Positions 1-64,000 of a stretch of 64,000 nucleotides of DNA are shown here, piece after piece. The number at the start of each line of letters is the position of its first letter. The stretch's first letter is position 1. Both the position numbers and the translations under genes were made by a program. The DNA lies in contig DASYTG010000034.1 of the NCBI GenBank assembly GCA_036002525.1, positions 41,257 to 105,256 of the forward strand, in the 5' to 3' direction. The notes below the pieces were generated by a model that worked only from the letters and a program-made list of their open reading frames with translations, searched no databases and was not told the origin of the DNA. Source of the stretch: Candidatus Limnocylindrales bacterium. GTDB taxonomy: Bacteria; Chloroflexota; Limnocylindria; Limnocylindrales; CSP1-4.

Positions 1-560
1 GACAGGTCCGAGGCCAGGAGTTGGCGGGCCGCGCCGACGATCACGATTGGGCCGGCGCGGGCGATGTCGACGATCGCGATCCGGACGAGGGCGCGCTCGC
101 TCCGGCCGCCGCCCCGGAGGAGGTTGCGGACGTGGCCCCGGACCGGCCCCTCGAGCGGGAGCGCGGCCGCGTCGACGAGCACCAGCCGGTCGACAAGATC
201 CGGTCGCGCCGCCGCGAGGTCGGCGGCGACGTAGCCGCCCAGCGAGTGGCCCACCACTGCCGCCGGACCGGCGCCCACCGCCTCCAGCCACCGGCCGAGC
301 CGCGCCCCGGCCGTCGCGAGCCTGAACGGCTGGCGCCGGCTCGCCCCGAAGCCCGCGAGGTCGACGACGAGGAGACGGTGCCTCGCGCCGAGCGCGGAGA
401 GGTTCCGTTCCCACCACCAGCCCGATGCCGCGAGACCGTGGACGAGGACGATCGGTGGACCGGCTCCCGTCTCCCCCCAGGCGAACCGCAGCCCCTCGAC
501 CTGGGTCGTGTGCGGCACGAGCCTCCCGCCCGCGCCCGCCAGGCGCTCGATCAGGCTCAC
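1..560 (-). CDS. alpha/beta hydrolase fold protein, partial (C-terminus beyond window start)
   Basis: Own reverse-strand translation: GTG at 560-558, frame open to position 1. It contains IVLVHGLAASGWWWERN and the nucleophile elbow VVGHSLGGYVAA (G-x-S-x-G). It is absent from the ORF track because there is no stop in the window. The + ORFs 21..578 and 47..325 are Arg/Pro-rich shadows. Confidence 0.7.
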   Translation of the reverse strand, partial: MSLIERLAGAGGRLVPHTTQVEGLRFAWGETGAGPPIVLVHGLAASGWWWERNLSALGARHRLLVVDLAGFGASRRQPFRLATAGARLGRWLEAVGAGPAAVVGHSLGGYVAADLAAARPDLVDRLVLVDAAALPLEGPVRGHVRNLLRGGGRSERALVRIAIVDIARAGPIVIVGAARQLLASDL

Positions 561-784
561 CGAACGGCCGTCGTCTGACTGGTCATCGCCGCAAGCTTGA
601 CGGAATCGCGAAAAGGAACGATGATTCTTCTTGCCCGCCGCGCAGGCGCCCACGGAGTCCATCACGCTCCACGCGCGCCGCCCGGGCATTGAAACCTCGC
701 TCCGGCCCTGTATCGGGCCGTGGAGCGAACCACCTGCCGCGACCGGGTCACGAACCGGGGCGCGGCGAGAAAGACCCAACCAGA

Positions 785-973
785 ATGACATCGCGAACAC
801 TCCCTACAGCCGTCGCCGGGCGCGCGCGCTCGATGCGCCGGCAGCGTCGCCGCACGGCCGCCGCCGGTCGCGTCTACTGCCGAACGAACGGCTGCACGAG
901 TTTCCTCCAGGTCGACCCGACAACCGGCGTCTCCCGCTGCGCGATCTGCGGCTACACGCGCCGCAACCGCTGA
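785..973 (+). CDS. small zinc-ribbon protein (62 aa), hypothetical
   Basis: In-frame ATG inside ORF 425..973. The tail reads YCRTNGCTSFLQVDPTTGVSRCAICGY (two Cys pairs). A purine-rich gagaaag lies upstream. The N-terminal part of the listed 182-aa ORF is Arg/Pro-rich and unlikely to be coding. Confidence 0.35.
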   Translation: MTSRTLPTAVAGRARSMRRQRRRTAAAGRVYCRTNGCTSFLQVDPTTGVSRCAICGYTRRNR

Positions 974-1066
974 CACGGCTCGATCGCCAGGCGGCGATCA
1001 TGGCGCCGTGCGATCCGCCCTGATCCTCGACCGTTCGCGGCTCGCGCGGCTCATGGAGCGCGAACA

Positions 1067-2578
1067 GTGCGACTTCGTCGCCCGCCCCTCGACCGCCATA
1101 CGGCGATCCTCGCGGGCCCCGTCGGAGCCCTGTTCGGCCAGCTCGCGGCTGCGCCGGACTTCCGGCCCTCGGGGCCGGTACGAAATGACCACCGCTGGCC
1201 ATGTCCGGGTCGCGGACCGGGAGGCTATCGTGGCGGTCCCGGGTCTGTCTGGTGGGCCCGGAAGAACCGTCACGAGGGTCTCCCCCTGAGCGTCGGCCTC
1301 ACCCTCGTCGGGCAGGCATCGAAGCGCGGCATCCGCCCGCGCCTGCCGTCCGCCGAGGTCCTCCTCAACGATCTCGCAGAGTGGCTGGCCAGCGAGGCCG
1401 CGGACACGGCCGGTCCCAGCCGGCGGACCGGCGCCGGGACGGACGAGCCGGGCCTCCGCGTGCTCCTCCATCCGGCCGCGTCGGACGTCGTGTTCAGGGC
1501 GAACGACCTCGGGCGGGTCACCGTCAGCGCGACGACCGCCGAGGTGGGTCCCGGCTACCACACGTTCGTCTGTCAGCTCATCCGCCGGATCGGTTCGGAC
1601 CTGTCGATCGCCTGGGAGCCCCCCGACCCCGCCGCCGGCACGGGCGACGAGACGGGGTACTTCGAGTCCGGCAACCGGGCGGACGTCGAGTCGGCCCTGC
1701 TGATCTGGCTGCACGACGCGCTCCAGGACGCCCGCGCCGCGCGGGCGCGCGGAGAGCAGCGGATCCACCTCGTCGCGTTCGGCGATCACCGGTTCGTGTT
1801 CGACGGGGCGATCGCGACCGCCCTCGGGCCCCGGGACGACGAGTGGCTCGCGGCCGCGGTGAACGATCCGCGGATCGCGGTCGACGTCTGGCCATGGACG
1901 ACGGACGCGATGGACGCGCGATACCTCCTCAACCGTGCCCTCGTGCTGATGTGGACCGAGGTCCGCTGGCGCGCACCCGCGACGGACGAGGAGCGGGCGA
2001 CGATCGATGAGGTCCTCCGGCTCCTCCGGAAGGCCTTCCCGTTTGACACCTCGCTCCCCTACCCGTGGCGCGAGTGGAAGGAGCTCATCTTCCTCTCTGG
2101 TGCGTCCGATCCGCTGTCCGACCGGATCGCGAAGGAAGCGGTGGCGGCCGGCGCCGGCGGCGGGTCTCCGATCGGCTACCGGCGCGATCCCGTCGTCGCC
2201 TTCCACGGCGGGTGGGCGCTCGAGATCCCGGGCTCCTTCGCCGAGCGGCGGACCGCCGAGGAGTGGTGGGCAGGCGAGGGCGGGCGAAGCATCACCCTGG
2301 CCGCCGTCTCGACGGGGACCGACAACGGGCCGATGACCGCCGAGGCCTTCCTCGAGAAGGTGTCGGGGGATCTCGGGAACGGCGCGCTCCATCACCGGAA
2401 CGGGCAGATCGTCGGCAAGGCGCGCCTGGCGGTCGACCACGCCTCGGAGGTAGGGCTGGCGGTCCTGGACGCCTATTCGGCCGTCCGCGGCAGCGGCGCC
2501 GCGCTCCGGATCGAGATCCACGATCCGGCCGACTGGGAGTGGGCTCTCGGCATGTGGCGGTCCCTCCGGCCCGCCTGA
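1067..2578 (+). CDS. hypothetical protein (~430-500 aa), no family recognised
   Basis: Balanced, protein-like composition over most of the ORF, e.g. FESGNRADVESALLIWLHDALQDA, WPWTTDAMDARYLLNRALVLMWTEVRW, IHDPADWEWALGMWRSL. The opposite 799-aa ORF 998..3397 is an Arg/Pro/Gly shadow. The first ~75 codons look non-coding, so the true start is uncertain. Confidence 0.6.
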   Translation: MRLRRPPLDRHTAILAGPVGALFGQLAAAPDFRPSGPVRNDHRWPCPGRGPGGYRGGPGSVWWARKNRHEGLPLSVGLTLVGQASKRGIRPRLPSAEVLLNDLAEWLASEAADTAGPSRRTGAGTDEPGLRVLLHPAASDVVFRANDLGRVTVSATTAEVGPGYHTFVCQLIRRIGSDLSIAWEPPDPAAGTGDETGYFESGNRADVESALLIWLHDALQDARAARARGEQRIHLVAFGDHRFVFDGAIATALGPRDDEWLAAAVNDPRIAVDVWPWTTDAMDARYLLNRALVLMWTEVRWRAPATDEERATIDEVLRLLRKAFPFDTSLPYPWREWKELIFLSGASDPLSDRIAKEAVAAGAGGGSPIGYRRDPVVAFHGGWALEIPGSFAERRTAEEWWAGEGGRSITLAAVSTGTDNGPMTAEAFLEKVSGDLGNGALHHRNGQIVGKARLAVDHASEVGLAVLDAYSAVRGSGAALRIEIHDPADWEWALGMWRSLRPA

Positions 2579-2653
2579 CCAGGCACGCGTCCGCCGGAGC
2601 CGTGACAGGCGAGCTGGCGCGGATCGCGGGTATCGTTCGGCCGTGAGAGTGCG

Positions 2654-5600
2654 GTGCAGCTGATCGACGGCCGGCCCGTCTTCGCCGCCACGGACCTCGT
2701 CGGCTACCTCGCCTGCGAGCACCTGACCGGGCTGGAGCGCGCGGCGCTCGCGGGCCTCACTCGGCGGCCGGAGCGGAGCGACCCGGAGCTGGACGTCATC
2801 CGCAAGCGCGGGTTCGAGCACGAGCAGCGCTTTCTCGCCGATCTCCGCGGCCAGGGCAGGAGCGTCGTCGAGATCTCGCTCGACGGCTCGATCGCCGACC
2901 AGGGCGACCAGCTGCGGGCCGCCGCGGCCGCCACCGAGGCGGCGATGGTCGCCGGTCCTGACGTCATCTTCCAGGCGACCTTCTTCGACGGAACGTGGCG
3001 CGGCCACGCCGATTTCCTCCTTCGCGTCGAGTCGCCCGACAGGCCCTCGAGGTTCGGGCCGTACCACTACGAGGTCGCCGACACGAAGCTCGCCCGGCAC
3101 GTCAAGGCCAGTGCCGTTCTCCAGATCTGCAGCTATGTCGATCAGCTCGAGCGGATCCAGGGCGTCCGACCGGAGTGGATGCACGTGGCCCTCGGCGGAA
3201 GCGCGCGGACCGTCGAGCGACTCCGCGTCGACGACTTCATGGCCTACTACCGGACGGCCCGCGACCGGTTCCTCGCGACGATGACCGGGCCGCCCGCGGC
3301 GTTCCCGCCGCTCGGCACGTACCCCGAGCCGGTCGACCATTGCGACGTCTGCCGCTGGGCTGCGGAGTGCGTCGTCCGCCGGCGGTCGGACGACCATCTC
3401 AGCCTGGTCGCCGGGATCTCGTCGCGCCAGAGACGCGCCCTCGAGGACCGGTCCGTTCGGACGCTCGCCGACCTGGGCCGGTTGACGCTGCCGCTCGACC
3501 CGCGGCTCGAGGGAACGAGCGATCAGGCCCTCGTGCGGGTCCGGGAGCAGGCCCGGCTCCAGCTCGAGGGACGCCTCGAGCGGCGGATGAAGTACGAGCT
3601 CCTCCTCCCCGCGACCGGCGAACCGATCGACGCGGAGCGCGGGCTCGCGATGCTTCCGCCGCCGTCACCGGGCGACCTGTTCTTCGACATCGAGGGCGAC
3701 CCGTACGCGTTCGAGGACGGGCTCGACTACCTGTTCGGCGTCCTCGAGACTGACGGGACGTTCCACGCCTTCTGGTCGCGCGAGGAGGACGGGACCTTCT
3801 CGCTCGCGGCCGAGAAGCAGGCATTCCAGCGGCTGATCGACTTCGTCGTCGAACGGCTCGACCGGGACCCGGCACTCCACGTCTACCACTACGCGGCCTA
3901 CGAGCCGACCGCGCTCAAGCGGCTCATGGGCCGCTATGCCACCCGCGAGAGCGAGGTCGATCGCCTCCTCCGCGGCGGGGTCCTCGTCGACCTCCTGCGG
4001 GCCGTCCGCCAGTCGCTCCGGGCGTCTGTCGAGAGCTACTCGATCAAGCGCATCGAACCGCTGTACGGCTTCGAGCGCCAGGTCGACCTGCGCGATGCGG
4101 GGTCGAGCATCGTCGCGTTCGAGGAGTGGCTCGAGCTCGGCGAGGGCGAACGACCCGCGGCCGGGCACCTCGAGAGGATCGAGCGCTACAACCGCGACGA
4201 CGTCGTCAGCAACGCCCGCCTCCGCGACTGGCTCGAGACGCTCCGCGCCGAGCTGGAGGTGCTCACCGGGCAGCCGGTTCCACGGCCGGGAGAACGCCAG
4301 CCGGAGCTGCCCGAGGAGCTGCGCGAGGCGCAGGCCCGTGTCCAGGCCCTCGCAGACGCTCTCGCCAACGCCCCGCTGGACCCGGCTGCCCGCACGCCGG
4401 AACTGCAGGCGCGCTGGCTGCTTGGCCAGCTGCTCGGCTGGCACCGTCGCGAAGACAAGTCGATGTGGTGGGAGTTCTTTCGCTGGATGGAGCTGTCGCC
4501 GGACGAGCTGGTGGACGAGCCCGAGCCGATCGGGCGCCTCGTGCCGGTCGGACCGCTTGACGACGGCACAAAGGGCAGGCAGACCTGGCGATACCGGTTC
4601 CCCGCCCAGGAGTTCGAGGTCCGGGGCACCGCCTACGACCCGGCCAGCGCCCAGGCGCGTCCGAAGGACTCACCGTTCACGTGGACAGCCGGCGAGGTCG
4701 TCGCCACGGATCCCGCGGCCGGCACAGTCGACATCAAGCGCACCGCAGACGGCCCCCATCCCGAGGCGATCGTCCCGCTGAACTACATCCCGACGCGGGA
4801 GCACCTCGCGAACCTCGTCGCGATCGGCGAGTGGGTGCTCGCCCACGGGATCGACTCGGCCGGCCCGTATCGGGCCGCCCGGGACCTGCTCCTGGGCCGC
4901 CCGCCGCGCGCCGGGCAGCGCGCCGGAGCGGCCCTTTCGATGGCGGGCGAATCGGATCTGGCGGCCGCCCGTCGCCTGGCGCTGGCGCTAGATCACACGA
5001 CACTGGCGATCCAGGGCCCGCCGGGCTCGGGCAAGACCTGGACCGGCGCGCGGATGATCTGCACGCTCCTTGCCGCCGGGAAGCGGGTCGGCATCACCGC
5101 GACGAGCCACAAGGTGATCGGCAACTTCCTCGGTGCGACGCTCAAGGCCGCCGAAAGCGAAGGCGTCGAGGTGCGCGCCGTCCAGCGGGCCGATAAGGAC
5201 GTCGTCCTGGTCCACGATGCCGTCACCCGTGGCAAGGGCAACCCCGACGTGCGTGTCCAGCTCGAGGCGGGGGCCAACCTCGCCGCCGGGACGCCATGGC
5301 TCTGGGCCTCGGGCAAGATGGCGGACGCTGTCGACGTGCTCTTCGTCGACGAGGCCGGCCAGATGTCGCTGGCCAACGTCATCGCGATCTCTCCTTCCGC
5401 CGAGAACCTGGTTCTCCTCGGCGACCCGCAGCAGCTCGACCAGCCCCTCCGCGGAAGCCACCCGCCGGGCGCCGAGCGGTCTGCCCTCGCTCACGTCCTC
5501 GGCGACGCGGCCACGATGCCCCCCGCGCGCGGCCTGTTCCTCGAGACGACATGGCGCCTCCACCCGGACCTCTGCCGGTATACGTCGGAGGTGTTCTACG

Positions 5601-6238
5601 ACGACCGCCTCGAATCGGAGCCGAAGCTCGAGCTCCAGCGCCTCGTCGCGGCCCCTCCGCTCCACGGCGCCGGGCCCCGCTTCCACGCCAGGCAGACCGC
5701 CGGCTACGACAACGAGTCGCCCGAGGAAGCGGCGGAGGTCGCGGCGCTCGCGCGAACGCTCGTGGGCGGGGGCGCTACGTGGGTCGACAAGGACGGCGAC
5801 GAGCGCGGCCTGACCTGGGAGGACGTACTGATCGTCGCCCCGTACAACGCCCAGGTCGGGGCGATCACCCGCCTCCTGCCGCCCGGCGCCCGGGTCGGGA
5901 CGGTCGACAAGTTCCAGGGCCAGGAAGCGCCGATCAGCATCTACTCGATGACGACCTCGGCGCCCGAGCTCGCCCCCCGCGGCCTCGACTTCCTCTACAG
6001 CCGCCACCGGCTGAACGTCGCGACGTCGCGTGCCCGCTGCGTGGCGGTCGTCGTCGCCTCGCCGGACCTGCTCCGCGTCCGGGCGCGCACGCCGGCCCAC
6101 ATGCGACTGGTCAACGCGCTGTGCCGGTTCGTCGAGATGGCCCCGGACATGGCCGCGGAGCGTCCGGCGACTGGCGCCCCGGAGCCGCTGACCCTCTGGG
6201 CGACGACGATTGGCGATAGTCGCCGGCACGACCGATGA
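2654..6238 (+). CDS. TM0106-type RecB-like nuclease fused to SF1 (Dna2/Upf1-like) helicase
   Basis: N-terminus carries PD-(D/E)xK-like GHADFLL ... YEVADTKLA, plus Cys in YLACEHL and CDVCRWAAEC (C-x2-C-x5-C, Cas4/AddB-type Fe-S pattern). An FFDIEGDP RNase-H-like segment follows. C-terminus has IQGPPGSGKTWT (Walker A), VLFVDEAGQM (Walker B), VDKFQGQEA and RLNVATSRAR. Confidence 0.9.
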   Translation: MQLIDGRPVFAATDLVGYLACEHLTGLERAALAGLTRRPERSDPELDVIRKRGFEHEQRFLADLRGQGRSVVEISLDGSIADQGDQLRAAAAATEAAMVAGPDVIFQATFFDGTWRGHADFLLRVESPDRPSRFGPYHYEVADTKLARHVKASAVLQICSYVDQLERIQGVRPEWMHVALGGSARTVERLRVDDFMAYYRTARDRFLATMTGPPAAFPPLGTYPEPVDHCDVCRWAAECVVRRRSDDHLSLVAGISSRQRRALEDRSVRTLADLGRLTLPLDPRLEGTSDQALVRVREQARLQLEGRLERRMKYELLLPATGEPIDAERGLAMLPPPSPGDLFFDIEGDPYAFEDGLDYLFGVLETDGTFHAFWSREEDGTFSLAAEKQAFQRLIDFVVERLDRDPALHVYHYAAYEPTALKRLMGRYATRESEVDRLLRGGVLVDLLRAVRQSLRASVESYSIKRIEPLYGFERQVDLRDAGSSIVAFEEWLELGEGERPAAGHLERIERYNRDDVVSNARLRDWLETLRAELEVLTGQPVPRPGERQPELPEELREAQARVQALADALANAPLDPAARTPELQARWLLGQLLGWHRREDKSMWWEFFRWMELSPDELVDEPEPIGRLVPVGPLDDGTKGRQTWRYRFPAQEFEVRGTAYDPASAQARPKDSPFTWTAGEVVATDPAAGTVDIKRTADGPHPEAIVPLNYIPTREHLANLVAIGEWVLAHGIDSAGPYRAARDLLLGRPPRAGQRAGAALSMAGESDLAAARRLALALDHTTLAIQGPPGSGKTWTGARMICTLLAAGKRVGITATSHKVIGNFLGATLKAAESEGVEVRAVQRADKDVVLVHDAVTRGKGNPDVRVQLEAGANLAAGTPWLWASGKMADAVDVLFVDEAGQMSLANVIAISPSAENLVLLGDPQQLDQPLRGSHPPGAERSALAHVLGDAATMPPARGLFLETTWRLHPDLCRYTSEVFYDDRLESEPKLELQRLVAAPPLHGAGPRFHARQTAGYDNESPEEAAEVAALARTLVGGGATWVDKDGDERGLTWEDVLIVAPYNAQVGAITRLLPPGARVGTVDKFQGQEAPISIYSMTTSAPELAPRGLDFLYSRHRLNVATSRARCVAVVVASPDLLRVRARTPAHMRLVNALCRFVEMAPDMAAERPATGAPEPLTLWATTIGDSRRHDR

Positions 6239-6323
6239 GTTTCGGGCCGAACCGTCGTCTGAGTGGTTGGCGCCGGCGAATCAATGACTCGCCGGCGCCT
6301 CCGCTTTCCCGCCACCGGGTGCG

Positions 6324-7586
6324 CTACCGCCCCGTCAGCTCCCTGACCAGCCACGCCGCGAGGACCCGTGCGCAGTCCCCGACCTGGGCGAGCGGGACGT
6401 GCTCGTCGGCGGAGTGGGCGACCCGGATGTCGCCCGGGCCGTAGATCACCGTCGGAGTGCCGCCCTCGTTGACGAGCAGCCGCATGTCCGCCCCGTACGG
6501 CTCGCCGATCGCCTCGGGCCGCCGCCCGAGCACCCCTTCGGCGACGGCCTGGAGGCCGGTCGGCAGTGGATCGTCGACCGGCACCGAGGCGGACGAGAAC
6601 CGACCGCCGACGATGTCGACCTCGGCGGGGTGCTCGCGCAGGAAGTCGTCGGCCTCGCAGGCCGCCGCGATGCACGCCCGGAGCTCGGCTTCCGCCTCGC
6701 GCCACGTCTGCCCGAGCCGGACGCCGTAGCGTCCGTCGGCCTCGACCCGGTCCATGACGGTCGACGCCCAGTCGCCGCCGCGGACCTTTCCGACAATCGT
6801 CGGGTACGGCAACCCCAGCGCGGTCATGAGCGGATCCGACTCCGATTCGTTCCGCCGTGCTTCGTCGGCCTCGAGCGCATCGATCAGCACGTGGAGCTTG
6901 TCGAGGGCGGACACGCCCTCTCGCCGCTTCGAGGCATGGGCGGCCCGGCCACGAACGGTGAGCCGGAACGTGATCGCGCCGGCGTGGGCCACGACCACCT
7001 GGAGATCGGTCGGCTCGGTGATGATCGCGACGTCTCCGGTGACGCCGGCCCGGATCGCGGCGAGCATCCCCTGGCCGCCGTCCTCCTCGGACGGGACGAA
7101 GGCGAGAACGAGCTCGCCGGCGAGAGCCGTCCGGTCCGCAACGGAGCGAAGGACCCGGGCCGCCTCGAGGATCGCCGCCACGCCGCCCTTCATGTCGCAG
7201 GCGCCGCGACCGTACAGGAGGCCGTCGCGGACCTGAGCGCCCCACGGATGAACGGTCCACGTCGCGAGGTCGCCCGGCGGCACGACGTCGACGTGGCCCA
7301 CGAGCAGGACCCTTCGCCCGCCGGGGCTCCCGATCCGCCCGAGGACGATCGGCAGGCTCGCCCGCGGCATCTCGGCGCCCGGCCAGTCCGGGTCGGCCTC
7401 GGCCTCCTGGGGAGTCGGGGTGATGCGCTCCACCGGGATGTCGGCCGCCTCGAGGAGCCGGACGATCTCGAGCTGGATCTCCTCTTCGTGGCCGGTGATG
7501 CTCGCGATCTGGACGAGGCCCACCAGGTCGGTCTGGATCCGGGCAGGGTCGACGGCGGCGACCGCGGCGCGCTCGAGGTCGTTCAT
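6324..7586 (-). CDS. M20 family metallopeptidase (ArgE/DapE-like deacylase)
   Basis: LLVGHVDVVPPGD...WTVHPWGAQVRDGLLYGRGACDMKGG is the typical M20 metal-binding region. The ORF is full length with normal composition. Confidence 0.9.
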   Translation of the reverse strand: MNDLERAAVAAVDPARIQTDLVGLVQIASITGHEEEIQLEIVRLLEAADIPVERITPTPQEAEADPDWPGAEMPRASLPIVLGRIGSPGGRRVLLVGHVDVVPPGDLATWTVHPWGAQVRDGLLYGRGACDMKGGVAAILEAARVLRSVADRTALAGELVLAFVPSEEDGGQGMLAAIRAGVTGDVAIITEPTDLQVVVAHAGAITFRLTVRGRAAHASKRREGVSALDKLHVLIDALEADEARRNESESDPLMTALGLPYPTIVGKVRGGDWASTVMDRVEADGRYGVRLGQTWREAEAELRACIAAACEADDFLREHPAEVDIVGGRFSSASVPVDDPLPTGLQAVAEGVLGRRPEAIGEPYGADMRLLVNEGGTPTVIYGPGDIRVAHSADEHVPLAQVGDCARVLAAWLVRELTGR

Positions 7587-8416
7587 CGACGGGCCTCGGG
7601 CCGCCGCGCGACCCAGATCTGCTCGCGGCCGTACACCGGGGGCGAGCCGGCGTAGTCACTGTATTCCGCGATCGGCTCGAAGCCGCCAAGCTCCAGCAGG
7701 TGACGCATCTCGTGGCGGTAAGTCCACCGTAGCTTCAGCTCCTCGAACTCCTCGCGCACAACGCGACCCTTGGGATCGAGCTCGCTGAATCGCCAGCGCT
7801 CGCGCAGGCGCTGGGCGACCGGATCCGTTTGGCGCTCGACCGCGGTGACCCGGACGCGCGTTCCGCCCACCTCGTACTCGCCACGCTCCTCGGAGGGATG
7901 CAGACCAGGCACGCAGCGGTCGAGGAGCGGATCGAAGACGTCCAGCGCGAGCAGGCCGCTGGGTCGGAGGTGGCGGCGGACTGCGGCGAGCGCCGACCGC
8001 TGGGCTGCAACGTCGAGCAGCGACATGAAGACCCGGAAGACGGCGAAGACGAGCCCGAACCGGCGGCCGAGCCGGAAGTCCGTCATATCGCCCTCGACGA
8101 ACCGCAACCGGCGACGCGTCGCCGCTGGCAGTCGAGAACGCTTCGCGGCCGCGACGGCGAGCATCGCCGGCGAGCGGTCCAGCCCGACGACGTCGATCCC
8201 CGCCACGGCGAGGGGGATCGCCACACGTCCGGTGCCGCACCCCAGCTCGAGCACCGGCCCGCCCGCGTCTGCCGCCAGGCGCTCGAAGAAGGCGATGTCG
8301 TCGCCGCCAGGGACCCCCGGGTGCATCACGTCGTAGACCCTGACGTGGAGCCCGTCGCGGCCGTAGAACGGGGTCGTCGCCGGCGTCATCCGCGGAGGAT
8401 GGGGCGGGTGAGGCAC
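7583..8416 (-). CDS. class I SAM-dependent methyltransferase
   Basis: Motif I VLELGCGTGRVAIPLA followed by VVGLDRSPAML. It has a 4-nt overlap with the downstream M20 gene. Confidence 0.85.
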   Translation of the reverse strand: MPHPPHPPRMTPATTPFYGRDGLHVRVYDVMHPGVPGGDDIAFFERLAADAGGPVLELGCGTGRVAIPLAVAGIDVVGLDRSPAMLAVAAAKRSRLPAATRRRLRFVEGDMTDFRLGRRFGLVFAVFRVFMSLLDVAAQRSALAAVRRHLRPSGLLALDVFDPLLDRCVPGLHPSEERGEYEVGGTRVRVTAVERQTDPVAQRLRERWRFSELDPKGRVVREEFEELKLRWTYRHEMRHLLELGGFEPIAEYSDYAGSPPVYGREQIWVARRPEARR

Positions 8417-9252
8417 GTCGGGCCGCCCGAGCCGTTGATCCCGATCTCGGTCGCTGCGTAAGTGTGCACCTCGCAGCCGCGAGCCTCGAGGGCGGCCCTT
8501 GTCCGGGAATTGCCGTCGGCGGCGACGAGGACTCCCGGGCGAACCGCCAGCACGTTGCAGCCGAGCGTGGCGAACTCGTCCTCCGGGACCTCGATCAGAT
8601 CGATTCCGAGCTCCCGGAGGAGCTCCCAGAGGCCGACCGGCAGGAGCGGCAGGAACACGACCGCCAGGTCGTCAGCGACCGGAGAGACCACCGAGAGCAG
8701 GTGGATCAGCTCGGCGTCGCCTCGCCAGTACGGGACGTCGAAGACCCGAACGTCGCCCCCGACGAGCGCCGCCAGCTGACGGGCTCCCTCGGAGTTCGTG
8801 CGGAGCGTCCGGCCGACGCAGAAGAGGTCCGGCCGAAGCCAGAACGTGTCGCCGCCCTCGACCGTGCCGGGCGCCTCGATCCGGCCGATGGTCGGGATGC
8901 CGGCGCTGGCCGTCCATTCCTCGAGGAGGGCCGGCTCCAGCCGCCGGTTTGGCTTGCCCGGGCGGAGGGGGATCGCGCCATGGTCGGTGACGAGCAGGGG
9001 ATCGAACGTGTAGACGAGGTCGGGGCTCGGGCTGTCGGCCTCGAGGGTATGGACGGTCGGGCCGAGCCGGACGAGCAGGTCGACGAAGGCGTCGTGCTCG
9101 CGGCGGGCAACGTCGAGGTCGACCGGCCGGAGGAAGCCGTGGGCCGGATCGTCGAACGCCGCGCCGAAGGCCGCGTCCGGCCGCTTCACCAGCACCTCGC
9201 GGAGGGCTGCGGTCATCGACTGGGCGCCGAAGCGTCGCTCGGTCAGGGTCAT
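8386..9252 (-). CDS. amidinotransferase-fold enzyme (dimethylarginine dimethylaminohydrolase / arginine deiminase-like)
   Basis: C-terminal GCNVLAVRPGVLVAADGNSRTRAALEARGCEVHTY...INGSGGPTCLTRPILR is typical of this fold (catalytic Cys near the C-terminus). Start trimmed to MTLTERRF at 9252, because the upstream 50 codons are Arg/Pro-rich. Confidence 0.8.
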   Translation of the reverse strand: MTLTERRFGAQSMTAALREVLVKRPDAAFGAAFDDPAHGFLRPVDLDVARREHDAFVDLLVRLGPTVHTLEADSPSPDLVYTFDPLLVTDHGAIPLRPGKPNRRLEPALLEEWTASAGIPTIGRIEAPGTVEGGDTFWLRPDLFCVGRTLRTNSEGARQLAALVGGDVRVFDVPYWRGDAELIHLLSVVSPVADDLAVVFLPLLPVGLWELLRELGIDLIEVPEDEFATLGCNVLAVRPGVLVAADGNSRTRAALEARGCEVHTYAATEIGINGSGGPTCLTRPILRG

Positions 9253-9314
9253 CGGCGAAGGATACGGCCGCCGGGCTTCCCGGAACCGGTGGGCAGGAGT
9301 AGCCTGTCGGCGGG

Positions 9315-9545
9315 ATGGCCGGGTACGCGGCGGCGATGCGGATCGAGCGGATCGAGGTCCGGGGCGGCCTCGCGGCGCGCCCCGATCGGGCGGGCTCGGC
9401 ATTCCTCGAGGCAGCCGAAGCCGTGGCGGTGATCGAGCTGGCCGGCAGGGAGCCCGGCGAGGATCTCCGCCAGCGGCTGGCCGATTTGCGGATCTATTTC
9501 GGCCAGCTGACCTGGTATCTCTTCAACGCCGAGGGCTGGCGCTGA
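9315..9545 (+). CDS. hypothetical small protein (69-76 aa)
   Basis: ORF with a plausible hydrophobic pattern (MRIERIEVRGG ... LRIYFGQLTWYLFNAEGW). No family recognised. Confidence 0.3.
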   Translation: MAGYAAAMRIERIEVRGGLAARPDRAGSAFLEAAEAVAVIELAGREPGEDLRQRLADLRIYFGQLTWYLFNAEGWR

Positions 9546-9580
9546 CGGTCGTCAGGGGGCGACACAAGCCGATCGGGCGG

Positions 9581-10921
9581 TTGCGACGCCCCTCGGGCCT
9601 GTCGAGATTCGTCGCCCGGGCGGCTGGACGGTCCGGCGCGAGACGGGAGACCTGGGTGTTGCACACCGACTTCGTCAAGGCTGCCCGCGGCAGGTCGCGA
9701 CTCCGGTTTGCAGCTGCCGTCACCGCGATCGCCCTGCTCGCCGGGGCGGGCCCGGCCGCCGGCACGGCACCACGCCCCACGGGGGAGGCCGCGGCGGCCC
9801 CGACCGCCTACAACCCCACCGCCGTCACGCTCGGTTGGACGAAGGTCGTCGAAGGGCTGTCGAAGCCCGTCCTCGTGACACACGCGGGGGACGCGTCGGG
9901 GCGCCTGTTCATCGTCGAGCAGTCGGGACGAATCCGCGTGTTCAAGGGCGGCTCGCTCCTCGCCGCCCCGTTCCTCAATCTTTCGGCCTCGATCTCGACG
10001 GGCTCGGAGCAGGGCCTGCTCGGACTGGCCTTCCATCCGTCGTTCGAGACGAACGGCAAGTTCTACGTGAACCTGACGCTCAAGGACGGCACCACGGCGA
10101 TCAACGAGTACCGCGTCACCACGAACCCGGACGTCGTCGACTGGCGGACCGGCCGCCGGATCATGACGATCGCCCAGCCCTACCCGAACCATAACGGCGG
10201 GCACCTGGCGTTCGGGCCGGACGGCTACCTCTACATCGGCATGGGCGACGGTGGCTCGGCCGGCGATCCCGGCAACCGGGCCCAGAACCTCAACAGCCTC
10301 CTCGGCAAGATGCTCAGGATCAACGCCAACCTGCCATCGGCATCGGGCGCGAGGAATTACCGGATCCCCCAGACGAACCCGTACGTCGACAAGACGGGTC
10401 TGGACGAGATCTGGGCGCGCGGCCTCCGGAACCCGTGGCGATTCTCCTTCGACCGGGCGACCGGAGACCTGTGGATCGGCGACGTTGGCCAGAACCGGTA
10501 CGAGGAGGTCGACGTCTCGCGCGCGGTCAGCGGCCTCAACGCCGGGCGCGGCACAAACTACGGCTGGCGGATCATGGAGGGCCGTCACTGCTACAACCCG
10601 TCGAGCTGCAGCTCAGGCGGCAAGGTCCTCCCGATCGTCGAGTACGGTCATGCCGTGAGCGGCGAAGACAACTGCTCGGTTACGGGCGGATATGTCTACC
10701 GCGGGTCGGCGTATCCGGCGCTCGTCGGCGCGTACGTCTTCGGCGACTACTGCTCGGGCCGGGTATGGACGATCTCGGCGACAGCCACGTACCCGCCGGT
10801 CCGGGTAGAGCACCTCAACTCCGGCTTCAACATCTCGTCCTTCGGGGAAGACGAGGCCGGCCAGCTCTACGTCGTCTTCCTTCAAGGCCTCGTGTACAAG
10901 CTGACGGCCGCCCCCAAGTAG
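9581..10921 (+). CDS. PQQ-dependent sugar dehydrogenase (soluble glucose/sorbosone dehydrogenase-like beta-propeller), secreted
   Basis: GLLGLAFHPSFETNGKFYV, HNGGHLAFGPDGYLYIGMGDGGSAGDPGNRAQNLNSLLGKMLRI and RNPWRFSFDRATGDLWIGDVGQNRYEEVD. N-terminal signal-like RLRFAAAVTAIALLAGAGPAAG. The exact start is uncertain. Confidence 0.9.
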   Translation: MRRPSGLSRFVARAAGRSGARRETWVLHTDFVKAARGRSRLRFAAAVTAIALLAGAGPAAGTAPRPTGEAAAAPTAYNPTAVTLGWTKVVEGLSKPVLVTHAGDASGRLFIVEQSGRIRVFKGGSLLAAPFLNLSASISTGSEQGLLGLAFHPSFETNGKFYVNLTLKDGTTAINEYRVTTNPDVVDWRTGRRIMTIAQPYPNHNGGHLAFGPDGYLYIGMGDGGSAGDPGNRAQNLNSLLGKMLRINANLPSASGARNYRIPQTNPYVDKTGLDEIWARGLRNPWRFSFDRATGDLWIGDVGQNRYEEVDVSRAVSGLNAGRGTNYGWRIMEGRHCYNPSSCSSGGKVLPIVEYGHAVSGEDNCSVTGGYVYRGSAYPALVGAYVFGDYCSGRVWTISATATYPPVRVEHLNSGFNISSFGEDEAGQLYVVFLQGLVYKLTAAPK

Positions 10922-10930
10922 CCTCTCCGG

Positions 10931-12070
10931 TCAGGGCTCGCCGAACCGGGCAGGATCGAGGGCGGGCGGCGGCTTCGCGCGTCGCCCGAGCACCACGTCG
11001 GCGAGCAGGCGCGCCGTTCCCGGGCCGGTCGAGATTCCCCACGGTCCGTGGCCGGCGACGACGAACAGGCCGTCGAGCCACGGGATCCGGCCGACGAGCG
11101 GACGGCCGTCCGCGCTGAGAGGCCTGGCACAGCTGCGCATCCCGATGAGCGGCGCGTCGCCAAGCGCCGGCACGAACCTCGCGCCGTGCCGGCGGAGCGC
11201 CGGCGCGAGCGCGTCCACGTCCGGCTCGGCCTCGAAGAACGTCGAGCCGAGGACGGACCGCCCGCCGGCGGTCACCAGGCTGAAGGCGATGCCGGACGGT
11301 CCCTCCTCGCCGCCCGGCTCGATCGTGTCGTCGATCTCCGCGTCCTCTAGGACGTGGCGCGGGGGCGAGGCGAGCTCGACCTCGGCGACGACGCCCCAGA
11401 GCGGCAGGATGGGCCGCCAGCGGCCGGACGGATCCACGAAATCCGGGGACCACGGGCCGGCGGCGACGACGACGGCCCCGGCCATGATCCGATCGATCCC
11501 GCCGGTCTGAATGCCGATCGCCCTGTCCCCCTGGCGAAGGAGCCGGGCCGCCAGCCGGAGACCGACCCTCACACCCCGCCGCTCCGCGAGCGCCGCGTAG
11601 GCGCGCGTTGCCGCGGCGGGCGCGACAGGAAAGCCGATCGCCACCCGGCAGGCGGCGACCGAGGGGTGGAGCGACGGCTCGAGCGCCGTCAGCGCGTCGC
11701 CCTCGAGGAACTCCGGCTCCAGCTCGGGATGGGTTGCGGCGAGGTCCGCCGCGAGCCGCCGGGCGACGGCCGGCCGGCGGGTGACGTGGAGCAAGCCGGC
11801 AGGTTCGGCCGGCAGGGCGAAGCCTCCGCTGCCGGCATCCTCGAGCCGCCGGTACTCCGCCAGGGTGTCGCGGTATAGCCCCGCGAGGATCGGATCGAGG
11901 GGGGCCTGGACGACACCGGAGTTGCGGCCGGACGCGCCCGACGCGATCGCCGTTCGTTCGATCAACGCGACCGACGCGCCGCCCTCGGCGAGGAACGCCG
12001 CCGTGGCGGTGCCGGCGATCCCGCCGCCGACCACGACGACGTCCACCCGGGTCGGCAGCCCGCCGGACAC
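10931..12070 (-). CDS. FAD-dependent oxidoreductase (DAO/glycine oxidase-like)
   Basis: N-terminal dinucleotide-binding VDVVVVGGGIAGTATAAFLAEGGASVALIER ... GASGRNSG. Confidence 0.9.
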   Translation of the reverse strand: MSGGLPTRVDVVVVGGGIAGTATAAFLAEGGASVALIERTAIASGASGRNSGVVQAPLDPILAGLYRDTLAEYRRLEDAGSGGFALPAEPAGLLHVTRRPAVARRLAADLAATHPELEPEFLEGDALTALEPSLHPSVAACRVAIGFPVAPAAATRAYAALAERRGVRVGLRLAARLLRQGDRAIGIQTGGIDRIMAGAVVVAAGPWSPDFVDPSGRWRPILPLWGVVAEVELASPPRHVLEDAEIDDTIEPGGEEGPSGIAFSLVTAGGRSVLGSTFFEAEPDVDALAPALRRHGARFVPALGDAPLIGMRSCARPLSADGRPLVGRIPWLDGLFVVAGHGPWGISTGPGTARLLADVVLGRRAKPPPALDPARFGEP

Positions 12071-12075
12071 CCGCG

Positions 12076-13344
12076 TCAGGACGCGGTGGTCGCCGGGACG
12101 GAGCTGACGACGATCCGCCGGATCGACTCGACCAACCGATCGACCTCTGCCGCGGTGTTGTAGTGGGTGAGTCCGATCCGCAGGACGCCGCCCGACTCGC
12201 CCAGCCCGAGGCTCTCGATGAGCCCGGTCGCGTAGAAGTCACCGTGCCACGTGGCGATCCCCTCGCCGCCGAGCGCGATCGAGATCGCCTCGGGCGAGTG
12301 GCCGTCGAACCGGATCGCGGCGGTCGGCGTCCGGTCCCCGAACCGCGCCCGGTCGGCGATCCCGTACAGCCTGAGCCCGGGGATCGACTCGAGGCCGTCG
12401 AGGAGCCGGGCGAACAGCGCCATCTCGTACGCCCGGATGGCGTCCATGCCGGCGAGGATCGCCGGGCGCCGGCCGGTCGAGACGCCCCCGCCTCCCTGCC
12501 GCCCGACGTCCGCGATGTACTCGATTGCGGCGAGGACGCCCGCAAGGCCTTCGAAGTTCATCGTTCCGGTCTCGAACCGGTGGTGGGCCGGACGGATCTT
12601 GTACGACGGCAGGCGCTCGAGAACCTCGCGCCGTCCGTAGAGCACGCCGGCGTGGGGCCCGAAGAACTTGTACGCCGAGCAGGCCAGGAGGTCGACGTCG
12701 ACGTCGCGCACGTCGATTGGCCCGTGAGGCGCCCAGTGGACGGCGTCGACGTAGACGAGGGCCCCGGCGGCATGTGCTCGCCGGGCGATCTCCCTGACCG
12801 GATTCACCGTCCCCACCGCGTTCGACGCCCAGCCGAACGCGACGAGGCGCGTTCGCGGCCCGAGCACCCGATCGAGGTCGTCGAGGTCGAGCGTGCAATC
12901 CTCCGGGCGGATCGCGACGGCCCGAACAGTGAGCCCGCGGTCGGCGGCGATCGACCGCCACGGCCCGATGTTCGCCTCGTGATCGAGACCCGTGACGACG
13001 ATCTCGTCGCCGGGCGCCATCGTCGCGCCGAGCGATCGGCTCACGTGGAGCGTCAACGAGGTCATGTTCGCTCCGAACGTGATCTCGTTCGGCCCGTCGG
13101 CGCCGAGCAGGTCCGCGGCGGCGGCGTGGGCCTCGGCGACGATCGCGTCGGAGCGGATGCTCGTCGGAAATGGCCCGCCGGCATTCGCGTTCGACTCGCG
13201 GTAATAGCGGCTGACTGCATCGATGACGGTGTCGGGCACCTGCGTTCCACCCGGCCCGTCGAAGAACGCCATCGGCCGCCCCTCGTGGGTCAGCGACAGG
13301 GCCGGGAACCGGCGCCGAACTGCCTCGACGTCGAAGGCGGTCAT
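12076..13344 (-). CDS. class V aminotransferase / cysteine desulfurase-like PLP enzyme
   Basis: MTAFDVEAVRRRFPAL start, HEANIGPW, and the PLP-lysine region CSAYKFFGPHAGVLYG. It lies 5 nt upstream of the FAD oxidoreductase gene. Confidence 0.9.
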   Translation of the reverse strand: MTAFDVEAVRRRFPALSLTHEGRPMAFFDGPGGTQVPDTVIDAVSRYYRESNANAGGPFPTSIRSDAIVAEAHAAAADLLGADGPNEITFGANMTSLTLHVSRSLGATMAPGDEIVVTGLDHEANIGPWRSIAADRGLTVRAVAIRPEDCTLDLDDLDRVLGPRTRLVAFGWASNAVGTVNPVREIARRAHAAGALVYVDAVHWAPHGPIDVRDVDVDLLACSAYKFFGPHAGVLYGRREVLERLPSYKIRPAHHRFETGTMNFEGLAGVLAAIEYIADVGRQGGGGVSTGRRPAILAGMDAIRAYEMALFARLLDGLESIPGLRLYGIADRARFGDRTPTAAIRFDGHSPEAISIALGGEGIATWHGDFYATGLIESLGLGESGGVLRIGLTHYNTAAEVDRLVESIRRIVVSSVPATTAS

Positions 13345-13354
13345 CCCTGGAATG

Positions 13355-14086
13355 CTAGCCGGTCGCCCACACCCCCACCGGCGTCCACCTCAGGGGAACG
13401 TCCACAAGGATGAGCTCGGATGGCTCGGTCGCCCCGATCCGGAGGTCAGGCTGGTCCCAGGCCCGAGCCGCCGCGCCCTCGGCCGCGGGCTCGTCGTCGA
13501 ACGTGCCCGCGCCGCGGATCCGGTAGGCATAGACGCCCCGGCCCTCCCCCATCGGGTGGCGCACCTCGGCGCCCGGGTCGAGCAGCGCCACGTGGACCGA
13601 TGCGTCCTGGTGGATCTTCACGGGGTCGTCCGGCGCCGGGCCGGCGACGCGGAGGAGCCGGTTCGTGCGGTCGGCCGCAGAAAACGTCCGCTGGTCGACC
13701 GACGGCGGGAGGTCCGCGGTGTCGGGCAGGATCCAGAACTGAAGGAAGCGCAGCGGGTCTGTCGGCGAGCCGTTCTTCTCGGAGTGCCACATCCCCGATC
13801 CGAGGGTCGCCCGCTGGAGCGAGCCCGGCGGGAGGATCCCGCCATTGCCCATCGAGTCCTCGTGCTCGAACGTCCCGTCGACCACCCAGGTGATCCCCTC
13901 GATGTCGCGATGGGGATGAAGCGGCCAGACGGCCCCCGGGACCAGCCGGTCGTCGTTGAACACCCGCAGGGGGCCGAAGCCCATCTGCTCGGGGTCTCGA
14001 TACTGATCGAACGAGAAGTGCCAGCGGGCGTCGAACCAGCCGCCCTGGGTCCGGTGGATCTCCTCCGGGCGCCGCGTCACGAGCAC
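13355..14086 (-). CDS. pirin family protein
   Basis: GWFDARWHFSFDQYRDPEQMGFGPLRVFNDDRL..WPLHPHRDIEGITWVVDGTFEHEDSMGN..MWHSEKN. Start trimmed to the GTG at 14086, because the listed N-terminal extension overlaps the YceI gene. Confidence 0.85.
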   Translation of the reverse strand: MLVTRRPEEIHRTQGGWFDARWHFSFDQYRDPEQMGFGPLRVFNDDRLVPGAVWPLHPHRDIEGITWVVDGTFEHEDSMGNGGILPPGSLQRATLGSGMWHSEKNGSPTDPLRFLQFWILPDTADLPPSVDQRTFSAADRTNRLLRVAGPAPDDPVKIHQDASVHVALLDPGAEVRHPMGEGRGVYAYRIRGAGTFDDEPAAEGAAARAWDQPDLRIGATEPSELILVDVPLRWTPVGVWATG

Positions 14087-14087
14087 G

Positions 14088-14703
14088 TCAGGCCGCCACG
14101 TCCCTGGCGGACGCGACCTCGGGGGGCGCGCCCCCGGCCGCTGCAACCTCGTCGGCCGCTGCAACCTCGTCGGCCGCCGCGACCTCGTCGGCCGCAACCT
14201 CGATGGCGAGCTTGATCTCATCCCCGACGAGCCAGCCACCGGCCTCGAGCGCCATGTTCCAGTTCAGCCCCCACTCCTTCCGGTTGACCCTGGCCCGTGC
14301 GCTGAAGCCGGCGTGGCGAGCGCCGCTCAGGCCCCAGGTCGTTCCCAGGAACTCGACGTCGAATGTCACCGGTCGGGTCACGCCCCGGATCGTCACATCC
14401 GCCGTCACCGCGTAGTGGCCGCCGTCGGAAGGCTCGACCGACGTCGTCCGGACGAGAATCCACTCGTGACGATCGGTGTCGAAGAAGTCCGCCGAGCGGA
14501 GATGCTGGTCGCGTGCCTCGAAGCCGGTCGACAGGCTCGCCGCTCCCACCCGGAGCTCGCCGCTCGACCGGGACGGCTGCTCCTCGTCGAGATCGAGGGC
14601 GCCCTCGACGCGATCGAACTTGCCGCGGACGGTCGTGATCATCATGTGCTTGGCCGAGAACGATACGTCGGTGTGAGCGGGGTCGATCTTCCAGGTGCCC
14701 ATC
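14088..14703 (-). CDS. YceI family protein with C-terminal ADEVAA tandem repeat
   Basis: MGTWKIDPAHTDVSFSAKHMMITTVRGKF ... is a classic YceI N-terminus. Start at the ATG at 14703. The C-terminus AADEVAAADEVAAADEVAAA is encoded by an 18-bp tandem repeat at about 14137-14202. Confidence 0.85.
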
Positions 14704-14741
14704 GGGTCCTCCAGCGGCGGCGGTAACGCCACGCATAAGTT

Positions 14742-14786
14742 GTTGACTCCGCAACCATATCGCGAAAGTCGTTGCAATGTCAACGA
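14742..14786. promoter_or_regulatory. candidate MarR operator(s) in the divergent YceI/MarR intergenic region
   Basis: GTTGACtccgCAAC (about 14742-14755) and the imperfect palindrome TCGTTGCAATGTCAACGA (about 14769-14786) lie between the divergent starts at 14703 and 14808. Confidence 0.4.
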
Positions 14787-14807
14787 TCGGCCGTGTATCA
14801 TCCGCCC

Positions 14808-15359
14808 ATGACCGTCGCACGGGCACCAGCCCGGGACAGCGCCTCCGATCGGCGAATTGCCGCGGGCGACGCACGCCTCGACGCCTGGCGAGCGTTCCTC
14901 CAGGCCCACGTCCGGCTGTTCCGTCGGCTCGACGAAGACCTTCGTGCGGAGCACGGCCTCTCCCTGGCCGAGTACGACGCGCTCCTCCAGATCGCGCAGG
15001 CCCCGGAGCGGCACCTCCGGATGAGCCAGCTCGCCAGTCGCGTCCTCCTCAGCAAGAGCGGCGTCACGCGGCTGGTGGACCGACTCGTCGCGGACGGACT
15101 CGTCGAGCGGACCCAGTGCAGCTCGGACGCCCGGGGCGCCGAGGCCGCGCTCACGGCCGACGGGCTGGCGCGCCTGCGGGCGGCGGCGCCGACGCACCTG
15201 CGGGGCATCGACGCGTACTTCATCTCGGCCGTCGAGCCAGCCGACCTCGCGGTCCTCGAGCGATCGATGAATGCGATCTCACGCCACACCGGCGATGCCG
15301 GCTCGGCGCCCGATTCGGACGCAGCCTGCGATCCATCCGATGGAGTCCCCGGCGGCTGA
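14808..15359 (+). CDS. MarR family transcriptional regulator
   Basis: LSLAEYDALLQIAQAPERHLRMSQLASRVLLSKSGVTRLVDRLVADGLVER is a winged-HTH typical of MarR. Start at the ATG at 14808 (MTVARAP). Confidence 0.85.
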   Translation: MTVARAPARDSASDRRIAAGDARLDAWRAFLQAHVRLFRRLDEDLRAEHGLSLAEYDALLQIAQAPERHLRMSQLASRVLLSKSGVTRLVDRLVADGLVERTQCSSDARGAEAALTADGLARLRAAAPTHLRGIDAYFISAVEPADLAVLERSMNAISRHTGDAGSAPDSDAACDPSDGVPGG

Positions 15360-16137
15360 GGACGCCGGCGTCCCTGGCTCGAGGGGGCGCCTGTACGTCG
15401 GGACGAGCGGGTTCGCCTATCCCGGCTGGTCGCCCCTGTTCTACCCGGCCGGCCTGCGGGGCGATGGGCTGCTGCCGTTCTACGCGCGCCACTTTCCGGC
15501 CTGTGAGCTCAACAACACGTTCTACCAGCAGCCGTCGGAGTCGAAGGTCGCGGCGTGGCTGGCCGCCACCCCGGCCGACTTCCGGTTCGCCGTCAAGGCC
15601 CAGCGCGGCGGCTCGTTCCGGGCGCTCAGGGTCGATCCCGTCGCCAGCGTTCCCTGGCTGACCGCACCCCTCGCCCGGTTCGGCGATCGCCTGGGCAGCG
15701 TGCTCTTCCGGGTCCCGGACAACGTGCCGATCGACGTTTCCCGCCTCGAGGCGCTCCTCGCCGAGTGGCCGCCCGGCCTCCCGCTGACCCTCGAGTTCCA
15801 GGACCCGTCGTGGCATGTCGACGAGGTCTTCGACGCCCTGACCCGGGCACGCGCCGCGCTCTGCGCGACCGACCTCCCGGACGACGAGGGCCCGCCCCCG
15901 CTCCGCCTGACCGGGCCGTTCCTGTACCTCCGCCTCCGGCGCCACGAGTACGAGCCGGCCGACATCGGAGCGTGGGCCGCGCGCCTGGAGCCGTTCCTCG
16001 ATTCCGGGACGGACGCGTTCGTCTTCTTCCGACACGACGAGACGGGCCGGGCGACCGAGTTCGCGACCGCCCTCACGACGGCCCTCGCGGGCGCAGCCGC
16101 GGGCCCGCTAGGCGGCCGGCCCGGTCCGGCCGGCTGA
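15340..16137 (+). CDS. DUF72 domain-containing protein
   Basis: LYVGTSGFAYPGWSPLFYPAGL...LLPFYARHFPACELNNTFYQQP...FRFAVKA is characteristic of DUF72. Start set at MESPAAE (15340); it overlaps the MarR stop. Confidence 0.8.
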   Translation: MESPAAEDAGVPGSRGRLYVGTSGFAYPGWSPLFYPAGLRGDGLLPFYARHFPACELNNTFYQQPSESKVAAWLAATPADFRFAVKAQRGGSFRALRVDPVASVPWLTAPLARFGDRLGSVLFRVPDNVPIDVSRLEALLAEWPPGLPLTLEFQDPSWHVDEVFDALTRARAALCATDLPDDEGPPPLRLTGPFLYLRLRRHEYEPADIGAWAARLEPFLDSGTDAFVFFRHDETGRATEFATALTTALAGAAAGPLGGRPGPAG

Positions 16138-16452
16138 TCCCTCGGCCGGCGCGAAGAAGACGAGGACCCGGAGCTCCTCCTCGATGCCGTGGAACCGGTG
16201 GGGCACCGTCGCCGCGACGTAGATGACGGACCCGGGCCCGACGACCCGGGTCTCGTCCCCGACCGTGATCCGGCCGCGCCCCTCGACGACGTGGTAGACC
16301 TCGTCTTCGTCGTGCGGCTGTTGCCGGTCCACCGCGCCGGCGCCGAGGACGTACAGACCGACCGACAGGGCGGGCCGCCGGACAAACTCGAGATACGGCC
16401 GGTCCGCCGACCGCCGCGTCTCAAGGAGCGTTGACAGCTCGTGCGCCTCCAT
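16108..16452 (-). CDS. cupin domain protein (114 aa)
   Basis: MEAHELS...DEDEVYHVVEGRGRITVGDETRVVGPGSVIYVAATVPHRFHGIEEEL is a cupin motif. The rest of the listed 348-aa ORF is Arg/Gly-rich shadow. Confidence 0.75.
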   Translation of the reverse strand: MEAHELSTLLETRRSADRPYLEFVRRPALSVGLYVLGAGAVDRQQPHDEDEVYHVVEGRGRITVGDETRVVGPGSVIYVAATVPHRFHGIEEELRVLVFFAPAEGSAGRTGPAA

Positions 16453-16563
16453 GGACTCCTCCCGGAACGAGTCTCCACGTTCGAGCGTATCAATGGGCAG
16501 GAGAGCCGGCCGCCGGCCGGCCCGCCGGGCGGGACGATCGCCGCACTCGACTAGGATTCGCCG

Positions 16564-17859
16564 ATGACCCCCTGTCCACGCCGCACGCCGCGGCCCGCCA
16601 CCGCGTTCGCCGGGCTCGTCTTCGTCGTCTTGGCCCTCCTCGCCGTCGGATGCGGCTCCTCGACCGGCACGCCGACGCCCCGCCCTTCGACGGTCGAAGG
16701 AGGTCCGTCGCCGACCGCCCGGCCGGGCGCGAGCACGGCCCCGGGTGCCTCCCCCTCGGAAGCGTCGTTCGATCCGGCCGCCGTCGGGATCGAGCTCGAG
16801 ACGGTCGCCGCGATCCCCGGCCGGCCGCTCGCCATCGCCACCCCGTTCGACGGCAGCGGGCGCCTGTTCGTCGCCGAACAGGGAGGCCGGATCTGGCTCG
16901 TCCGCGACGGCGCAGTCGCGGAGACGCCGTTCCTCGACATCGAGGCCCGCGTGACGGCCGGCGGCGAGCAGGGTCTCCTCGGCCTGGCGTTCCACCCGTC
17001 CTTCCCGGACGATCCGCGATTCTTCGTCTACTACACCGACCGCGACGCGCGCCAGGTCGTCGCCCAGTTCAGCGTCCCGGCGGCCGACGCGGACGCGGCG
17101 GATCCCGATTCGGAGAAGGTCCTCCTGCGGATGGACGACTTCGCCGCGAATCACAACGGCGGCGCGCTCGTCTTCGGGCCCGACGACAAGTTGTACGTCT
17201 CCACCGGCGACGGCGGGGGCGGCGGCGATCCGCGCGGCAACGGCCAGAAGCTCGACACCCTCCTCGGCAAGATCCTCCGGATCGACGTCGACACGACCTC
17301 GGCCGGCGGTCCGTACGGGATCCCCGAGGATAACCCCTTCCGGGAGGAGGCCGGCGCCCAGCCCGAGATCTGGGTGACGGGACTCCGCAATCCCTGGCGG
17401 ATCTCGTTCGACCGGGCCACCGACGACCTCTGGATCGGCGACGTCGGCCAGGGCTCGTTCGAGGAGATCGACGTCGTCCGGGCGGGATCAGGCGGTGGCC
17501 AGAACTTCGGCTGGAACGTCACCGAGGGCTTCCACTGCTTCCCGTCCGGTGAGGCGTGCCCCCCCGACGGGCTCACGCCCCCGGTCACCGAGTACGACCA
17601 TGGCTTCGGCTGCTCGGTCACGGGCGGCTTCGTCTACCGGGGTGCGGCCCAGCCGGGCCTGGTCGGCGGGTACGTCTTCGCCGACTACTGCTCCGGGAAC
17701 GTGTGGCTGATCGACGCCCGGGCGGACGAGGTGCGCGAGCCGCGGCTGGTGCTCGAGAGCGGCCGCTCGATCAGCTCGTTCGGCGAGGACGAGGCCGGGG
17801 AGCTGTACGCGACGGACCTCCAGGGGGAGCTGCTCCGCGTCGTGGCGGTCGCGCCCTGA
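16564..17859 (+). CDS. PQQ-dependent sugar dehydrogenase paralogue, lipoprotein
   Basis: Lipobox LLAVGCGSS. It has GLLGLAFHPSFPDDPRFFV, HNGGALVFGPDDKLYVSTGDGGGGGDPRGNGQKLDTLLGKILRI and RNPWRISFDRATDDLWIGDVGQGSFEEID, and is clearly paralogous to 9581..10921. Confidence 0.9.
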   Translation: MTPCPRRTPRPATAFAGLVFVVLALLAVGCGSSTGTPTPRPSTVEGGPSPTARPGASTAPGASPSEASFDPAAVGIELETVAAIPGRPLAIATPFDGSGRLFVAEQGGRIWLVRDGAVAETPFLDIEARVTAGGEQGLLGLAFHPSFPDDPRFFVYYTDRDARQVVAQFSVPAADADAADPDSEKVLLRMDDFAANHNGGALVFGPDDKLYVSTGDGGGGGDPRGNGQKLDTLLGKILRIDVDTTSAGGPYGIPEDNPFREEAGAQPEIWVTGLRNPWRISFDRATDDLWIGDVGQGSFEEIDVVRAGSGGGQNFGWNVTEGFHCFPSGEACPPDGLTPPVTEYDHGFGCSVTGGFVYRGAAQPGLVGGYVFADYCSGNVWLIDARADEVREPRLVLESGRSISSFGEDEAGELYATDLQGELLRVVAVAP

Positions 17860-17947
17860 GCCCGTTCCGCAGCCTGCAACACGCCTGATAGCCAGGCCCG
17901 AGAGCCCGCGCGGCCGGGCGTGACGGGCATCCCGGCAACATCCGGGC

Positions 17948-20623
17948 GTGCACTCGCGCCGACCGGGTCGATATCGCACGGCCGCCTCCGCCCGGACGCG
18001 GTTCGGCCACGCCCATTCCCACGGCCATTGGCCGGCCCAGGCGCGTCTCCCCCGTCCCGTCCATCACCATCGCCACGGCGGCAGCAGGGCCGTCGCGATC
18101 GTGCTGACGTTGCTCCTCGTCATCGTCCTCGTCGTCGGCGGGACGGTGGGGCTGTTCGGCGTCGCCGCCATCGCGACCGTCGGCGCCCTCTCCACGGACC
18201 TGCCCGACCCGTCGGGGTTGCGGAGCATGACGTTCAGCCAGCCGACCGTCGTGTACGACCGGAGCGGCGAGGTGGAGCTGGCTCGCTTCCAGCGCGAGCA
18301 GCGCCGCGTCGTCACCTTCGACGAGGTTCCCCGGCTCATCCTCGATGCGACGACCACCGCCGAGGACCGGACGTTCTGGGAGAACGACGGCTACGACCCG
18401 GGCGCGATCCTGTCGGCGATGGCCGAGAACGCGAGCGGGCAGAGCGAGCGGGGCGCATCGACGATCACCCAGCAGCTCGTCCGGGCCCGGCTCCTCCCGG
18501 ACGAGTACACGAGGCCAGGCGCCGACCGATACCTGCGCAAGGCGAAGGAGATCATCCAGTCGGCCCGGCTGACCGAGGCCTTCCCCGGGGAGGGCGGCAA
18601 GGAGCAGATCGTCACCGCCTACCTCAACGAGATCTTCTACGGCCACGACGCGTACGGCGTCGCGGCCGCGGCCCGGATCTATTTCGGCGTCACCGATCTC
18701 GCAGAGCTCACCCCGGCCCAGGCCGCGCTGCTGGCGGCGTTGCCGAAGTCACCCACGACGCTCGACCCATACCGGTTTGCGAAGCCCGACGAGGACGGCC
18801 GGCTAGTCGTCCCGTCGTCGGCCCCACCGGTCGTCCGGCGGGACTGGATCCTCGACAACCTCGCGACCTCCCGCTGGACCCGGCTGTCCGAGAGCCAGCT
18901 GAAGCAGGCGCTCGCCGAGCCGGTCGTGCTGGCCGGCGATCAGCCGCTCCGCTTCCGGGCGGCCCACTTCACCTGGCAGGTGCGGCGCCAGCTCGAGTCG
19001 ATCCTCGGCGGTCCGGACGTGGTCGATACCGGCGGCTACCGGGTGATCACTACGCTCGACTGGAAGGCGCAGTCGCTTGCCGAGCGGTGGCTCGCGGCCG
19101 CGGCCATCGCACCGAACCTGTCAAAGAAGGAGGCGAACGCACTCCTCGACGCGTACGAGATCCCGGATGGCGACCGGGGCTGGATCCGCGCCCTGCGGGG
19201 CAAGGACATCCACAACGCGGCCCTCGTCGCACTGAACTACAAGAACGGCGACGTCCTTGCCTACACGGGGAGCGCCGGTTACTACCGGGACGACATCGCG
19301 AGCCCGAAGTTCGAGCCGAAGTACGACGCGGCGGGCGACGGCGCCCGGCAGCCCGGATCGGCGTTCAAGCCGATCGTCTACGCCACGGCGTTCGAGCAGC
19401 GCGCCCTCACCCCGGGCAGCCTGCTGCTCGACATCACGACCGAGTTCAACCGCCGCGCCCGGTGGGCCCCGCGCGACGCGGACCAGCTCGAGCGCGGTCC
19501 GGTGCTCGTCCGCCGGGCCCTCCAGTTCTCGCTCAACATCCCGGCCATCCGGGCCCTCGAGCGGGTCGGCAACGAGGCGGTCGCCGACCAGGCCGAACGC
19601 CTCGGAATCCGGTTTGCCGGCGGGAAGACGGCGTTCCTCCAGGCCGGGCTGTCGGCGGCGATCGGGACCGTCGAGGTCCGGCCGCTCGACCTGACGGCTG
19701 CCTACGGCGCGCTCGGGAACGGCGGCCAGCGGCCGCCGCCCCGGATGATTCTCGAGATCCGCGGGCCCGACGGGCGGCTCGTCTGGCAGGCGCCCGAGCT
19801 CCGGGTCGAGGCCGCCCTCAGCCCGCACGCAGCCTTTCTCGTGACCGACATCCTGGCCGGCAACACGGACCGCCGCCAGAACCCGATCTGGGCCCCGAAG
19901 CTCGAGGTCCGCAACGGCCCCGGCGGCAGCCGCCGGCCGGCCGCGGTGAAGACCGGCACGGCGAACGACGCGCGTGACCTGGCGACGTACGGCTATCTCG
20001 CCCCACCCGAGGACGATCAGCACCCGGGCCTCGCGGTCGGGATCTGGATGGGCAACAGCGACCACTCGAATCCCCGGACGCGCAAGCCCGCGACGTCGAT
20101 CACGGCGGCCGCACCGCTGTGGCGGGCGTTCGTCCGCGACTACTCCCGCGGCTGGCCAGTGACCGACTTCAACAAGCCGGGCAAGATCGTCGTCGCATCG
20201 ATCGACGCGTGGTCGGGCGGTCGGCCGGGTCCGTGGACCCGCGACCGGATCCGCGAGTACTTCCTCGCCGGCACCCAGCCCGGGACGCGCAGCGCCGTCG
20301 ATCCGGCCGGGCTCCTCTACTCGCCGGCCTGTGGGGGATGGCGCGTCGACCCGGTGAAGGCCGAGCTCGGGCCGGCGGAGTGGCGTGCCGACGTCCGTGA
20401 CTGGGCCGAGCGGGCCCGCCGGGGTCCGGGCGTCCGGGGCCGGTACGACTCCCGGACCGCCTACTTCTGGGGCGAGCGCAGCTGGGGTGGCCAGATCGTC
20501 GGCCCGTGCCCGAAGCCCAAGCCGCCCAAGGACGACCACGGCAAGGAGGAGAAGCCACCGAGAGACGGAGGCGACGAAGGGCCGCCCGATCCCACTCCGC
20601 CCCCGGACGGTGGCGGCGGCTGA
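17948..20623 (+). CDS. class A penicillin-binding protein (transglycosylase/transpeptidase, PBP1A-like)
   Basis: GT51 motifs EDRTFWENDGYD and GASTITQQLVR. Transpeptidase SAFKPIVYATAF (SxxK). N-terminal TM VAIVLTLLLVIVLVVGG. Pro/Lys-rich C-terminal tail. The exact start is uncertain. Confidence 0.9.
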   Translation: MHSRRPGRYRTAASARTRFGHAHSHGHWPAQARLPRPVHHHRHGGSRAVAIVLTLLLVIVLVVGGTVGLFGVAAIATVGALSTDLPDPSGLRSMTFSQPTVVYDRSGEVELARFQREQRRVVTFDEVPRLILDATTTAEDRTFWENDGYDPGAILSAMAENASGQSERGASTITQQLVRARLLPDEYTRPGADRYLRKAKEIIQSARLTEAFPGEGGKEQIVTAYLNEIFYGHDAYGVAAAARIYFGVTDLAELTPAQAALLAALPKSPTTLDPYRFAKPDEDGRLVVPSSAPPVVRRDWILDNLATSRWTRLSESQLKQALAEPVVLAGDQPLRFRAAHFTWQVRRQLESILGGPDVVDTGGYRVITTLDWKAQSLAERWLAAAAIAPNLSKKEANALLDAYEIPDGDRGWIRALRGKDIHNAALVALNYKNGDVLAYTGSAGYYRDDIASPKFEPKYDAAGDGARQPGSAFKPIVYATAFEQRALTPGSLLLDITTEFNRRARWAPRDADQLERGPVLVRRALQFSLNIPAIRALERVGNEAVADQAERLGIRFAGGKTAFLQAGLSAAIGTVEVRPLDLTAAYGALGNGGQRPPPRMILEIRGPDGRLVWQAPELRVEAALSPHAAFLVTDILAGNTDRRQNPIWAPKLEVRNGPGGSRRPAAVKTGTANDARDLATYGYLAPPEDDQHPGLAVGIWMGNSDHSNPRTRKPATSITAAAPLWRAFVRDYSRGWPVTDFNKPGKIVVASIDAWSGGRPGPWTRDRIREYFLAGTQPGTRSAVDPAGLLYSPACGGWRVDPVKAELGPAEWRADVRDWAERARRGPGVRGRYDSRTAYFWGERSWGGQIVGPCPKPKPPKDDHGKEEKPPRDGGDEGPPDPTPPPDGGGG

Positions 20624-20635
20624 CGCGGCCCGACG

Positions 20636-21889
20636 ATGCGCGGCGAGTTCCTCGCCTGGATGATCAGGGGCGCCGCCCTTGCGGTCGGGGTGGCCTTCGT
20701 TCTGGCCCTGGCCGCCCTCGGAGCGGCGGCCGGGCGGGTCCTGCTGCTCGTGTTCATGGCCGTCCTTCTCGCCTCCGCGCTCGAGCCGATGATCGGCTGG
20801 ATTCGGGGCCACCTCGGGCTGGGTCGGGGGGCGACGATCCTCCTCGTGTACGCCGGCTTCTTCCTGACCGTCGTCGGCCTGACGCTCGTCGTCGTGCCTG
20901 CCGCCGTCACCCAGTTCAACGACATCGTCGCCGGGCTGCCGCCACTCGTCGAACGGGCGCACGAGTGGGCGTCGAGCCTCCGGCCGCGGGCTCTGTCGAC
21001 GAGCATCAGCGCGCTGATCGACGAGGCCGAGAAGGTGCTCCGGCCGATCCCTCCGGACCCCGACGCGGTGATCGAGGTCGGCGTAACGGTGGCGGAGGCC
21101 GTCGTCTCGGTGGCGACCATCCTGGCGATCGTCTTCTTCTGGCTCACCGAGCACGCCCGGCTCCAGCGGTTCGCCCTCGCGTTCCTGCCCGCGCGGCGGC
21201 GGGCCGGGGCCCGCGAGGCCTGGAACGAGGTGGAGACCCGCCTGGGCCTGTGGGTCCGCGGCCAGCTCATCCTCATGGGGACGATCGGGCTCGCGACCGG
21301 AGTCGCGTACACCCTGCTCGGGCTGCCGTCCGCCCTCCTGCTTGCGCTCGTGGCGGCGGTGACCGAGGCAATTCCGATCGTCGGACCGCTGCTCGGGGCG
21401 ATCCCGGCGGTCCTCGTCGGCGCGACGGTCTCGCCCGAGCTGGCGCTGACCGTCGCCGTGATCTACGTCGTCCTCCACGTCGTCGAGGGCAACGTGCTCG
21501 TGCCACTGGTGATGCGGAACACGATTGGCATCTCGCCGTTCCTCGTGATCGTCAGCGTCCTCGTCGGCGCGGCGGCCGGCGGGGTCCTGGGAGCGCTGTT
21601 CGCCGTACCGGTGGCGGCCGCGATCGTCGTCGTCCTCGAGCGGCTCCAGGCACGCGAGGTCCCGGTCGCCCAGGACCCGGGCGGCGGCGAGTCGGCGGAA
21701 CCGGAGGAGGCCGAGGGGCCTCGCCGCTCGTTGCCGGATGGGGCCGCGGCCGACCCGCAGGTCAGAGGAGCGGCGCGACCTCGACGGTCTTCGGCTCGGG
21801 CCGCCGGCGGCGCCGGCGATCGACCGGCGGGCCCAGCGGCCGCCAGCCCTGGACCCGGACGCCCGACCTCACCGCTGCCGCCGGGGTGA
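20636..21889 (+). CDS. AI-2E family transporter (PerM-like permease)
   Basis: Multi-TM protein with TEAIPIVGPLLGAIPAVLVG...VLHVVEGNVLVPLVMRNTIGISPFLVIVS. The low-complexity C-terminal tail overlaps the convergent gene. Confidence 0.85.
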   Translation: MRGEFLAWMIRGAALAVGVAFVLALAALGAAAGRVLLLVFMAVLLASALEPMIGWIRGHLGLGRGATILLVYAGFFLTVVGLTLVVVPAAVTQFNDIVAGLPPLVERAHEWASSLRPRALSTSISALIDEAEKVLRPIPPDPDAVIEVGVTVAEAVVSVATILAIVFFWLTEHARLQRFALAFLPARRRAGAREAWNEVETRLGLWVRGQLILMGTIGLATGVAYTLLGLPSALLLALVAAVTEAIPIVGPLLGAIPAVLVGATVSPELALTVAVIYVVLHVVEGNVLVPLVMRNTIGISPFLVIVSVLVGAAAGGVLGALFAVPVAAAIVVVLERLQAREVPVAQDPGGGESAEPEEAEGPRRSLPDGAAADPQVRGAARPRRSSARAAGGAGDRPAGPAAASPGPGRPTSPLPPG

Positions 21890-22571
21890 AATCGATGAGC
21901 GCGGCCGGGTCGGCCGCGAGGAACCGGTGGCCAGGTGGCCCGCTCTTGCAGTAGTAGACGTCGCCGGCCGTCACGACCTCCACGTCGTCCTCCCACTCGA
22001 TCGCCAGGCTGCCGGCGGTCAGGAGTCCCCAGTGGGGCAGGTCGCAAAAGGCCGAGGTGTAGCCGCTTCGGACCCCGAACCGGGCGCGGGTGAGGATCCG
22101 CTCGCCCATCGCTACCGAGCTCGCGACGATCTCGCCCGCGTCCGGCTCGGCGGCCAGATCGACGCCCGGCGGCGGAACGACCACGCCCGGCAGAACGGCC
22201 GGCGGGCGCGGCAGGACCTCGTAGCCGTCGGCCCGAAGGCGCTCGTCGCTGAGGTCGCGGTCGGGATCGACCGGCTCGAAGGCGGCCAGGTGGGCAGGCC
22301 CGTCCGAGAAGATGCGGTGCTCGATGCCCGGCGGGACGTAGAAGGCGCTGCCGGCGTCGATCGGGTGGCGTTCCCCGCCGGCCTCGATGTGGATCGTCCC
22401 ATCGACGACGAACGCCCAGTGCGGACGGGTGCACGGGTCTTCGAGGACCGAGCCGGCCGAACCGGTCTGCGGCAGCTCGGCCAGGACGTAGGCCGTGTCC
22501 CCGAGCATCGCGAACCGGAGGATGAGGCTCCCGCTCCGAACCGAGCGGAAGTCGGCGGGGGCGACGTGCAT
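21762..22571 (-). CDS. bicupin-like protein
   Basis: Two cupin-like segments: HWAFVVDGTIHIEAGGERHPIDAGSAFYVPPGIEHRI and HWGLLTAGSLAIEWEDDVEVVTAGDVYYCKSGPPGHRF. Start at MHVAPADF (22571). Confidence 0.65.
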   Translation of the reverse strand: MHVAPADFRSVRSGSLILRFAMLGDTAYVLAELPQTGSAGSVLEDPCTRPHWAFVVDGTIHIEAGGERHPIDAGSAFYVPPGIEHRIFSDGPAHLAAFEPVDPDRDLSDERLRADGYEVLPRPPAVLPGVVVPPPGVDLAAEPDAGEIVASSVAMGERILTRARFGVRSGYTSAFCDLPHWGLLTAGSLAIEWEDDVEVVTAGDVYYCKSGPPGHRFLAADPAALIDFTPAAAVRSGVRVQGWRPLGPPVDRRRRRRPEPKTVEVAPLL

Positions 22572-22787
22572 CGGTTCCTCGTGGCGTTGCCCCTGCTCCC
22601 GCGAGGCTGTGACGGACTGGGGGAAAGAATAGCGGACGATTGGCCGTCCGCAACGGACCTGTAACACCCGTCCCACGACTCGCAGTCGGGTCGCAACGGC
22701 CGATGCGCTAGTCCTGCCGGGACGTCCGCACCGTCACGACTTTGTCGTGCCCGCGACGCCGGATTCCGGGTAGCAGCAAGGGGTGCC

Positions 22788-25556
22788 TTGATCGAGCGCG
22801 CCGAAGAACGTTCCACCCCCGGATCGCGTAGCCGGGCGGCCATCGCCGAGCGGCTGGGCGCGGTCCTCGACTCGGTAGACGACGGGATCACGGTCCAGGA
22901 CACGGACGGGCGGGTCGTGTATGCCAACGCCCATGCCGTTCAGCTGATCGGGTTCGCCTCATCCGAGGAGCTCCTGGCCGCCGAGCCGGTCGAGATCATG
23001 TCGCGGTTCGAGCTGTTCGACACGACCGGGGCGCCGCTGCCGGTGACCACTCTGCCGGGCCGCCGAGCGCTCGCGGGAACCGCCGAGCCCGCCGCGACGA
23101 TCGGCTTCCGTGTCCGCGCGACGGGCGAGATGCGCTGGTCGCGGGTGCGTGCGCAGCCCCTCCTCGATGAGGGGGGCGCGGTCCTGTTCGCGATCAACAC
23201 GTTCCACGACATCACCGACCAGGTCCTGATCGAGGCGGAACTCCGGAGCAGCGAGGCCCGCTACCGGCAGCTCGTCGAGGCGATGCCCCAGATCGCCTGG
23301 ACGACCGACGCGTCGGGGCGGCTCGAGATGGTCAACCGGCGCTGGTCCGAGTACACCGGGCTGGCGGGCTCTCCGCGGGCGCCCCTCGCGACCGAGGGGG
23401 CCGTCCACCCGGACGACCGTCCGGCGCTGGCAGCCGAGTGGGAGGCCAGCCTGGCCAGTGGCCGGCCGCTCGAGGTCCAGTGCCGGATCCGGCGAGCCGA
23501 CGGTGTCGATCGCTGGCACCTCGTCCGGGCCGTCCCGCTCCGCGAGGCCGACGGGCGGATCGGAGGCTGGGTCGGGACCGGCACCGACATCGACGAGGCG
23601 GAGAACAACCGCCGTTTCCTCGCCGATGCAACGGGTCTCCTGTCATCGTCGCTCGACTACGAGGAGACGATCAGCCGGGTCGCCGAGCTCGCCGTCCCGC
23701 GGATCGCCGACTGGTGCGTAGTCGACCTCGTCGGACCGGACGGCCGGATCGAGCACCTCGCGATCGTCCACGTCGACCCGAAGAAGGTCGCGCTGGCGCG
23801 CGAGCTCCGCGAGCGCTATCCGCCGCAGGCGGACGCGGCGGGCGGGGTGAGCGCGGTCATCCGGTCGGGCAGGTCGGAGCTCGTCAGCGAGATCACCCCG
23901 GCAATGCTGGACGCGATCCCCGACCCCGAGTACCGCGGGATGATCGAGGCGCTCCAGCTCACGTCGTACATGTCGGTCCCGCTGCTCGCCGGCGGAGAGG
24001 CGCTCGGCGCGATCACGTTCGTCGGCGCGGAGTCGGGCCGGCGGTTCGGACCGGACGACCTGGCACTCGCCGAGAGCCTCGCGGGTCGGGCCGCCGCGGC
24101 GATCCAGAACGCCCGGCTGTTCCGCGACGTCGGGCGGTTCAAGCGGATCCTCGACGCGACCCTCGACGCGGTGTTCATGTTCGACCCGGGCTCACTTCGC
24201 CTCTCGTACGTCAACCAGGGCGCGATCGACCAGGTCGGCTTCACCCGGGAAGAGCTGCTCGACCTCGATCCGACGGCGATCGCCGACGACCTCGATGAAG
24301 CCCGACTCCGGGCGCTCGTCGCGCCGCTCGTCGAGCGCCGTCTCGAGTCGCGGACGGTCACCCTCACCTATCGCCACCGGTCCGGCCGGCGGGTGCCGGT
24401 GGAGGTCCTCCTCCAGCACGTCGAGCTGCCGGGCGAAGCGGGCAGGATCGTGGCCATCGCCCGGGACATCGGCGACCGGGTGGCCGCCCAGGCCCGCCTC
24501 CAGCGGCTGGCCGAGGCCGAGCATTCGCGCGCCGCCGAGCTGAATGCGGTCATCCGGGCGATGGGCGAAGGCGTGGTCGTGTGCGGCCCGGACGGCCGGA
24601 TCACGCTCGCCAACCCGGCCGCGGAGGAGCTCTTCCCCGACGTGGCCGCCGGCGCCTACCAGGACATCGTCGAGCGCCTCGAGGACCCGAATGGCGTCGC
24701 CCCGGCCCTCGGGGCGACGGGTGGCCCGGTCGAGCTCCGGATCCGGGGCGACGTGGACCGCTGGATCGAGCTGAGCACGTACCCGGTGGGGGCGCGGGGC
24801 GGTCTCGAGACCGCCGGCGCGGGCGAAACGATCGTCCTCCTCCGCGACGTCACGGAGCCCCGTCAGCGGCAGGCCGTCCGTGACACCTTCATCGGCGTCC
24901 TGTCGCATGAGCTGCGGACGCCCGTCACAACGATCTACGCCGGCTCGAAGGTCCTCGCCCGGGGGGGCGGCAAGCTCACCGACGAGCTGCAGCGGAGCGT
25001 GTTCGAGGACATCCATGTCGAGGCCGAGCGGCTCCACCGGCTCGTCGAGGACGTCATCGCCCTGACGCGGTTCGGCGAGGAAGAAGGCGACGTCGGGAAC
25101 GAGCCGGTGCTCCTCCAGCGGGTGCTGCCCGTGGTCGTTCGATCGGAGGAGCTGCGCTGGCCGGGGGTGGTCTTCGAGCTCCGGGTGCCCCACGGGGTCC
25201 CGACGGTCGTCGCCGACCCGACGTACGTCGAGCAGGTCGTCCGCAACCTCCTCTCCAATGCCGCGAAGTACGGCGGCCCCGGCTCGGTCGTGGAGACGGT
25301 CGTCGAGGCCGCCGACGGCGAGGTCCTCGTCCGCATCCTCGACAACGGGCCGGGCTTTCCCGGCGAGGAGGCGGACCGGCTGTTCGAGCTCTTCTTCCGC
25401 TCTCCATCGACCGCCGGGAGCGCCAGCGGCGCCGGGATCGGACTGTTCGTCTGCGCCCGCCTCATCCGGGCGATGGGGGGCCGGATCTGGGCCCGGCCAC
25501 GCGACGGCAGGGGCGCCGAGTTCGGGTTCAGCCTCGAGGTGATGCGGGCCGACTGA
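22788..25556 (+). CDS. soluble multi-PAS/GAF sensor histidine kinase
   Basis: Repeated PAS-like segments and a GAF-like segment (EETISRVAELAVPRIADWCVVDLV...). H-box FIGVLSHELRTPVTTIYAGSKVLAR. N and G boxes NLLSNAAKYG, DNGPGFP and GAGIGLFVC. No TM segment seen. TTG start as listed. Confidence 0.9.
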   Translation: MIERAEERSTPGSRSRAAIAERLGAVLDSVDDGITVQDTDGRVVYANAHAVQLIGFASSEELLAAEPVEIMSRFELFDTTGAPLPVTTLPGRRALAGTAEPAATIGFRVRATGEMRWSRVRAQPLLDEGGAVLFAINTFHDITDQVLIEAELRSSEARYRQLVEAMPQIAWTTDASGRLEMVNRRWSEYTGLAGSPRAPLATEGAVHPDDRPALAAEWEASLASGRPLEVQCRIRRADGVDRWHLVRAVPLREADGRIGGWVGTGTDIDEAENNRRFLADATGLLSSSLDYEETISRVAELAVPRIADWCVVDLVGPDGRIEHLAIVHVDPKKVALARELRERYPPQADAAGGVSAVIRSGRSELVSEITPAMLDAIPDPEYRGMIEALQLTSYMSVPLLAGGEALGAITFVGAESGRRFGPDDLALAESLAGRAAAAIQNARLFRDVGRFKRILDATLDAVFMFDPGSLRLSYVNQGAIDQVGFTREELLDLDPTAIADDLDEARLRALVAPLVERRLESRTVTLTYRHRSGRRVPVEVLLQHVELPGEAGRIVAIARDIGDRVAAQARLQRLAEAEHSRAAELNAVIRAMGEGVVVCGPDGRITLANPAAEELFPDVAAGAYQDIVERLEDPNGVAPALGATGGPVELRIRGDVDRWIELSTYPVGARGGLETAGAGETIVLLRDVTEPRQRQAVRDTFIGVLSHELRTPVTTIYAGSKVLARGGGKLTDELQRSVFEDIHVEAERLHRLVEDVIALTRFGEEEGDVGNEPVLLQRVLPVVVRSEELRWPGVVFELRVPHGVPTVVADPTYVEQVVRNLLSNAAKYGGPGSVVETVVEAADGEVLVRILDNGPGFPGEEADRLFELFFRSPSTAGSASGAGIGLFVCARLIRAMGGRIWARPRDGRGAEFGFSLEVMRAD

Positions 25557-25606
25557 CGCCGGCCGACTGACGCCGGCCGACTCCGGACCAGCCTCGCGGC
25601 CGCCGG

Positions 25607-26572
25607 TCAGATCCAGCGCCGCAGCCGGGCCGCGACGAGGATCCCCGCGGCGAGGACCACCATCGCGCCGAGCACCAGCCAGACGTTCGACGGCTCGTTG
25701 AAGAACGGCAGCTTGAAGTTCATCCCCATGATCCCGGCGAGGACGATGCTGGGAAGAAGCACGGACGACACGATCGTCAGCGCCTTCATCACCTCGTTCG
25801 TCCGCTGGGCCGCCCGGCCGAGATAGATGTCGAGCGAGCCGACGAGCAGGTCGCGGGCGTTCTCTGCCGTGTCGATCACCCGCTCGAGGCGATCGACCAG
25901 GCCGGGCCACGGCCGGCCGAGGCGCTCGTCGAGCTCGAAGTCCGGGCGGACGAGCGGAGCGAAGGCCTCCCGGTGCGGGACGATCGTCCGGCGCACGAAC
26001 GCGATCCGCCGGCGGAGCCGATGAACGTCGACGAGGAACCCGTTGCTCGTCGGGCCGCGCAGCGCCAGCTCGTCGAGACCTTCGATGTCCCGCTCGACCT
26101 CCTCGATCCGGTCGAACCAGGTGGCAATGACCGAGTCGACGAGGGCCGCCAAGAACGAGCCCGCATCGAGACGGCCCAGAAGCGTATCGGAGGGGAGGTC
26201 TCCGGCAAACCGTTCGAGCGCATCCACGGGCCCCTCGTGGACGCTCACAACGAAGTTCGGTCCCGCGACGAGGTCTACTTCCCGACGAACGAAGTTCCGC
26301 TGGTCACGCTCGATCGCCTGGACGGTGAGGTGGATGACGCTGCGATCGCGGACGAGGCGGGCCCGGCCATGCTCCTCGGCGAGGGACTCGACGATGGACT
26401 TCGGCAGATCGAGGAGCGAACTGAGCTCGCCGACCATCTCCCGATCCCGCGCCGGGAGGTAGACCCACAGGATCTTGCGGTCGTCGAGCGAGCGGACGAG
26501 CTGCCGGGTGAGCGTGACGTCCCGATCCCGGCGGTCGGCGTCGTACAGTCGGGCCCGATACGGCGTGGACAT
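25607..26572 (-). CDS. corA: magnesium/cobalt transporter CorA
   Basis: C-terminal LPSIVLAGIMGMNFKLPFF (GMN motif) followed by a second TM segment. Length is typical. Confidence 0.9.
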   Translation of the reverse strand: MSTPYRARLYDADRRDRDVTLTRQLVRSLDDRKILWVYLPARDREMVGELSSLLDLPKSIVESLAEEHGRARLVRDRSVIHLTVQAIERDQRNFVRREVDLVAGPNFVVSVHEGPVDALERFAGDLPSDTLLGRLDAGSFLAALVDSVIATWFDRIEEVERDIEGLDELALRGPTSNGFLVDVHRLRRRIAFVRRTIVPHREAFAPLVRPDFELDERLGRPWPGLVDRLERVIDTAENARDLLVGSLDIYLGRAAQRTNEVMKALTIVSSVLLPSIVLAGIMGMNFKLPFFNEPSNVWLVLGAMVVLAAGILVAARLRRWI

Positions 26573-27191
26573 CGACGTCGCGGCAGAGGAGGGCTCGGGC
26601 CGTGGCGCGCGGGTGGCGCGGCGCCGGCCGGAGCCGTTGGATGCGTCCGCTCCCCCGCGCGTCCGGGCGCTGCGGGGCTTCGAGGGTATCGTGGCCTGAC
26701 CGCCCCCCGCCCGGGGCGTGTCAGCGAAGCGACAGCAGGAGCGCCGCCGCGACCGCCATGACGGCCATGGCGTACTCGACGAGTCGCATCGAGCGCTCGT
26801 CGCGCGTGAGCTCTACAGGCTCGACGCTCTGGATCCGGGTCCGGTCGATCATGCCTCGGAAGCCTCAAGCGGTTGTCAGGTCAGGCTGCTGCGAGGACTC
26901 TCGCGCCGAGTCCCTGCCAGCCGCGCGCGCGCCACGCGGGCGCTCGTAACAGGCCTGTTGCACGGCCCCCGGAGGGGCCGGCACGTGGTGCGTCTTGTCA
27001 ACGGGCAGGCCGGCTGGAGGGTTGCCCACCCGCCCGGACCCGACCGGACCCGGAGGCTGCCGGATCCCGGCCCGGAGATGTCAGACGGTTGTTAGGCGGC
27101 AACCGGCACACGTTGTCGAGGCCCGAAGGCCCGACCGGCCACCCTGTCTGGGTCCGCCTGACGCGGCTCAACTCAAGGGACGGAGGTATCG

Positions 27192-27473
27192 ATGAGCATC
27201 ATTGCCTGGATCGTCCTCGGGGCGATCGCCGGCTATCTCGCCGGCTTCCTCGTCCGTGGCGATGAGGGTCTCGGGGTCATCGGCCACATCGTGCTCGGCA
27301 TCGTCGGCGCGCTGGTCGGTGGATTTCTCGCCGGCGCCCTCTTCGGCGTCGATCCGATCGACGGTCCGCTTGACATCAGCTCGATCGTCGTCGCGACGAT
27401 CGGCGCGGTGATCACGGTCGTCGTGGTCAATGCCCTCACGGGCCGCACTCGGACCGGCAGCGGCGCGGTCTGA
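27192..27473 (+). CDS. GlsB/YeaQ/YmgE family stress-response membrane protein
   Basis: MSIIAWIVLGAIAGYLAGFLVRG...GVIGHIVLGIVGALVGGFLAG is the typical family sequence. SD ggacggagg precedes the ATG. Confidence 0.85.
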   Translation: MSIIAWIVLGAIAGYLAGFLVRGDEGLGVIGHIVLGIVGALVGGFLAGALFGVDPIDGPLDISSIVVATIGAVITVVVVNALTGRTRTGSGAV

Positions 27474-27510
27474 CAGAGCGGGGCCGACGCCCCAACGAAG
27501 CCCAGCGGAA

Positions 27511-27545
27511 CGCCCACCCGAGCGGGTGGGCGATCCGCATTTCGT
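27511..27545 (+). terminator. hairpin downstream of the GlsB/YeaQ gene
   Basis: CGCCCACCC-gagc-GGGTGGGCG (9-bp stem) followed by atccgcatttcg. The T-tract is weak. Confidence 0.4.
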
Positions 27546-27689
27546 CGCGCGCCCACGGCGATTGGCCGGACCGAGTGATATGCGCCTGCAATGGTCCGCG
27601 CGCGGCTTCTGAGCCTCCTGCACCTCGGCCGTTCGTAGGCTCCGCTCGTCGGTGGGTTCACTTGCCGGCGACCATGGCCATCCCCTCCA

Positions 27690-27768
27690 GGGGGCGCTTG
27701 TGACGGGGCGTCCCCTCCCGTTCCCACGGACGGCTCGAGCCCCCTCCTCGAGCCGTCCGTTCTTTTCT
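27690..27768 (+). ncRNA. candidate 6C-like small RNA ending in a strong intrinsic terminator (5' end undefined)
   Basis: Two adjacent hairpins with C-rich loops. ACGGG-GCGTCCCCT-CCCGT is at about 27702-27722. ACGGACGGCTCGAG-CCCCCTC-CTCGAGCCGTCCGT (14-bp stem, 27726-27760) is followed by TCTTTTCT. No credible ORF is present. The layout matches the actinobacterial 6C RNA description (two C-rich loops). Confidence 0.35.
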
Positions 27769-27799
27769 GCCCGCCGCCTCGTCGGCGGGAACGGTCACG

Positions 27800-27840
27800 G
27801 ACACAAAGAGGACGCCCGCCGGGCCAACCCGGCGGGCGTC
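27800..27840 (-). terminator. intrinsic terminator of the hydrophilic stress-protein gene
   Basis: GACGCCCGCCGG-gccaac-CCGGCGGGCGTC (27811-27840). On the minus strand it is followed by CTCTTTGTGT. Confidence 0.6.
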
Positions 27841-27856
27841 CTCGTCGTGGCTCGGG

Positions 27857-28066
27857 CTAGTAGCGACGCTCGGTCTCGTCCTGGACCTCGTCCTTGACGT
27901 CGTCGACGCCCTCGCGGAGGTCGTCGCCGGCATTGCCGGCGTCCTTGCGGATGTCGTCGCCGGCGTTCCCGACCTTGTCGGCCAGGTCTTCCTCGCCGTC
28001 GGCCTTCCGCCAAGTCTCCTTGGCGGTCTCCTCGGCTTCCCGATAGGTCTTCTTCATGTCGTCCAC
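27857..28066 (-). CDS. small hydrophilic stress protein (CsbD-like/LEA-like, 69 aa)
   Basis: MDDMKKTYREAEETAKETWRKADGEEDLADKVGNAGDDIRKDAGNAGDDLREGVDDVKDEVQDETERRY. It has the internal repeat GNAGDD(I/L)R, a strong SD (ggaggcaccc) and a terminator downstream. Confidence 0.7.
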   Translation of the reverse strand: MDDMKKTYREAEETAKETWRKADGEEDLADKVGNAGDDIRKDAGNAGDDLREGVDDVKDEVQDETERRY

Positions 28067-28350
28067 GGGGTGCCTCCAGATGGGGGCCCGGAGCCGAACG
28101 ACCCCGGAGGGCCTCGACCGTAGGTCAGGCGGGCTCTCGCAGCGAGCCCGCCGGCGCGGCGGCGGCTATCAGCGGGCTTGCATCGGGGCGATGGTGGCGT
28201 CGGTGGCGTCGGGTGGCGTCGATTCGCCTGTCACGCGGCTGCAAGCGATGACGCCCTCCCGGTCGAGCGCCCCACGCGCCTGCCCTCCTACCCTCCATCG
28301 GGAGGCCGGAGTGGCGGCGAGCCGCGAGCCGTCCCGAAAGGAGGCACTGG

Positions 28351-28743
28351 ATGACGACAGCGAAGTCGGCCGACATGTCGACAGCAGAAGCCGGTGGACG
28401 GGCCGGCGGAACCCAGTCAGGTACATCGCCGCGCGAGGTCGTCGGCGACGTTGCCAACGGCGTCAAGGGAGCGGCGGAGACCGTCGTCGCCAGGCTGCCG
28501 GAGGCCGCAGCGACCACCCGCGCCGCGGTCGACGAGGCCGCCCGCCGGATCGAGACAGGATCCGACGAGATGCTGACGGCAGGCGCGACCCTGTCGCTTG
28601 GCCTCGCGATCGGCCTGCTCATCGGCGGTGCCAGCCGGATCCTCGTGGTCCTTGCGCTTATTCCGGCTGCGGCAATGGGGATGACACTCCTCGACCGGAG
28701 CAGCCGGAACGGCGGGCGTGCGAGGCGTCAGCCACTGAGCTGA
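28351..28743 (+). CDS. hypothetical membrane protein (130 aa)
   Basis: Strong SD aaaggagg 7 nt before the ATG. C-terminal TM pair LSLGLAIGLLIGGASRILVVLALIPAAAMGM. A GC hairpin (28789-28810) lies downstream. Confidence 0.7.
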   Translation: MTTAKSADMSTAEAGGRAGGTQSGTSPREVVGDVANGVKGAAETVVARLPEAAATTRAAVDEAARRIETGSDEMLTAGATLSLGLAIGLLIGGASRILVVLALIPAAAMGMTLLDRSSRNGGRARRQPLS

Positions 28744-28835
28744 CCTCCCCTCGCGCGGCAGGCCGCGCAGCCGCCCCGGACAACCAACGGCCCCCGGACA
28801 TCCGGGGGCCGCTTCGACTCTCCGGCGCCGGGGGT

Positions 28836-29408
28836 TCAGGCCTGGGCCGCCTCGACGTGCCGCTCGGCGGTGGTGGCGGGGAGCGCCGGTCGCGCCACGA
28901 CCCGCTCGGGCAGGCTGTCGGCGATCGGGGGCCGCCCGAATTCCGTGGCGCACCAGGCACAGAGGGTCCAGTCGAGGCCCATCGAGCGGTGGCACGACAG
29001 GCACTGGTGGGCGAGGCGTGTCCGGCACGACGGGCAGGCGAGCCATTGTTCCTCGACGGCAAGCCCGCACCCCGGGCAGTGGAGGCTCTCGGCGGCCTCG
29101 AGGCCGAGGAGGCGGTCGTTGAGCTGCCGCTCGCGCGACTCGGCCAGGGTTTCGCCCGGCCGAACGATCCGGTAGACGATCACCGCCAGCGGGAAGAGCA
29201 ACGGTGAGGCGAGGATGACCGAGGCGGCCGCGACGTACGGCAGAACGGGGTCGCGATGGCGGCGACGGAGGTCGTGGAACGCCCAGAACGCCGTCGCCAG
29301 CCAGACGAGAACGAAGTAGATCGCCGCGCCGGTGAGGACCGCTCGCACGACCGGCTGATCGGTGAACGCCGCGATCGCCTGGCCGAACTGGTCCAGCAGG
29401 TTGTCCAT
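28836..29408 (-). CDS. membrane protein with C-terminal double zinc ribbon
   Basis: Two N-terminal TM segments, then HCPGCG...ACPSCRTRLAHQCLSCHRSMGLDWTLCAWC. Confidence 0.75.
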   Translation of the reverse strand: MDNLLDQFGQAIAAFTDQPVVRAVLTGAAIYFVLVWLATAFWAFHDLRRRHRDPVLPYVAAASVILASPLLFPLAVIVYRIVRPGETLAESRERQLNDRLLGLEAAESLHCPGCGLAVEEQWLACPSCRTRLAHQCLSCHRSMGLDWTLCAWCATEFGRPPIADSLPERVVARPALPATTAERHVEAAQA

Positions 29409-29432
29409 CGTCGCCTCCTCGGCCCGGCTTCC

Positions 29433-29918
29433 CTACCCCTGCCGCCCCGCGGCGGACAGCGGCAGCGCGGCGGAGATCGGCAGCCACGCCTGGGCGAGAA
29501 CCTCATCCCTCCGGCGGGCCATCCGGGCCCCCAGGTCCGCGAGCTCGCGGCGACCAAGGGCCTTGCGCGCCCGGGGGAACATCTCGACCTCTTCCTCCTG
29601 CATGTGGTGCTCGATGTTGCCGATCATCACCCGGCAGCGCGCGCCCCAGGCCTCGTGGTCGAACGGAAGTGCGTCGAGCTCTCCCATCAGCATGTCGACG
29701 ACATGGTGCTCCTCGATGCCCTCGAGAACGATCTCGCTCTCGCGCGGCTGGAGAGCCGGGTAGAAGATCTCCTGTTCGATGGCCTCGTGGGCGTCGAGGT
29801 CGCGCTCGAGCCGGACGAACAGCGTCTGGCGGGTGTCGGGGCCCTCCGTTCGCCGCAGCTCCTGCATGACCCTCTTCGCCCGCGCGTGGTCCTCCGCGAG
29901 CAGCTCCAACGCGTCCAT
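29433..29918 (-). CDS. hemerythrin domain-containing protein
   Basis: MDALELLAEDHARAKRVM..., HEAIEQEIFYPAL, EEHHVVDMLM and IEHHMQEEEVEMFP are the His/Glu pattern of hemerythrin-like cation-binding domains. Start at 29918. Confidence 0.85.
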   Translation of the reverse strand: MDALELLAEDHARAKRVMQELRRTEGPDTRQTLFVRLERDLDAHEAIEQEIFYPALQPRESEIVLEGIEEHHVVDMLMGELDALPFDHEAWGARCRVMIGNIEHHMQEEEVEMFPRARKALGRRELADLGARMARRRDEVLAQAWLPISAALPLSAAGRQG

Positions 29919-30211
29919 CCCCGATGCTTCCTCCACGGACGACGACGCCGCCCGGCGGCGGCGGTTGTGATCGCGCACGTGACGAGCGCATCAGACCCCA
30001 GAACGGCTGACGGGTACACCGTCGGGCGGGGACAGGCGATTGCAGTCCGCTTGCAGGGGCTGGACGGACGCGAGCATGCGGTGCGCCGGCGCACCGGCGG
30101 ATCGCTCGGGCGTGAGCCTCCGGCGGCACGAGCACGGGCCGCGCCTCGCAACACGGCCGCAACGCGACTCCCTTCCGTGCCCGCGCATGCTCGACCCGGC
30201 TGACGCGACGC

Positions 30212-31966
30212 TTGATACGGCTTGTCTGCCGGCCCTCGCGGCCGGGAGGAGCAGACGACCAGGACAGGAGCAATGGAACCAGGGTGACCCACCCGCCAGC
30301 CACCTCAGCCGGGGGCGGGAGCGCGCTTGGCCCCGGACGCGCGAGGGCAGGGCCGGACGATCGCGAGGTCGCCCTCCTCCACGAGCTCTCGGGAGCGGCC
30401 CGGGAGATGCATCGCTCGTTGTCGCTCGACGAGGTGATCCGCGTCGCGACGGAGCGCTCGCGGGAGATCATCGGGGCCCGCCAGGCCGTGACGAGCGAGA
30501 CCATCGACACCGACTGGACCCAGAAGGTCAGCGCGGTGGCGGTCGCCGCCCCGGAGTCCGAGGTCCGCCGGGAGCTGGTCCCGCCGTCGGGTTCGGCCGT
30601 CTATGCCGAGGTTTGCGCCACGAACCGGCCTCTTCGGCTGAGCCAGCAGGAGCTCGGGGCGCGCCTCCAGGCAGGCCAGCCAGGGAAGCCCGGGGAGCGC
30701 GGACGCACGCCCCCGCGCGGCTGGCTGGCCGCGCCGCTCGTTGAGTCGGACGGACGGAACACCGGGCTCATCCAGCTCGCCGACAAGATCGACGGCGGCG
30801 AATTCACGGCCGGCGACGAGGCGATCCTCGTCCAGCTGGCCGGGCTGGCCTCGGTGGCCATGGAGAACGCGCGGCTCTACGAGGCCGCCGTCGACACGCG
30901 GACCCGGCTCGCCTGGGCCGCCCACATCGAGCGGGTGCGGGCAGCCGAGCTCCAGGCGGTCATCGAGGCGATGGGCGAGGCCGTCGTCGTGTCCGACGGC
31001 GCGGGCCGGGTCGGGCTCGTCAATCCCGCCGCGGAGGCCCTCTTTGCCGGACGGCCGATCCAGACGTACGACGATCTGCTCTCGCGGTTCGAGCATCGGC
31101 CGGGTCCCGCGCTCGACCCGACGACCGGGCCGGTCGAGGTCCGGATGCGCGACCAGCGGGGGAAATGGCTCGAGCTGCGGGTCTACCCCGTCCGCGGCAC
31201 TGCCGGCCGGACGGCCGGGCCGGACGAGCCGGAGAGCCGGATCGCGGTCATGCGAGACATCACGACCGCCCGCCAGGCTCGTGCCCAGCACGACGCGTTT
31301 CTCGGGATCCTGTCTCACGAGCTCCGGACGCCGATCACCACGATCTACGCCGGGAGCAAGGTGCTCGCCCGCGACGAGCCGATGGACGAGAGGACGTGGC
31401 GCGAGCTCGCAAGCGACATCAGCGGCGAGGCGGAGCGCCTGTTCCGTCTCGTCGAGGACCTGCTCGTGATGACCCGCGTCGAGCGCGGCGGGCTGCAGCC
31501 GGCGAACGAGCCGGTGCTCCTCCAGCGAGTGCTCGGGGCCGCGATCCGGCTGGAGAAGAGCCACTGGCCGGAGACGCGGATCCGGTTGACCGAGCCGGTC
31601 GACGTCCCGGCGGTCGGGGGCGACGCGACATATGTCGAACAGGTGGCCCGCAATCTCCTGTCGAACGCCGCGAAGTACAGCCCGCCGGGCGAGACGATCG
31701 ACGTCCGCCTGGGGCAGGAGGGCGACGAGGTCACGGTCCGCGTGCTCGACCGGGGCGGCGGATTCGCGTCGGACGAGGCGGACGACCTGTTCGAGCTCTT
31801 CTACCGCTCGCCGGGGACCGCCGCCCAGGCGTCCGGGGCCGGGATCGGGCTGTTCGTGTGCCGTCGGCTCGTCACGGCGATGGGCGGCCGGATCTGGGCC
31901 CGCCCGCGGCCGGGCGGCGGGGCGGAGTTCGGGTTCGCCCTTCGGCGCTACCGCGAGGATTACTGA
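30212..31966 (+). CDS. soluble GAF/PAS sensor histidine kinase (paralogue of 22788..25556)
   Basis: GAF-like N-terminus, PAS-like middle region, H-box FLGILSHELRTPITTIYAGSKVLARDEP. The C-terminus NLLSNAAKYSPPGE...GAGIGLFVCRRLVTAMGGRIWARPRPGGGAEFGF is near-identical in pattern to the first kinase. The exact start is uncertain. Confidence 0.9.
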   Translation: MIRLVCRPSRPGGADDQDRSNGTRVTHPPATSAGGGSALGPGRARAGPDDREVALLHELSGAAREMHRSLSLDEVIRVATERSREIIGARQAVTSETIDTDWTQKVSAVAVAAPESEVRRELVPPSGSAVYAEVCATNRPLRLSQQELGARLQAGQPGKPGERGRTPPRGWLAAPLVESDGRNTGLIQLADKIDGGEFTAGDEAILVQLAGLASVAMENARLYEAAVDTRTRLAWAAHIERVRAAELQAVIEAMGEAVVVSDGAGRVGLVNPAAEALFAGRPIQTYDDLLSRFEHRPGPALDPTTGPVEVRMRDQRGKWLELRVYPVRGTAGRTAGPDEPESRIAVMRDITTARQARAQHDAFLGILSHELRTPITTIYAGSKVLARDEPMDERTWRELASDISGEAERLFRLVEDLLVMTRVERGGLQPANEPVLLQRVLGAAIRLEKSHWPETRIRLTEPVDVPAVGGDATYVEQVARNLLSNAAKYSPPGETIDVRLGQEGDEVTVRVLDRGGGFASDEADDLFELFYRSPGTAAQASGAGIGLFVCRRLVTAMGGRIWARPRPGGGAEFGFALRRYREDY

Positions 31967-32010
31967 CCCCGGCCCTCCCGGCCACTGTCAGGCCGCCGGC
32001 CGGGCCACCA

Positions 32011-32357
32011 TCAGACTCGGGGCAGGAGCTCGGTCGCGGCGAACTCGATGAGCGCTCCGAACGAGATCCCGGGGGCCGTGCTCCTCCGGGCGCCCGCCCC
32101 GATCGGGCCGACCGGGTGGCGACCGATCGGGCGCCCGGCACCCTCGAGGTGGCGTTCGCCATGGTCTCGATCGGGAAACAGGACCCCGAAGAGCATCGCG
32201 ACCCAGGCGATCGAGCCGACGGTGATCAGCACGAGGACGATCTGCCTGTTCTGTGGGACGCGGCCGAAGAGAGGGTGCTGGTCCAACCGAGGGCCGCCGT
32301 CAGCAGTCGGCCGACGAACCGACCGAGGAGACCGAAGATCGTCGCAAGAATCGCCAT
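32011..32357 (-). pseudogene. small membrane protein gene, possibly frameshifted (or shorter gene starting at an internal TTG)
   Basis: Frame A from the ATG at 32357 gives MAILATIFGLLGRFVGRLLTAALGWTSTL, then runs into a Ser/Arg tail and a stop at 32226. Frame B continues FGRVPQNRQIVLVLITVGSIAWVAMLFGVLFPD... to the stop at 32011. The two frames join naturally near 32270-32280. Confidence 0.3.
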
Positions 32358-32434
32358 CGCGGGCGAGGGTGCGGCGAGCCGGCACCGAACGGTCCCGCCG
32401 CTCCGGCGCGTGCGTTGCGCCGGTGTTGCAAGCC

Positions 32435-33553
32435 TCAGCCGCGCCGCTCGCCGCTCCGCCGCCGGCCCGTCGCCCGTCTCGCGTCGTCGTCGAGGCGCTG
32501 GCGAAGCAGGTCGACGACCGCGTCCTCCTCCTCCGGCGTCGCCACTGCGGGCGGCTCGGATTGCTCTTCCGCGGCCTCGACGAGGGCGCCGCCGACCCGG
32601 CCGTCCATGTACGCGTCGAGGACCGCCGGATGGACGTAGCTCTTGCGGGCCACGGCCGGGGTGTTGCCGAGGCGGCCGGCCGTCTCGCGGATCGCGGCCA
32701 CGACGTTCCGCCGGGCATCGGTCGCCGAGTCGGCCGGCTGGAGCGCCCGAAGCGCGCGGTACGCGAGCACCGTCCCTGCCCACGTCCGGAAGTCCTTGGC
32801 GGTGAAGTCCCCGCCGGCTATCTCGCGGACATACTCACTGACGTCGTCCGAGGCGACGTCGACGACTGCGCCATCGTCGTCGACGTACTGGAACAGCTCC
32901 TGGCCCGGCAGCTCCTGGCAGCGTCGGACGACGCTCGCGAGGCGGCGGTCGCGGAGCCCGACCTCGTGCTGCTGTCCGCCCTTGCCGCGGAACCGGAAGC
33001 GGACGCGGCTGCCGGTGGTCTGCGCGTGACGGTTGCGGAGGGTCGTCAGCCCGAACGACTTGTTGAGACGCGCGTATTCGTCGTTGCCGACCCTGATGAG
33101 CGTCAGCTCGAGGAGCCGGACGACGGCGGCGAGGACCTTCTCACGCGGCAGGCCCGGCCGGGCCAGGTCCGCGTCGGTCCGTTCGCGGATCGCCGGCAAC
33201 GCACCCGCGAACGCCACCATCCGGTCGAACTTCGACTCGTCGCGGGCCTCGTTCCAGCGCGGGTGATAGCGATGCTGCTTGCGGCCCCGCGCGTCGCGCC
33301 CCGTCGCCTGGATGTGGCCGTTCGGCCAGCGGCAGATCCAGACGTCGGTCCATGCCGGCGGGATCGCGAGCGACTTGATCCGCGCGATCGTGTCCGTGTC
33401 GCGGATCGTCTGGCCGTCCGGATCGAGATAGGTGAAGCCGCGGCCGGCACGCCGCCGGCTGATCCCGGCCTCGGCGTCGGACGAGTAGCGCAGGCCGGCG
33501 CTCCGCGCGACGTCGCGGGGCTCGGGACGGTCGCCGTTCACGGACTGGGTCAC
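32435..33553 (-). CDS. DNA topoisomerase IB (poxvirus-like bacterial TopIB)
   Basis: GFTYLDPDGQTIRDTDTIARIKSLAIPPAWTDVWICRWPNGHIQATGRDARGRKQHRYHPRW and FRFRGKGGQQHEV, plus the C-terminal SYVHPAVLD (catalytic Tyr region). Start set at the GTG at 33553; upstream codons are Arg-rich. Confidence 0.85.
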   Translation of the reverse strand: MTQSVNGDRPEPRDVARSAGLRYSSDAEAGISRRRAGRGFTYLDPDGQTIRDTDTIARIKSLAIPPAWTDVWICRWPNGHIQATGRDARGRKQHRYHPRWNEARDESKFDRMVAFAGALPAIRERTDADLARPGLPREKVLAAVVRLLELTLIRVGNDEYARLNKSFGLTTLRNRHAQTTGSRVRFRFRGKGGQQHEVGLRDRRLASVVRRCQELPGQELFQYVDDDGAVVDVASDDVSEYVREIAGGDFTAKDFRTWAGTVLAYRALRALQPADSATDARRNVVAAIRETAGRLGNTPAVARKSYVHPAVLDAYMDGRVGGALVEAAEEQSEPPAVATPEEEDAVVDLLRQRLDDDARRATGRRRSGERRG

Positions 33554-33750
33554 CGCGGGAGAGTGGCTGACCGGCCCTCTCGGCCGGGTGCGCGGGTCCC
33601 GAGCCCGCCATCGCAGTGCCGTTGCACGCTCCGGCCGGCGGGCACGTCCGTCATGTCGCCGTAGCCAGTGGCTCAGTGTGGAACGGTCCAGCCGCAATGG
33701 GATGCGCTGGACACTCCGGGTCCACGATCCTTCCCCAGGAGTCCCACGCG

Positions 33751-34752
33751 ATGTCGACCGGCCCCCGTCCCAACGCGCCCGCTCGCCGCGACGCCATCGT
33801 CGTCGACGGCGCGCGCAAGCGATTCGGCAAGGTCGTCGCAGTCGACGGGATCAGCCTGACGGTCCCCTCCGGGACGATCGTCGGGCTCATCGGGCCATCG
33901 GGCTCCGGCAAGACCACGACTGTCCGCATGCTGACCGGCGCGCTGAGGCCGGATGCGGGCACGGTCCGCGTTCTGGGCGAGGAGCCCCAGCGGTTCCGGC
34001 GACGGACCCGCGAGCGGATCGGGTACATGCCCCAGCAGTTCACGCTCTACCCGGACCTGACCGCCGCGGAGAACGTCGACTTCATGGCGAGCATGTTCGG
34101 GTTGCTCTGGCTGCGCCGTCGGCGGCGGGTCCGCGAGGCGCTCCAGACGGTCGACCTGTGGGACGCCCGCAAGCGCCGGGCCCACGCGCTGTCGGGCGGC
34201 ATGCAGCGCCGGCTCGAGCTCGCCTGCGCGCTCGTCCACGAGCCATCCGTCTACTTCCTCGACGAGCCGACTGCGGGGGTCGACCCGCTCCTCCGAGGCC
34301 GCGTGTGGGAAGAGCTCCACCGCCTGAAGGACACCGGCCGGACGCTGCTCGTGACCACCCAGTACGTCAACGAGGCCGAGGAGTGCGACAGCGTCGCGCT
34401 CGTCGCCCACGGGCGAGTCCTGGCGCTCGCAACCCCGGACAACCTGCGCCGAGAGGCGATGGGCGGCGACCTGATCGAGGTCGAGACGACCGACGCGTTC
34501 GACGGCAACGTGCTTCGCGAGCTGCCGGAGGTTCGCGACGTTCGGATCCAGGGACCGCGCACGTTCCAGGTGGTCGTCGAGGAGGCCGGGGCGGCAACCC
34601 CCGCGGTCATGGAGGCAATCACGGATGCCGGCGGGGACGTAGCCGCGTCGCGGGAGGTCCGGCCGTCGTTCGACGATGTGTTTGCGGAGCTCGTCGAACG
34701 GGACGCGCGAGCGCGCGACGACGCGGTCGAGAAAGCGAAGGTGGCCGGGTGA
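33751..34752 (+). CDS. ABC transporter ATP-binding protein
   Basis: Walker A GLIGPSGSGKTT, signature LSGGMQRRLELA, Walker B YFLDEPTAGVD. ATG at 33751. Confidence 0.9.
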   Translation: MSTGPRPNAPARRDAIVVDGARKRFGKVVAVDGISLTVPSGTIVGLIGPSGSGKTTTVRMLTGALRPDAGTVRVLGEEPQRFRRRTRERIGYMPQQFTLYPDLTAAENVDFMASMFGLLWLRRRRRVREALQTVDLWDARKRRAHALSGGMQRRLELACALVHEPSVYFLDEPTAGVDPLLRGRVWEELHRLKDTGRTLLVTTQYVNEAEECDSVALVAHGRVLALATPDNLRREAMGGDLIEVETTDAFDGNVLRELPEVRDVRIQGPRTFQVVVEEAGAATPAVMEAITDAGGDVAASREVRPSFDDVFAELVERDARARDDAVEKAKVAG

Positions 34753-35936
34753 TCGTCCTCCAGGTGATCACCCGGCTCGTCGCCTTCGTCGGGAAGGAGA
34801 TCGTCGAGGTCATCCGCCGGCCGGGAGCGATCGTGAGCCTGATCCTCGGGCCGTTCATCCTCATGGCCGTGTTCGGAATCGGCTACCAGGGCTACCGGCG
34901 ACCCCTCCAGACGATCATCGTCGTGCCACCCGAGACTGGCCTGCCGATGGAGGTGGAGACCTACCGTGAGGTCGTGACGGGCATGGATATCGTCGAGATC
35001 GCTCCGGACCGGACCGCCCCCGAGGAGCGCCTGCGAAACCGCGAGATCGACGTCGTCATCGTGGCCCCGGCCGACGCCGAGGCCGAGTTCCGGGCCGGCC
35101 AGCAATCGGTCATCGAGGTCGAGATCAACGTCGTCGATCCGGTGATGCAGGCGTACGCCGGCTTTCTCGCCCAGCTCATGGCGAACGAGGTCAATGCCAA
35201 GCTCCTCGAGCGGGCGGTCGAGGAGGGCGCGGGCTACGTCATCGAGGCCGGCCAGGCGGAGGCGATCACGATCCCGCCCGAGGTCATCGCCAGGCCGACC
35301 CGGGCCGAGGTCGTCAATATCTCAACGGTCGAGCCGAGCCCGGCGAACTTCTACAGCCCGGGCGTCCTGGCCCTCATCCTCCAGCACCTCGCGGTGACCC
35401 TCGTGGCGATCTCGCTCGTTCGGGAGCGGACGACCGGCCTCATCGAGCTGTTCCGAATCTCGCCGATCAGCACGTGGGAGGTAATTCTCGGCAAGGTCCT
35501 CGCGTTCGGAGTCCTGTGCGGCGCGATCTCGGCGGTCACACTGGGCCTGATGGTCCAGGTACTCGGCGTTCCGCTCGTCGGCGACCCGTGGCTCGTGGCG
35601 GGGGTGCTTGCCCTCCTGACGGTTGCCTCGCTCGGTCTCGGGCTGCTCATCGGCATCCTGTCGGACTCGGAGCGCCAGGCGGTCCAGCTGTCGTTGTTGA
35701 CGCTCCTCGCGGCCGTCTTCTTCAGCGGGTTCGTCCTGCCGATCGAGGAGTTCACCCCCGGCGTCCGGACCGTCGCGTACGTCCTCCCGGTGACCCATGG
35801 CATCCGCCTGGTCCAGGACCTCATGCTGCGCGGCTGGACGAACGCCGGCTGGCAGGTCGTCGCCCTGGGCGGCATCGGAGCAGTCCTCCTCCTCGCCGCC
35901 TGGGTGCTGCTCCGACGGTCGATGACCCGGGCCTGA
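34749..35936 (+). CDS. ABC-2 type transporter permease
   Basis: The GTG overlaps the ATPase stop (GTGA). One N-terminal TM, a long extracytoplasmic loop, then 5 C-terminal TM segments (LALILQHLAVTLVAISLV..., VLPVTHGIRLVQDLML). Confidence 0.85.
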   Translation: MIVLQVITRLVAFVGKEIVEVIRRPGAIVSLILGPFILMAVFGIGYQGYRRPLQTIIVVPPETGLPMEVETYREVVTGMDIVEIAPDRTAPEERLRNREIDVVIVAPADAEAEFRAGQQSVIEVEINVVDPVMQAYAGFLAQLMANEVNAKLLERAVEEGAGYVIEAGQAEAITIPPEVIARPTRAEVVNISTVEPSPANFYSPGVLALILQHLAVTLVAISLVRERTTGLIELFRISPISTWEVILGKVLAFGVLCGAISAVTLGLMVQVLGVPLVGDPWLVAGVLALLTVASLGLGLLIGILSDSERQAVQLSLLTLLAAVFFSGFVLPIEEFTPGVRTVAYVLPVTHGIRLVQDLMLRGWTNAGWQVVALGGIGAVLLLAAWVLLRRSMTRA

Positions 35937-36610
35937 TGAGCTCCCTCGAGGGGGGCACGGTCATCGGGCGCCGCTGGGTCGGCCTGGGGCTCGCACTGTA
36001 CGGCGCGTTGAGCCTGGGCCTGATCCTGATCCTGCTGATCCTCGTTTCAGGGCCCCGCGATGAGGGCGATGGACTCCTCGGTCTCGACGCGCAGCGGCGG
36101 CAGCTGCTCAGCGTCATCGATGCCTCGGCGACGGCGATCCGGGATGCCGAGACGGCCGCCCGGGGCGTCGACGACACGCTCGTCTCGACGAGCGGCGCGG
36201 CCGCCTCCGCGGGCACGTTCATGAGCGGCCTCGCGACGACGATGCGGGAGCTGGCGGCATCGCTCCGGATCTCGATCTTCGGCAGCCAGCCGTTCGCCGG
36301 TCCCGCCGACGAGTTCGAGCAGGTGGCGGCACAGGCCAGCCGGGTGGCCGCCGACCTCGACCTCGCGGCCGCGTCGATCCGCCTGGGGGCCGCGGACATG
36401 GTCGCGCTGGCCGACCAGCTGGCGGCGGTCCGGGACGAGGTCCAGTTGATGCGCACCAGGCTGGAGGAACCCTTCGACGAGGGGCCGTGGCGGCGCGTCG
36501 CCGCGGCGATCCTCGCCTGGCTGGTCGTCCCCGCCCTCGTCAGTCTGTGGGTCGGGCTCCATTGGTGGCGTCAGGGTCCGCGGCCGAGTCCACTCGTCTT
36601 GCCCGGCTGA
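35936..36610 (+). CDS. hypothetical membrane protein (224 aa) coupled to the ABC-2 permease
   Basis: The ATG overlaps the permease stop (ATGA). N-terminal TM WVGLGLALYGALSLGLILILLILV, an Ala-rich helical middle region and a C-terminal TM. Confidence 0.6.
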   Translation: MSSLEGGTVIGRRWVGLGLALYGALSLGLILILLILVSGPRDEGDGLLGLDAQRRQLLSVIDASATAIRDAETAARGVDDTLVSTSGAAASAGTFMSGLATTMRELAASLRISIFGSQPFAGPADEFEQVAAQASRVAADLDLAAASIRLGAADMVALADQLAAVRDEVQLMRTRLEEPFDEGPWRRVAAAILAWLVVPALVSLWVGLHWWRQGPRPSPLVLPG

Positions 36611-37802
36611 CGTTTCGTCGAGCGCTCCAGGCCCGTTCGAGGCCCGCCGCGTTCTCGAACCGCGGGACCCGCGCCGGGCGGGCGGTCAGCGTCGTTCGCG
36701 ACGGCGGTGTGCCCATTGGCTCGGCACGCGCCGTCGCCGTGGGCGCCGAGGGCGCGTCGCCCGCGATCAGGCGCTCGTAGATCGACTCGTAGGCGTCGGC
36801 CATACGCGCGGCCGAGAAGCGGTCGATCACCGATGCCCGGATCGCCGCCCGATCGAGACCCGCCACCCGATCGATGTAGAACGCCATCTCGGCGACGTCG
36901 TCGCCGAAGAACCCGTCCCGCCCGTGGCGGACGATCTCGGGCAACGCACCTGCCGGTCGCGCGATCAGCGGCGTTCCGCAGGCGAGCGACTCGATCGCGA
37001 CGAGGCCGAACGGCTCCGGCCACGAGCCCGGCATGAGCGTGCAGTAACTCTCGGCGAAGAGTCGATCGCGGTCCGCCCCGCTGATCTCGCCCAGGAACTC
37101 GACGTCATCGCTGGCCGCCGCCAGGGCAGGCAGGAAGACGTCCTCGTGGTACGCCAGCTCGTGCGGCGTCGTGCCGATCTTCGCCGCGATCCGGAGCCGG
37201 CGGCCGGTCCGCTTCGCGATCTCGATCGCGTCGACGATTCCCTTCTCGGGCGCCACCCGCCCGACGAAGCAGAGGGCCTCCCCGCGACGCCGCTCGAACG
37301 GGGCGTTTGCGAGGTCCAGGCCGTTGTGGACGATGCCGGCCCACGGGATGTCCGGATGGGTCGCCGCATGGGCGCGGCTGATCGCGACGTAGTTGCCCTC
37401 GCCGCGGATGAGCAGGTCGCGGGCCCACGGGAAGTCGAGCCGGCCATGGAACGTCGTGACGACGGGAACCGGCGAAACCTTCGACAGGATCGTGCTGTAC
37501 CACTCGAGGTGCGAATGGATCACGTCGAACTCGCGGGCACTCTCGAGGACGGACAGGATCGTGGCGAGATACCAGGGGCTCGCATCGCCGCCAAAGCCGG
37601 CCGGCCGGAGCGCGGCCTCGATCGTCGGGACGAGGCGACCGGGAACCTCCGAATCGCCGCTCGCGAACGTCGTGACCTCGTGGCCCCGCGCCACGAGCTC
37701 GCTGACGAGCTCGTGAACCACCCGTTCCGTGCCACCGTAGCCGCGCGGCGGGACACGCTCGAGCGGCGGAGCGGCGTGGGCGATGCGGAGCGGGCGATTC
37801 AT
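36540..37802 (-). CDS. glycosyltransferase family 4 (GT-B fold)
   Basis: MNRPLRIAHAAPPLERVPPRGYGGTERVVHELVSELVARGHEVTTFASGDS and EPFGLVAIESLACGTPLIA (E-x7-E region). Confidence 0.9.
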   Translation of the reverse strand: MNRPLRIAHAAPPLERVPPRGYGGTERVVHELVSELVARGHEVTTFASGDSEVPGRLVPTIEAALRPAGFGGDASPWYLATILSVLESAREFDVIHSHLEWYSTILSKVSPVPVVTTFHGRLDFPWARDLLIRGEGNYVAISRAHAATHPDIPWAGIVHNGLDLANAPFERRRGEALCFVGRVAPEKGIVDAIEIAKRTGRRLRIAAKIGTTPHELAYHEDVFLPALAAASDDVEFLGEISGADRDRLFAESYCTLMPGSWPEPFGLVAIESLACGTPLIARPAGALPEIVRHGRDGFFGDDVAEMAFYIDRVAGLDRAAIRASVIDRFSAARMADAYESIYERLIAGDAPSAPTATARAEPMGTPPSRTTLTARPARVPRFENAAGLERAWSARRNVSRARRVDSAADPDATNGARPTD

Positions 37803-37830
37803 TGGACAGGTTCCCTGGGTGACAGGGTAA

Positions 37831-37860
37831 CGGCCGCGGCCCCTGGATGGGCCGCGGCCG
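37831..37860 (-). terminator. GC-rich hairpin downstream of the Gly/Ala-rich protein gene
   Basis: CGGCCGCGGCCC-ctggat-GGGCCGCGGCCG (12-bp stem) between the stop at 37904 and the GT4 start at 37802. Confidence 0.5.
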
Positions 37861-37903
37861 TGTCGTGGGGCGGTCCGACCGCCCCGCCTGGTGAGCCCGC
37901 GAG

Positions 37904-38311
37904 CTAGTAGCGGCGCGGCTCCTCGGGCGGCTTCGCGCCTTCCTCTTCGATCTCCTCCTCGGCCTCGTCGCCGAGACGGGCACCGCCGGCCGCGCCGACG
38001 GCACCGCCGACGGCGGCACCCGGAGGTCCGGCGACCGCGCCACCGACAGCCGCGCCACCGGCGGCTCCGGCGAGGCCGCCGGCACCCGCGCCGACCTCGT
38101 CGTCACCCTCGGCCGCCTCGCCGGCGACCGCACCGCCGGCCGCGCCGACGAGCCCGCCGACAACGGCGCCCGGAGGGCCTCCCACCGCCGCGCCGACCGC
38201 GGCTCCACCGAGCGCGCCCGCGCCGGCACCGACGGTCTCGGTCCCGGCCTCGTCGTTCTCGGCGAGGTCGTCGTCACCCTTGTCGCGAAGTGTGTCTTTG
38301 TCCTGATCCAT
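37904..38311 (-). CDS. Gly/Ala-rich small protein with acidic termini (135 aa)
   Basis: ATG at 38311 preceded by aggagg. MDQDKDTLRDKGDDDL..., then glycine-zipper-like GAVVGGLVGAAGGAVAG repeats, ending EEEGAKPPEEPRRY. Confidence 0.6.
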   Translation of the reverse strand: MDQDKDTLRDKGDDDLAENDEAGTETVGAGAGALGGAAVGAAVGGPPGAVVGGLVGAAGGAVAGEAAEGDDEVGAGAGGLAGAAGGAAVGGAVAGPPGAAVGGAVGAAGGARLGDEAEEEIEEEGAKPPEEPRRY

Positions 38312-38429
38312 TTGGGCCTCCTGATGTTGATCGCGCACAACACCCGGAGGGACCGGGTGCCGTGACGCGGACGCCCCCGACCGTAGGGCGGCGCCTCCCC
38401 TGCAGGTGCAGCACGCGACCGGAAGGGAG

Positions 38430-38444
38430 TATCAGGTTCATATC
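38430..38444 (+). repeat. candidate att core, left copy (TATCAGGTTCATATC)
   Basis: Matches 49444..49458 (TACCAGGTTCGTATC) at 13 of 15 positions and coincides with the left GC-content break. Confidence 0.45.
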
Positions 38445-38476
38445 GTTCGTGGTTCACGCCCAATTCGTGCGTGACG

Positions 38477-38507
38477 GTTGACATCTACGGTCAACGTCCC
38501 CGATAAG
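38477..38507 (+). promoter_or_regulatory. candidate promoter and operator for the K/A-rich gene and integrase
   Basis: TTGACA (38478-38483), an 18-nt spacer, then GATAAG (38502-38507). The inverted repeat GTTGAC-n7-GTCAAC (38477-38495) overlaps the -35. Confidence 0.35.
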
Positions 38508-38565
38508 TGCGGTCCCGGCGAATTAGAACAAACGTTCTACGCCGTGACAGGACAGGGAGGTCATC

Positions 38566-38949
38566 GTGACCACGCAGGACATCGGGACCGAAACAGCGGA
38601 CAAGGCGACTCGCGTCGCCGATCCCGTCACCGCCAAGTCCCCAGCGGATGGCAAGAAACGCCTCGCTTCGGCCAAGCGACGTGCCGCGCGGACACCGAAG
38701 GCGTCGAAGGCGTCAGTCAAGGCGAAGTCGAGCGCGCCGTCGAAGGCGGAGCGCGTCCGGGCGCTGCTCGATCAGGGCAAGACAGTCAAGGAGATCGCTC
38801 AGGCGCTGGACGACGTGTCGTGGTCCTACGCCTGGGACGTTGCGGCAGCGTGGGAGAAGAAGACAGGCAAGGTCGTCATCGCATCCCACAAGAAGGCGCC
38901 GAAGAAGCGGGCACCGCGCAAGGCGGCACCGAAGGCAGGTGCCAAGTGA
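38566..38949 (+). CDS. Lys/Ala-rich DNA-binding protein (excisionase-like position, histone-H1-like tails)
   Basis: GTG start with SD gggagg. Its stop overlaps the integrase start (GTGA at 38946-38949). Central HTH-like ERVRALLDQGKTVKEIAQALDDVSWSYAWDV is flanked by KRRAARTPKASKASVKAKSS and KKAPKKRAPRKAAPKAGAK. Confidence 0.6.
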   Translation: MTTQDIGTETADKATRVADPVTAKSPADGKKRLASAKRRAARTPKASKASVKAKSSAPSKAERVRALLDQGKTVKEIAQALDDVSWSYAWDVAAAWEKKTGKVVIASHKKAPKKRAPRKAAPKAGAK

Positions 38950-39899
38950 CGCGGTCGCCCCTCGATCGGATCGACCCCTCCTCCCCTATTCGCAAGCACG
39001 CCGCGTGGTACATGCAGTCGCTCCGCTCGTCAGCGCGATCGAAGGCGACCATCGGCGTGTACGTCGGCGCGTTGCGCGAGTTCGATCGGTTCGCGGCAGC
39101 CAACGGGATGCCGCGTGACCTCACCCAGATCGAACGCCAACACGTCGAGGCGTTCATGCTCGACCAGTTGACTCGCCTGAGCCCAGGATCGGCAGCGGCG
39201 AGGTACGGCGGCCTGCGCTCGTTCTTCGCGTGGGCGGTCGAGCAGGGGCAGATCGACTCGTCACCCATCGCCAAGATGCGACCGCCGAAGGTGCCGGAAG
39301 TCCCGGTGCCCGTCCTGACCGACGATCAGGTGCGCGCGCTGCTGCGCGCCTGTGAGGGCAAGGCGTTCAAGCAGCGGCGCGACACGGCGCTCATTCGGTT
39401 CATGCTCGACACGGGCGCGCGTCGGTCGGAGGTGGCGTTCGTTCGCCTGACCGACCTGGACCTGTCAGAGGGCACGGTCGTCATCACCAAGACGAAAGGC
39501 AACCGTCCACGGGTCGTCGCGTTCGGCGCGAAGACGGCGAGCGCGATCTACGCCTACCTCATCGAGCGGGACAAGAACACGCACGCCTCGTCACCCTTCT
39601 TGTGGATCGGTCAGGCAGGCGGGTTGTCAGGTGATGCCGTTGGCGCGATCGTCGCGAGACGTGCTCGCATGGCAGGCATCTACAACCTTGACGCGGATGG
39701 GAGGCAGCGTCCCGTCCACGCGCACCAGACCCGGCACACGTTCGCCGACCGCTACCTCGCTGCTGGCGGGTCCGAAGGGAACCTGATGGCGCTCGGAGGT
39801 TGGAGGTCGGCGGAGATCATGCGCCGCTACGGTCGTGACCGAGCGACAGCACGAGCGATCGATGAGGCGCGACGGATCGCCGTCGGCGATCGCCTATGA
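38946..39899 (+). CDS. int: tyrosine recombinase / integrase (XerC/D-like)
   Basis: N-terminal SAM-like core-binding segment (IGVYVGALREFDRFAA...RYGGLRSFFAWAV). Catalytic signature DTGARRSEV (Arg), HQTRHTFA (H-x-x-R), LGGWRS and EIMRRYG (Tyr). Confidence 0.9.
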   Translation: MTRSPLDRIDPSSPIRKHAAWYMQSLRSSARSKATIGVYVGALREFDRFAAANGMPRDLTQIERQHVEAFMLDQLTRLSPGSAAARYGGLRSFFAWAVEQGQIDSSPIAKMRPPKVPEVPVPVLTDDQVRALLRACEGKAFKQRRDTALIRFMLDTGARRSEVAFVRLTDLDLSEGTVVITKTKGNRPRVVAFGAKTASAIYAYLIERDKNTHASSPFLWIGQAGGLSGDAVGAIVARRARMAGIYNLDADGRQRPVHAHQTRHTFADRYLAAGGSEGNLMALGGWRSAEIMRRYGRDRATARAIDEARRIAVGDRL

Positions 39900-39951
39900 C
39901 ATTCCCACACGACGCGCTCTAAGGCGGCGTCACGACACGCAACGGGTCGAG

Positions 39952-39981
39952 GAGGCGCGAGTGGGCAACCGCTCGCGCCTC
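39952..39981. terminator. hairpin between the convergent integrase and orphan gene
   Basis: GAGGCGCGAG-tgggcaaccg-CTCGCGCCTC, followed by gttcgttgt on the + strand. Confidence 0.45.
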
Positions 39982-40036
39982 GTTCGTTGTCGCCCAGTGT
40001 TCGCGATGTCGACCTGAACAACCCTCGCCGGGCAGG

Positions 40037-41446
40037 TCACGCAGCGCGTTTCCGTGGCCACGCGTTCAGAGCGTCCTCAGGTCGGTGACGTTGGAGCCAC
40101 TTTCTCGCCGCCGCTTCCGAGAACCCACGTCCTCGAAGGCCCGCGAGCAGATCAGCGCGTGCCGATCGGGTGCGATCGAGCCGATCGAGGTATTCCCGCA
40201 TCCGCGGGACGATCTCGCCCGGATCAGCGGCGTATCGGCCATCGACCTTGGTCGCGAACTTCGGCAGCAGTTTGTAGTAGCGCCGCTCGCTGATCCCGAT
40301 GAGGGTCCACGGCTGACGATCGGCGTTCTCCTGTTTGCGGTGCTGCTTGATCGCGATGCTCGCCTTGCGCGTCACGTAGCGTCGGCTCGCCTCCGCGCCG
40401 CGGGCGGGATCAAAACCCGGATGGAGGAGGCCTTCCAGCAGCAGCGCCGCTGCGGCATCCAAGTCAGGCGCTTTCGTCTCGCGGCGGACGCGTCCTACTT
40501 GTCTTGGAAAGGCGAGCGCGACGGCTCTGGCAAGGAGCGGTTCGTCGCTTCCGACGTATCCGTGCCAGTACGCCTTGAGCAGCACCTGGCAGGCAAGCTC
40601 CATCGGCGAGGACGCTTGGTCAACCGTGACGACAGGGATGCCATGTGCGTGGATTGCCTTCGCGAGCATCGGCCACGGGCGATCGGTGCGCTGGTTCACA
40701 CCCTGCGTCCATATGCGAGCACTGAACGCCCAGTCGACCGGTTGACTCGTCAGGCGCGTGACGATCAGGACGCTCTCGGTGGCGAACAGCGGTGGCGCGC
40801 GCCGCGCTTTCATCTCGTCCTTGTCGAAGAGGTGTTCGAAGAGCCGACCCTCGTCCTCGGTCTTGTCCGTCACCCAGATCAGGCGGCGTGAGATCTGAAA
40901 TCCCCATCCGCCGAACTCGAACCCAAGGATGGGTACGATGAACCTGAGGTCCGGGTCCATGACGCGCCGCAGCACAGACTCCATCTCGCCGCCTTCGACG
41001 TTCTCCCGCAGCCACCACCTGATGTAGTCGCTGTCGAGGAGGCCTTCTCCGCGAGCCTTTGCGACGATCTGCCCGGCGTAGAACAGCGCCTCACCGACCG
41101 GCATGGCGCGAGGCGCAAGCGTCACGAGTGGAGTCACCTGAACGACCGTGGTGATGAGGTCGTTCACCGGATCGGGGACCTCGTGTACGGACTGCTCCCC
41201 CTGCATCGTCCCGCGCTGCAGGTCGGGGACGTCAACAAAAGGGAGGCCGTTCGTCTCGAAGCGGACCGTCCTCGTGCCTCGGAAGTCGAAGGTGCGCCCG
41301 GTCAGGATGTCGATCTCCTGCCCCGTCTGGCGCAGCATCTCCTTCACGAGTTCGCGATCAGGGTCGCCCCCGATCTTCGCGATGACCTCGTCCAGCAGAT
41401 TCTCCGACCATTGTCCCAAGCGGGCAGTATAACTGGGTGTGGACAA
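40037..41446 (-). CDS. large orphan protein (about 470 aa; ORF open to 41713), C-terminal HTH-like segments
   Basis: Protein-like composition and GC3-rich codons from about 41420 down to the stop. No ATPase, nuclease or polymerase motif recognised. C-terminal PWTLIGISERRYYKLLPKF and GRGFSEAAARKWLQRH look like HTH elements. The start is uncertain: in-frame TTGs at 41446 and 41419, ATG at 41338. Confidence 0.6.
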   Translation of the reverse strand: MSTPSYTARLGQWSENLLDEVIAKIGGDPDRELVKEMLRQTGQEIDILTGRTFDFRGTRTVRFETNGLPFVDVPDLQRGTMQGEQSVHEVPDPVNDLITTVVQVTPLVTLAPRAMPVGEALFYAGQIVAKARGEGLLDSDYIRWWLRENVEGGEMESVLRRVMDPDLRFIVPILGFEFGGWGFQISRRLIWVTDKTEDEGRLFEHLFDKDEMKARRAPPLFATESVLIVTRLTSQPVDWAFSARIWTQGVNQRTDRPWPMLAKAIHAHGIPVVTVDQASSPMELACQVLLKAYWHGYVGSDEPLLARAVALAFPRQVGRVRRETKAPDLDAAAALLLEGLLHPGFDPARGAEASRRYVTRKASIAIKQHRKQENADRQPWTLIGISERRYYKLLPKFATKVDGRYAADPGEIVPRMREYLDRLDRTRSARADLLAGLRGRGFSEAAARKWLQRHRPEDALNAWPRKRAA

Positions 41447-41828
41447 GGTTCCGTCAGGCTGGGTCAAGCGACGCTCGGGCCTACTGGTGCCAGCAGAGCG
41501 CGGAATGCGTCGCGCTCCTGCGGCAGTCGCACTCCTGCTGGCGATCCTAACGCTGTCGTCTCCAGCAGCAAGTGCCGTCTCCGCATGGTCCCGCGCGGCA
41601 ACGGACGTGGTGACGATGCTGCGACATGTGCTTGGCGGCACTGCACCGAACGCCGACAACCAGTCGTGCGTGCCGCCTCGACTCCCCGCGCACGACGACG
41701 AGCGACCGGTCAAGACGCGTCGCTGACGATCGATCCGACGGGATCACAGGGCCGCGGGTCGTCCCGCCCCTTAGCGACCGTTCTAGAAGGGGTCAGGCGG
41801 GGTCGCGATCAACGCATACTGGGGCGGG

Positions 41829-42317
41829 ATGACGCCTGAGCGCCCGGTCGCACCCAATCCCGACAGCGTCGTCGCTGCCGTTGAAACGTTGCGCGCCGAA
41901 CTCCTGATGGTCGAGCGAGGCCTCGAGAGCATCGATCGCAAGGCCGCACTCCTGCCTCCTGTCTTGGCTGCTGTCGCAGGGTTCCTGACAACGCCCGAAG
42001 GCGGCTACACGCCCTGGCAGCAGGTCCTACTAATCGCTGCGCTCGGCACGTTCACGACGGCGCTAATCCTCGCGATCTGGATATTGGTGTCGGGGCGGCT
42101 GAATGTTGGGCCAAACGCCCAGACGACAGCGAAGGCAACCCACCTTGCTCCCGCAGACTTCAACCGGGCAGTCGCCGGGTCACTCGCCAACGCGGTCGAT
42201 GAACTGTCGGACTGGTCCAAGTGGAAGGGCAGGCGTCTCTACATCGCGATGGGACTTGCCGCCGCGACTATTCTGCTGCTAGCAATGGCGCGAGTCGCCG
42301 GAGGAATTGGTGCCTGA
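41829..42317 (+). CDS. small multi-TM membrane protein (162 aa), first gene of a coupled three-gene cassette
   Basis: N-terminal helix ...LRAELLMVERGLESIDRKAALL, then hydrophobic segments PPVLAAVAGFL, VLLIAALGTFTTALILAIWILV and LYIAMGLAAATILLLAMARV. ATG with ggggcggg upstream. Confidence 0.6.
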   Translation: MTPERPVAPNPDSVVAAVETLRAELLMVERGLESIDRKAALLPPVLAAVAGFLTTPEGGYTPWQQVLLIAALGTFTTALILAIWILVSGRLNVGPNAQTTAKATHLAPADFNRAVAGSLANAVDELSDWSKWKGRRLYIAMGLAAATILLLAMARVAGGIGA

Positions 42318-42507
42318 CGATCAGCAGCAACCGCAATCGCCTCCGAGCGAGGCTCCGGAGACGCCTGCACCGCCCGTCGAACAGCAAGTCGCCCCTCAAC
42401 CTCAACCGCCGCCTCCACCCCTCGACTTCGGGGAACAGATTGCCGAGCGTGGCAACGTCCCTCACGAGATCGAGACGAGGATCATCGAGCGGAGCGGCGA
42501 GCGGTGA
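42310..42507 (+). CDS. Pro/Gln-rich small protein (65 aa)
   Basis: GTG at 42310 lies 4 nt after GGAGGA and overlaps the end of the upstream gene. Sequence PDDQQQPQSPPSEAPETPAPPVEQQVAPQPQPPPPPLDFGEQIAERGNVPHEIETRIIERSGER. Low complexity makes the coding status uncertain. Confidence 0.4.
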   Translation: MPDDQQQPQSPPSEAPETPAPPVEQQVAPQPQPPPPPLDFGEQIAERGNVPHEIETRIIERSGER

Positions 42508-42749
42508 CAGACACGAGGCGGTACTCGGCAACGTGGATCGTCACGATGGACGTTGAGGAGCCGCCGGGCAAGGATCGGCAGGAGCGCGGCCAAGACGAGT
42601 CGGCGCTGATGCTCAGCATGCACTTGTTCCTCGCCAGTCAAGGCATCGACCAAGCGCTGCAGGACCACTTGAAGGCGTGGGCAGGCGACCGCGAGATCGA
42701 ACACGTCCATGTCATGGCGCTCTCCGCAAAGCACCCTGACAACGAGTGA
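42504..42749 (+). CDS. small acidic protein (81 aa)
   Basis: Its start overlaps the upstream stop (GTGA). MTDTRRYSATWIVTMDVEEPPGKDRQERGQDESALMLSMHLFLASQGIDQALQDHLKAWAGDREIEHVHVMALSAKHPDNE. No family recognised. Confidence 0.5.
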   Translation: MTDTRRYSATWIVTMDVEEPPGKDRQERGQDESALMLSMHLFLASQGIDQALQDHLKAWAGDREIEHVHVMALSAKHPDNE

Positions 42750-42768
42750 TCGAGGCGTAGGCGGAGAC

Positions 42769-42816
42769 GGGCAGGACGCGCGATCAGCCCCACTGGTGAT
42801 CCGACACGTCCTGCCC
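42769..42816. terminator. compound stem-loop between the convergent cassette and lipoprotein gene
   Basis: GGGCAGGACG ... CGTCCTGCCC (10-bp outer stem) encloses the inner stem GATCA..TGATC. Confidence 0.45.
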
Positions 42817-42919
42817 GGGAGGAGGGAGCGAGCGCAGTGGCCCCGTGAACAACCCCTGCGCCCACGACACGATCATCGGCGAGCGCCGCAACCGGCAAAC
42901 GAGGGTCCGATCCTCACTC

Positions 42920-43258
42920 CTAGGAGGAGGACGCCGGAATGGTTTGTGGTGCAGTGATCGCCCACGTCTGGTCCGCGCACAGCCCCTGCATCTCGGCGAT
43001 GACCCGGCCACGCTGCGTCGCCACGAGCGTTCCCGGCAGGCATCCGGAACGAGCGAATGCTTGGAAGGGGGCAATTGCGAGAGCCGTCTGGCCGGATGAC
43101 AGTTCCATCTCCCACGGAGCCGTCGCGCCGCCAGCACTGCGATAACTGACGACGACCTCTTCGGACGTGTCGTTCCTCACCGATCCGACGGGGCCGTGGT
43201 CCTCTCTTAGGCCGCAGCCCGCGACAGTCACCGAGAGCAGGACGCAGATCGCTCCCAT
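42920..43258 (-). CDS. small lipoprotein (112 aa)
   Basis: MGAICVLLSVTVAGCGLRED... is a signal peptide plus lipobox (VAGC). Start at the ATG at 43258. The upstream part of the listed 202-aa ORF is Arg/Pro-rich. Confidence 0.6.
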   Translation of the reverse strand: MGAICVLLSVTVAGCGLREDHGPVGSVRNDTSEEVVVSYRSAGGATAPWEMELSSGQTALAIAPFQAFARSGCLPGTLVATQRGRVIAEMQGLCADQTWAITAPQTIPASSS

Positions 43259-43387
43259 AGCGGCATGTCTCCGAGGCGACCAACGTAGACCACGGCGCGG
43301 TTCAAGCTTCACGGGGACGATGATCCTCCGAGCGGATGCCCGTTCCCAGTGACTCCTTCGTACCAGTATCGGGACTGGCAGGAGGTT

Positions 43388-43446
43388 GGGAGCGCGAGGG
43401 TTCGTCCCCACTACCAGCAGGGGCAGGCAGCAGGCCTCGCGCTCCC
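43388..43446. terminator. 12-bp perfect inverted repeat (GGGAGCGCGAGG / CCTCGCGCTCCC) with a 35-nt loop
   Basis: Read directly from the sequence. It lies between the end of the replication-type operon (43494) and the lipoprotein start (43258), so it may be a terminator, attenuator or protein-binding site. Confidence 0.3.
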
Positions 43447-43493
43447 GTTGCCCGCTCGCGTGCTGGGCGAAGCGACAGCACACAGGGGCGGTG

Positions 43494-43667
43494 TCATTCC
43501 GTGGCGGCGACCTCCTCCTCAGCCTCAAGTTCCGGGTCCTCGTCGGGCGCCGGCCGCTCCCTCGGGAGCAACGCCTGAGCGTCCTCGAACGTCTTAGGTG
43601 TCTCGCCTCGGAGGATTTCGATCGTCCGCTCCCCGGTCGTCGTTGCCTGGGTGACGCGCTGACTCAT
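43494..43667 (-). CDS. small acidic protein (57 aa)
   Basis: Own translation: MSQRVTQATTTGERTIEILRGETPKTFEDAQALLPRERPAPDEDPELEAEEEVAATE. The ATG overlaps the upstream stop (ATGA at 43664-43667). It is below the ORF-track length cut-off. Confidence 0.4.
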   Translation of the reverse strand: MSQRVTQATTTGERTIEILRGETPKTFEDAQALLPRERPAPDEDPELEAEEEVAATE

Positions 43668-44548
43668 TCGGCACCGCCTTGCTGCGCCGCTGCGCGCTGC
43701 TCCTGCATGAAGTTCCGCATCTTCAAGTTCGCCGACGTTGCCGCCTGCTCGGCGGTGGTGCCGACCTTCTGAGTCAGGCGCTCGGAGTAGATGTCGTTCC
43801 GCAGCAGGTCCCGCTGCAGGACGATCTCGTCCATCTGCTCCCTCGCCTGCCTGCGGTGAGGCACGGATCGATCGAGCGCCTCCGTCAGGGCGTTGTCGAG
43901 GCGACCATCGGTCACCCCGGCACGCCTCGCCGCCTCGACGTACACCCGCGCTCGATCCGGCGCGTTCGACGCGATCAGGCGCCTCGCCTCCGACAGCAGG
44001 CGGTTGCGGATCATCGCCTGCGGCTGCCCAATGAGCGGCGCGGCGAGCCCCGTGATAGCCAGCTCGTCGGCAACGCGGCGTGACTCGGTGGCGGCGTCAC
44101 CGACGGGATCGCTGTCGTACAGCGCCTGAGCGAGCGCCCAGTTCGCCTCGACCCACTCCTCCATCGCGGCGAACGCCTGCTCCTCGGTCATCCGCCACTC
44201 GTGCAGCAGGTTTGACCGCTTCTTGTTGTACTCCTCGGCCCGAACGCCGTAGGTCTGGTCGGCGTCGAGCGGCGGGAACTGACGGAGGCGTTCCGCCACT
44301 TCCCGCAGCCGCGCGATCGCCCGCTTCCTGATCTGCTCTGCCTTCTGCTTCGCCTCGGTGGTCATGCGCTCGTACTCCTTCTGCATTCGGGCGCCCTTGC
44401 GGGCGTCTCGCTCCTGTGCCAACTGCTGCTGGATCGCGGCTCGACGTTCAAGCGATGCCGCTGGAATGCCCCACGCCCCATCTCGTTCGATTTGGAGCAG
44501 GAGGATGCGGTGATCGATCGCCGCCAGACGATCGGCGTGCTTGCCCAT
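43664..44548 (-). CDS. all-helical orphan protein (294 aa)
   Basis: Charged, coiled-coil-like composition (QQQLAQERDARKGARMQKEYERMTTEAKQKAEQIRKRAIARLREVAERL...). It is translationally coupled to the endonuclease VII gene (shared position 44548). Confidence 0.65.
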   Translation of the reverse strand: MGKHADRLAAIDHRILLLQIERDGAWGIPAASLERRAAIQQQLAQERDARKGARMQKEYERMTTEAKQKAEQIRKRAIARLREVAERLRQFPPLDADQTYGVRAEEYNKKRSNLLHEWRMTEEQAFAAMEEWVEANWALAQALYDSDPVGDAATESRRVADELAITGLAAPLIGQPQAMIRNRLLSEARRLIASNAPDRARVYVEAARRAGVTDGRLDNALTEALDRSVPHRRQAREQMDEIVLQRDLLRNDIYSERLTQKVGTTAEQAATSANLKMRNFMQEQRAAAQQGGAE

Positions 44549-45105
44549 CAGACCTCGACCTCGAATGCTTCGAGGTAGGCGGCGAGTCGCCGCAGCACCT
44601 CAAGTGAGTCATGGACCCGCGCCAGCGTCGTGTTGCACGTCGCGCACAGGAGTCCTCTGATGCACTTCCCGCACGAGCGTTCGCCCGGGCAGCACTTGTG
44701 GTCGTGATCGACAGACAGGCGCGTGCGCTTCCCCCGCCGCAGCGACTCACGTTTCCCACAACCCGCGCATCGCCCGCCCTGCATGTTGAGGAGCAAGTCG
44801 TACTCGTCAGGGGTGAGGGAGTACCTCCTCAGCGAAGCGCGCTTATCGACCAGCTGCCCTTCGGGTGTTGCGCGGTACCGACGCGACAGCGCGAGGTCTT
44901 GCACCTTGCGCGCCCTGCCTCGGTCCAGTTCACATGGACGGCAGTAACCGCCAACGTACCCGGATCGATACACGTGCCTCGGGCGCGCCTGGCACCGCGG
45001 GCACGTCCTGAGAGATGAGGCCTCATCAGCCTCGCCTGTGACCCGGCTAGAAAGGTCGCTCTCGGGCGCGACGACGATTTCCGGGTCAAGACACCTGACC
45101 ATCAT
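44548..45105 (-). CDS. recombination endonuclease VII family protein with N-terminal zinc ribbon
   Basis: YSLTPDEYDLLLNMQGGRCAGCG...LSVDHDHKCC...IRGLLCATCNTTL is a typical Endonuclease_7 signature. N-terminal CPRCQ...CRPCE. Confidence 0.85.
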   Translation of the reverse strand: MMVRCLDPEIVVAPESDLSSRVTGEADEASSLRTCPRCQARPRHVYRSGYVGGYCRPCELDRGRARKVQDLALSRRYRATPEGQLVDKRASLRRYSLTPDEYDLLLNMQGGRCAGCGKRESLRRGKRTRLSVDHDHKCCPGERSCGKCIRGLLCATCNTTLARVHDSLEVLRRLAAYLEAFEVEV

Positions 45106-45153
45106 GGCGTCACGTCCTTTGACCGTCGCTCTGCGTCAATAGACCTCGATCGT

Positions 45154-45450
45154 TCATTCGCCCTCCTCCTGTGGCGGCTGTGGGAACCAGATCGCCCGAC
45201 AAGCGGCATACACGCCAACCACCATGTCCCCGTGGCGATTGACGTTCGGCGGTTTGCTGTGGGCGATCGCCTCCGACACCGCGGGATCGAGGTTCGGCAC
45301 CTGCCCAAGGAGCGTGTTGAACCACGCGTCGAAGACCTGCCCGACCGGGACATACCGCTCTTCGCCGTTGTCGATCCGGCGGAAGGTCACGTACTTGGGC
45401 GACACCCGCATCTCCGCCTTGGCGATGCGCGCCGCGAGTGAACTGGTCAT
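45154..45450 (-). CDS. hypothetical protein (98 aa)
   Basis: Normal composition (RVSPKYVTFRRIDNGEERYVPVGQVFDAWFNTLLGQ...) and the same strand as the operon. Confidence 0.5.
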   Translation of the reverse strand: MTSSLAARIAKAEMRVSPKYVTFRRIDNGEERYVPVGQVFDAWFNTLLGQVPNLDPAVSEAIAHSKPPNVNRHGDMVVGVYAACRAIWFPQPPQEEGE

Positions 45451-45549
45451 CGAGCCTAAGCACCGGCAGACCGGGGACCGGGACCCAGAAATGCCAGTGC
45501 CACCCCGCAGCGGCCTCGAGGTCGTCGTACAGGGGGTGGGGTGGGGTGC

Positions 45550-46002
45550 TTACTCATCGTCGTACTGCGGTGGCGGCGTCGAGTCGTCAGGATCGTGCAG
45601 GAGGGCGTCGATCCGACGCTGACGCTCCTCCATCTCGCCGGTCATCAACACCCGCACCGCAGCGGTTGCCAGTGAGGCGAGCGCAGACGCGCGAGTGGGC
45701 GACAAGGCGCCCGACTGGACATCAGCCATCGCCTTGACCACGTCATCGAACACTGAGCGAAGGCGTGGTGGCATCAACCTCTGGACACGACTGACCGTGC
45801 TTGACGAGCGCCCAGCGAGGACACGTGTCTTCGCCTTGGCGTCGGCAGTGATGTTCGGATCGTGGAAGTAGCAGAACCCGCTTCGACCAGCGAACGCACC
45901 GCACCGAACACCGTCCTTCTTGATCCCCTTGCAGCGGGGGTTGCCGGTCGGTGTCAGGTCGTCGTCCTTGACCACACGCAGTGCTGCTTGCCGTCTCGTC
46001 AC
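45550..46002 (-). CDS. hypothetical protein with Cys/His cluster (150 aa)
   Basis: NPRCKGIKKDGVRCGAFAGRSGFCYFHD is a putative zinc-binding N-terminus, followed by a helical C-terminus. GTG start with SD aaggagg. Confidence 0.6.
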   Translation of the reverse strand: MTRRQAALRVVKDDDLTPTGNPRCKGIKKDGVRCGAFAGRSGFCYFHDPNITADAKAKTRVLAGRSSSTVSRVQRLMPPRLRSVFDDVVKAMADVQSGALSPTRASALASLATAAVRVLMTGEMEERQRRIDALLHDPDDSTPPPQYDDE

Positions 46003-46023
46003 GAGTGCCTCCTTATCTCTCGG

Positions 46024-46147
46024 TTATCGGTCGGTTTAGGTGGTCGAGGCGGTCGATTGCACGTTCGCGCCTGCTGGCTTGCCCGCCTTCGATCGCGCCC
46101 ACTTATGCGGTCGGTCACCGTTTGCCATCAGCACTCCCGACCGCTAA
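46024..46147. repeat. iteron-like repeats TTA(T)(G)CGGTCGG (two direct, one inverted, plus degenerate copies); candidate replication origin or operator
   Basis: TTATCGGTCGGT at 46024-46035, GCGGTCGAT at 46049-46057, TTATGCGGTCGGT at 46103-46115, and inverted CCCGACCGCTAA at 46136-46147. They lie in the 223-bp non-coding gap immediately downstream of the primase-helicase gene. Confidence 0.45.
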
Positions 46148-46225
46148 ACGTTTCCTGAGAGCGACCCGCCGCTACCGTCAGCAGTGACGGCGCCAACGAG
46201 GCCATTGCGGCATCGGTCAGCGGCG

Positions 46226-48148
46226 TCACCGAGGCCTCCGTGGCGTCGTCTTCGCTGCCTTCGCCTTCGCTCGCGCGTGGGCATCCGCGTCGGTCGACGG
46301 TTGACGACGAGACACGCGTATACGGTGTCTCTCGTCAACCACGACGCTGGATGCGGGTTCTGGTTGAGGAGTGGCGTCAACCGAGTCGTCAACTGAGTCG
46401 TCAACCGACCATGTCTTGCGCTCGGATGCAGGTCCACTGCGACGTTCGACAGCGCCGATAGCGCGGAGGTCAGCGAGTGCGGTGTCCTTGCCGATGGCGA
46501 GCATCGAGGTGATCTCCGCCATCGTTCGCGGTCCCGCAGCGAGCAGCACCTTCATGTCCTGCCGTCGCTTGACCATCCGGTCGTTGCTCTTGCCGTAGGA
46601 GATGCGTGGCGCGCCAGCGTTGAGGTACAGCCCGCCCTCGCGGATCAGGACCACGGGATCGGCGGCGCCTTCATACCGCGAGATGATCTGGCACGACCGT
46701 GCCATGTCGTCCTCAGGGACGCGGGTGACCTCGACCATCGTCTCGACCTGGGCCAAGAACTCGGTCGTGCCTCGGTAGGTGCCGCTCCTGTTCGTCTGGT
46801 GAACGACGATGCAGGCGATGCCCCGCGGGATGACCGCCGACCGAACAATGTCCAGCGCGCGGCCTACCTCGGACGCATCGCCCTCGTTCTCGATGCCCGC
46901 CCACGCCCGCAGCGTGTCGATGAGCACCGGTCGCCCCTCGCGCTCGGCAACGCGGGCCGCCTTCATGACGACCTCGGCGAACGTCAAGCCCGGGTTCTGG
47001 GCGCGGGTCAGCAACCGGAAGTCGGTCATCGAGTAACGCCGGATCTTCTCGCCGAGGGTGTCGTACCCCTCCTCGGACACCATCACTGGACCCGGCATGT
47101 GTCTGGCGTTCAATCCGGCAAAGAGCGTCCCGTTGAGGCAGGCCGCGAACAGCCCGAACGCGAGCGACGACTTGCCGTCCTTCGGTCCGCCGACGATGAG
47201 GAGGACTGCGCCACGGTGGAACCACCCATCGATCAGCGGGTCAGGTGGATGGTCAAGGAGGTCGGCGACCATCGCGGGGGCGAGGAACAGCGAGTCGTCG
47301 CTGTCGGGATCGGGCACCGTCCAAGGCCTGCCCGAGCGTTGCACGTCGCGCCAGTCCTTCTCGCCCAGCAACGGGTTGGTAGGTGGGCGGATCGTGGCGA
47401 CCATCAGGCCCGCCTCAATGATCGAGGTCGTTTGTTCCGAATCCGCCTTGCTGCCAGACGAGTCGAGGTCGAAGGCAAGGACAATCGCCTCGACGCCGCG
47501 ATCCCGGAGAGCGCCGATCTCTGTAGGGGTCAGGACCCGGCCCGCCCCTTTCGTGATCGCGTAGGCCTTGACGCCCTGCGAGCGCAGCACGATGCAGTCG
47601 GTTTCGCCCTCGGTCAGCGTCAGCGTCTTCGGGTATCGCTTGCGGAGCGGCCAGATCGGCGGCGTTGACAGTCCTGCCGGTTCCCACGCGAGGCCGTCCT
47701 TCTTCGGCGCCCCCATGACCCGCGTCTTTGCCGGGAGGTCGTCGCCGAACAGGAACGCGACCTTGCCGTCGCGGGCCTCCACCGGCAGCGCATCGATGAC
47801 CGAGCGATCGACGCCGCAGTAGGCGGCGAGCTCGTCCAGCGGATCCTTCTTCGATCGCCGCCTTACCCGTGGGAGCGCTGTCGTGGGCGACACGTCGCTC
47901 GTGCCAATCGGGACGTGGGCGCTGCCGTTCCGCAGGGCGTTGACTGCGTCGAGCATTTCCTGCTGCGAGCAACCTGACCAGCACTTGCCGATGACCCGCG
48001 TTCTGCCAATGGCAACGTCGAGCGACGGGTGTTCGTCACCGTGGGATGGGCAGGTCGCCGTGAACTTCGAGGCGCCGTGCCACTCGACCGGCGCGAGCGC
48101 CTTTGCCCAGTCGCGGAGTTCGGCGCGGAGGCTGTCGGTCGTGGTCAT
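46226..48148 (-). CDS. bifunctional primase-helicase (DnaG-type zinc finger + Toprim + RecA/DnaB-like ATPase; T7 gp4-like layout)
   Basis: CPSHGDEHPSLDV...KCWSGC (CHC2-like zinc finger). Toprim LTEGETDCIV and AFDLDSSG. Walker A LLIVGGPKDGKSSLA, Walker B-like RPVLIDTLRAW, IVVHQTNRSG. C-terminal wHTH-like MAEITSMLAIGKDTALADLRAIG. Confidence 0.85.
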   Translation of the reverse strand: MTTTDSLRAELRDWAKALAPVEWHGASKFTATCPSHGDEHPSLDVAIGRTRVIGKCWSGCSQQEMLDAVNALRNGSAHVPIGTSDVSPTTALPRVRRRSKKDPLDELAAYCGVDRSVIDALPVEARDGKVAFLFGDDLPAKTRVMGAPKKDGLAWEPAGLSTPPIWPLRKRYPKTLTLTEGETDCIVLRSQGVKAYAITKGAGRVLTPTEIGALRDRGVEAIVLAFDLDSSGSKADSEQTTSIIEAGLMVATIRPPTNPLLGEKDWRDVQRSGRPWTVPDPDSDDSLFLAPAMVADLLDHPPDPLIDGWFHRGAVLLIVGGPKDGKSSLAFGLFAACLNGTLFAGLNARHMPGPVMVSEEGYDTLGEKIRRYSMTDFRLLTRAQNPGLTFAEVVMKAARVAEREGRPVLIDTLRAWAGIENEGDASEVGRALDIVRSAVIPRGIACIVVHQTNRSGTYRGTTEFLAQVETMVEVTRVPEDDMARSCQIISRYEGAADPVVLIREGGLYLNAGAPRISYGKSNDRMVKRRQDMKVLLAAGPRTMAEITSMLAIGKDTALADLRAIGAVERRSGPASERKTWSVDDSVDDSVDATPQPEPASSVVVDERHRIRVSRRQPSTDADAHARAKAKAAKTTPRRPR

Positions 48149-48284
48149 CGCGCCTGCCTGCCATTGACAACGCCGCGATGCCCTGCGCGATGATCGCAGG
48201 CCATTTGCCCGTTAGCGAGGAACAAAGTGGACAGGACAATCGGTGCGCGGGACCCTCTGGCGTGGCTCACGGATTGGGTAGGTG

Positions 48285-48611
48285 TCACGACGGCACGTCC
48301 CCGATCCAATACCCCTGCTCCTCGTCGTGGACGACAGCAAACGATCGTTGAGCACATGAACATCCCGCGCGTTCCGTCAGTAACTGACCAAGCAGCAACC
48401 TCACCGCGACCATCACGCACTCGTCGGCGCTGAGGCCCATTGACGACTCGCGGAGGGCGACGAACAGCCCGAGGGCAACGTCAGGGGCGAAGTGCTGCTT
48501 GACCTCCTCGGAGGTGACCGACGAGTGCGCGCAGGCAAGCGTCCATTCGCCGTGATTGCCCGCCTCGGGCCGATCGATCCACTCCGTCCACGCCACGGTG
48601 GGGGTCGTCAT
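48285..48611 (-). CDS. hypothetical protein (108 aa)
   Basis: The ATG overlaps the upstream stop (ATGA at 48608-48611). No family recognised. Confidence 0.5.
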   Translation of the reverse strand: MTTPTVAWTEWIDRPEAGNHGEWTLACAHSSVTSEEVKQHFAPDVALGLFVALRESSMGLSADECVMVAVRLLLGQLLTERAGCSCAQRSFAVVHDEEQGYWIGDVPS

Positions 48612-48886
48612 TCCGACCGCCTCTTTGCCGCGGACCTTTCCGCCATCCTTCTGTAGTGACCGCGCCGCAGGCGCTCGGCAGTCTTGCGCCTCACGTCGTC
48701 AGGCAGCGTGGGATCGATCTCCGTCCAGGGGCAGACCTTGCACGAGTGCCCCTGCAGGAACGACTCGCGGAACCGCCGCTGGGCCTCATCGAAGATGCCC
48801 TCGGGCGCGATCGGATGCAGCTCCCAGCGGCGCCGCCCGCCTTCCTTGCCCGCGCGCGAGAGGTGGGCGAGGCGTTCGGGGGTCAC
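48608..48886 (-). CDS. hypothetical basic protein (92 aa)
   Basis: Coupled at both ends by 4-nt overlaps. RLAHLSRAGKEGGRRRWE ... HSCKVCPW. Confidence 0.55.
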   Translation of the reverse strand: MTPERLAHLSRAGKEGGRRRWELHPIAPEGIFDEAQRRFRESFLQGHSCKVCPWTEIDPTLPDDVRRKTAERLRRGHYRRMAERSAAKRRSE

Positions 48887-49125
48887 GAGTCGCCGCCGTA
48901 CAGGTCGAGGAGGCGGGTGACCAGCGCCTCACTTGGGTTGCCGTTGCCCCGCTCACATTCTGAGAGCCAGAACTGACTGATCCCAGCGAGGCGAGCGGCA
49001 TCGACCTGCCGCATTCCTGCACCAATGCGCGCGAGCAGCAAGGACCGCGCGCCGGGTGGGCGAGCACGTAGTTCGTTCGTGCCCCGCGAGCGCGGGCCTA
49101 GGACTCGACCCCGAGAAAGCGACAT
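48883..49125 (-). CDS. XRE-family helix-turn-helix transcriptional regulator
   Basis: LLLARIGAGMRQVDAARLAGISQFWLSECERGNGNPSEALVTRLLDLY is a typical HTH_3 pattern. It is the first gene of the minus-strand operon. Confidence 0.7.
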   Translation of the reverse strand: MSLSRGRVLGPRSRGTNELRARPPGARSLLLARIGAGMRQVDAARLAGISQFWLSECERGNGNPSEALVTRLLDLYGGDS

Positions 49126-49157
49126 TCGGCGGCGACCTCGAAAGGTCCCGCCGAATG
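49123..49157. promoter_or_regulatory. 15-bp-stem palindrome/hairpin with UUCG loop covering the XRE start codon
   Basis: Plus strand reads CATTCGGCGGCGACCT-CGAA-AGGTCCCGCCGAATG. On the mRNA strand this is CAUUCGGCGGGACCU-UUCG-AGGUCGCCGCCGAAUG (one bulged G). The AUG at 49125-49123 forms the 3' end of the stem. Confidence 0.5.
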
Positions 49158-49369
49158 CATGCTCGGGTCAGATCAGCAGGTCATTGCCTATGCATCGTGC
49201 TCGAACCTTGGGACTCGCCCAAGGGGCCTGCCGGTCGGTTTTCAGTTGCGGCGACGATCGTACACGCAGTAGATGGGGCTATTGCAACCGTCGTCGTGGC
49301 GACCTTATCAACGGCGTCAAGAAAACGAGGTGGAACAAACTTCCGCCGCGCGAACCGACCTGATAAGTC

Positions 49370-49431
49370 CTGACTACTACGTTCAGGCCCGCGCCGAGAA
49401 ATCAGGTTCAACGGCGAATCTGACTACTACG
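49370..49431 (+). repeat. 12-bp direct repeat CTGACTACTACG (49370-49381 and 49420-49431), each followed by an AYCAGGTTC motif
   Basis: Read directly. ATCAGGTTCA at 49401-49410 is identical to 38431-38440. These are candidate integrase arm or accessory sites at the right junction. Confidence 0.45.
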
Positions 49432-49442
49432 CACTCCCTCCC

Positions 49443-50594
49443 CTACCAGGTTCGTATCACGTGATCGGCGAGGCGGCGGGCTTCGTCCGCACGGCCCAGG
49501 GTGAACTCCTGGAACCGGCCCCAGGCCTCGGCGATCCGGCGCGGCTGACGGCTGAACTTGCGCTCGAACCAGTCCGCCCTGTCGGGCCGATCCAGCTCGT
49601 CGGCCCACCAGGCGGTCAGCGGCCCGAACCTCAGCGCGAGGGTCGCCACGTAGCCGAACCGTGCGTCGGCCTCGTCGCCTCGCCAGCCCGCTTCGTGCAG
49701 CCCGGCGAGGTAGCCACGGAGCACGTGCTCTTCGAGGGCAACGGCCTCGGTCGGATCGACCAGGAGCTGCCACAGTGTCGCCCCGACGATGCCGGCGGCG
49801 TCCTCCCCCATCGCACCCAGTCCCGCCAGAGCCCAGTCGAGGACGACGTACGAGTCCCGCCCTGCCTGACCACCCCGAACGAGCACGTTCACCGGGGTCA
49901 CGTCGCGATGAACAAACGTCTGGGGCAGGCCGTCGAGCGCGGCCAGCATTCGTCCTCGATTCGCGGCCAGGCGAGCAAGCGCCTGCGAGCTCGGGGTGGC
50001 GGCGACGGCAAGTGGGCCATGGATTGTCGCGGCACCAGGACCTTCCAGCAACTCCGCGCCGAGCCCTACCCATGAGCGCAGTCCGCCCGCGCCGAGGCCC
50101 TCGACGTCGGGGACAGGGCGGCCCTCGAGATACGCGCCGTTGAACGCGCCGACGCGCCTGGCCACATCCTCGAATCGTTCGAGCGACCAGGGACCGCGCA
50201 CTGCGTCCGCGATCTCCTCGAGACAGAGCCAGAGCGAACCATCGGGACGCTCGACGACGCCGCCGAAGCGCGGCGCCGATAGCTTGCCGGGCAGGTCGTC
50301 TAGCGCGCCTGACGCGTATGCATTGATCTCGCGCTTCCAGAAGTCCCATGCGACCGGATCGGTGGCCGTTGCGTCGGATGCCGGCGGGGCAAAGGTCTTC
50401 GCGACCAACGACCAGCTCACCAACCGACTGTCCGACGTGCGCGCGGTACCGCGGATCCGATGCAGCTCGGCATCCATGATGTTGAGCCAGCCGAGCGCGT
50501 CCCGACTCGCGTCGGTAACCTCCGCCGTGGCATCGCCCAGGAGGCGGCGGACGACCGGTGTCAGCTCAGCGAGATCGACCGCCTCGTCGGCCAC
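49443..50594 (-). CDS. aminoglycoside/choline-kinase-like phosphotransferase (APH family)
   Basis: Brenner motif FVHRDVTPVNVLV and YVVLDWALAG (metal-binding Asp). Confidence 0.85.
   Translation of the reverse strand: MADEAVDLAELTPVVRRLLGDATAEVTDASRDALGWLNIMDAELHRIRGTARTSDSRLVSWSLVAKTFAPPASDATATDPVAWDFWKREINAYASGALDDLPGKLSAPRFGGVVERPDGSLWLCLEEIADAVRGPWSLERFEDVARRVGAFNGAYLEGRPVPDVEGLGAGGLRSWVGLGAELLEGPGAATIHGPLAVAATPSSQALARLAANRGRMLAALDGLPQTFVHRDVTPVNVLVRGGQAGRDSYVVLDWALAGLGAMGEDAAGIVGATLWQLLVDPTEAVALEEHVLRGYLAGLHEAGWRGDEADARFGYVATLALRFGPLTAWWADELDRPDRADWFERKFSRQPRRIAEAWGRFQEFTLGRADEARRLADHVIRTW
49444..49458 (+). repeat. candidate att core, right copy (TACCAGGTTCGTATC)
   Basis: Overlaps the stop and last codons (..HVIRTW*) of the APH-family gene and coincides with the right GC-content break. 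Confidence 0.45.
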
Positions 50595-50597
50595 GGT

Positions 50598-53288
<2,691 letters not shown>

Positions 53289-53527
53289 CCCGGCTCCGTG
53301 ATCGCGTGGGTCGCCTCCCAGCGTAGCCGATCGTGGCCCCGATCGCGCTCGGGCGAACGGTAACGAATCGGGAACGACTGTTATGCCCGCTTAACGGTTC
53401 TGCAATGTGGGGCCGCCGCGTCCGGCATACGCCGGCAGGCAACATCCGGGGCCTACTGAGCCGGTCGCGTTCCACCGGGAAGGCTCCGGCACTCCGGCCC
53501 AGGCCCTGAATTGAAGGAACTGCCGAC

Positions 53528-53737
53528 ATGACACACGAGCACGAGCGGGACACCGTCGTCGTCAGCGACAGCGGGTCCGGCCTCGGGACGATCCTCGGGG
53601 TCCTGCTGATCATCGCCCTCCTCGTCGCGGTGTGGTACTTCACGCTTGGACCGGGCACGACGCCGAGGGAAGGCGGCGGCACCACTCCGGTCACTCCCAC
53701 GCTCGAGGTCCCGTCGCTCCCTGCGCCGAGCGCCTGA
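53528..53737 (+). CDS. small membrane protein (69 aa)
   Basis: A single TM segment LGTILGVLLIIALLVAVWYF followed by a Pro/Thr-rich tail. Confidence 0.45.
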   Translation: MTHEHERDTVVVSDSGSGLGTILGVLLIIALLVAVWYFTLGPGTTPREGGGTTPVTPTLEVPSLPAPSA

Positions 53738-53817
53738 CGACCGGTCCGGCGCGGGCGGGCCCCCTGCCCGCGCCGGACGCCCGACCTCGTCTTCCGGCCG
53801 GGTTTGCCCGGCTCCGT

Positions 53818-53850
53818 CAGACTGGGGCATCAGACTGGGGCATCACTGGA
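53818..53850 (+). promoter_or_regulatory. tandem 13-bp repeat CAGACTGGGGCAT x2 plus a partial third copy, immediately upstream of the response regulator
   Basis: Copies at 53818-53830 and 53831-53843, then CACTGGA. It ends 9 nt before the GTG at 53859 and overlaps the SD ggaggtg. Confidence 0.4.
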
Positions 53851-53858
53851 GGTGTGGA

Positions 53859-54614
53859 GTGAGTACCCAACCCCTCATCCTCGTCGCCGATGACGAGCCA
53901 AGGATCACCAAGCTCGTCTCGATCGCGCTGAGCGAGGAGGGCTTCCGGGTCGTGACCGCCGGCGGCGGCGAGGAAGCCCTCGCCAAGGCCGAGGAAGTCC
54001 GGCCCGACATCGTCCTCCTGGATATCGTCATGCCGGACCTCGACGGGATCGAGGTCATGCGGCAGCTTCGGGAGCGCCGGCCGGTGCCGGTCATCCTCCT
54101 CACCGCCAAGGGGTCCACGGCCGACAAGGCCAAGGGTCTGGACCTCGGCGCGGACGACTACATCGCCAAGCCGTTCCATCCGGACGAGCTGGCGGCGCGC
54201 GTCCGGGCGGTCATCCGGCGCTCCTCGGGAGCCGCACCGGGAGCCGGCGTCATTGCCTTCGACGACGTCGAGATCGACCTCGAGCGGCGGATGGTCACCC
54301 GGGGCGGCGAGCTCGTCCAGCTCTCGCGGACCGAGTGGCTGCTGCTCCAGCACCTCGCGGCCAACGCCGGGAAGGTGGTCCTCCACACCGAGCTCCTGAC
54401 GAAGGTCTGGGGCCCTGAGTACCGCGACGACCTCCAGTACCTCCGGGTCTGGGTGTCGCGGGTCCGGCGCAAGCTGGGTGCGAAGCCCGGCGAGCCCGGC
54501 CGGATCAAGACGTTCCAGGGGATCGGCTACCTCCTCGACGTCGAGGGCCAGGCAGCCGCCCCGGCGGCGGACGAGCCGGCCAACGACGAAGAGGCATCGG
54601 CCCTGATCGGCTGA
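53859..54614 (+). CDS. OmpR/KdpE-like response regulator
   Basis: LILVADDEPRI..., DIVLLDIVMPDLDG, LTAKGSTADKAKGLDLGADDYIAKPF. Effector domain TRTEWLLLQHLAANAGKVVLHTELLTKVWGPEYRDDLQYLRVWVSRVRRKLG. GTG start after ggaggtg. Confidence 0.9.
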   Translation: MSTQPLILVADDEPRITKLVSIALSEEGFRVVTAGGGEEALAKAEEVRPDIVLLDIVMPDLDGIEVMRQLRERRPVPVILLTAKGSTADKAKGLDLGADDYIAKPFHPDELAARVRAVIRRSSGAAPGAGVIAFDDVEIDLERRMVTRGGELVQLSRTEWLLLQHLAANAGKVVLHTELLTKVWGPEYRDDLQYLRVWVSRVRRKLGAKPGEPGRIKTFQGIGYLLDVEGQAAAPAADEPANDEEASALIG

Positions 54615-54647
54615 GGCGTCCAACGGCTCCACGATCCCCGAATTCCC

Positions 54648-54686
54648 ACGGGGCGGAGGCCATCGAGGCCTCGCCCCGTTTCTCTT
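54648..54686 (+). terminator. intrinsic terminator of the response-regulator gene
   Basis: ACGGGGCGGAGGCC-atcga-GGCCTCGCCCCGT (one bulge) followed by TTTCTCTT. Confidence 0.6.
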
Positions 54687-54849
54687 GTCATCTGCGCTCC
54701 CGGAGAGCATTAGCCGCTTCGGGAGCCGGAAGACAACGAATCTTCAGTGCCGTCGTGCGTGGACGACCCCGTAATGTCCCCCGGCAGGGCATACGGGGAA
54801 GCCGGGCCTCGCGACGGCCCGGCTTCGAACGAATCGAACGCGTCGCGCC

Positions 54850-55077
54850 TCAACGGCCGCCGAGGCGCTCCTTGAGGGCCGCGAGGAGTCGTTCGGCGTG
54901 GCGCCGCTCGTCCTCGATCATCTCGCTGAAGATCCCGCTGTCGTCCTGCTCGGCATACACCTCGTATGCCTCGATCGCTTCGAGCTTCGAGGTGAGCGCC
55001 TGGAGGACGTTGTAGGTCGGGTCGTCGACCGGGGACTCGGCAACGCTCGTGCCTTCCTCCATCCGGGTGTCCGTCAT
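54850..55077 (-). CDS. small helical acidic protein (75 aa)
   Basis: MTDTRMEEGTSVAESPVDDPTYNVLQALTSKLEAIEAYEVYAEQDDSGIFSEMIEDERRHAERLLAALKERL. The upstream part of the listed ORF is Arg-rich. Confidence 0.5.
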   Translation of the reverse strand: MTDTRMEEGTSVAESPVDDPTYNVLQALTSKLEAIEAYEVYAEQDDSGIFSEMIEDERRHAERLLAALKERLGGR

Positions 55078-55225
55078 GTGCCGGAACCTCCTGTGGCGGT
55101 TCGGTGAAATGTCGACCTCGATCGTGTCACGGGCGCGGGCACGACCGGTCCATCCCAGGCGGTGCGGCCGTTGCAGCGGGGTGACAGCGGGCACCGTCGA
55201 GCTGTCGCTGCGCTAGCGTAGGACC

Positions 55226-55840
55226 GTGCACGAGTACGACCCCCAACACGACTACGACCCCCGCACGGCCCTCGTGGTCGTCGACGTCCAGAACGACTTC
55301 GCCGACCCCGCCGGCTCCTTGTCCGTCGCGGGCGGCGACACGATCGTGCCCGTGATCAACGCCGAGATCGAGGCCGCCCGCGCCGGCGGGGCCTTCGTCG
55401 CCTGGACCCAGGACTGGCACCCGCCGTCGACCCCGCACTTCCAGAAGGACGGCGGCATCTGGCCGGTCCACTGCGTCCGCGACACGTGGGGCGCGGAGCT
55501 TCACCCGGGCCTGGTCGCCGACGGCCCGGTCGTCCGGAAGGGTGCGAACGGCGAGGACGGCTACTCCGGCTTCACGATGCGCGACCCGGTGACCGGCGAG
55601 ACGATCCCCACCGAGCTCGAAGGTCTGCTCCGCGGTCGCGGCATCGAGCGGGTCGTCGTGTGCGGCCTGGCGACCGACTACTGCGTCAAGGCGACGGCCC
55701 TCGACGCCGCCCGCCTCGGCTTCGGGACCGCCGTGCTCGCCGACGCGATCCGGGCTGTCGACCTCCAGCCCGGCGACGGCGAGCGCGCGATCGAGGAGAT
55801 GGCCGCGGCTGGCGTCGGGCTGTGGCAGGGAGTGGCTTGA
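55226..55840 (+). CDS. pncA: nicotinamidase/pyrazinamidase (isochorismatase family)
   Basis: ALVVVDVQNDFADPAGSLSV, WTQDWHPPSTPHF, WPVHCV and VVVCGLATDYCVKATALDA (catalytic Cys). Confidence 0.8.
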   Translation: MHEYDPQHDYDPRTALVVVDVQNDFADPAGSLSVAGGDTIVPVINAEIEAARAGGAFVAWTQDWHPPSTPHFQKDGGIWPVHCVRDTWGAELHPGLVADGPVVRKGANGEDGYSGFTMRDPVTGETIPTELEGLLRGRGIERVVVCGLATDYCVKATALDAARLGFGTAVLADAIRAVDLQPGDGERAIEEMAAAGVGLWQGVA

Positions 55841-56745
55841 GCATCTACGTCGAGCGCCTGATCCGCGCCCCGATCGATGCCCTGTGGACCCATACCCAGG
55901 ATCCCGCCCTCCACGAGCGCTGGGACCTGCGCTTCTCGCAGATCGACTACCTGCCGCGATCGGACCCGAGCGAGCCGCAGGGGTTTCGCTACACGACGAG
56001 GCTCGGGTTCGGGGTGTCAGTGAGCGGCGAAGGAACCACCGTCGGCGAACGGACGCTACCGGACGGCAGCCAGACCTCGGCGCTTCGGTTCGGCTCGGAC
56101 CAGGCTCGCAGCCTTATCCGGGAAGGGCGCGGCTACTGGAAGTACATCCCCACGACCGCGGGCGTTCGATTCCTGACCTCGTATGACTACACCACCCGAT
56201 ACGGAGTCATCGGGGCGCTGTTCGATCGCTTGGCGTTCCGCCCGCTGATGGGCTGGGCGACGGCGTGGAGCTTCGACCGTCTGCGACTCTGGCTCGAGGA
56301 GGGAGCGGATCCGGCGCGCGTGATGCGCCAAGCGATCGCCCATGGAGTCGCCCGGATCGGGCTCGCCGCCACGTTCGCGTATCACGGCATCGTGCCGAAG
56401 CTCCTCGGGCCTGCCCCGGACGAGCTGGCACTGCTACAGAACACGGGAGTTCCCGGCGCACTCGTCGGGCCGGCGATCGTCGCGCTCGGCGTGGCCGAGG
56501 TCCTGCTCGCTATCGCTCTTCTCGTGTTCTGGCATCAGGCCTGGCCGGCGCTGGTCTGCCTCGTGTTCGCTGTCGTGGCCACCGTCGGCGTGGCCATCAC
56601 CTCGCCGGGCTATCTCGGTGCCGCGTTCAACCCGATCACGCTGAACCTCGGCATCGGCTGCCTTGCCGCGATCGACCTCCTGACGATCGCTGGTCTCCCG
56701 TCGGCCGGCCGCTGCCGGCGCCGCCCCGAGCCGGAGGTCCCGTGA
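55837..56745 (+). CDS. SRPBCC-like domain fused to a DoxX-like membrane domain
   Basis: The TTG overlaps the pncA stop (TTGA). N-terminus SIYVERLIRAPIDALWTHTQDPALHERWDLRF. C-terminus has four TM segments (GLAATFAYHGIVPKLLG..., ALVCLVFAVVATVGVAI...). Confidence 0.75.
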   Translation: MSIYVERLIRAPIDALWTHTQDPALHERWDLRFSQIDYLPRSDPSEPQGFRYTTRLGFGVSVSGEGTTVGERTLPDGSQTSALRFGSDQARSLIREGRGYWKYIPTTAGVRFLTSYDYTTRYGVIGALFDRLAFRPLMGWATAWSFDRLRLWLEEGADPARVMRQAIAHGVARIGLAATFAYHGIVPKLLGPAPDELALLQNTGVPGALVGPAIVALGVAEVLLAIALLVFWHQAWPALVCLVFAVVATVGVAITSPGYLGAAFNPITLNLGIGCLAAIDLLTIAGLPSAGRCRRRPEPEVP

Positions 56746-57419
56746 CCTCGATCTATCAACGGGCGCTTGGTTCGGACTTCGACCGTCTCCATCCCGAGAT
56801 CCAGCGCCGGTTCGGCTTCTCGAGCAGGGATGGCGTCGCCGCCGTCGGCCGGGGCGTGATGGAGGAGGTCTGGAAGGGCCGCTTCTACACCGTCCCGTTC
56901 CTGTACGTCGGCACGTGGCGCCGGATCATGTTCCCCGAGACGGGCAAGGACATTCCCTTCACCATCGAGAACTACGCATTCGTGGACGAATTCGGTCGGG
57001 AGACTGTGTCCTGGATCCGCACGTTCGAGTCGCGGCGGACGCGTCGCTTTGATGCGTACATGGTCTACAGCGAGGAGCGCGCCAGAATCGTGGACTACCT
57101 CGGATCACACGAGCACCTTGCGGTCGACATCGATCTCGCGGTCGATGACGCGGGTGGCCTCCGCCTTCGGTCCGGCGCCCAGCGCTTTTACGAGGGCCTC
57201 GTCGGATTCAGGTTCCCCATGTTGTTCACCGGGATCGCCGACGTGCGGGAGTGGTATGACGAGCGGATCGGGCGGTTCAGGATCCACGTGAACGTCCGAA
57301 ACCGGACATGGGGACCACTCTTTGGATACTCGGGGACGTTCGATGTGCAATGGCTCGAGGTGTTGCCCGGCGACGTGCCCGAGCACATCCTGCCGCGACG
57401 CCAGGAGCGCCGTTCGTGA
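56742..57419 (+). CDS. DUF4166 domain-containing protein
   Basis: The GTG overlaps the upstream stop (GTGA). SIYQRALGSDFDRLHPEIQRRFG... is a typical DUF4166 N-terminus. Its partnership with SRPBCC/DoxX-type genes is recalled from memory, not checked. Confidence 0.75.
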   Translation: MTSIYQRALGSDFDRLHPEIQRRFGFSSRDGVAAVGRGVMEEVWKGRFYTVPFLYVGTWRRIMFPETGKDIPFTIENYAFVDEFGRETVSWIRTFESRRTRRFDAYMVYSEERARIVDYLGSHEHLAVDIDLAVDDAGGLRLRSGAQRFYEGLVGFRFPMLFTGIADVREWYDERIGRFRIHVNVRNRTWGPLFGYSGTFDVQWLEVLPGDVPEHILPRRQERRS

Positions 57420-58312
57420 AGCTCCACCTCGTCGACGCGACGTACGAGCTGTTTCGGGCCCACTACGCGCCGCGCCCGCCGGTTCTCGGGAAGAACGGCA
57501 AAGTACTCTCCGGCGTTTCGGGCCTGGTCGACCAGCTGCTCTTCCTGCTTCGCGAGGAAGGGGCGACCCACGTCGGGTGCGCGACCGACCGGGTGATCGA
57601 GTCCTTCCGGAACGACCTGTTCCCGGGCTACAAGTCGTCGGTCGGGATGCCGCCCGACCTCCTCGCCCAGTTCCCGATCGCCGAACAGGCGATCGAGGCC
57701 CTCGGCCTCGTCCTCTGGCCGATGGTCGAATGGGAGGCGGACGACGCAATTGCCACGGCCGCCGTCCGCTGGGCCGATGACCCGGACGTCGAGCGGATCC
57801 TCATCTGCACGCCGGACAAGGACATGGCTCAGCTCGTCAAGGACGCGCGCATCGTGCTGTGGGACCGACGCCGGCGGATCGTATACGACGACGCCGCCGT
57901 GCGAGTGAAGTGGGGTGTCGCCCCCGAGTCGATCCCGGACTGGCTCGCTCTCGTGGGCGACGCATCGGACGGCTACCCGGGCATCCCCGGCTTCGGCGCG
58001 AAGACGGCCGCCGCGCTGCTCGCCCGCTACGGCCACCTCGAGGCGGTCCCGATCCGCGGCAGCTCGTGGGACCTGTCCGGCGTCCGCAACCAGGTGGGGC
58101 TGGCCCAGATTCTCCGCGACCGGCTCGCCGAGGCGATGCTCTACCGCGACCTTGCCCGCTTGCGCACGGCCGCGGACGGCGTCGAGATTCCGCAGCAGAA
58201 ACCCGCCGAGCTCGAGTGGCTGGGTGCGCCTCGGGCAGGCTGGGAGGCGTTCTGCGACGAGTGGGGCCTCGACCGACTGCGGGCCCGCCCGCACCGCTGG
58301 GTCGAGGCCTGA
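57416..58312 (+). CDS. 5'-3' exonuclease (FEN / Pol I N-terminal domain-like)
   Basis: The GTG overlaps the upstream stop (GTGA). HLVDATYELFRAHYA, FRNDLFPGYK, WEADDAIATAA, and the H3TH region LVGDASDGYPGIPGFGAKTAAALLARYG. Confidence 0.85.
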   Translation: MKLHLVDATYELFRAHYAPRPPVLGKNGKVLSGVSGLVDQLLFLLREEGATHVGCATDRVIESFRNDLFPGYKSSVGMPPDLLAQFPIAEQAIEALGLVLWPMVEWEADDAIATAAVRWADDPDVERILICTPDKDMAQLVKDARIVLWDRRRRIVYDDAAVRVKWGVAPESIPDWLALVGDASDGYPGIPGFGAKTAAALLARYGHLEAVPIRGSSWDLSGVRNQVGLAQILRDRLAEAMLYRDLARLRTAADGVEIPQQKPAELEWLGAPRAGWEAFCDEWGLDRLRARPHRWVEA

Positions 58313-58336
58313 GTCGAGGCCCGAGTCGAGGCCTGG
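58301..58336 (+). repeat. 3 x 12-bp tandem repeat GTCGAGGCC(T/C)G(A/G) spanning the exonuclease stop codon
   Basis: Read directly: gtcgaggcctga gtcgaggcccga gtcgaggcctgg. Confidence 0.6.
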
Positions 58337-58530
58337 TCGCCCCCGGTTTTGCGTGCCACGCATGTCCCGACGGGTGACGTGTCTGCCGGGCCTTTCGGGG
58401 CTCCCGTACGGTGCATGTGCCGCACAAACCGCGCACAAAGCACCGAATTCGTGCCTATGGCGCAAACAACACGACGCGTCCGTCCGCCAGCCGTCGCAAC
58501 GTGCGCGTCACGCACGTTCGAACCCGCCGC

Positions 58531-59394
58531 TCAGCGGACGAGGTCGAGCAGCGCCCGATGATGGCCCCGGGGCGCAGCCAGCACGCCGATCGAGCGGGGC
58601 GGACGAGCGACATCGAACCACGGGCCGCCCGCGAGGTCCGTGACCGTCGCGCCCCCACGCTCCGCGATCAGGCCCGCGGCCGCGACGTCCCACGCAGAGA
58701 GACCGCCCTGCTGCACGAACGCATCGAAACGGCCGTTGGCCACGTACGCGAGCGCCAGCGCGGCGGAGCCCATCGACCGCGACACGCGGATCGCCTTCCG
58801 GACGTTCCGCGCCCGGGTCGCCGCGGAGCGGCCGCCGAGGGCCATCGACACGACGAAGTCGGACAGGCGCTCCTTGTCGCTCGCCTCGATCGGGCGGCCG
58901 TCGAGCCGGGCCGGCCCGCCGGCAGCCGCGGAGAAGGACTCGTTCCGAGTGGGGTCGTGGACGACCCCGACTGCCGGCCGGCCGTGGACGACGAGGGCGA
59001 TCGAGACGCAGAACACCGGGATCCCGTTCGCGTAGTTGATCGTGCCGTCGAGCGGGTCGACGATCCATGTCCGGCCGCGGGCGAGCGTCGGCGTCGCGCC
59101 GGCCCTGGTGCCGGCCCCGGACCCGGATCCGGTGGACTCCGACGAGGCGTGCTCGCCCGACTCCTCGGCGAGGATCGCATCGCCCGGCCAGGCCCGGCGG
59201 ATCTCTTCGAGGATGAGCGCCTCGGACAGGTGGTCGACCTCGGTGACGACGTCACGGGCGCTCTTGTAGTCGACCTGCTCAACCCGCTCGTACCGTTCCA
59301 TGAGGAGCCGGCCGGCGCGGGCGGCGACCTCGAGGGCGAAGGCGAGCTCGTCGGCGAGTGCGGGCTCGGCCCGCGATCGGGCCGGTGCCGTCAC
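58531..59394 (-). CDS. inositol monophosphatase family protein
   Basis: VTEVDHLSEALI, AILAEESG, WIVDPLDGTINYANG and AWDVAAAGLIAERGG. The GTG at 59394 overlaps the upstream stop. Confidence 0.85.
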   Translation of the reverse strand: MTAPARSRAEPALADELAFALEVAARAGRLLMERYERVEQVDYKSARDVVTEVDHLSEALILEEIRRAWPGDAILAEESGEHASSESTGSGSGAGTRAGATPTLARGRTWIVDPLDGTINYANGIPVFCVSIALVVHGRPAVGVVHDPTRNESFSAAAGGPARLDGRPIEASDKERLSDFVVSMALGGRSAATRARNVRKAIRVSRSMGSAALALAYVANGRFDAFVQQGGLSAWDVAAAGLIAERGGATVTDLAGGPWFDVARPPRSIGVLAAPRGHHRALLDLVR

Positions 59395-59942
59395 GGCGCC
59401 TCGCAGACGACCGCCAGGGGCCGCGGCGACACCCCGAACTGGCCGATCGTCGCCGTGAACGAGCGCGATTGCCCGGCTTCGACCGGCGGGCTCTGGACGA
59501 TCGCCGCCGGGCCCACCCCGCGGTTCGCGGGATCGGTGATCCGGCACGTCGTCGGGCCGGCCTTCGTGCCCTCGTTCCGGACGTCGACCGTCACCGCGAG
59601 GCCTGCCGGGGCCGCCTCGACGGCGGTGATCCGCGCCTCGAACGGCCCGATCCCCGACAGTGCCAACCGCCCCGCGACCGCCAGGAGCACGACGCCGATG
59701 ACGATGGCGAGAAAGACCGTCCCGTGGGCCTGGGACGCGGCCGGGTCCGACAGGCCAAGCGGGTTGCACCGCTCGCACAGGGCGACATCGAGCGGGACGG
59801 GACGGCCGCACCGGACGCAGGGATGGGTCGCGTTCGAGCCGCGGACCGGCGGTGCGGAAGGGAGCGCCTCGGGCATCGGGGCGTGATGGTGCCACGAAAC
59901 GAAGGCGGCGACCGTCAGGAGGGAGTTGTTGCTTGACTGCAA
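59391..59942 (-). CDS. membrane-anchored protein with N-terminal zinc ribbon
   Basis: CVRCGRPVPLDVALCERCN, then TM FLAIVIGVVLLAVAG, then a beta-rich domain. The start may instead be MPEALPS (59876). Confidence 0.55.
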   Translation of the reverse strand: MQSSNNSLLTVAAFVSWHHHAPMPEALPSAPPVRGSNATHPCVRCGRPVPLDVALCERCNPLGLSDPAASQAHGTVFLAIVIGVVLLAVAGRLALSGIGPFEARITAVEAAPAGLAVTVDVRNEGTKAGPTTCRITDPANRGVGPAAIVQSPPVEAGQSRSFTATIGQFGVSPRPLAVVCEAP

Positions 59943-59977
59943 CCATCCCGATTTCGATTCCGTGGGCGGCGTCCCGG

Positions 59978-60883
59978 CTACCAGCGTTCCGCCGCGCGCA
60001 CGAGGCCCGCGACGTCCGAATCGGTCCGGGCGGTGACGATCACGCCGTCAGCTCCGAGCGCCCGCCACGCGGCCAGTTCGTCCCGCGGTTTCTCGACCCA
60101 CGGCGAGCCGCGCAGTGCGTCCTCACCGGCCCGGCCCGCCTCGAAGCCCACCAGCACGCGCATTGACTCTCGCCCGCGGCCGGCAGAGGCCAGCGCATCG
60201 CGATAGACCGGCTCGAGTGCCGAGAACTTCTCGGGCGGGCTGGTCCAGCCATCTCCGGCCCGGGCCGCGAGCCGCACTCCCCCCGGCGACTCTGCCCCGA
60301 CGATGATCGGGGGCGGCGGGGTCGGGATGGGCAGCGCCATCGCAGCGCGGAGCGGGTAAAACCGACCGCGGACATCGACCGGCCCGCCGGTCCACAGTGC
60401 GCGCACGACGGCGATCGCCTCCTCGAGCCGCGCGACGCGCTCCGGGACGGGCGGGAACGGGATCGCGTATGCCTCGTGCTCGCGCGGGTGACCGCCAATC
60501 CCGATTCCCAGGACGAGCCGGCCGCCGCTCACTTCCTGGAACGTGGCCGCCATTCGGGCGAGGACCGCCGGGTGGCGGTTCATGACGTTAGCGACGAACG
60601 TCCCGAGCGTAACCCGCGACGTGAGGGCGGCGACGGCCGTGAGCGTCGTCCAGGCCTCGAGGACCGGGTTCGGGCGCGACCCGCGGGGCATGAAGTGGTC
60701 CCACGACCACAGGCCCTCGTAGCCGGCGGCCTCGAGCCGGAGGGCGCTATCGCGCCACCACTCGAACGACACGCCGATCGTCGCGAGACTCACCCCGATC
60801 GGGAGGCGATCAGTCAACGATCCCGTCCCGAGTGCGGCCTGAACGACCCACGGCGGGCGCGTGCGACGCGCTGAGGATCGCAT
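59978..60883 (-). CDS. LLM-class (luciferase-like) flavin/F420-dependent oxidoreductase
   Basis: GYEGLWSWDHFM, TLGTFVANVMNRHPAVLARMAATFQEVSGGRLVLGIGIGG. The start is probably downstream of 60883, which would reduce the overlap with the HIT gene. Confidence 0.85.
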   Translation of the reverse strand: MRSSARRTRPPWVVQAALGTGSLTDRLPIGVSLATIGVSFEWWRDSALRLEAAGYEGLWSWDHFMPRGSRPNPVLEAWTTLTAVAALTSRVTLGTFVANVMNRHPAVLARMAATFQEVSGGRLVLGIGIGGHPREHEAYAIPFPPVPERVARLEEAIAVVRALWTGGPVDVRGRFYPLRAAMALPIPTPPPPIIVGAESPGGVRLAARAGDGWTSPPEKFSALEPVYRDALASAGRGRESMRVLVGFEAGRAGEDALRGSPWVEKPRDELAAWRALGADGVIVTARTDSDVAGLVRAAERW

Positions 60884-61307
60884 CGCGCAGTCGGGCGAGA
60901 TCTTCGGCGGATCGCGCGAATGTGTGCCCGGCCCGCGGATCGATGGCGGCTCCCTCGTAGGGATCGCCGGGATAGCGCGGGTAGAGGTGGAGGTGGAGGT
61001 GCGGGATCGTATTGCCGTGAACCTCGTAGTTCAGCTTGGGCGAGCCCGTGACCCGCTTGACCGCCTCTGCGACGGCTGACACGTCGTCCCAGAACGCATG
61101 GCGCGCCATGCCACGCAACGCGAAGGGCTCCATGACGTGGACCTTAGACACCACGCACACGTAACCGGGAAGCGGGGCCTCGGTCGCGGCGGTCACCCAT
61201 GTCGCCGCCACCTCCGCGAGCACGTCGAGGGGGCGATCCGCCTCGCAGATCGGACACGAGCCCACTCGCTTGCCCTCGCGAGGTGTCGGCTCATGGTGCG
61301 AGCGCAT
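60810..61307 (-). CDS. HIT family protein
   Basis: Histidine triad NTIPHLHLHLYPR. Start at MRSHHEP (61307). Confidence 0.85.
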   Translation of the reverse strand: MRSHHEPTPREGKRVGSCPICEADRPLDVLAEVAATWVTAATEAPLPGYVCVVSKVHVMEPFALRGMARHAFWDDVSAVAEAVKRVTGSPKLNYEVHGNTIPHLHLHLYPRYPGDPYEGAAIDPRAGHTFARSAEDLARLRDAILSASHAPAVGRSGRTRDGIVD

Positions 61308-61342
61308 GGGTCGACCATACGCCCTTGGTTCCGCAGTTACGG

Positions 61343-62191
61343 CTACAGATCGGTCTCGAACAGCCGGATGTCCTCGTCCGACGCCGCGTGGCCGTCGCCC
61401 CGGGTGTGCTCGAGCGCCTGGCGCACGCCGAGCGCATCGAGGTCGGCCGGGAACCGCCCGATCATCTCGAGGACGACCTTCTGGATCCGCTCGGCGTTCT
61501 GGGCGAAGACCTCGAGGACGCTGCGGGCGTCGACCGCCTCGGTGCCCTCGAGGACACCCGCGTCGTAGTCGGTGATGAGCGCGATGTTGACGACCGCCAT
61601 GCCCAGCTCCCGGCACAGATACGCCTCCGGGTATTGGGTCATCGAGATCACCTCCCACCCGGCATCGCTGAACCACTTCGACTCCGACTTCGTCGAGAAG
61701 CGTGGGCCGTTGATGATCACGATCGTGCCCCGCTCGTGCATCGGGATCTTGTGCTCGCGAATGACCTCCGACGCAATTCCGCGAAGCACCGGGTCGTAGA
61801 TGTCCGCGGACGACAGGTGGGTGACGATCGGCCCGTCATAGAAGGTATCGGCCCGGCCGCGCGTCCGGTCGACGAACTGATCGCACAGCACGAAGTCGCC
61901 GGGCTTGACGTGGCGCTGGAGCGAGCCCGCCGCGCACGGCGAGATCACGGCCTTCACCCCGAGTGAGCGCATCGCCCAGACGTTCGCCCGGTAGTTGATC
62001 CGATGCGGCGGAATCGTGTGGCGCCGGCCGTGGCGCGGCAGGAACGCGACCTTTCGCCCCGCCACCGTGGCAAGGAAGAAGCTGTCCGAAGGCGGGCCGT
62101 ACGGCGTGTCGACCTTGATCTCGCGGACGTCCTCGAGCAGCGAATAGAAGCCCGATCCCCCGAAGACCCCGATCTCGGCCGTGTCCGCCAC
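61343..62191 (-). CDS. mtnP: S-methyl-5'-thioadenosine phosphorylase
   Basis: IGVFGGSGFY..., VAFLPRHGRRHTIPPHRINYRANVWAMRSLGV and MTQYPEAYLCRELGMAVVNIALITDYD. GTG at 62191 preceded by ggaggagg. The remainder of the listed 569-aa ORF is shadow. Confidence 0.9.
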   Translation of the reverse strand: MADTAEIGVFGGSGFYSLLEDVREIKVDTPYGPPSDSFFLATVAGRKVAFLPRHGRRHTIPPHRINYRANVWAMRSLGVKAVISPCAAGSLQRHVKPGDFVLCDQFVDRTRGRADTFYDGPIVTHLSSADIYDPVLRGIASEVIREHKIPMHERGTIVIINGPRFSTKSESKWFSDAGWEVISMTQYPEAYLCRELGMAVVNIALITDYDAGVLEGTEAVDARSVLEVFAQNAERIQKVVLEMIGRFPADLDALGVRQALEHTRGDGHAASDEDIRLFETDL

Positions 62192-62269
62192 CGATTCCTC
62201 CTCCCGCCTCCGACGCGACCGGCGGATTCTAGAGCGTAGGATGGCCGCGGACCTGCGGAGGACGACACG

Positions 62270-62539
62270 ATGACCGAACCAGCCGAACCGACCGATTCCC
62301 GGTCCACCACCCCGCCGCTCGACGAGCGGTCGTCGAAACGCCACCGCGACGACCGCGGCGTGGACACCGGCGCAATCGTATTGGGCGTCATCCTCCTCGT
62401 GATCGGCGCGTGGTTCTTCCTCGACAAGACGCTCGGGATCGACCTTCCGGCGGTCGATTGGGGCGACATCTGGCCGGTCGTCCTCATCGTCGTCGGGGCG
62501 GTGGTCATCTTCCAGGGGATGCGCCGACGGACGCGGTGA
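62270..62539 (+). CDS. small membrane protein (LiaF/DUF5668-like two-TM)
   Basis: GAIVLGVILLVIGAWFFLDKTLGIDLP...WPVVLIVVGAVVIFQG. Confidence 0.6.
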   Translation: MTEPAEPTDSRSTTPPLDERSSKRHRDDRGVDTGAIVLGVILLVIGAWFFLDKTLGIDLPAVDWGDIWPVVLIVVGAVVIFQGMRRRTR

Positions 62540-63177
62540 TCGTGCCCGCCATCGATCGACTGTCGTTGGCGGATTGGCGCCGCCGCGTCGCCGACGTGTA
62601 CGCAGGAGTGCGACGGATGGCCCGCGACGATCCGCGAGACGCCTGGGAGCACTGGGTAGCGGCGCGCGAGGCGTTGTTCCGCGACCATCCCCAATCGCCG
62701 GTTCCGCCCGAGCGGCGAGCGGGCTTCCGCGCCAATCACTGGCCGTACGACCCGACCCTGCGGTTCGAGCTGCCCGTCGCCCCCGCGCCACCGGCGGCCG
62801 CCGGAGCTCTCCCCATCGAGCTGCCGAACAGCGGCTCGGACGTGCTCGCCTTCTCGCGGATCGGGGCTGTCGAGGTCCCGTTCGCGACAGGGCCGCGCCG
62901 GCTGTCGTTGTTCTGGATGGCCGGCTACGCGGGCGGCGTGTTCCTGCCATTCCGCGACGCGACGAACGGCGCCGAGACGTACGGGGCAGGCCGCTACCTG
63001 CTCGACGGCGCGAAGAGCGCCGACCTCGGCGGCGACCTGGCGGGCGGGACACTGGTCATCGACTTCAACTTCGCGTTCCATCCATCGTGCGCGTTCGACC
63101 CGAAATGGGCCTGCCCGCTCGCCCCACCGGAGAACCGGCTCGACGTCCCGATCCGCGCCGGCGAGCGGCTGGCATGA
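62536..63177 (+). CDS. DUF1684 domain-containing protein
   Basis: The GTG overlaps the upstream stop (GTGA). LPFRDATNGAETYGAGRYL...FNFAFHPSCAFDPKWACPLAPPENRL is a characteristic DUF1684 C-terminus. Confidence 0.85.
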   Translation: MIVPAIDRLSLADWRRRVADVYAGVRRMARDDPRDAWEHWVAAREALFRDHPQSPVPPERRAGFRANHWPYDPTLRFELPVAPAPPAAAGALPIELPNSGSDVLAFSRIGAVEVPFATGPRRLSLFWMAGYAGGVFLPFRDATNGAETYGAGRYLLDGAKSADLGGDLAGGTLVIDFNFAFHPSCAFDPKWACPLAPPENRLDVPIRAGERLA

Positions 63178-63728
63178 CGGCCGACGGCGTTCGCGCCGCC
63201 ACGGCGGAGGACGCTCCCGCGGTGGCCCGCGTTCACGTCGACACGTGGCGCGCGGCCTATGCGGGGGTCGTCCCGCAGGCGGTTCTCGACGGGCTGTCGG
63301 TTGAACGACGCGAGGCGTTCTGGCGGAAGACAGTGGAGGAACCCGGCGACCATCGCCTTTGGGTGGCCGAGTCGGCGGGACAGGTCGTCGGGTTTGCATC
63401 GACCGGTCCGGGTCGCGACGACGATCTCCCGGCCGGGGCGGGCGAGCTCATGGCGATCTACGTCGCGCCAGCGGCGTGGGGCGAGGGCTTCGGGGCGCGC
63501 TTGTTCCGCCACGCGATCGCGGATCTTCGCGAGCGGAACATCCACCCGGTCGTGCTGTGGGTCCTCACGGACAACCCCCGGGGCCGCAACTTCTACGAGG
63601 CCATGGGCTGGCAACCGGACGGCGCCGTGCGCCCGATCGACTTCGGCGGCATCGCGGTCGAAGAGATCCGCTACCGGTCCGCTCCGCCGGGCCCGCCCGA
63701 CGCTCCCACGGGAGCCTCGGCCGGTTGA
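63174..63728 (+). CDS. GNAT family N-acetyltransferase
   Basis: The ATG overlaps the upstream stop (ATGA). LMAIYVAPAAWGEGFGARLFRHAI and NPRGRNFYEAMGW. Confidence 0.85.
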   Translation: MTADGVRAATAEDAPAVARVHVDTWRAAYAGVVPQAVLDGLSVERREAFWRKTVEEPGDHRLWVAESAGQVVGFASTGPGRDDDLPAGAGELMAIYVAPAAWGEGFGARLFRHAIADLRERNIHPVVLWVLTDNPRGRNFYEAMGWQPDGAVRPIDFGGIAVEEIRYRSAPPGPPDAPTGASAG

Positions 63729-63847
63729 GGCCGGTACGAATGACCATCCGGGGCCGGGACCCTTGGCGGCTCGGCCCCGGGTGACAACGAACGGCATCAT
63801 GAAGCGGTCGCCGTCCGGGGCCGCCCCGAGCTCCCGGACCGGCGTCG

Positions 63848-64000
63848 ATGCGGGGTCGGTGCGTGCGCTTCTTCACATCCCGTCCGGGCGAGGACGAGCG
63901 GCTCCTGTGGTCCCGTGACATCCGGTTTACGAACCGGGTGTCGCAGGTGCTGCCGGAGGCCCGCGTCCTCGAGCTCGAGTCGGGCAGCGCGATCATCGCC
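63848..64000 (+). CDS. hypothetical protein, partial (runs off window end)
   Basis: Own translation from the ATG at 63848: MRGRCVRFFTSRPGEDERLLWSRDIRFTNRVSQVLPEARVLELESGSAIIA..., open to the window end. Only 51 codons are visible. Confidence 0.3.
   Translation, partial: MRGRCVRFFTSRPGEDERLLWSRDIRFTNRVSQVLPEARVLELESGSAIIA

Follow-up and report, generated by a model that had tools for sequence, protein, structure and literature searches.

Phage satellites are, in general, small elements that carry an integrase, a regulator and a primase or replicase and are without structural or lysis genes (PMC10085698, PMC9618062). The island described here, which lies in a 64-kb stretch of DNA (hereafter the window), matches them in its small size, its integrase, regulator and primase, and its absence of recognizable structural or lysis genes. 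On balance we favor, with moderate confidence, the view that it represents a new family of satellite-like elements that depend on a helper. The window had been read as actinobacterial from its sequence, a reading at odds with the NCBI label of the contig, which belongs to the metagenome-assembled genome of an uncultured bacterium: Candidatus Limnocylindrales, phylum Chloroflexota.

Insertion site and integration genes

The tyrosine integrase of the element recombined it site-specifically into the very 3' end of a kinase-like gene of the APH family, for which the element supplies a near-identical replacement end. The sequence-only reading had claimed an integrative element with a compositional break and a 13/15 direct repeat at its borders, and these claims are borne out. 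GC content is 65.7% across 38445-49443, against 71.5% elsewhere in the window, where no 11-kb stretch falls below 69.7%. By itself the repeat is only modestly unlikely: when the two 120-bp junction regions were shuffled 300 times, a 13/15 match arose in 4 cases. The APH open reading frame (49443-50594, minus strand) ends in ...HVIRTW*, spanning the attR core. The empty site that the same reading proposed to look for was found in a related metagenome contig (L003, Ga0184623_10073739), whose APH protein is 78% identical to that of the window. There, a single att-like copy, AACGATATGTACCTGATA, follows the APH stop codon, and the orthologous Gly/Ala-rich gene lies 133 bp downstream of that stop with no island between, so that the 11-kb block is an insertion exactly at 38430-49458. 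A second copy of the integrated state is present in an 11,261-bp metagenome contig (L002) that is 100% identical to window positions 38313-49573.

Homologues of the 127-aa HTH protein always adjoin a recombinase gene, of either tyrosine or serine type, and the protein may act as excisionase/RDF or regulator; L005 and L009 share 76-82% identity with it over its last 50 residues, which can also be recognized in L011 and L017. In the integrase translation, the motif residues R, K, HxxR, W and Y can be read. The JGI gene call starts this gene at 39012; L006 conserves the N-terminal extension that begins at 38946, in favor of a longer frame overlapping the HTH gene by 4 nt. Within the attL-side arm, positions 38453-38540 are 80% identical to 19950-20037 of L005, at the same position in that relative, and may serve as promoter or in integrase binding. 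On the attR side, two perfect copies of CTGACTACTACG (49370-49381 and 49420-49431) bracket the core-like AATCAGGTTCA (49400-49410), an arrangement kept in L005 and L006 (integrases 70% identical) that suggests integrase arm sites.

Table 1. Features of the element, in window coordinates
Position	Strand	Feature	Evidence
38430..38444	.	attL core, TATCAGGTTCATATC	13/15 vs 49444-49458; 17/18 vs single L003 empty-site copy
38445..38565	.	attL-side arm, upstream of HTH-int operon	conserved in L005
38566..38949	+	Lys/Ala-rich HTH protein, 127 aa, candidate excisionase/RDF or regulator	weak Pfam HTH_23, E 8.5e-4
38946..39899	+	tyrosine integrase	Phage_integrase E 3.2e-24; phrog_1 E 4e-44
39952..39981	.	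GC-rich terminator-like hairpin, 13-bp stem	between convergent int and 460-aa genes
40037..41419	-	cargo protein, 460 aa, widespread uncharacterized family	homologue survey
41439..41726	+	small membrane protein, 95 aa, divergent partner of 460-aa gene	53% identical to its divergent counterpart in L015
41689..41806	.	non-coding element conserved across the family; Box B 41691-41741, Box A ~41765-41782	alignment of relatives
41829..42317	+	162-aa protein, hydrophobic membrane-like segments, cassette gene 1/3	no family match
42307..42507	+	Pro/Gln-rich orphan, 66 aa, in three-gene cassette	no matches (Pfam, PHROGs, PADLOC)
42504..42749	+	backbone protein, 81 aa, in three-gene cassette	79% identical in L009, 59% in L006; no family match
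42920..43258	-	predicted lipoprotein, 112 aa	lipobox-like LSVTVAGC; no family match
43494..43667	-	acidic protein, 57 aa, last gene of long operon	4-nt overlap with 294-aa gene; no matches
43664..44548	-	all-helical signature protein, 294 aa	conserved across element family
44548..45105	-	Zn-ribbon and endonuclease VII (His-Me finger) nuclease	Endonuclease_7 E 1.2e-20; phrog_307 E 8.8e-27
45154..45450	-	orphan, 98 aa	weakly similar to N-terminus of L011 183-aa protein, same position
45550..46002	-	DUF5763 zinc-ribbon protein, at site of relatives' TerS-like gene	DUF5763 E 9.5e-9
46003..46225	.	intergenic gap, 223 bp	weak two-copy short repeats only
46226..48148	-	primase-helicase, 640 aa: Zn-binding N-terminus, Toprim, AAA_25/RecA-like	AAA_25 E 2.3e-14; Toprim_2 E 3.9e-7
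48285..48611	-	backbone orphan, 108 aa	34-61% identical in L005, L006, L017, L018
48608..48886	-	backbone orphan, 92 aa	76-77% identical in L005 and L006
48883..49125	-	XRE-family HTH regulator, first gene of leftward operon	HTH_31 E 2.6e-10
49126..49443	.	attR-side arm with repeats	repeat pair around core-like site
49444..49458	.	attR core, TACCAGGTTCGTATC, within last codons of APH-family gene	repeat match

The leftward operon

All backbone genes of the element are intact, and the catalytic motifs of the core proteins (integrase, XRE, primase-helicase, nuclease) are readable in their translations. A perfect 10-bp inverted repeat, CATTCGGCGG/CCGCCGAATG (49123-49157), overlaps the start codon of the XRE gene. 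The primase-helicase (NCBI accession HEV8489554.1) also matches PHROG primase and primase/helicase families; only 13 homologues of it were found, and tblastn gave no match in phage or plasmid collections. The gap downstream of it had been called iteron-like, or an origin, which the weakness of its repeat pairs does not bear out; it is conserved in no relative, and the spacing at this position is 11-65 bp in L005 and L006.

Beyond the gap lies what we term a packaging-type module. Homologues of its DUF5763 protein occupy the same place, upstream of the signature gene, in L011 and L018, and this position, the sole basis of the assignment, suggests a TerS-like role; similarity to the 175-205-aa TerS-like proteins of relatives was not detectable. 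The nuclease has an N-terminal Cys motif in common with a 323-aa Cys/His-rich protein of L011. Homologues of the signature protein (29-83% identity, 230-330 aa) occur in every related element examined and always end the module, and an exhaustive HMMER search of 1.84 billion proteins returned 47 representatives with E<=1e-3. The AlphaFold2 model of the 294-aa protein (pLDDT 81.7) is all helix, and Foldseek found nothing with E<=0.001 against BFVD or the PDB. Members fall in no Pfam or PHROG family, except for one that also matches RadC/JAB.

Across Pfam, PHROGs, NCBIfam, PADLOC and AlphaFold2/Foldseek, no capsid, portal, terminase, tail, lysis, FtsK/TraB or relaxase gene was found in the island, nor was a TerS, TerL or capsid-remodelling gene recognizable. 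The absence of virion and conjugation genes, noted from sequence, thus holds after structure prediction for the 294-aa and 460-aa proteins and the exhaustive HMMER search; neither of these two was recognizable as a capsid, portal, terminase or TraB-like protein. In IMG/VR, the reconstructed attP junction is absent, and no viral contig was found to encode proteins related to the primase-helicase, the signature protein or the 460-aa product.

Related elements

At least six distinct elements are known: that of the window, L005, L006/7, L009, L011 and L017, in addition to a fragment, L018. The relatives are metagenome contigs throughout, with ends visible in a minority; where both can be seen, the element measures ~10-11 kb. 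The HTH protein, recombinase, XRE regulator, 92-aa and 108-aa proteins, primase-helicase and signature protein are common to the family, gene order is alike, and the flanking host genes, where visible, differ. L011 is a member with a serine recombinase, and L006 repeats the compositional contrast (65.3% GC in the element, 72.0% in the flank).

In four relatives (L005, L006, L009 and L017), a TerS-like gene and a split large terminase occupy the position of the packaging module. Their terminase ATPase protein (phrog_7579, E 2.4e-56) is 51-54% identical to the TerL of Thermus and Meiothermus phages, and the second protein aligns with the nuclease half of that TerL. The window element differs in that a zinc-ribbon DNA-binding protein and a His-Me-finger nuclease replace these genes. 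Capsid, portal and tail genes were found inside none of the related elements. The satellite-like interpretation proposed from sequence is backed by these relatives; helper dependence is what we infer.

Cargo and a conserved non-coding block

The cargo is made up of the 460-aa gene and its small membrane partner, the three-gene cassette and the lipoprotein. Most of the gene list drawn up from sequence was confirmed, the exceptions being the divergent 95-aa gene, which was overlooked, and the "470-558-aa orphan", which is 460 aa long rather than 558 and no orphan. The protein is a member of a large family with high conservation: homologues number at least 428 (55-78% identical), come from Streptomyces, Micromonospora, Kitasatospora and many metagenomes, and have no Pfam domain. 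Its AlphaFold2 model (pLDDT 75) has no Foldseek or PDB match, and elements related to the island hold no homologue. Two neighborhoods of homologues were examined, and both contain defense-type genes (SLFN-type helicase, ApeA-HEPN and MazG-like in one; SIR2_2 in the other); in Streptomyces (L014), an analogous small membrane-protein gene takes the same position as the 95-aa gene. The 162-aa protein belongs to no family in Pfam, PHROGs, NCBIfam or PADLOC, and its sole entry in the precomputed annotation of the collection is a "faint" PycTM match. JGI calls the 81-aa gene at 42546-42749. In L005, the variable cargo slot is occupied by a candidate defense gene, PDC-M30A (E 1.6e-46). An anti-phage role for the cargo is plausible.

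Conservation of the non-coding block at 41689-41806 surpasses that of every gene in the cross-element comparison. Its identity is 51/51 nt in L006/L007, elements otherwise ~70% identical, 93% over 115 nt in L009 and 87% in L005, whereas coding DNA reaches only ~70-83%. ACGGTCGCT is invariant in 6/6 aligned elements, with flanking bases largely conserved, and the block holds an inverted repeat, AGCGACGCGTC-TT-GACCGGTCGCT, and a third half-site. Its folding as RNA does not stand out (z -0.66 and +0.37), and neither Rfam nor IMG/VR contains a match. We consider this block the best candidate for a cis site recognized in packaging; an operator or a recombination boundary of the cargo slot are alternatives.

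Discussion

How the element moves is the point on which explanations diverge. There is a modest chance that phages do not package it and that, as an integrative and self-replicating island, it amounts to an integrated plasmid-like or cargo/defense island; it might then excise and spread by vesicles, transformation or another route, or simply be inherited vertically. Integrase, regulator, replication genes and cargo are present while terminase is absent, the cargo family neighbors defense-type genes elsewhere, family members are missing from IMG/VR, and the caveat applies that "Type C" sets (integrase, regulator and primase) may represent, instead of satellites, mobile elements of another kind or genes brought together by chance (PMC10085698). 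Against this stand four close relatives with the same backbone and terminase genes, a signature protein physically tied to the packaging-type module, and a cis block common to the terminase-bearing relatives and 51/51 nt identical to that of L006. We know of no role for TerS-like and TerL genes other than capsid packaging. The element may instead have been stranded by terminase loss, a point against helper dependence: as a defective derivative of a terminase-bearing element, or a prophage remnant, with its module replaced, it would now be a fixed, decaying insertion. This we regard as rather unlikely. The terminase module of L005, L006, L009 and L017 is indeed missing, an unusual, unconserved gap marks the module junction, and one integrated copy was seen, the second contig carrying it being 100% identical. 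Yet no backbone frame is disrupted and most are translationally coupled, the two att copies have been preserved whole together with the conserved arm repeats, and composition has not ameliorated toward the host. Furthermore, a DUF5763-type protein, with or without the nuclease, recurs upstream of the signature gene in the independent L011 and L018, which gives the alternative module the look of a variant that has been maintained, not of decay.

Conjugative transfer, as an AICE, ICE or mobilizable element, was an alternative raised with the initial reading, and an integrase, a replication gene, small size and a high-GC host would suit it. It is very unlikely, as searches of the open reading frames with Pfam, PHROGs and NCBIfam gave no FtsK/TraB, relaxase, T4SS or coupling-protein family, the two large proteins (294 and 460 aa) lack such a fold, the host label is Chloroflexota rather than Actinobacteria, and relatives carry terminases, not transfer genes. 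Tailed-phage-type TerL needs a portal and an HK97-type procapsid. The relatives' TerL is of this type and neither partner is encoded, which makes it hard to credit that the element is a very small autonomous temperate virus with structural proteins too divergent for recognition, even though it is self-replicating and integrative and about ten of its frames have no recognizable function. Apart from the 460-aa protein, an unrelated cargo widespread in Streptomyces chromosomes, frames of this kind encode only 57-294 aa, and the 294-aa protein is modeled as an all-helical bundle, with neither a capsid nor a portal fold.

As a helper-dependent satellite-like element, the island is probably still functional and would be mobilized by a helper phage. 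The XRE protein would head and autoregulate an operon running through the two small proteins, primase-helicase, DUF5763 protein, 98-aa protein, endonuclease VII, 294-aa protein and 57-aa protein. Derepression, possibly triggered by the helper, would lead to excision by the Lys/Ala-rich HTH protein and integrase, and the primase-helicase would replicate the excised circle. The late part of the operon would then steer element DNA into helper-phage capsids, with the 294-aa protein as the proposed hijacking factor; since the element has a zinc-ribbon protein and a nuclease in place of its own terminase, terminase motor and capsid would both have to be borrowed. Together, gene set and relatives point to a family, not described before, of phage-dependent "satellite" elements that lack a capsid; its members have so far turned up in Limnocylindrales-like (Chloroflexota) metagenome contigs.

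An inserted element in a Chloroflexota genome

The boundaries that the sequence-only reading gave to the island are upheld by composition, by a direct repeat and by an empty site. In 500-nt windows the GC fraction drops from 0.72-0.80 to 0.63-0.69 between ~38250 and 49500 and is ~0.70 thereafter; it is 65.7% over 38445-49443 versus 71.5% in the remainder of the window, where the lowest value for any 11-kb stretch is at least 69.7%. Shorter lower-GC patches also occur outside the island, at 34500-35750 (0.67) and 56750-57500 (0.64) against ~0.72. At the composition breaks lie the direct repeats TATCAGGTTCATATC and TACCAGGTTCGTATC, which match at 13 of 15 positions, a level reached in 4 of 300 shuffles of the junction regions; taken alone, the repeat is weak evidence for insertion.

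The deciding evidence is the empty site, which was found by a metagenome scan with the APH-family protein whose gene flanks the right end of the island. Locus L003 carries an APH gene whose product is 78% identical, with a single copy of AACGATATGTACCTGATA directly after the stop codon. The orthologue of the Gly/Ala-rich gene of the left flank starts 133 bp past that stop, so that the two genes adjoin as the sequence-only reading had anticipated, and the intergenic DNA can be aligned to the left flank of the window. Because of this empty site, the island is taken to be an insertion with the proposed boundaries, and with integrase, flanking repeats and empty site all present it is a site-specific integrative element of the tyrosine recombinase type. 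The attR core falls within the final APH codons (…HVIRTW*), and the element therefore supplies a replacement 3' end for that gene. A search of GTDB contigs, one genome per species, for the empty site or for relatives yielded only a 35%-identical Chloroflexia match, and an exact look-up of the APH protein gave no record. No tRNA was found in a scan of the whole window, and no family gene has a second copy elsewhere in it.

The integrated island was also recovered in a JGI contig of 11,261 bp (L002), which is 100% identical to window 38313-49573 and thus includes ~120 bp of flank on each side. This contig ends just before the left-flank gene, probably because of the repetitive DNA there: the gene, conserved in L003, encodes ~137 residues with acidic ends and a Gly/Ala-rich, repetitive core of GAAVGG type, and its DNA is rich in internal direct repeats.

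An actinobacterial background had been proposed for the island and is not supported, because the NCBI label of the metagenome-assembled genome (MAG) is Limnocylindrales and the sole GTDB match of the APH protein comes from a Chloroflexia MAG. The primase-helicase (HEV8489554.1) and the 294-aa protein (HEV8489551.1) of the island are deposited under locus tag VGQ58_07160 on a 118-kb contig of a 'Candidatus Limnocylindrales bacterium' MAG. Going by this deposited label, the host phylum is Chloroflexota.

Gene content and missing functions

Family searches against Pfam, PHROGs and NCBIfam bear out the gene list drawn up in the sequence-only reading; the corrections are that the large orphan is 460 aa long and that its 95-aa membrane partner had been missed. 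The minus-strand operon runs from the XRE regulator through two small conserved proteins, the primase-helicase, a DUF5763 zinc-ribbon protein, a 98-aa protein, a Zn-ribbon protein with an endonuclease VII domain and the 294-aa protein to a 57-aa acidic protein, with 1-4 nt overlaps between several gene pairs. In the translations we could read the catalytic residues of the integrase, the acidic motifs of Toprim and the Walker A motif, which makes the backbone look intact. Upstream of the XRE gene, the related elements L006 and L011 have a small repressor-type gene in divergent orientation; the window element lacks it.

Features of the window element and its junctions
Feature	Position	Strand	Remarks
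Gly/Ala-rich left-flank gene	37899-38311	minus	L003 counterpart at 1100-1536
Left direct repeat	38430-38444
Lys/Ala-rich protein	38566-38949		weak HTH_23 match; overlaps integrase gene
Tyrosine integrase	to 39899		Phage_integrase E 3.2e-24
460-aa gene	40037-41419		large former "orphan"
95-aa membrane-protein gene	41439-41726		divergent partner of 460-aa gene
Two-gene cassette (460-aa gene and membrane partner)	40037-41726		L014 (Streptomyces), 9703-11380; L015, 718-2377
Conserved non-coding block	41689-41806		51-nt stretch at 41691-41741
Lipoprotein, 112 aa	42920-43258
294-aa signature gene	43664-44548	minus
Non-coding gap	46003-46225
Primase-helicase, 640 aa	46226-48148	minus	Zn-binding/Toprim/AAA_25; Toprim_2 + AAA_25, PHROG primase/helicase families
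XRE HTH regulator	48883-49125	minus	HTH_31; head of operon
Perfect 10-bp inverted repeat	49123-49157		overlaps XRE start codon
Core-like AATCAGGTTCA	49400-49410		34 bp from attR, inside element
APH gene (host)	49443-50594	minus
Right direct repeat	49444-49458

The absence of recognizable virion and conjugation genes, noted from the sequence alone, was borne out by these searches, which gave no capsid, portal, terminase, tail, lysis, FtsK/TraB, relaxase or type IV secretion system (T4SS) family for any ORF. The two large unknown proteins were checked by structure as well. An AlphaFold2 (AF2) model of the 294-aa protein (4 sequences; pLDDT 81.7) is entirely helical and has no Foldseek match at E<=0.001 in BFVD or PDB; that of the 460-aa protein (54 sequences; pLDDT 75) is mixed alpha/beta with a helical C-terminus, and this protein has no significant PDB match by fold or by sequence. 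By these tests, together with the profile searches, neither protein is capsid, portal, terminase or TraB-like, as the sequence-only reading had allowed they might be. By megablast the whole island matched none of 50,697 phage records and 72,556 plasmid records. Nor did tblastn find a match for the signature, DUF5763, primase-helicase or 460-aa proteins among the phage records, or for the primase-helicase and 460-aa proteins among the plasmid records. In IMG/VR, queries with the primase-helicase, the 460-aa protein and the signature protein, the last both as a single sequence and as a profile, gave nothing related.

A family with a shared backbone

The primase-helicase has only 13 detectable homologues among 5.8 billion clusters, and the family of the 294-aa protein comprises 47 representatives among 1.84 billion proteins. 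We compared the window element with the metagenomic loci L005, L006/L007/L008, L009/L010, L011/L012, L017 and the fragment L018. The signature protein is present in every element, at 29-83% identity to that of the window. Relative to the window element, identities across the rest of the backbone are 40-82% for the Lys/Ala-rich HTH protein, 46-70% for the tyrosine integrase (L011 has a serine recombinase instead), up to 77% for the 92-aa protein, 34-61% for the 108-aa protein, 36-59% for the primase-helicase (of a different type in L009) and 59-79% for the 81-aa protein in L006 and L009; the XRE regulator is also shared. The elements are mosaic, with the early genes of the window nearest to L005 and L006 and its late genes nearest to L009. 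One of 36 aligned members of the signature family also matches a RadC-like JAB domain (Pfam E 1.4e-21; phrog_10276 'DNA repair protein' E 8e-18).

Sizes are 11.0 kb for the window element and at least about 10.5-11 kb for L006, in which the GC content of the element (65.3%) and its flank (72.0%) follows the same pattern as in the window. Where flanks are visible, the host neighbors differ, being comEA/comEC in L006, an ABATE/zf-CGNR gene in L005 and L009, and APH in the window; these look like independent insertions. Two element-sized contigs, L011 (1-11040) and L017 (1-10613), consist solely of element-type genes. In L011 a serine recombinase lies mid-contig with element genes on either side, and a primase-helicase is not recognizable, although the contig may break at the place of that gene. 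Both contigs may represent non-integrated forms, episomal or packaged, but L011 has no terminal overlap, and none indicative of circular contigs was found among L001-L013. Directly beside the L005 element, a block at 1-8204 encodes a serine recombinase, an AAA_25 helicase, a 484-aa HK97-type major capsid protein, an S78 prohead protease, along with small ORFs. Possibly this block is a capsid-forming satellite in tandem with the terminase-bearing element.

Alternative packaging-type modules

Between the primase-helicase and signature genes is a slot that holds one of two alternative modules. Version A, found in L005, L006, L009 and L017, has three genes. The first encodes a 175-205-aa protein with an N-terminal Cys motif and an HTH-like segment, which has no family match and appears TerS-like from its position and our reading of its sequence. 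The second encodes a 251-261-aa ATPase half of a large terminase (Terminase_6N E 4e-10; phrog_7579 E 2.4e-56), 51-54% identical to TerL of Thermus phage Riverbug and Meiothermus phages MMP7 and MMP17. The third product, of 215-273 aa (phrog_27743), aligns to residues 305-399 of Riverbug TerL, in the nuclease half; in version A relatives the large terminase is thus split over two proteins. We found no capsid, portal or tail genes in these relatives in the stretch from integrase to XRE gene. An IMG/VR scan with the TerL ATPase of a relative gave a best match of 42% identity and hence no helper candidate.

Version B, found in the window, L011 and L018, comprises a DUF5763-type protein and a small protein, joined in the window and L011 by a Cys-rich nuclease. 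This nuclease is the endonuclease VII in the window. The L011 protein measures 323 aa and carries the Zn-ribbon of the window protein twice, together with what we read as an HNH-like C-terminus. The DUF5763 protein has no sequence similarity to the TerS-like protein, which rules it out as a detectable homologue; by position only, it would be its counterpart.

Cis-acting elements

A non-coding, iteron-like gap upstream of the DUF5763 gene had been noted from the sequence. It contains only weak two-copy repeats, is conserved in no relative and measures 11-65 bp in L005 and L006; an iteron-type origin is not accepted there, repeats and conservation both being wanting.

Conservation is concentrated instead in the non-coding block near the cargo genes. 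Fifty-one nucleotides of it are 100% identical in L006/L007, and the block is 93% identical over 115 nt in L009 and 87% identical in L005, versus ~70-83% for the coding DNA of the same elements. Within it ACGGTCGCT is invariant in all six elements aligned, and the larger motif around it, ACGGTCGCTAAGGGGCG, is exact in four, including the distant L011 and L017. The block contains an inverted repeat, AGCGACGCGTC-TT-GACCGGTCGCT, with a third half-site and three 8-nt palindromes, and in L005, L006 and L017 it lies ~110-150 nt downstream of the signature gene. A structured RNA is not supported, as RNA folding is not unusual and Rfam gives no match, nor did an Rfam scan of 37500-50500 give any. The block matched nothing in the phage collection or IMG/VR.

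As the sole feature more conserved than the proteins, and one that persists across replication and packaging modules, this block is the best candidate for a packaging site. An operator for the conserved HTH protein and a recombination boundary of the cargo slot are alternatives that we keep in view.

On the attR side, two perfect CTGACTACTACG repeats stand on either side of a core-like AATCAGGTTCA. L005 and L006, with integrases at 70% identity, keep the same arrangement, which fits integrase arm and core-type sites. For the core-like sequence, which lies within the element between 12-nt repeats, possible roles are additional integrase binding and secondary crossover. The reconstructed attP junction reads ...CTCCCTCCCC-TAYCAGGTTCRTATC-GTTCGTGG... 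and had no match in an IMG/VR scan. A strong hairpin lies between the convergent integrase and 460-aa genes. A sigma-70 promoter scan, which is uninformative for Chloroflexota, found nothing.

Cargo

What lies between the signature gene and the integrase differs from element to element. In L005 this slot (15508-18374) encodes a PDC-M30A candidate defense protein (E 1.6e-46), a DUF5131 protein and a protein with weak matches to PDC-S32 (PADLOC) and AbiJ_NTD4 (Pfam), contents that fit an anti-phage hotspot.

The 460-aa protein of the window is no orphan, as it had been called: it has homologues, numbering at least 428 and at 55-78% identity, from Streptomyces, Micromonospora, Kitasatospora, Streptomonospora and many metagenomes; none of them has a Pfam domain, and the protein is absent from PADLOC. 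The S. phaeochromogenes homologue is neighbored by an SLFN-type helicase, a MazG-like gene and an ApeA-HEPN gene, and that in locus L015 by a SIR2_2 gene. Each of the three cases examined has, upstream of it, a gene for a small membrane protein in divergent orientation. A defense role for the 460-aa protein is a reasonable guess, and with its membrane partner it may form an undescribed anti-phage or toxin-type system; we regard the cassette as a candidate new anti-phage system because both neighborhoods examined contain defense-type genes. Whatever its function, the pair represents a large, highly conserved and unannotated family extending from Chloroflexota to Streptomyces at 55-78% identity.

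Comparison with known satellites

Five components make up the core of phage-inducible chromosomal islands (PICIs) in the SatelliteFinder paper (PMC10085698): integrase, regulator, primase or replicase, a blocker of phage-DNA encapsidation and a small terminase. Measured against that list, the window element has the integrase and a primase, offers candidates for the regulator and lacks the last two. For the regulator, of AlpA, Stl or MerR type in PICIs, the candidates are its XRE HTH_31 protein and the protein with the weak HTH_23 match; the primase is present as a functional class, not by homology to PICI Pri-Rep profiles. No terminase family was detected in any ORF of the element, the DUF5763 protein being a positional candidate only, and no family or fold match points to a capsid-morphogenesis or packaging-interference gene. 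Its authors caution that 'Type C' sets (integrase, regulator and primase) may be other mobile elements or chance aggregates.

In general plan the element resembles PICIs and SaPIs as described in that paper (PMC10085698), with ~11 kb, site-specific insertion by an integrase, HTH regulators, its own primase/replicase and a slot for accessory genes close to the integrase, and with neither structural nor lysis genes. A further likeness is the nuclease of the His-Me/HNH superfamily beside presumed packaging functions. Cos-type SaPIs depend on the HNH nuclease and terminase of their helper. Unlike PICIs, the window element has neither a TerS family match nor a capsid-morphogenesis or packaging-interference gene, its regulator is co-oriented with and heads the replication operon rather than being divergent, its backbone is not homologous to known PICI genes save for the generic integrase and HTH, and its host phylum is Chloroflexota.

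Among known satellites, those with terL as a core gene are the cfPICIs, which also encode capsid, portal and adaptors (PMC10085698). The version A relatives resemble them in carrying TerL and a TerS-like gene but differ in that TerL is split into ATPase and nuclease proteins and that the capsid, portal, protease and head-tail adaptors of cfPICIs are absent inside the elements of this family. The window element itself lacks TerL, as well as cfPICI capsid, portal and head-tail adaptor/connector genes, and the major capsid, portal, large terminase, tail and lysis genes of tailed prophages were not found in it either.

With P4-like satellites the element shares an integrase, a large primase-helicase and a proposed reliance on a helper for capsid and terminase, whereas no PHROG or Pfam match was found in it for the P4 core genes Sid, Psu, Delta, Epsilon, AlpA and alpha. 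P4 has a short cos region in common with its helper, the rest being unrelated, which offers a possible, speculative analogy for the conserved 51-nt block; equally speculative is an analogy between the 294-aa protein and the all-helical P4 capsid-size factors Sid and Psu.

The closest general class is that of the VEIMEs, which are environmental, capsid-less elements bearing integrase and primase. Like them, the window element is environmental and small, has an integrase and a primase/helicase, no capsid genes and many unknown genes, and stands outside the classical satellite families (PMC9618062; 10.1101/2020.12.28.424599). Some VEIME groups also carry HNH nucleases or TerS (PMC9618062; tycheposon preprint 10.1101/2020.12.28.424599). 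However, hosts, gene families and habitat differ, and VEIMEs, which are defined operationally by recovery as concatemers inside virions (PMC9618062), have been seen in virions, whereas the window element is known from sequence. The window element has inserted at the 3' end of a protein-coding gene; tycheposons, by contrast, use tRNA genes as their targets. From these comparisons, we file the element as working like a phage satellite, outside the PICI, cfPICI, P4-like and PLE groups, and regard its group as a candidate new satellite-like family.

How the element may work

What is established is a site-specific insertion by a tyrosine integrase, intact genes for regulation, replication and a nuclease, and membership of a family whose other members carry terminase without capsid genes. 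On balance we lean toward a helper-dependent, satellite-like element. The satellite reading proposed from the sequence thus stands as regards the insertion and gains the terminase-bearing, capsid-less relatives, while its actinobacterial host and iteron-like gap are given up. On this model the integrase and the HTH protein would excise the element, its own primase-helicase would replicate it, and helper phage capsids would receive its DNA. The one known function of a large terminase, established for tailed phages, is to pump DNA by way of a portal into a procapsid, and packaging is proposed because elements of this size keep a TerS-like gene and TerL without capsid or portal, which is hard to explain unless capsids are borrowed. 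The window element, without terminase but with the signature protein and an identical cis block, would need to borrow terminase too, as P4 and cos-type SaPIs do. Endonuclease VII might act as in T4, resolving branched products of replication ahead of packaging, or it might help to cleave DNA ends in the manner of cos-phage HNH proteins; both activities are known in its superfamily. For the 294-aa protein, possible roles are setting capsid size or scaffolding, adapting a terminase or portal, and interfering with the helper.

Other explanations account for parts of these data. An island that replicates but is not packaged by phages would agree with the intact primase-helicase and leave the terminase of the relatives aside; we think this unlikely. 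Quite unlikely, in our estimate, is a stranded derivative that has lost its terminase, a description matched by the window element next to its version A relatives; the backbone of the element looks intact. A conjugative or mobilizable element, which an integrase and replication genes could suggest, is very improbable, as there is no FtsK/TraB, relaxase or T4SS/coupling protein family and no similarity to the plasmid records. Hardly credible is an autonomous mini-virus, which the element's own replication enzyme could suggest but for which no virion gene was recognized.

Beyond the helper-dependent reading of the window element, we raise tentatively, and with considerable doubt, a broader proposal, namely that these elements form an unrecognized satellite family of Chloroflexota with a packaging module but no capsid. 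The module would exist in two swappable versions, one with its own TerS-like protein and split TerL, the other with a zinc-ribbon binder, with or without a His-Me nuclease, that borrows terminase, and the invariant helical protein and the near-invariant 51-nt site would serve as anchors. The terminase-less form of the window could depend on a helper phage or even on terminase-bearing sibling satellites, a satellite-on-satellite parasitism.

Most of the phage satellites described come from Proteobacteria and Firmicutes, and a few from Actinobacteria and marine plankton. Limnocylindria are widespread in soil and freshwater but uncultured, and to our knowledge next to nothing has been learned of their phages; we found no literature linking satellites to Chloroflexota hosts or prophages to Limnocylindria. 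New satellite families are being reported at a rapid rate, the 11-kb EPIPs in Mycobacteriaceae being one example of such classes, and the present family is known from sequence alone, which tempers its novelty. Its interest lies in the unusual host phylum, the swappable packaging modules, the strongly conserved cis site and the uncharacterized cargo family. The 51-nt block and the signature protein could provide a computational handle for finding helper phages and, if the proposal is true, packaging enzymes without a capsid, in modules exchanged around one DNA site, would represent a distinct satellite strategy.

Follow-up and report, generated by a model that had tools for sequence, protein, structure and literature searches.

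We analyzed a 64,000-nucleotide stretch of genomic DNA from a Candidatus Limnocylindrales bacterium (hereafter the window) and find that a satellite-like integrative element within it carries a self-contained two-gene module, ORF1-ORF2. Profile comparisons place the product of ORF1, as a divergent member, in the pJV1-SpdB3/PycTM family of proteins with three transmembrane (TM) segments, and ORF2, which encodes a small protein ending in a conserved motif, is the obligate partner of ORF1. In our assessment, there is about an even chance that ORF1 acts as a cyclase-independent, membrane-permeabilizing effector that is controlled by ORF2 and used for abortive infection, exclusion, or addiction. 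The features on which this reading is based are collected in Table 1.

Table 1. Features of the ORF1-ORF2 module and its host element (positions in the window)
Feature	Position	Strand	Description
Host element	38313-49573		Integrative, satellite-like; ~11.3 kb
Tyrosine integrase gene	39012-39899	+	Left end of the element; Pfam Phage_integrase, E 3e-24
p460 gene	40037-41419	-	460-aa protein of unknown function; second, independent slot occupant between integrase and ORF3
-10-like hexamer CATACT	41815-41820	+	Candidate promoter for leaderless transcription; precedes the ORF1 ATG by 8 nt
ORF1	41829-42317	+	162 aa; ATG start
GGAGGA	42300-42305	+	Gly-Gly codons at the end of TM3 of ORF1; Shine-Dalgarno sequence of ORF2
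ORF2	42310-42507	+	65 aa from GTG (66 aa if from TTG at 42307); acidic, Pro/Gln-rich
ORF2 C-terminal motif	42418-42504	+	PLDFGEQIAERGNVPHEIETRIIERSGER; 29 residues, conserved
ORF3	42504-42749	+	81 aa; GTG start; acidic; backbone gene of the element family
Compound GC-rich hairpin	42768-42817		Between convergent genes; 11-bp outer stem plus inner stem; probably a bidirectional terminator
Small lipoprotein gene	42920-43258	-	Convergent with ORF3; lipobox LSVTVAGC

ORF1, ORF2, and ORF3 are genuine genes. The stop codon of ORF1 (TGA, 42315-42317) is overlapped by ORF2, with an overlap of 8 nt, and that of ORF2 is overlapped by the start of ORF3, with an overlap of 4 nt (GTGA). The GC content by codon position supports coding (GC3 of 0.71, 0.69, and 0.83 and GC2 of 0.52, 0.49, and 0.39 for ORF1, ORF2, and ORF3, respectively), as does the conservation of the three sequences. 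The original prediction of 162-, 65-, and 81-aa reading frames chained via overlapping start and stop codons was therefore correct, and the properties it assigned to the products were likewise recovered, i.e. about three hydrophobic segments in the 162-aa protein (peaks near residues 47, 78, and 148), a 65-aa protein rich in proline and glutamine (16 Pro and 9 Gln; pI 4.2), and an acidic 81-aa protein (pI 5.0). The trio had also been described as lying antisense to the rest of the element, which is true of most of its genes but not of the integrase gene, which is on the same strand. The view that the three genes form one cassette did not survive a search for the trio in other genomes: ORF3 never accompanies ORF1-ORF2 outside this element and is absent from all the other loci inspected for it (L001-L008 and L011-L020), whereas ORF1 and ORF2 do co-occur elsewhere. 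We conclude that only ORF1 and ORF2 belong together and that ORF3 is separate from the module. When searched as single sequences, none of the three products matched Pfam, PADLOC, or PHROGs.

ORF3 is part of the backbone of the element; it is co-transcribed with the pair here and closes the operon of a variable slot ahead of a conserved terminator. A search of 5.8 billion proteins yielded just two homologs of its product, each 81 aa long and sharing 74% and 77% identity with it, respectively; both genes belong to related elements devoid of ORF1-ORF2, where each is the last gene of this variable slot and is followed by the conserved terminator. DNA homology to the related elements L021 and L022 begins at the ORF3 start codon, and, because the 81 codons of ORF3 can be aligned without gaps across three elements, with changes mostly at third positions, its GTG start is supported. 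A PDB sequence search with ORF3 gave no match. The compound hairpin said to close the cassette and the convergent small lipoprotein gene beyond it are both present as predicted, and the sequence of the hairpin is kept in L021 and L022. We consider the hairpin to be probably a bidirectional terminator of the kind that has no U-tract; a simple terminator scan made no call there because the hairpin is not accompanied by a T-run. In L021, a 107-aa protein has a C-terminal tail resembling that of ORF2, from which came the idea that ORF3 recognizes the tail of whichever gene product precedes it. This idea was dropped because an HMM of the ORF2 motif matched the 107-aa protein only at E ~5-10.

None of the three products had been recognized in the original prediction, but ORF1 is identifiable by profile methods. 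We found 38 homologs of ORF1, and 155 cluster representatives among 1.8 billion proteins; a further protein-database search with a profile of distant members added few relatives. The PycTM models of PADLOC (PDLC02363-5) match 34 of the 38 close homologs (best E 1.9e-7) and 30 of 41 distant ones (best E 9.2e-12). Further, precomputed matches at E<=1e-5 to the corresponding Pfam family, PF18967 (pJV1-SpdB3/PycTM 3TM), exist for P0002, P0012, and P0016, and such homologs are 49-63% identical to ORF1. When the ORF1 family was compared with five Streptomyces SpdB3 proteins by hhalign, residues 19-159 of ORF1 aligned with residues 4-145 of SpdB3 in a full-length match of 137 collinear columns (probability 93.2%, E 2.8e-7). 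The ORF1 protein of the window, taken alone, gave no Pfam match at E<=10 and no PADLOC match at E<=1, and its precomputed Pfam mark reads "PycTM (faint)"; as the single protein is below all HMM thresholds, its assignment to the family is transitive and comes through its homologs. The layout of ORF1, which had been likened to that of the TM effectors of abortive-infection systems, reflects real though distant homology, as judged from the PycTM models and the SpdB3 profile.

An AlphaFold2 (AF2) model of ORF1 (pLDDT 89, pTM 0.75) consists of three TM helices and a helical bundle, with helices at residues 11-54, 62-86, 97-105, and 108-157. The model thus predicts for ORF1 three TM helices joined to an α-helical cytosolic region, and the hydrophobicity profile has three peaks. 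Foldseek searches of the PDB and BFVD with the model returned generic helical-bundle matches only, all at E >0.08; the family profile had no match in a PDB sequence search, no solved relative was found in the PDB, and an NCBIfam search of the family members gave nothing meaningful. By analogy with its family, ORF1 may form a pore or channel by oligomerizing in the cytoplasmic membrane.

ORF2 lies directly 3' of ORF1 in the window and in L001, L002, L004, L005, L011, and L013-L017. An HMM of its C-terminal motif (family consensus P-x-[ND]-F-G-Q-Q-I-x2-K-G-G-x-P-x2-h-E-x2-I-x2-I-E-K-x-G) matches 3' of ORF1 at every locus that has sequence there, with E values from 1e-16 to 1e-6 and a weak match in L020. 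The same HMM did not find the motif in Streptomyces spd loci or in L021/L022. Further, the two proteins are fused into one in P0005, P0011, P0029, P0038, and many of the cluster representatives. When a fused relative was modeled with AF2, the linker came out as disordered, and the tail, itself of low confidence, was not docked confidently onto the TM domain. We note that three TM helices and a cytoplasmic N terminus would leave the C terminus of ORF1 outside the cell, and that the split form of ORF2 has no signal peptide. Going by the models, either the tail would be located in one compartment in the fused form and in another in the split form, or the real topology differs from that modeled.

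A small acidic protein of this kind could also be a labile antitoxin that neutralizes a membrane toxin, ORF1, so that the module would work by toxin-antitoxin-like addiction. ORF2 is small, acidic, disordered, translationally coupled to ORF1, and always present, the module resides on mobile elements beside recombinase genes, and expression in E. coli of one member of the ORF1 family, SpdB3, has been found to be highly toxic (PMC4447253). However, fused ORF1-ORF2 forms are common, which would be unusual for a toxin and a labile antitoxin, and the toxin would come first in the gene order; we therefore regard this explanation as rather unlikely. We note that the present data suit addiction and defense alike, two readings of the module that are not mutually exclusive.

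The pair seems to bring its own expression signals. A -10-like hexamer is found 6-8 nt before the start of ORF1 in 10 of 12 distinct loci (TANNNT in 7 and CATACT in 3), which corresponds to a binomial P of ~1e-14 against the background frequency, with the start codons for this count partly picked by eye. This suggests a putative promoter of the leaderless type that belongs to ORF1-ORF2 itself. At the junction of the two genes, GGAGG followed 5-8 nt on by ATG or GTG is kept in most loci; most loci have a split junction with an ATGA or GTGA overlap, L014 and L015, which are fused in frame, retain the GGAGG, and L020 has GGAG only. A hairpin that would sequester the start codon of ORF1 was considered as a regulator and rejected because its z-score was only -1.7 and its 5' arm is probably upstream of the leaderless transcription start. 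A 73-aa ORF at 41505-41726 has a signal peptide and a weak coding signature.

The limits of the host element are those of a contig, L009, that is 100% identical to it and spans exactly its coordinates; no direct repeats longer than 15 bp that might mark attachment sites were found. Searches for tRNA genes and for Rfam families were empty, as was an exact-protein look-up. Its sole P-loop protein is a primase-helicase with Toprim and AAA_25 domains, for which tblastn found no match in phage or plasmid reference collections. The original prediction spoke of an accessory or cargo slot, and the comparison of three related elements supports this. Related elements carry different genes at the same position, one of them with an 83%-identical p294 and a 47%-identical integrase; L021 and L022 keep the integrase, ORF3, the terminator, and p294, with other genes filling the slot. 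The second occupant of the slot in the window, p460, matches nothing in Pfam, PADLOC, PHROGs, or the PDB and is not present in L021 or at any other ORF1 locus; a PDB sequence search with p294 was likewise empty. ORF1-ORF2 is thus swappable cargo in an integrase-proximal variable slot.

Relatives of the element encode an SU10-type capsid protein or a terminase domain, which suggests transfer by phages and not by conjugation. In such a phage-related integrative element, a small protein that has several TM segments and comes from a pore-forming family could be a holin-like protein whose lesion times release, with ORF2 as an antiholin-like regulator, and the coupling of a small regulator to a pore-forming protein would indeed resemble a holin/antiholin pair. 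We hold a function of this sort in lysis or egress to be improbable. Homology to holin or lysis genes, which would have counted against the original prediction, was not found: none of ORF1-ORF3 has a PHROG or holin-family match, and no lysin domain or endolysin gene is present beside the pair in any neighborhood examined. Further, the pair is in a variable slot and missing from the closely related L021, and ORF1 has no relative in IMG/VR (2.9 million viral contigs) or, by tblastn, in 50,697 phage genomes or a plasmid collection. The GTDB species genomes contain one ORF1-ORF2 locus.

The neighborhoods of the pair lack both of the partners that its family would lead one to expect. No cyclase is encoded in the element, in L001-L008, or in L011-L019 (~20 neighborhoods), and Guanylate_cyc is not among the strongest Pfam matches of the chromosomal flanks (25 of 32 families). 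There is no FtsK_SpoIIIE domain of an FtsK/TraB-like translocase in the element and none beside other members of the ORF1 family, and the same is true of GntR-type TraR and NUDIX genes. PADLOC, the use of which on the locus had been proposed, found no system. What does lie nearby, in about a dozen loci that amount to anecdotal evidence and not to a statistical enrichment, are a PvuII endonuclease, a methylase, and a serine recombinase (L017), another serine recombinase (L016), a methylase, a ResIII helicase, and a NERD protein (L001), the PADLOC candidate system PDC-M30A (L011), and, in one of the loci L011-L019, an AbiE pair; in L007 and L008, ORF1-ORF2 directly follows an integrase gene. The missing cyclase bears on the possibility that ORF1 is an orphan effector of the Pycsar/Pucsar type, for which the opening signal would still be a cyclic mononucleotide, supplied by a cyclase that is encoded at another site in the genome or comes with an incoming element. 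PycTM models match across the family, and canonical PycTM effectors are activated by cyclic mononucleotides (cNMPs) (PMC11224242; preprint 10.64898/2026.08.12.744502), but canonical systems have their cyclase adjacent, the subfamily of ORF1 always carries ORF2 instead, and the ORF1 model has no β-rich cNMP-binding appendage; we find this explanation very unlikely.

Our preferred reading, in which ORF2 rather than a cyclase product controls ORF1, can be put as follows. Copies of ORF1 would assemble in the cytoplasmic membrane to form a channel or pore, as proposed by analogy with the SpdB3/PycTM family, and ORF2, a predicted disordered acidic Pro/Gln-rich chain ending in the conserved ~29-residue motif, would control its opening. 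The toxicity of SpdB3 in E. coli (PMC4447253) and the membrane action reported for PycTM (PMC11224242) speak for membrane activity in the family. Translation of ORF2 would be coupled to that of ORF1 via the Shine-Dalgarno sequence within the Gly-Gly codons, and a 1-nt difference in frame fuses the pair in some relatives. Such a module would function in abortive infection, in superinfection exclusion, or in making the host addicted to the element. A more far-reaching version is that this is a new anti-phage or exclusion system in which a hexameric pore of the SpdB3/PycTM type is held shut or triggered directly by ORF2, with the 29-residue tail as a plug or infection sensor, and which moves among the satellite-like elements of high-GC soil bacteria as a cassette with a promoter of its own; these claims taken together are tentative, and we think them possible but somewhat doubtful.

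PycTM-type proteins are known in two roles, as suicide effectors triggered by cyclic nucleotides and, in the case of SpdB3, in plasmid spread. The ORF1 subfamily has neither cyclase nor TraB but an obligate small partner that is sometimes fused to it. If the proposal is right, a protein would take the place of the cyclic nucleotide as the ligand that gates a SpdB3/PycTM pore, and the Spd and Pycsar branches would be linked; if the pair is autonomous, it would offer a minimal two-component system for the study of pore gating. A cyclase-free architecture would also be added to the membrane effectors that escape defense finders, which miss such effectors because they require a cyclase. The family of ~11-kb integrative elements with its integrase-proximal variable slot is a candidate hotspot in which to mine for cargo. 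Should the module prove to be only an addiction or lysis gene, it would count among the ordinary accessory functions that mobile elements carry.

Among known systems, PycTM and PucTM are related to ORF1 at the profile level, are of similar size, share with it the three TM helices and a helical portion in the cytosol, and occur among defense and mobile genes. For PycTM, an action on the membrane has been reported (PMC11224242), and the protomer of EcPucTM, with three TM helices and a helical cytosolic part, assembles into a hexameric cylinder with a channel of ~15 Å (preprint 10.64898/2026.08.12.744502); the AF2 architecture of ORF1 fits this description of the protomer. Unlike these systems, the module described here has no adjacent nucleotide cyclase and, in the model, no cNMP-binding appendage, has a dedicated Pro/Gln-rich partner with a C-terminal motif, either separate or fused, and has in the window an ORF1 that by itself is below all HMM thresholds.

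The likeness to SpdB3 of pJV1 and pSVH1 extends over the full length of the profile and to a Gly-Gly at the end of the protein, after TM3, and PGAP names pJV1 SpdB3 a "Pycsar system effector family protein." Since this founding member of the family is a plasmid-spread gene with a non-defense role, defense is not the only reading that the homology supports. ORF1 might, with ORF2 and ORF3 as small "Spd" proteins, move element DNA between cells or hyphal compartments. In pSVH1, intramycelial spreading requires spdB3, after which comes the small gene spd79, and spd genes form operons with overlapping stop and start codons (PMC4447253). The same arrangement is seen here (overlaps of 8 and 4 nt), again with small genes, in a high-GC genome, and without a cyclase. 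However, Streptomyces spd loci carry FtsK-like or AAA genes as well as GntR-type TraR and NUDIX genes, whereas the element has no TraB/FtsK, TraR, or NUDIX gene and none lies beside the other members of the ORF1 family. Further, the motif of ORF2 is missing from Streptomyces spd operons, and the pair is also present in a Chloroflexi MAG. In contrast to Streptomyces conjugative plasmids, the element is integrative and has a primase-helicase, and its relatives encode capsid or terminase rather than conjugation genes. On balance, we judge a function in spread or DNA transfer to be unlikely.

In its organization, the element resembles phage satellites and prophages, in which variable genes likewise sit between a conserved integrase gene and the backbone and differ among related elements; the accessory slots of P4-like elements and PICIs are reportedly hotspots of defense genes. 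In contrast to such hotspots, the element family is uncharacterized and unmatched in phage and plasmid collections, and no occupant of its slot is a validated defense gene. Finally, a few members of the ORF1 family weakly match the "2TM Effector" of PADLOC (best E 2.4e-5), which recalls the CBASS 2TM/SLATT effectors. These matches are much weaker and rarer than those to PycTM, and no CD-NTase or SMODS partner is present here, but the logic of a small membrane-disrupting effector would be shared.

The three small overlapping genes, ORF1 to ORF3, lie where the original prediction had placed them and are chained by overlaps of 8 nt (ORF1 stop and ORF2 start) and 4 nt (ORF2 stop and ORF3 start). 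All three frames are supported by the codon-position GC profile of this 72%-GC genome, and conservation elsewhere confirms the status of each as a gene. The other features described from the sequence were also recovered: three hydrophobic segments in ORF1, the acidic character of ORF2 and ORF3, the abundance of Pro and Gln in ORF2, the fold of the compound hairpin that closes the genes, and a lipobox in the product of the convergent small lipoprotein gene. We note that a 73-aa ORF just 5' of ORF1 (41505-41726, + strand), with a signal-peptide-like N terminus (MRRAPAAVALLLAILTLSSPAASA), is called as a gene in L009, a metagenome contig identical to the window; GC by codon position shows only a weak coding pattern in it (GC3 0.69 against a GC1 of 0.73), and it is a candidate gene.

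Features of the integrated element, in window positions
Feature	Position	Strand	Remarks
Tyrosine integrase			
p460	40037-41419	-	460-aa protein without assigned family
Hexamer CATACT	41815-41820	+	-10-like, putative promoter upstream of ORF1 ATG
ORF1	41829-42317	+	162 aa; ATG start
Shine-Dalgarno GGAGGA	42300-42305	+	strong; upstream of ORF2 start
ORF2	42310-42507	+	65 aa from GTG; TTG at 42307
ORF3	42504-42749	+	81 aa; GTG start
Compound hairpin	42768-42817		fold computed; kept in two related elements (L021, L022)
Lipobox-protein gene	42920-43258	-	convergent with ORF1-ORF3
p294			294-aa protein
Endonuclease VII			
DUF5763 protein			
Primase-helicase			Toprim + AAA_25
Small HTH genes			

As a single sequence, ORF1 matched no Pfam or PADLOC model, and fold searches with its AlphaFold model (pLDDT 89, pTM 0.75; a long helix into TM1, TM2, a short helix and a long helix into TM3) gave no specific match. 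Its homolog family is small, with 38 homologs in a set of 5.8 billion proteins, 155 cluster representatives at E<=1e-3 among 1.8 billion proteins, a single locus (a Chloroflexi MAG) in 185,579 species genomes and none in IMG/VR. PADLOC models of PycTM, the TM effector of Pycsar anti-phage systems, matched 34 of the 38 close homologs and 30 of 41 distant ones (E down to 9e-12), and precomputed matches to PF18967, the Pfam family of PycTM and its Pucsar counterpart PucTM, are recorded at E<=1e-5 for three homologs. Further, a profile of 72 ORF1-family sequences matched a profile of five Streptomyces SpdB3 (plasmid-spread) proteins with a probability of 93.2% and an E of 2.8e-7, aligning ORF1 residues 19-159 with SpdB3 residues 4-145, and a D-x-K motif before TM1 and a Gly-Gly after TM3 are common to both. 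Judged by these matches, ORF1 is a divergent member of the SpdB3/PycTM family, and the earlier hunch of a TM effector of abortive-infection type pointed to the right kind of protein. In one locus (L003), the ORF1 homolog is frameshifted before TM3 (8400-8470), the stretch 'LLALARIAGGI' being in another frame, and the ORF2 tail 3' of it is reduced to a fragment; the copy is probably decaying or misassembled.

Such effectors have been named 'pJV1-spdB3 family 3TM' by the Patel, Aravind, and Nobrega groups, and EcPucTM is reported to be a hexameric cylinder in which each protomer contributes three TM helices and whose channel measures ~15 angstroms (2026 preprint, 10.64898/2026.08.12.744502). SpdB3 is toxic in E. 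coli (PMC4447253), and PycTM is reported to act on the membrane (PMC11224242). Relatives of SpdB3 are found on 34 listed plasmids (33 Streptomyces, 1 Kitasatospora), amid transfer-type genes on those inspected. On 32 of these plasmids (H5 unannotated), PGAP calls SpdB3 a 'Pycsar system effector family protein', and spdB3 of pJV1 (L023, NC_001759; region 145-2221) is annotated likewise. No Pycsar cyclase adjoins SpdB3 in the five inspected plasmid loci (L023-L027), and the name is misleading for these loci.

ORF2 is an obligate partner of ORF1. Its tail (HMM consensus P-x-[ND]-FGQQI-x2-KGG-x-P-x2-h-E-x2-I-x2-IEK-x-G) lies directly 3' of ORF1 in every locus with sequence there (E mostly 1e-16 to 1e-6; the match in L020 is weak), and the tail HMM found no such motif in the Streptomyces spd loci. 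Most loci have two separate genes that overlap at ATGA or GTGA; several homologs have a single ORF1-like protein that reads on in frame into a Pro/Gln/Ser/Thr-rich stretch and then the ORF2 tail. A 1-nt shift of frame separates the fused forms from the split ones, and their Shine-Dalgarno sequence and start codon are still in place. Most loci conserve the junction DNA: Gly-Gly codons (GGAGG) and, 5-8 nt further on, an ATG or GTG. That this arrangement is kept in split and fused forms alike argues for production of ORF2 by translational coupling to ORF1, and internal initiation may occur in the fused genes. In the AF2 model of a fused relative, the linker is disordered and the tail has low confidence. 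Three TM helices and an inside N terminus would place the ORF1 C terminus outside the cell, a puzzle at odds with the split ORF2, which has no signal peptide. L001 and L002 have a second Pro-rich ORF, a weaker match to ORF2, 3' of the first ORF2 homolog (8648-8845 and 743-940; E 2.5e-6 by tblastn and only 0.02 with the tail HMM); the partner gene may have been duplicated in tandem.

A -10-like hexamer precedes the ORF1 start codon by 6-8 nt in 10 of 12 distinct loci (TANNNT in seven; CATACT in three, including the window), an enrichment of P ~1e-14 over background, with start codons partly chosen by eye. This spacing is what would be expected for leaderless transcripts. The window (41773-41808) and L001 (about 7965-7990) have in common the stretch TAGAAGGGGTCAGGCGG followed by GCATACT, the latter also found in L003, at ORF1 identities among the three of only 55-63%; the promoter region seems to travel with ORF1-ORF2, a predicted autonomous cassette with its own putative promoter. 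A 13-nt inverted repeat (GTCGTCCCGCCCC / GGGGCGGGATGAC, within 41758-41833) could pair over the ORF1 start codon; we rejected this hairpin as a regulator, its z-score being only -1.7 and its 5' arm probably lying upstream of a leaderless transcription start.

The genes lie in a region (roughly 38-50 kb of the window) where GC content drops from ~72% to ~65-66%. Two metagenome contigs, independent of each other, match the window at 100% identity: L010 (Logan) covers 38410-46342, and L009 (JGI, 11,261 bp) ends exactly at 38313 and 49573, which suggests an integrated element of ~11.3 kb. Its ends show no attachment-site repeat of >15 bp and no tRNA gene, its flanks are ordinary chromosomal genes (e.g. 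PBP1, histidine kinases, PDH E1, CorA, and topoisomerase IB), and reference phage and plasmid collections gave zero matches to its family. Among related small integrative elements that have an AAA_25 primase-helicase, L004/L005 carry a gene for an SU10-type major capsid protein (L004 2101-3087) and L021 one for a Terminase_6N domain protein (10448-11206). The element family therefore looks phage-satellite-like, which suggests satellites of uncultured high-GC bacteria that form capsids or exploit a helper. A holin-like egress function of ORF1-ORF2 in such elements is very unlikely.

The claim that the three genes form one cassette did not hold: ORF1 and ORF2 occur together elsewhere, never with ORF3 in any pair examined, and ORF3 has only two homologs, which are each 81 aa long and 74% and 77% identical to it. 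They are in L021, whose integrase and p294 are 47% and 83% identical to those of the window, and in L022, a shorter contig with ORF3 and the probable hairpin terminator in common; neither element has ORF1, ORF2, or p460. ORF3, which is under purifying selection, is therefore outside the ORF1-ORF2 module. DNA homology to the window runs from the ORF3 start codon through the terminator while the preceding genes differ, so ORF3 closes a variable, integrase-proximal slot, with p460 and the ORF1-ORF2 pair as independent occupants in the window. In both relatives, another small gene precedes ORF3 (L021 7904-8227, 107 aa; L022 1071-1433, 120 aa), conserved and with one hydrophobic helix; its C-terminal tail EGNVRRIIEDKIKIERK is loosely like the ORF2 end RGNVPHEIETRIIERSGER, a likeness unsupported by the motif HMM (E ~5-10). 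Other occupants are p460, without a match anywhere searched, a 488-aa protein (L021 6259-7725), and an L022 protein (2-997); none has a recognised family or a Pfam or PADLOC match, and the latter two contain R-x4-H motifs (RSDIVH, RNSFVH) resembling HEPN active sites.

Neither known partner of the SpdB3/PycTM family accompanies ORF1-ORF2. We found no nucleotide cyclase in the element, in ~20 homolog neighbourhoods, or among the strong Pfam matches of the flanks (25 of 32 families listed), and an orphan cNMP-responsive effector of the PycTM kind is highly improbable. FtsK/TraB is likewise absent from the element, and a transfer function like that of Spd proteins is quite unlikely. Elsewhere, the pair often neighbours recombinases, restriction or defence genes, including a PvuII restriction-modification pair and serine recombinase (L017), a serine recombinase (L016), a methylase, ResIII helicase, and NERD protein (L001), PDC-M30A (L011), and an AbiE pair (one of L011-L019); in L007/L008, it lies directly 3' of an integrase gene. 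A toxin-antitoxin-like addiction module is unlikely. Because cyclase and TraB are missing, the neighbours are often mobile or defensive, SpdB3 is toxic, and PycTM acts on the membrane, we give about even weight to ORF1 being a membrane-pore effector that needs no cyclase and is under the control of ORF2: ORF1 would form the pore, ORF2 would gate it, and the pair would serve abortive infection, exclusion, or addiction.

Overall, we conclude that the effector fold and family are already known and not of a new kind. What is new is an SpdB3/PycTM-family architecture without cyclase or TraB, an obligate tail-bearing partner, separate or fused, a cassette form bearing a putative promoter, and an uncharacterised family of elements that have a variable slot.
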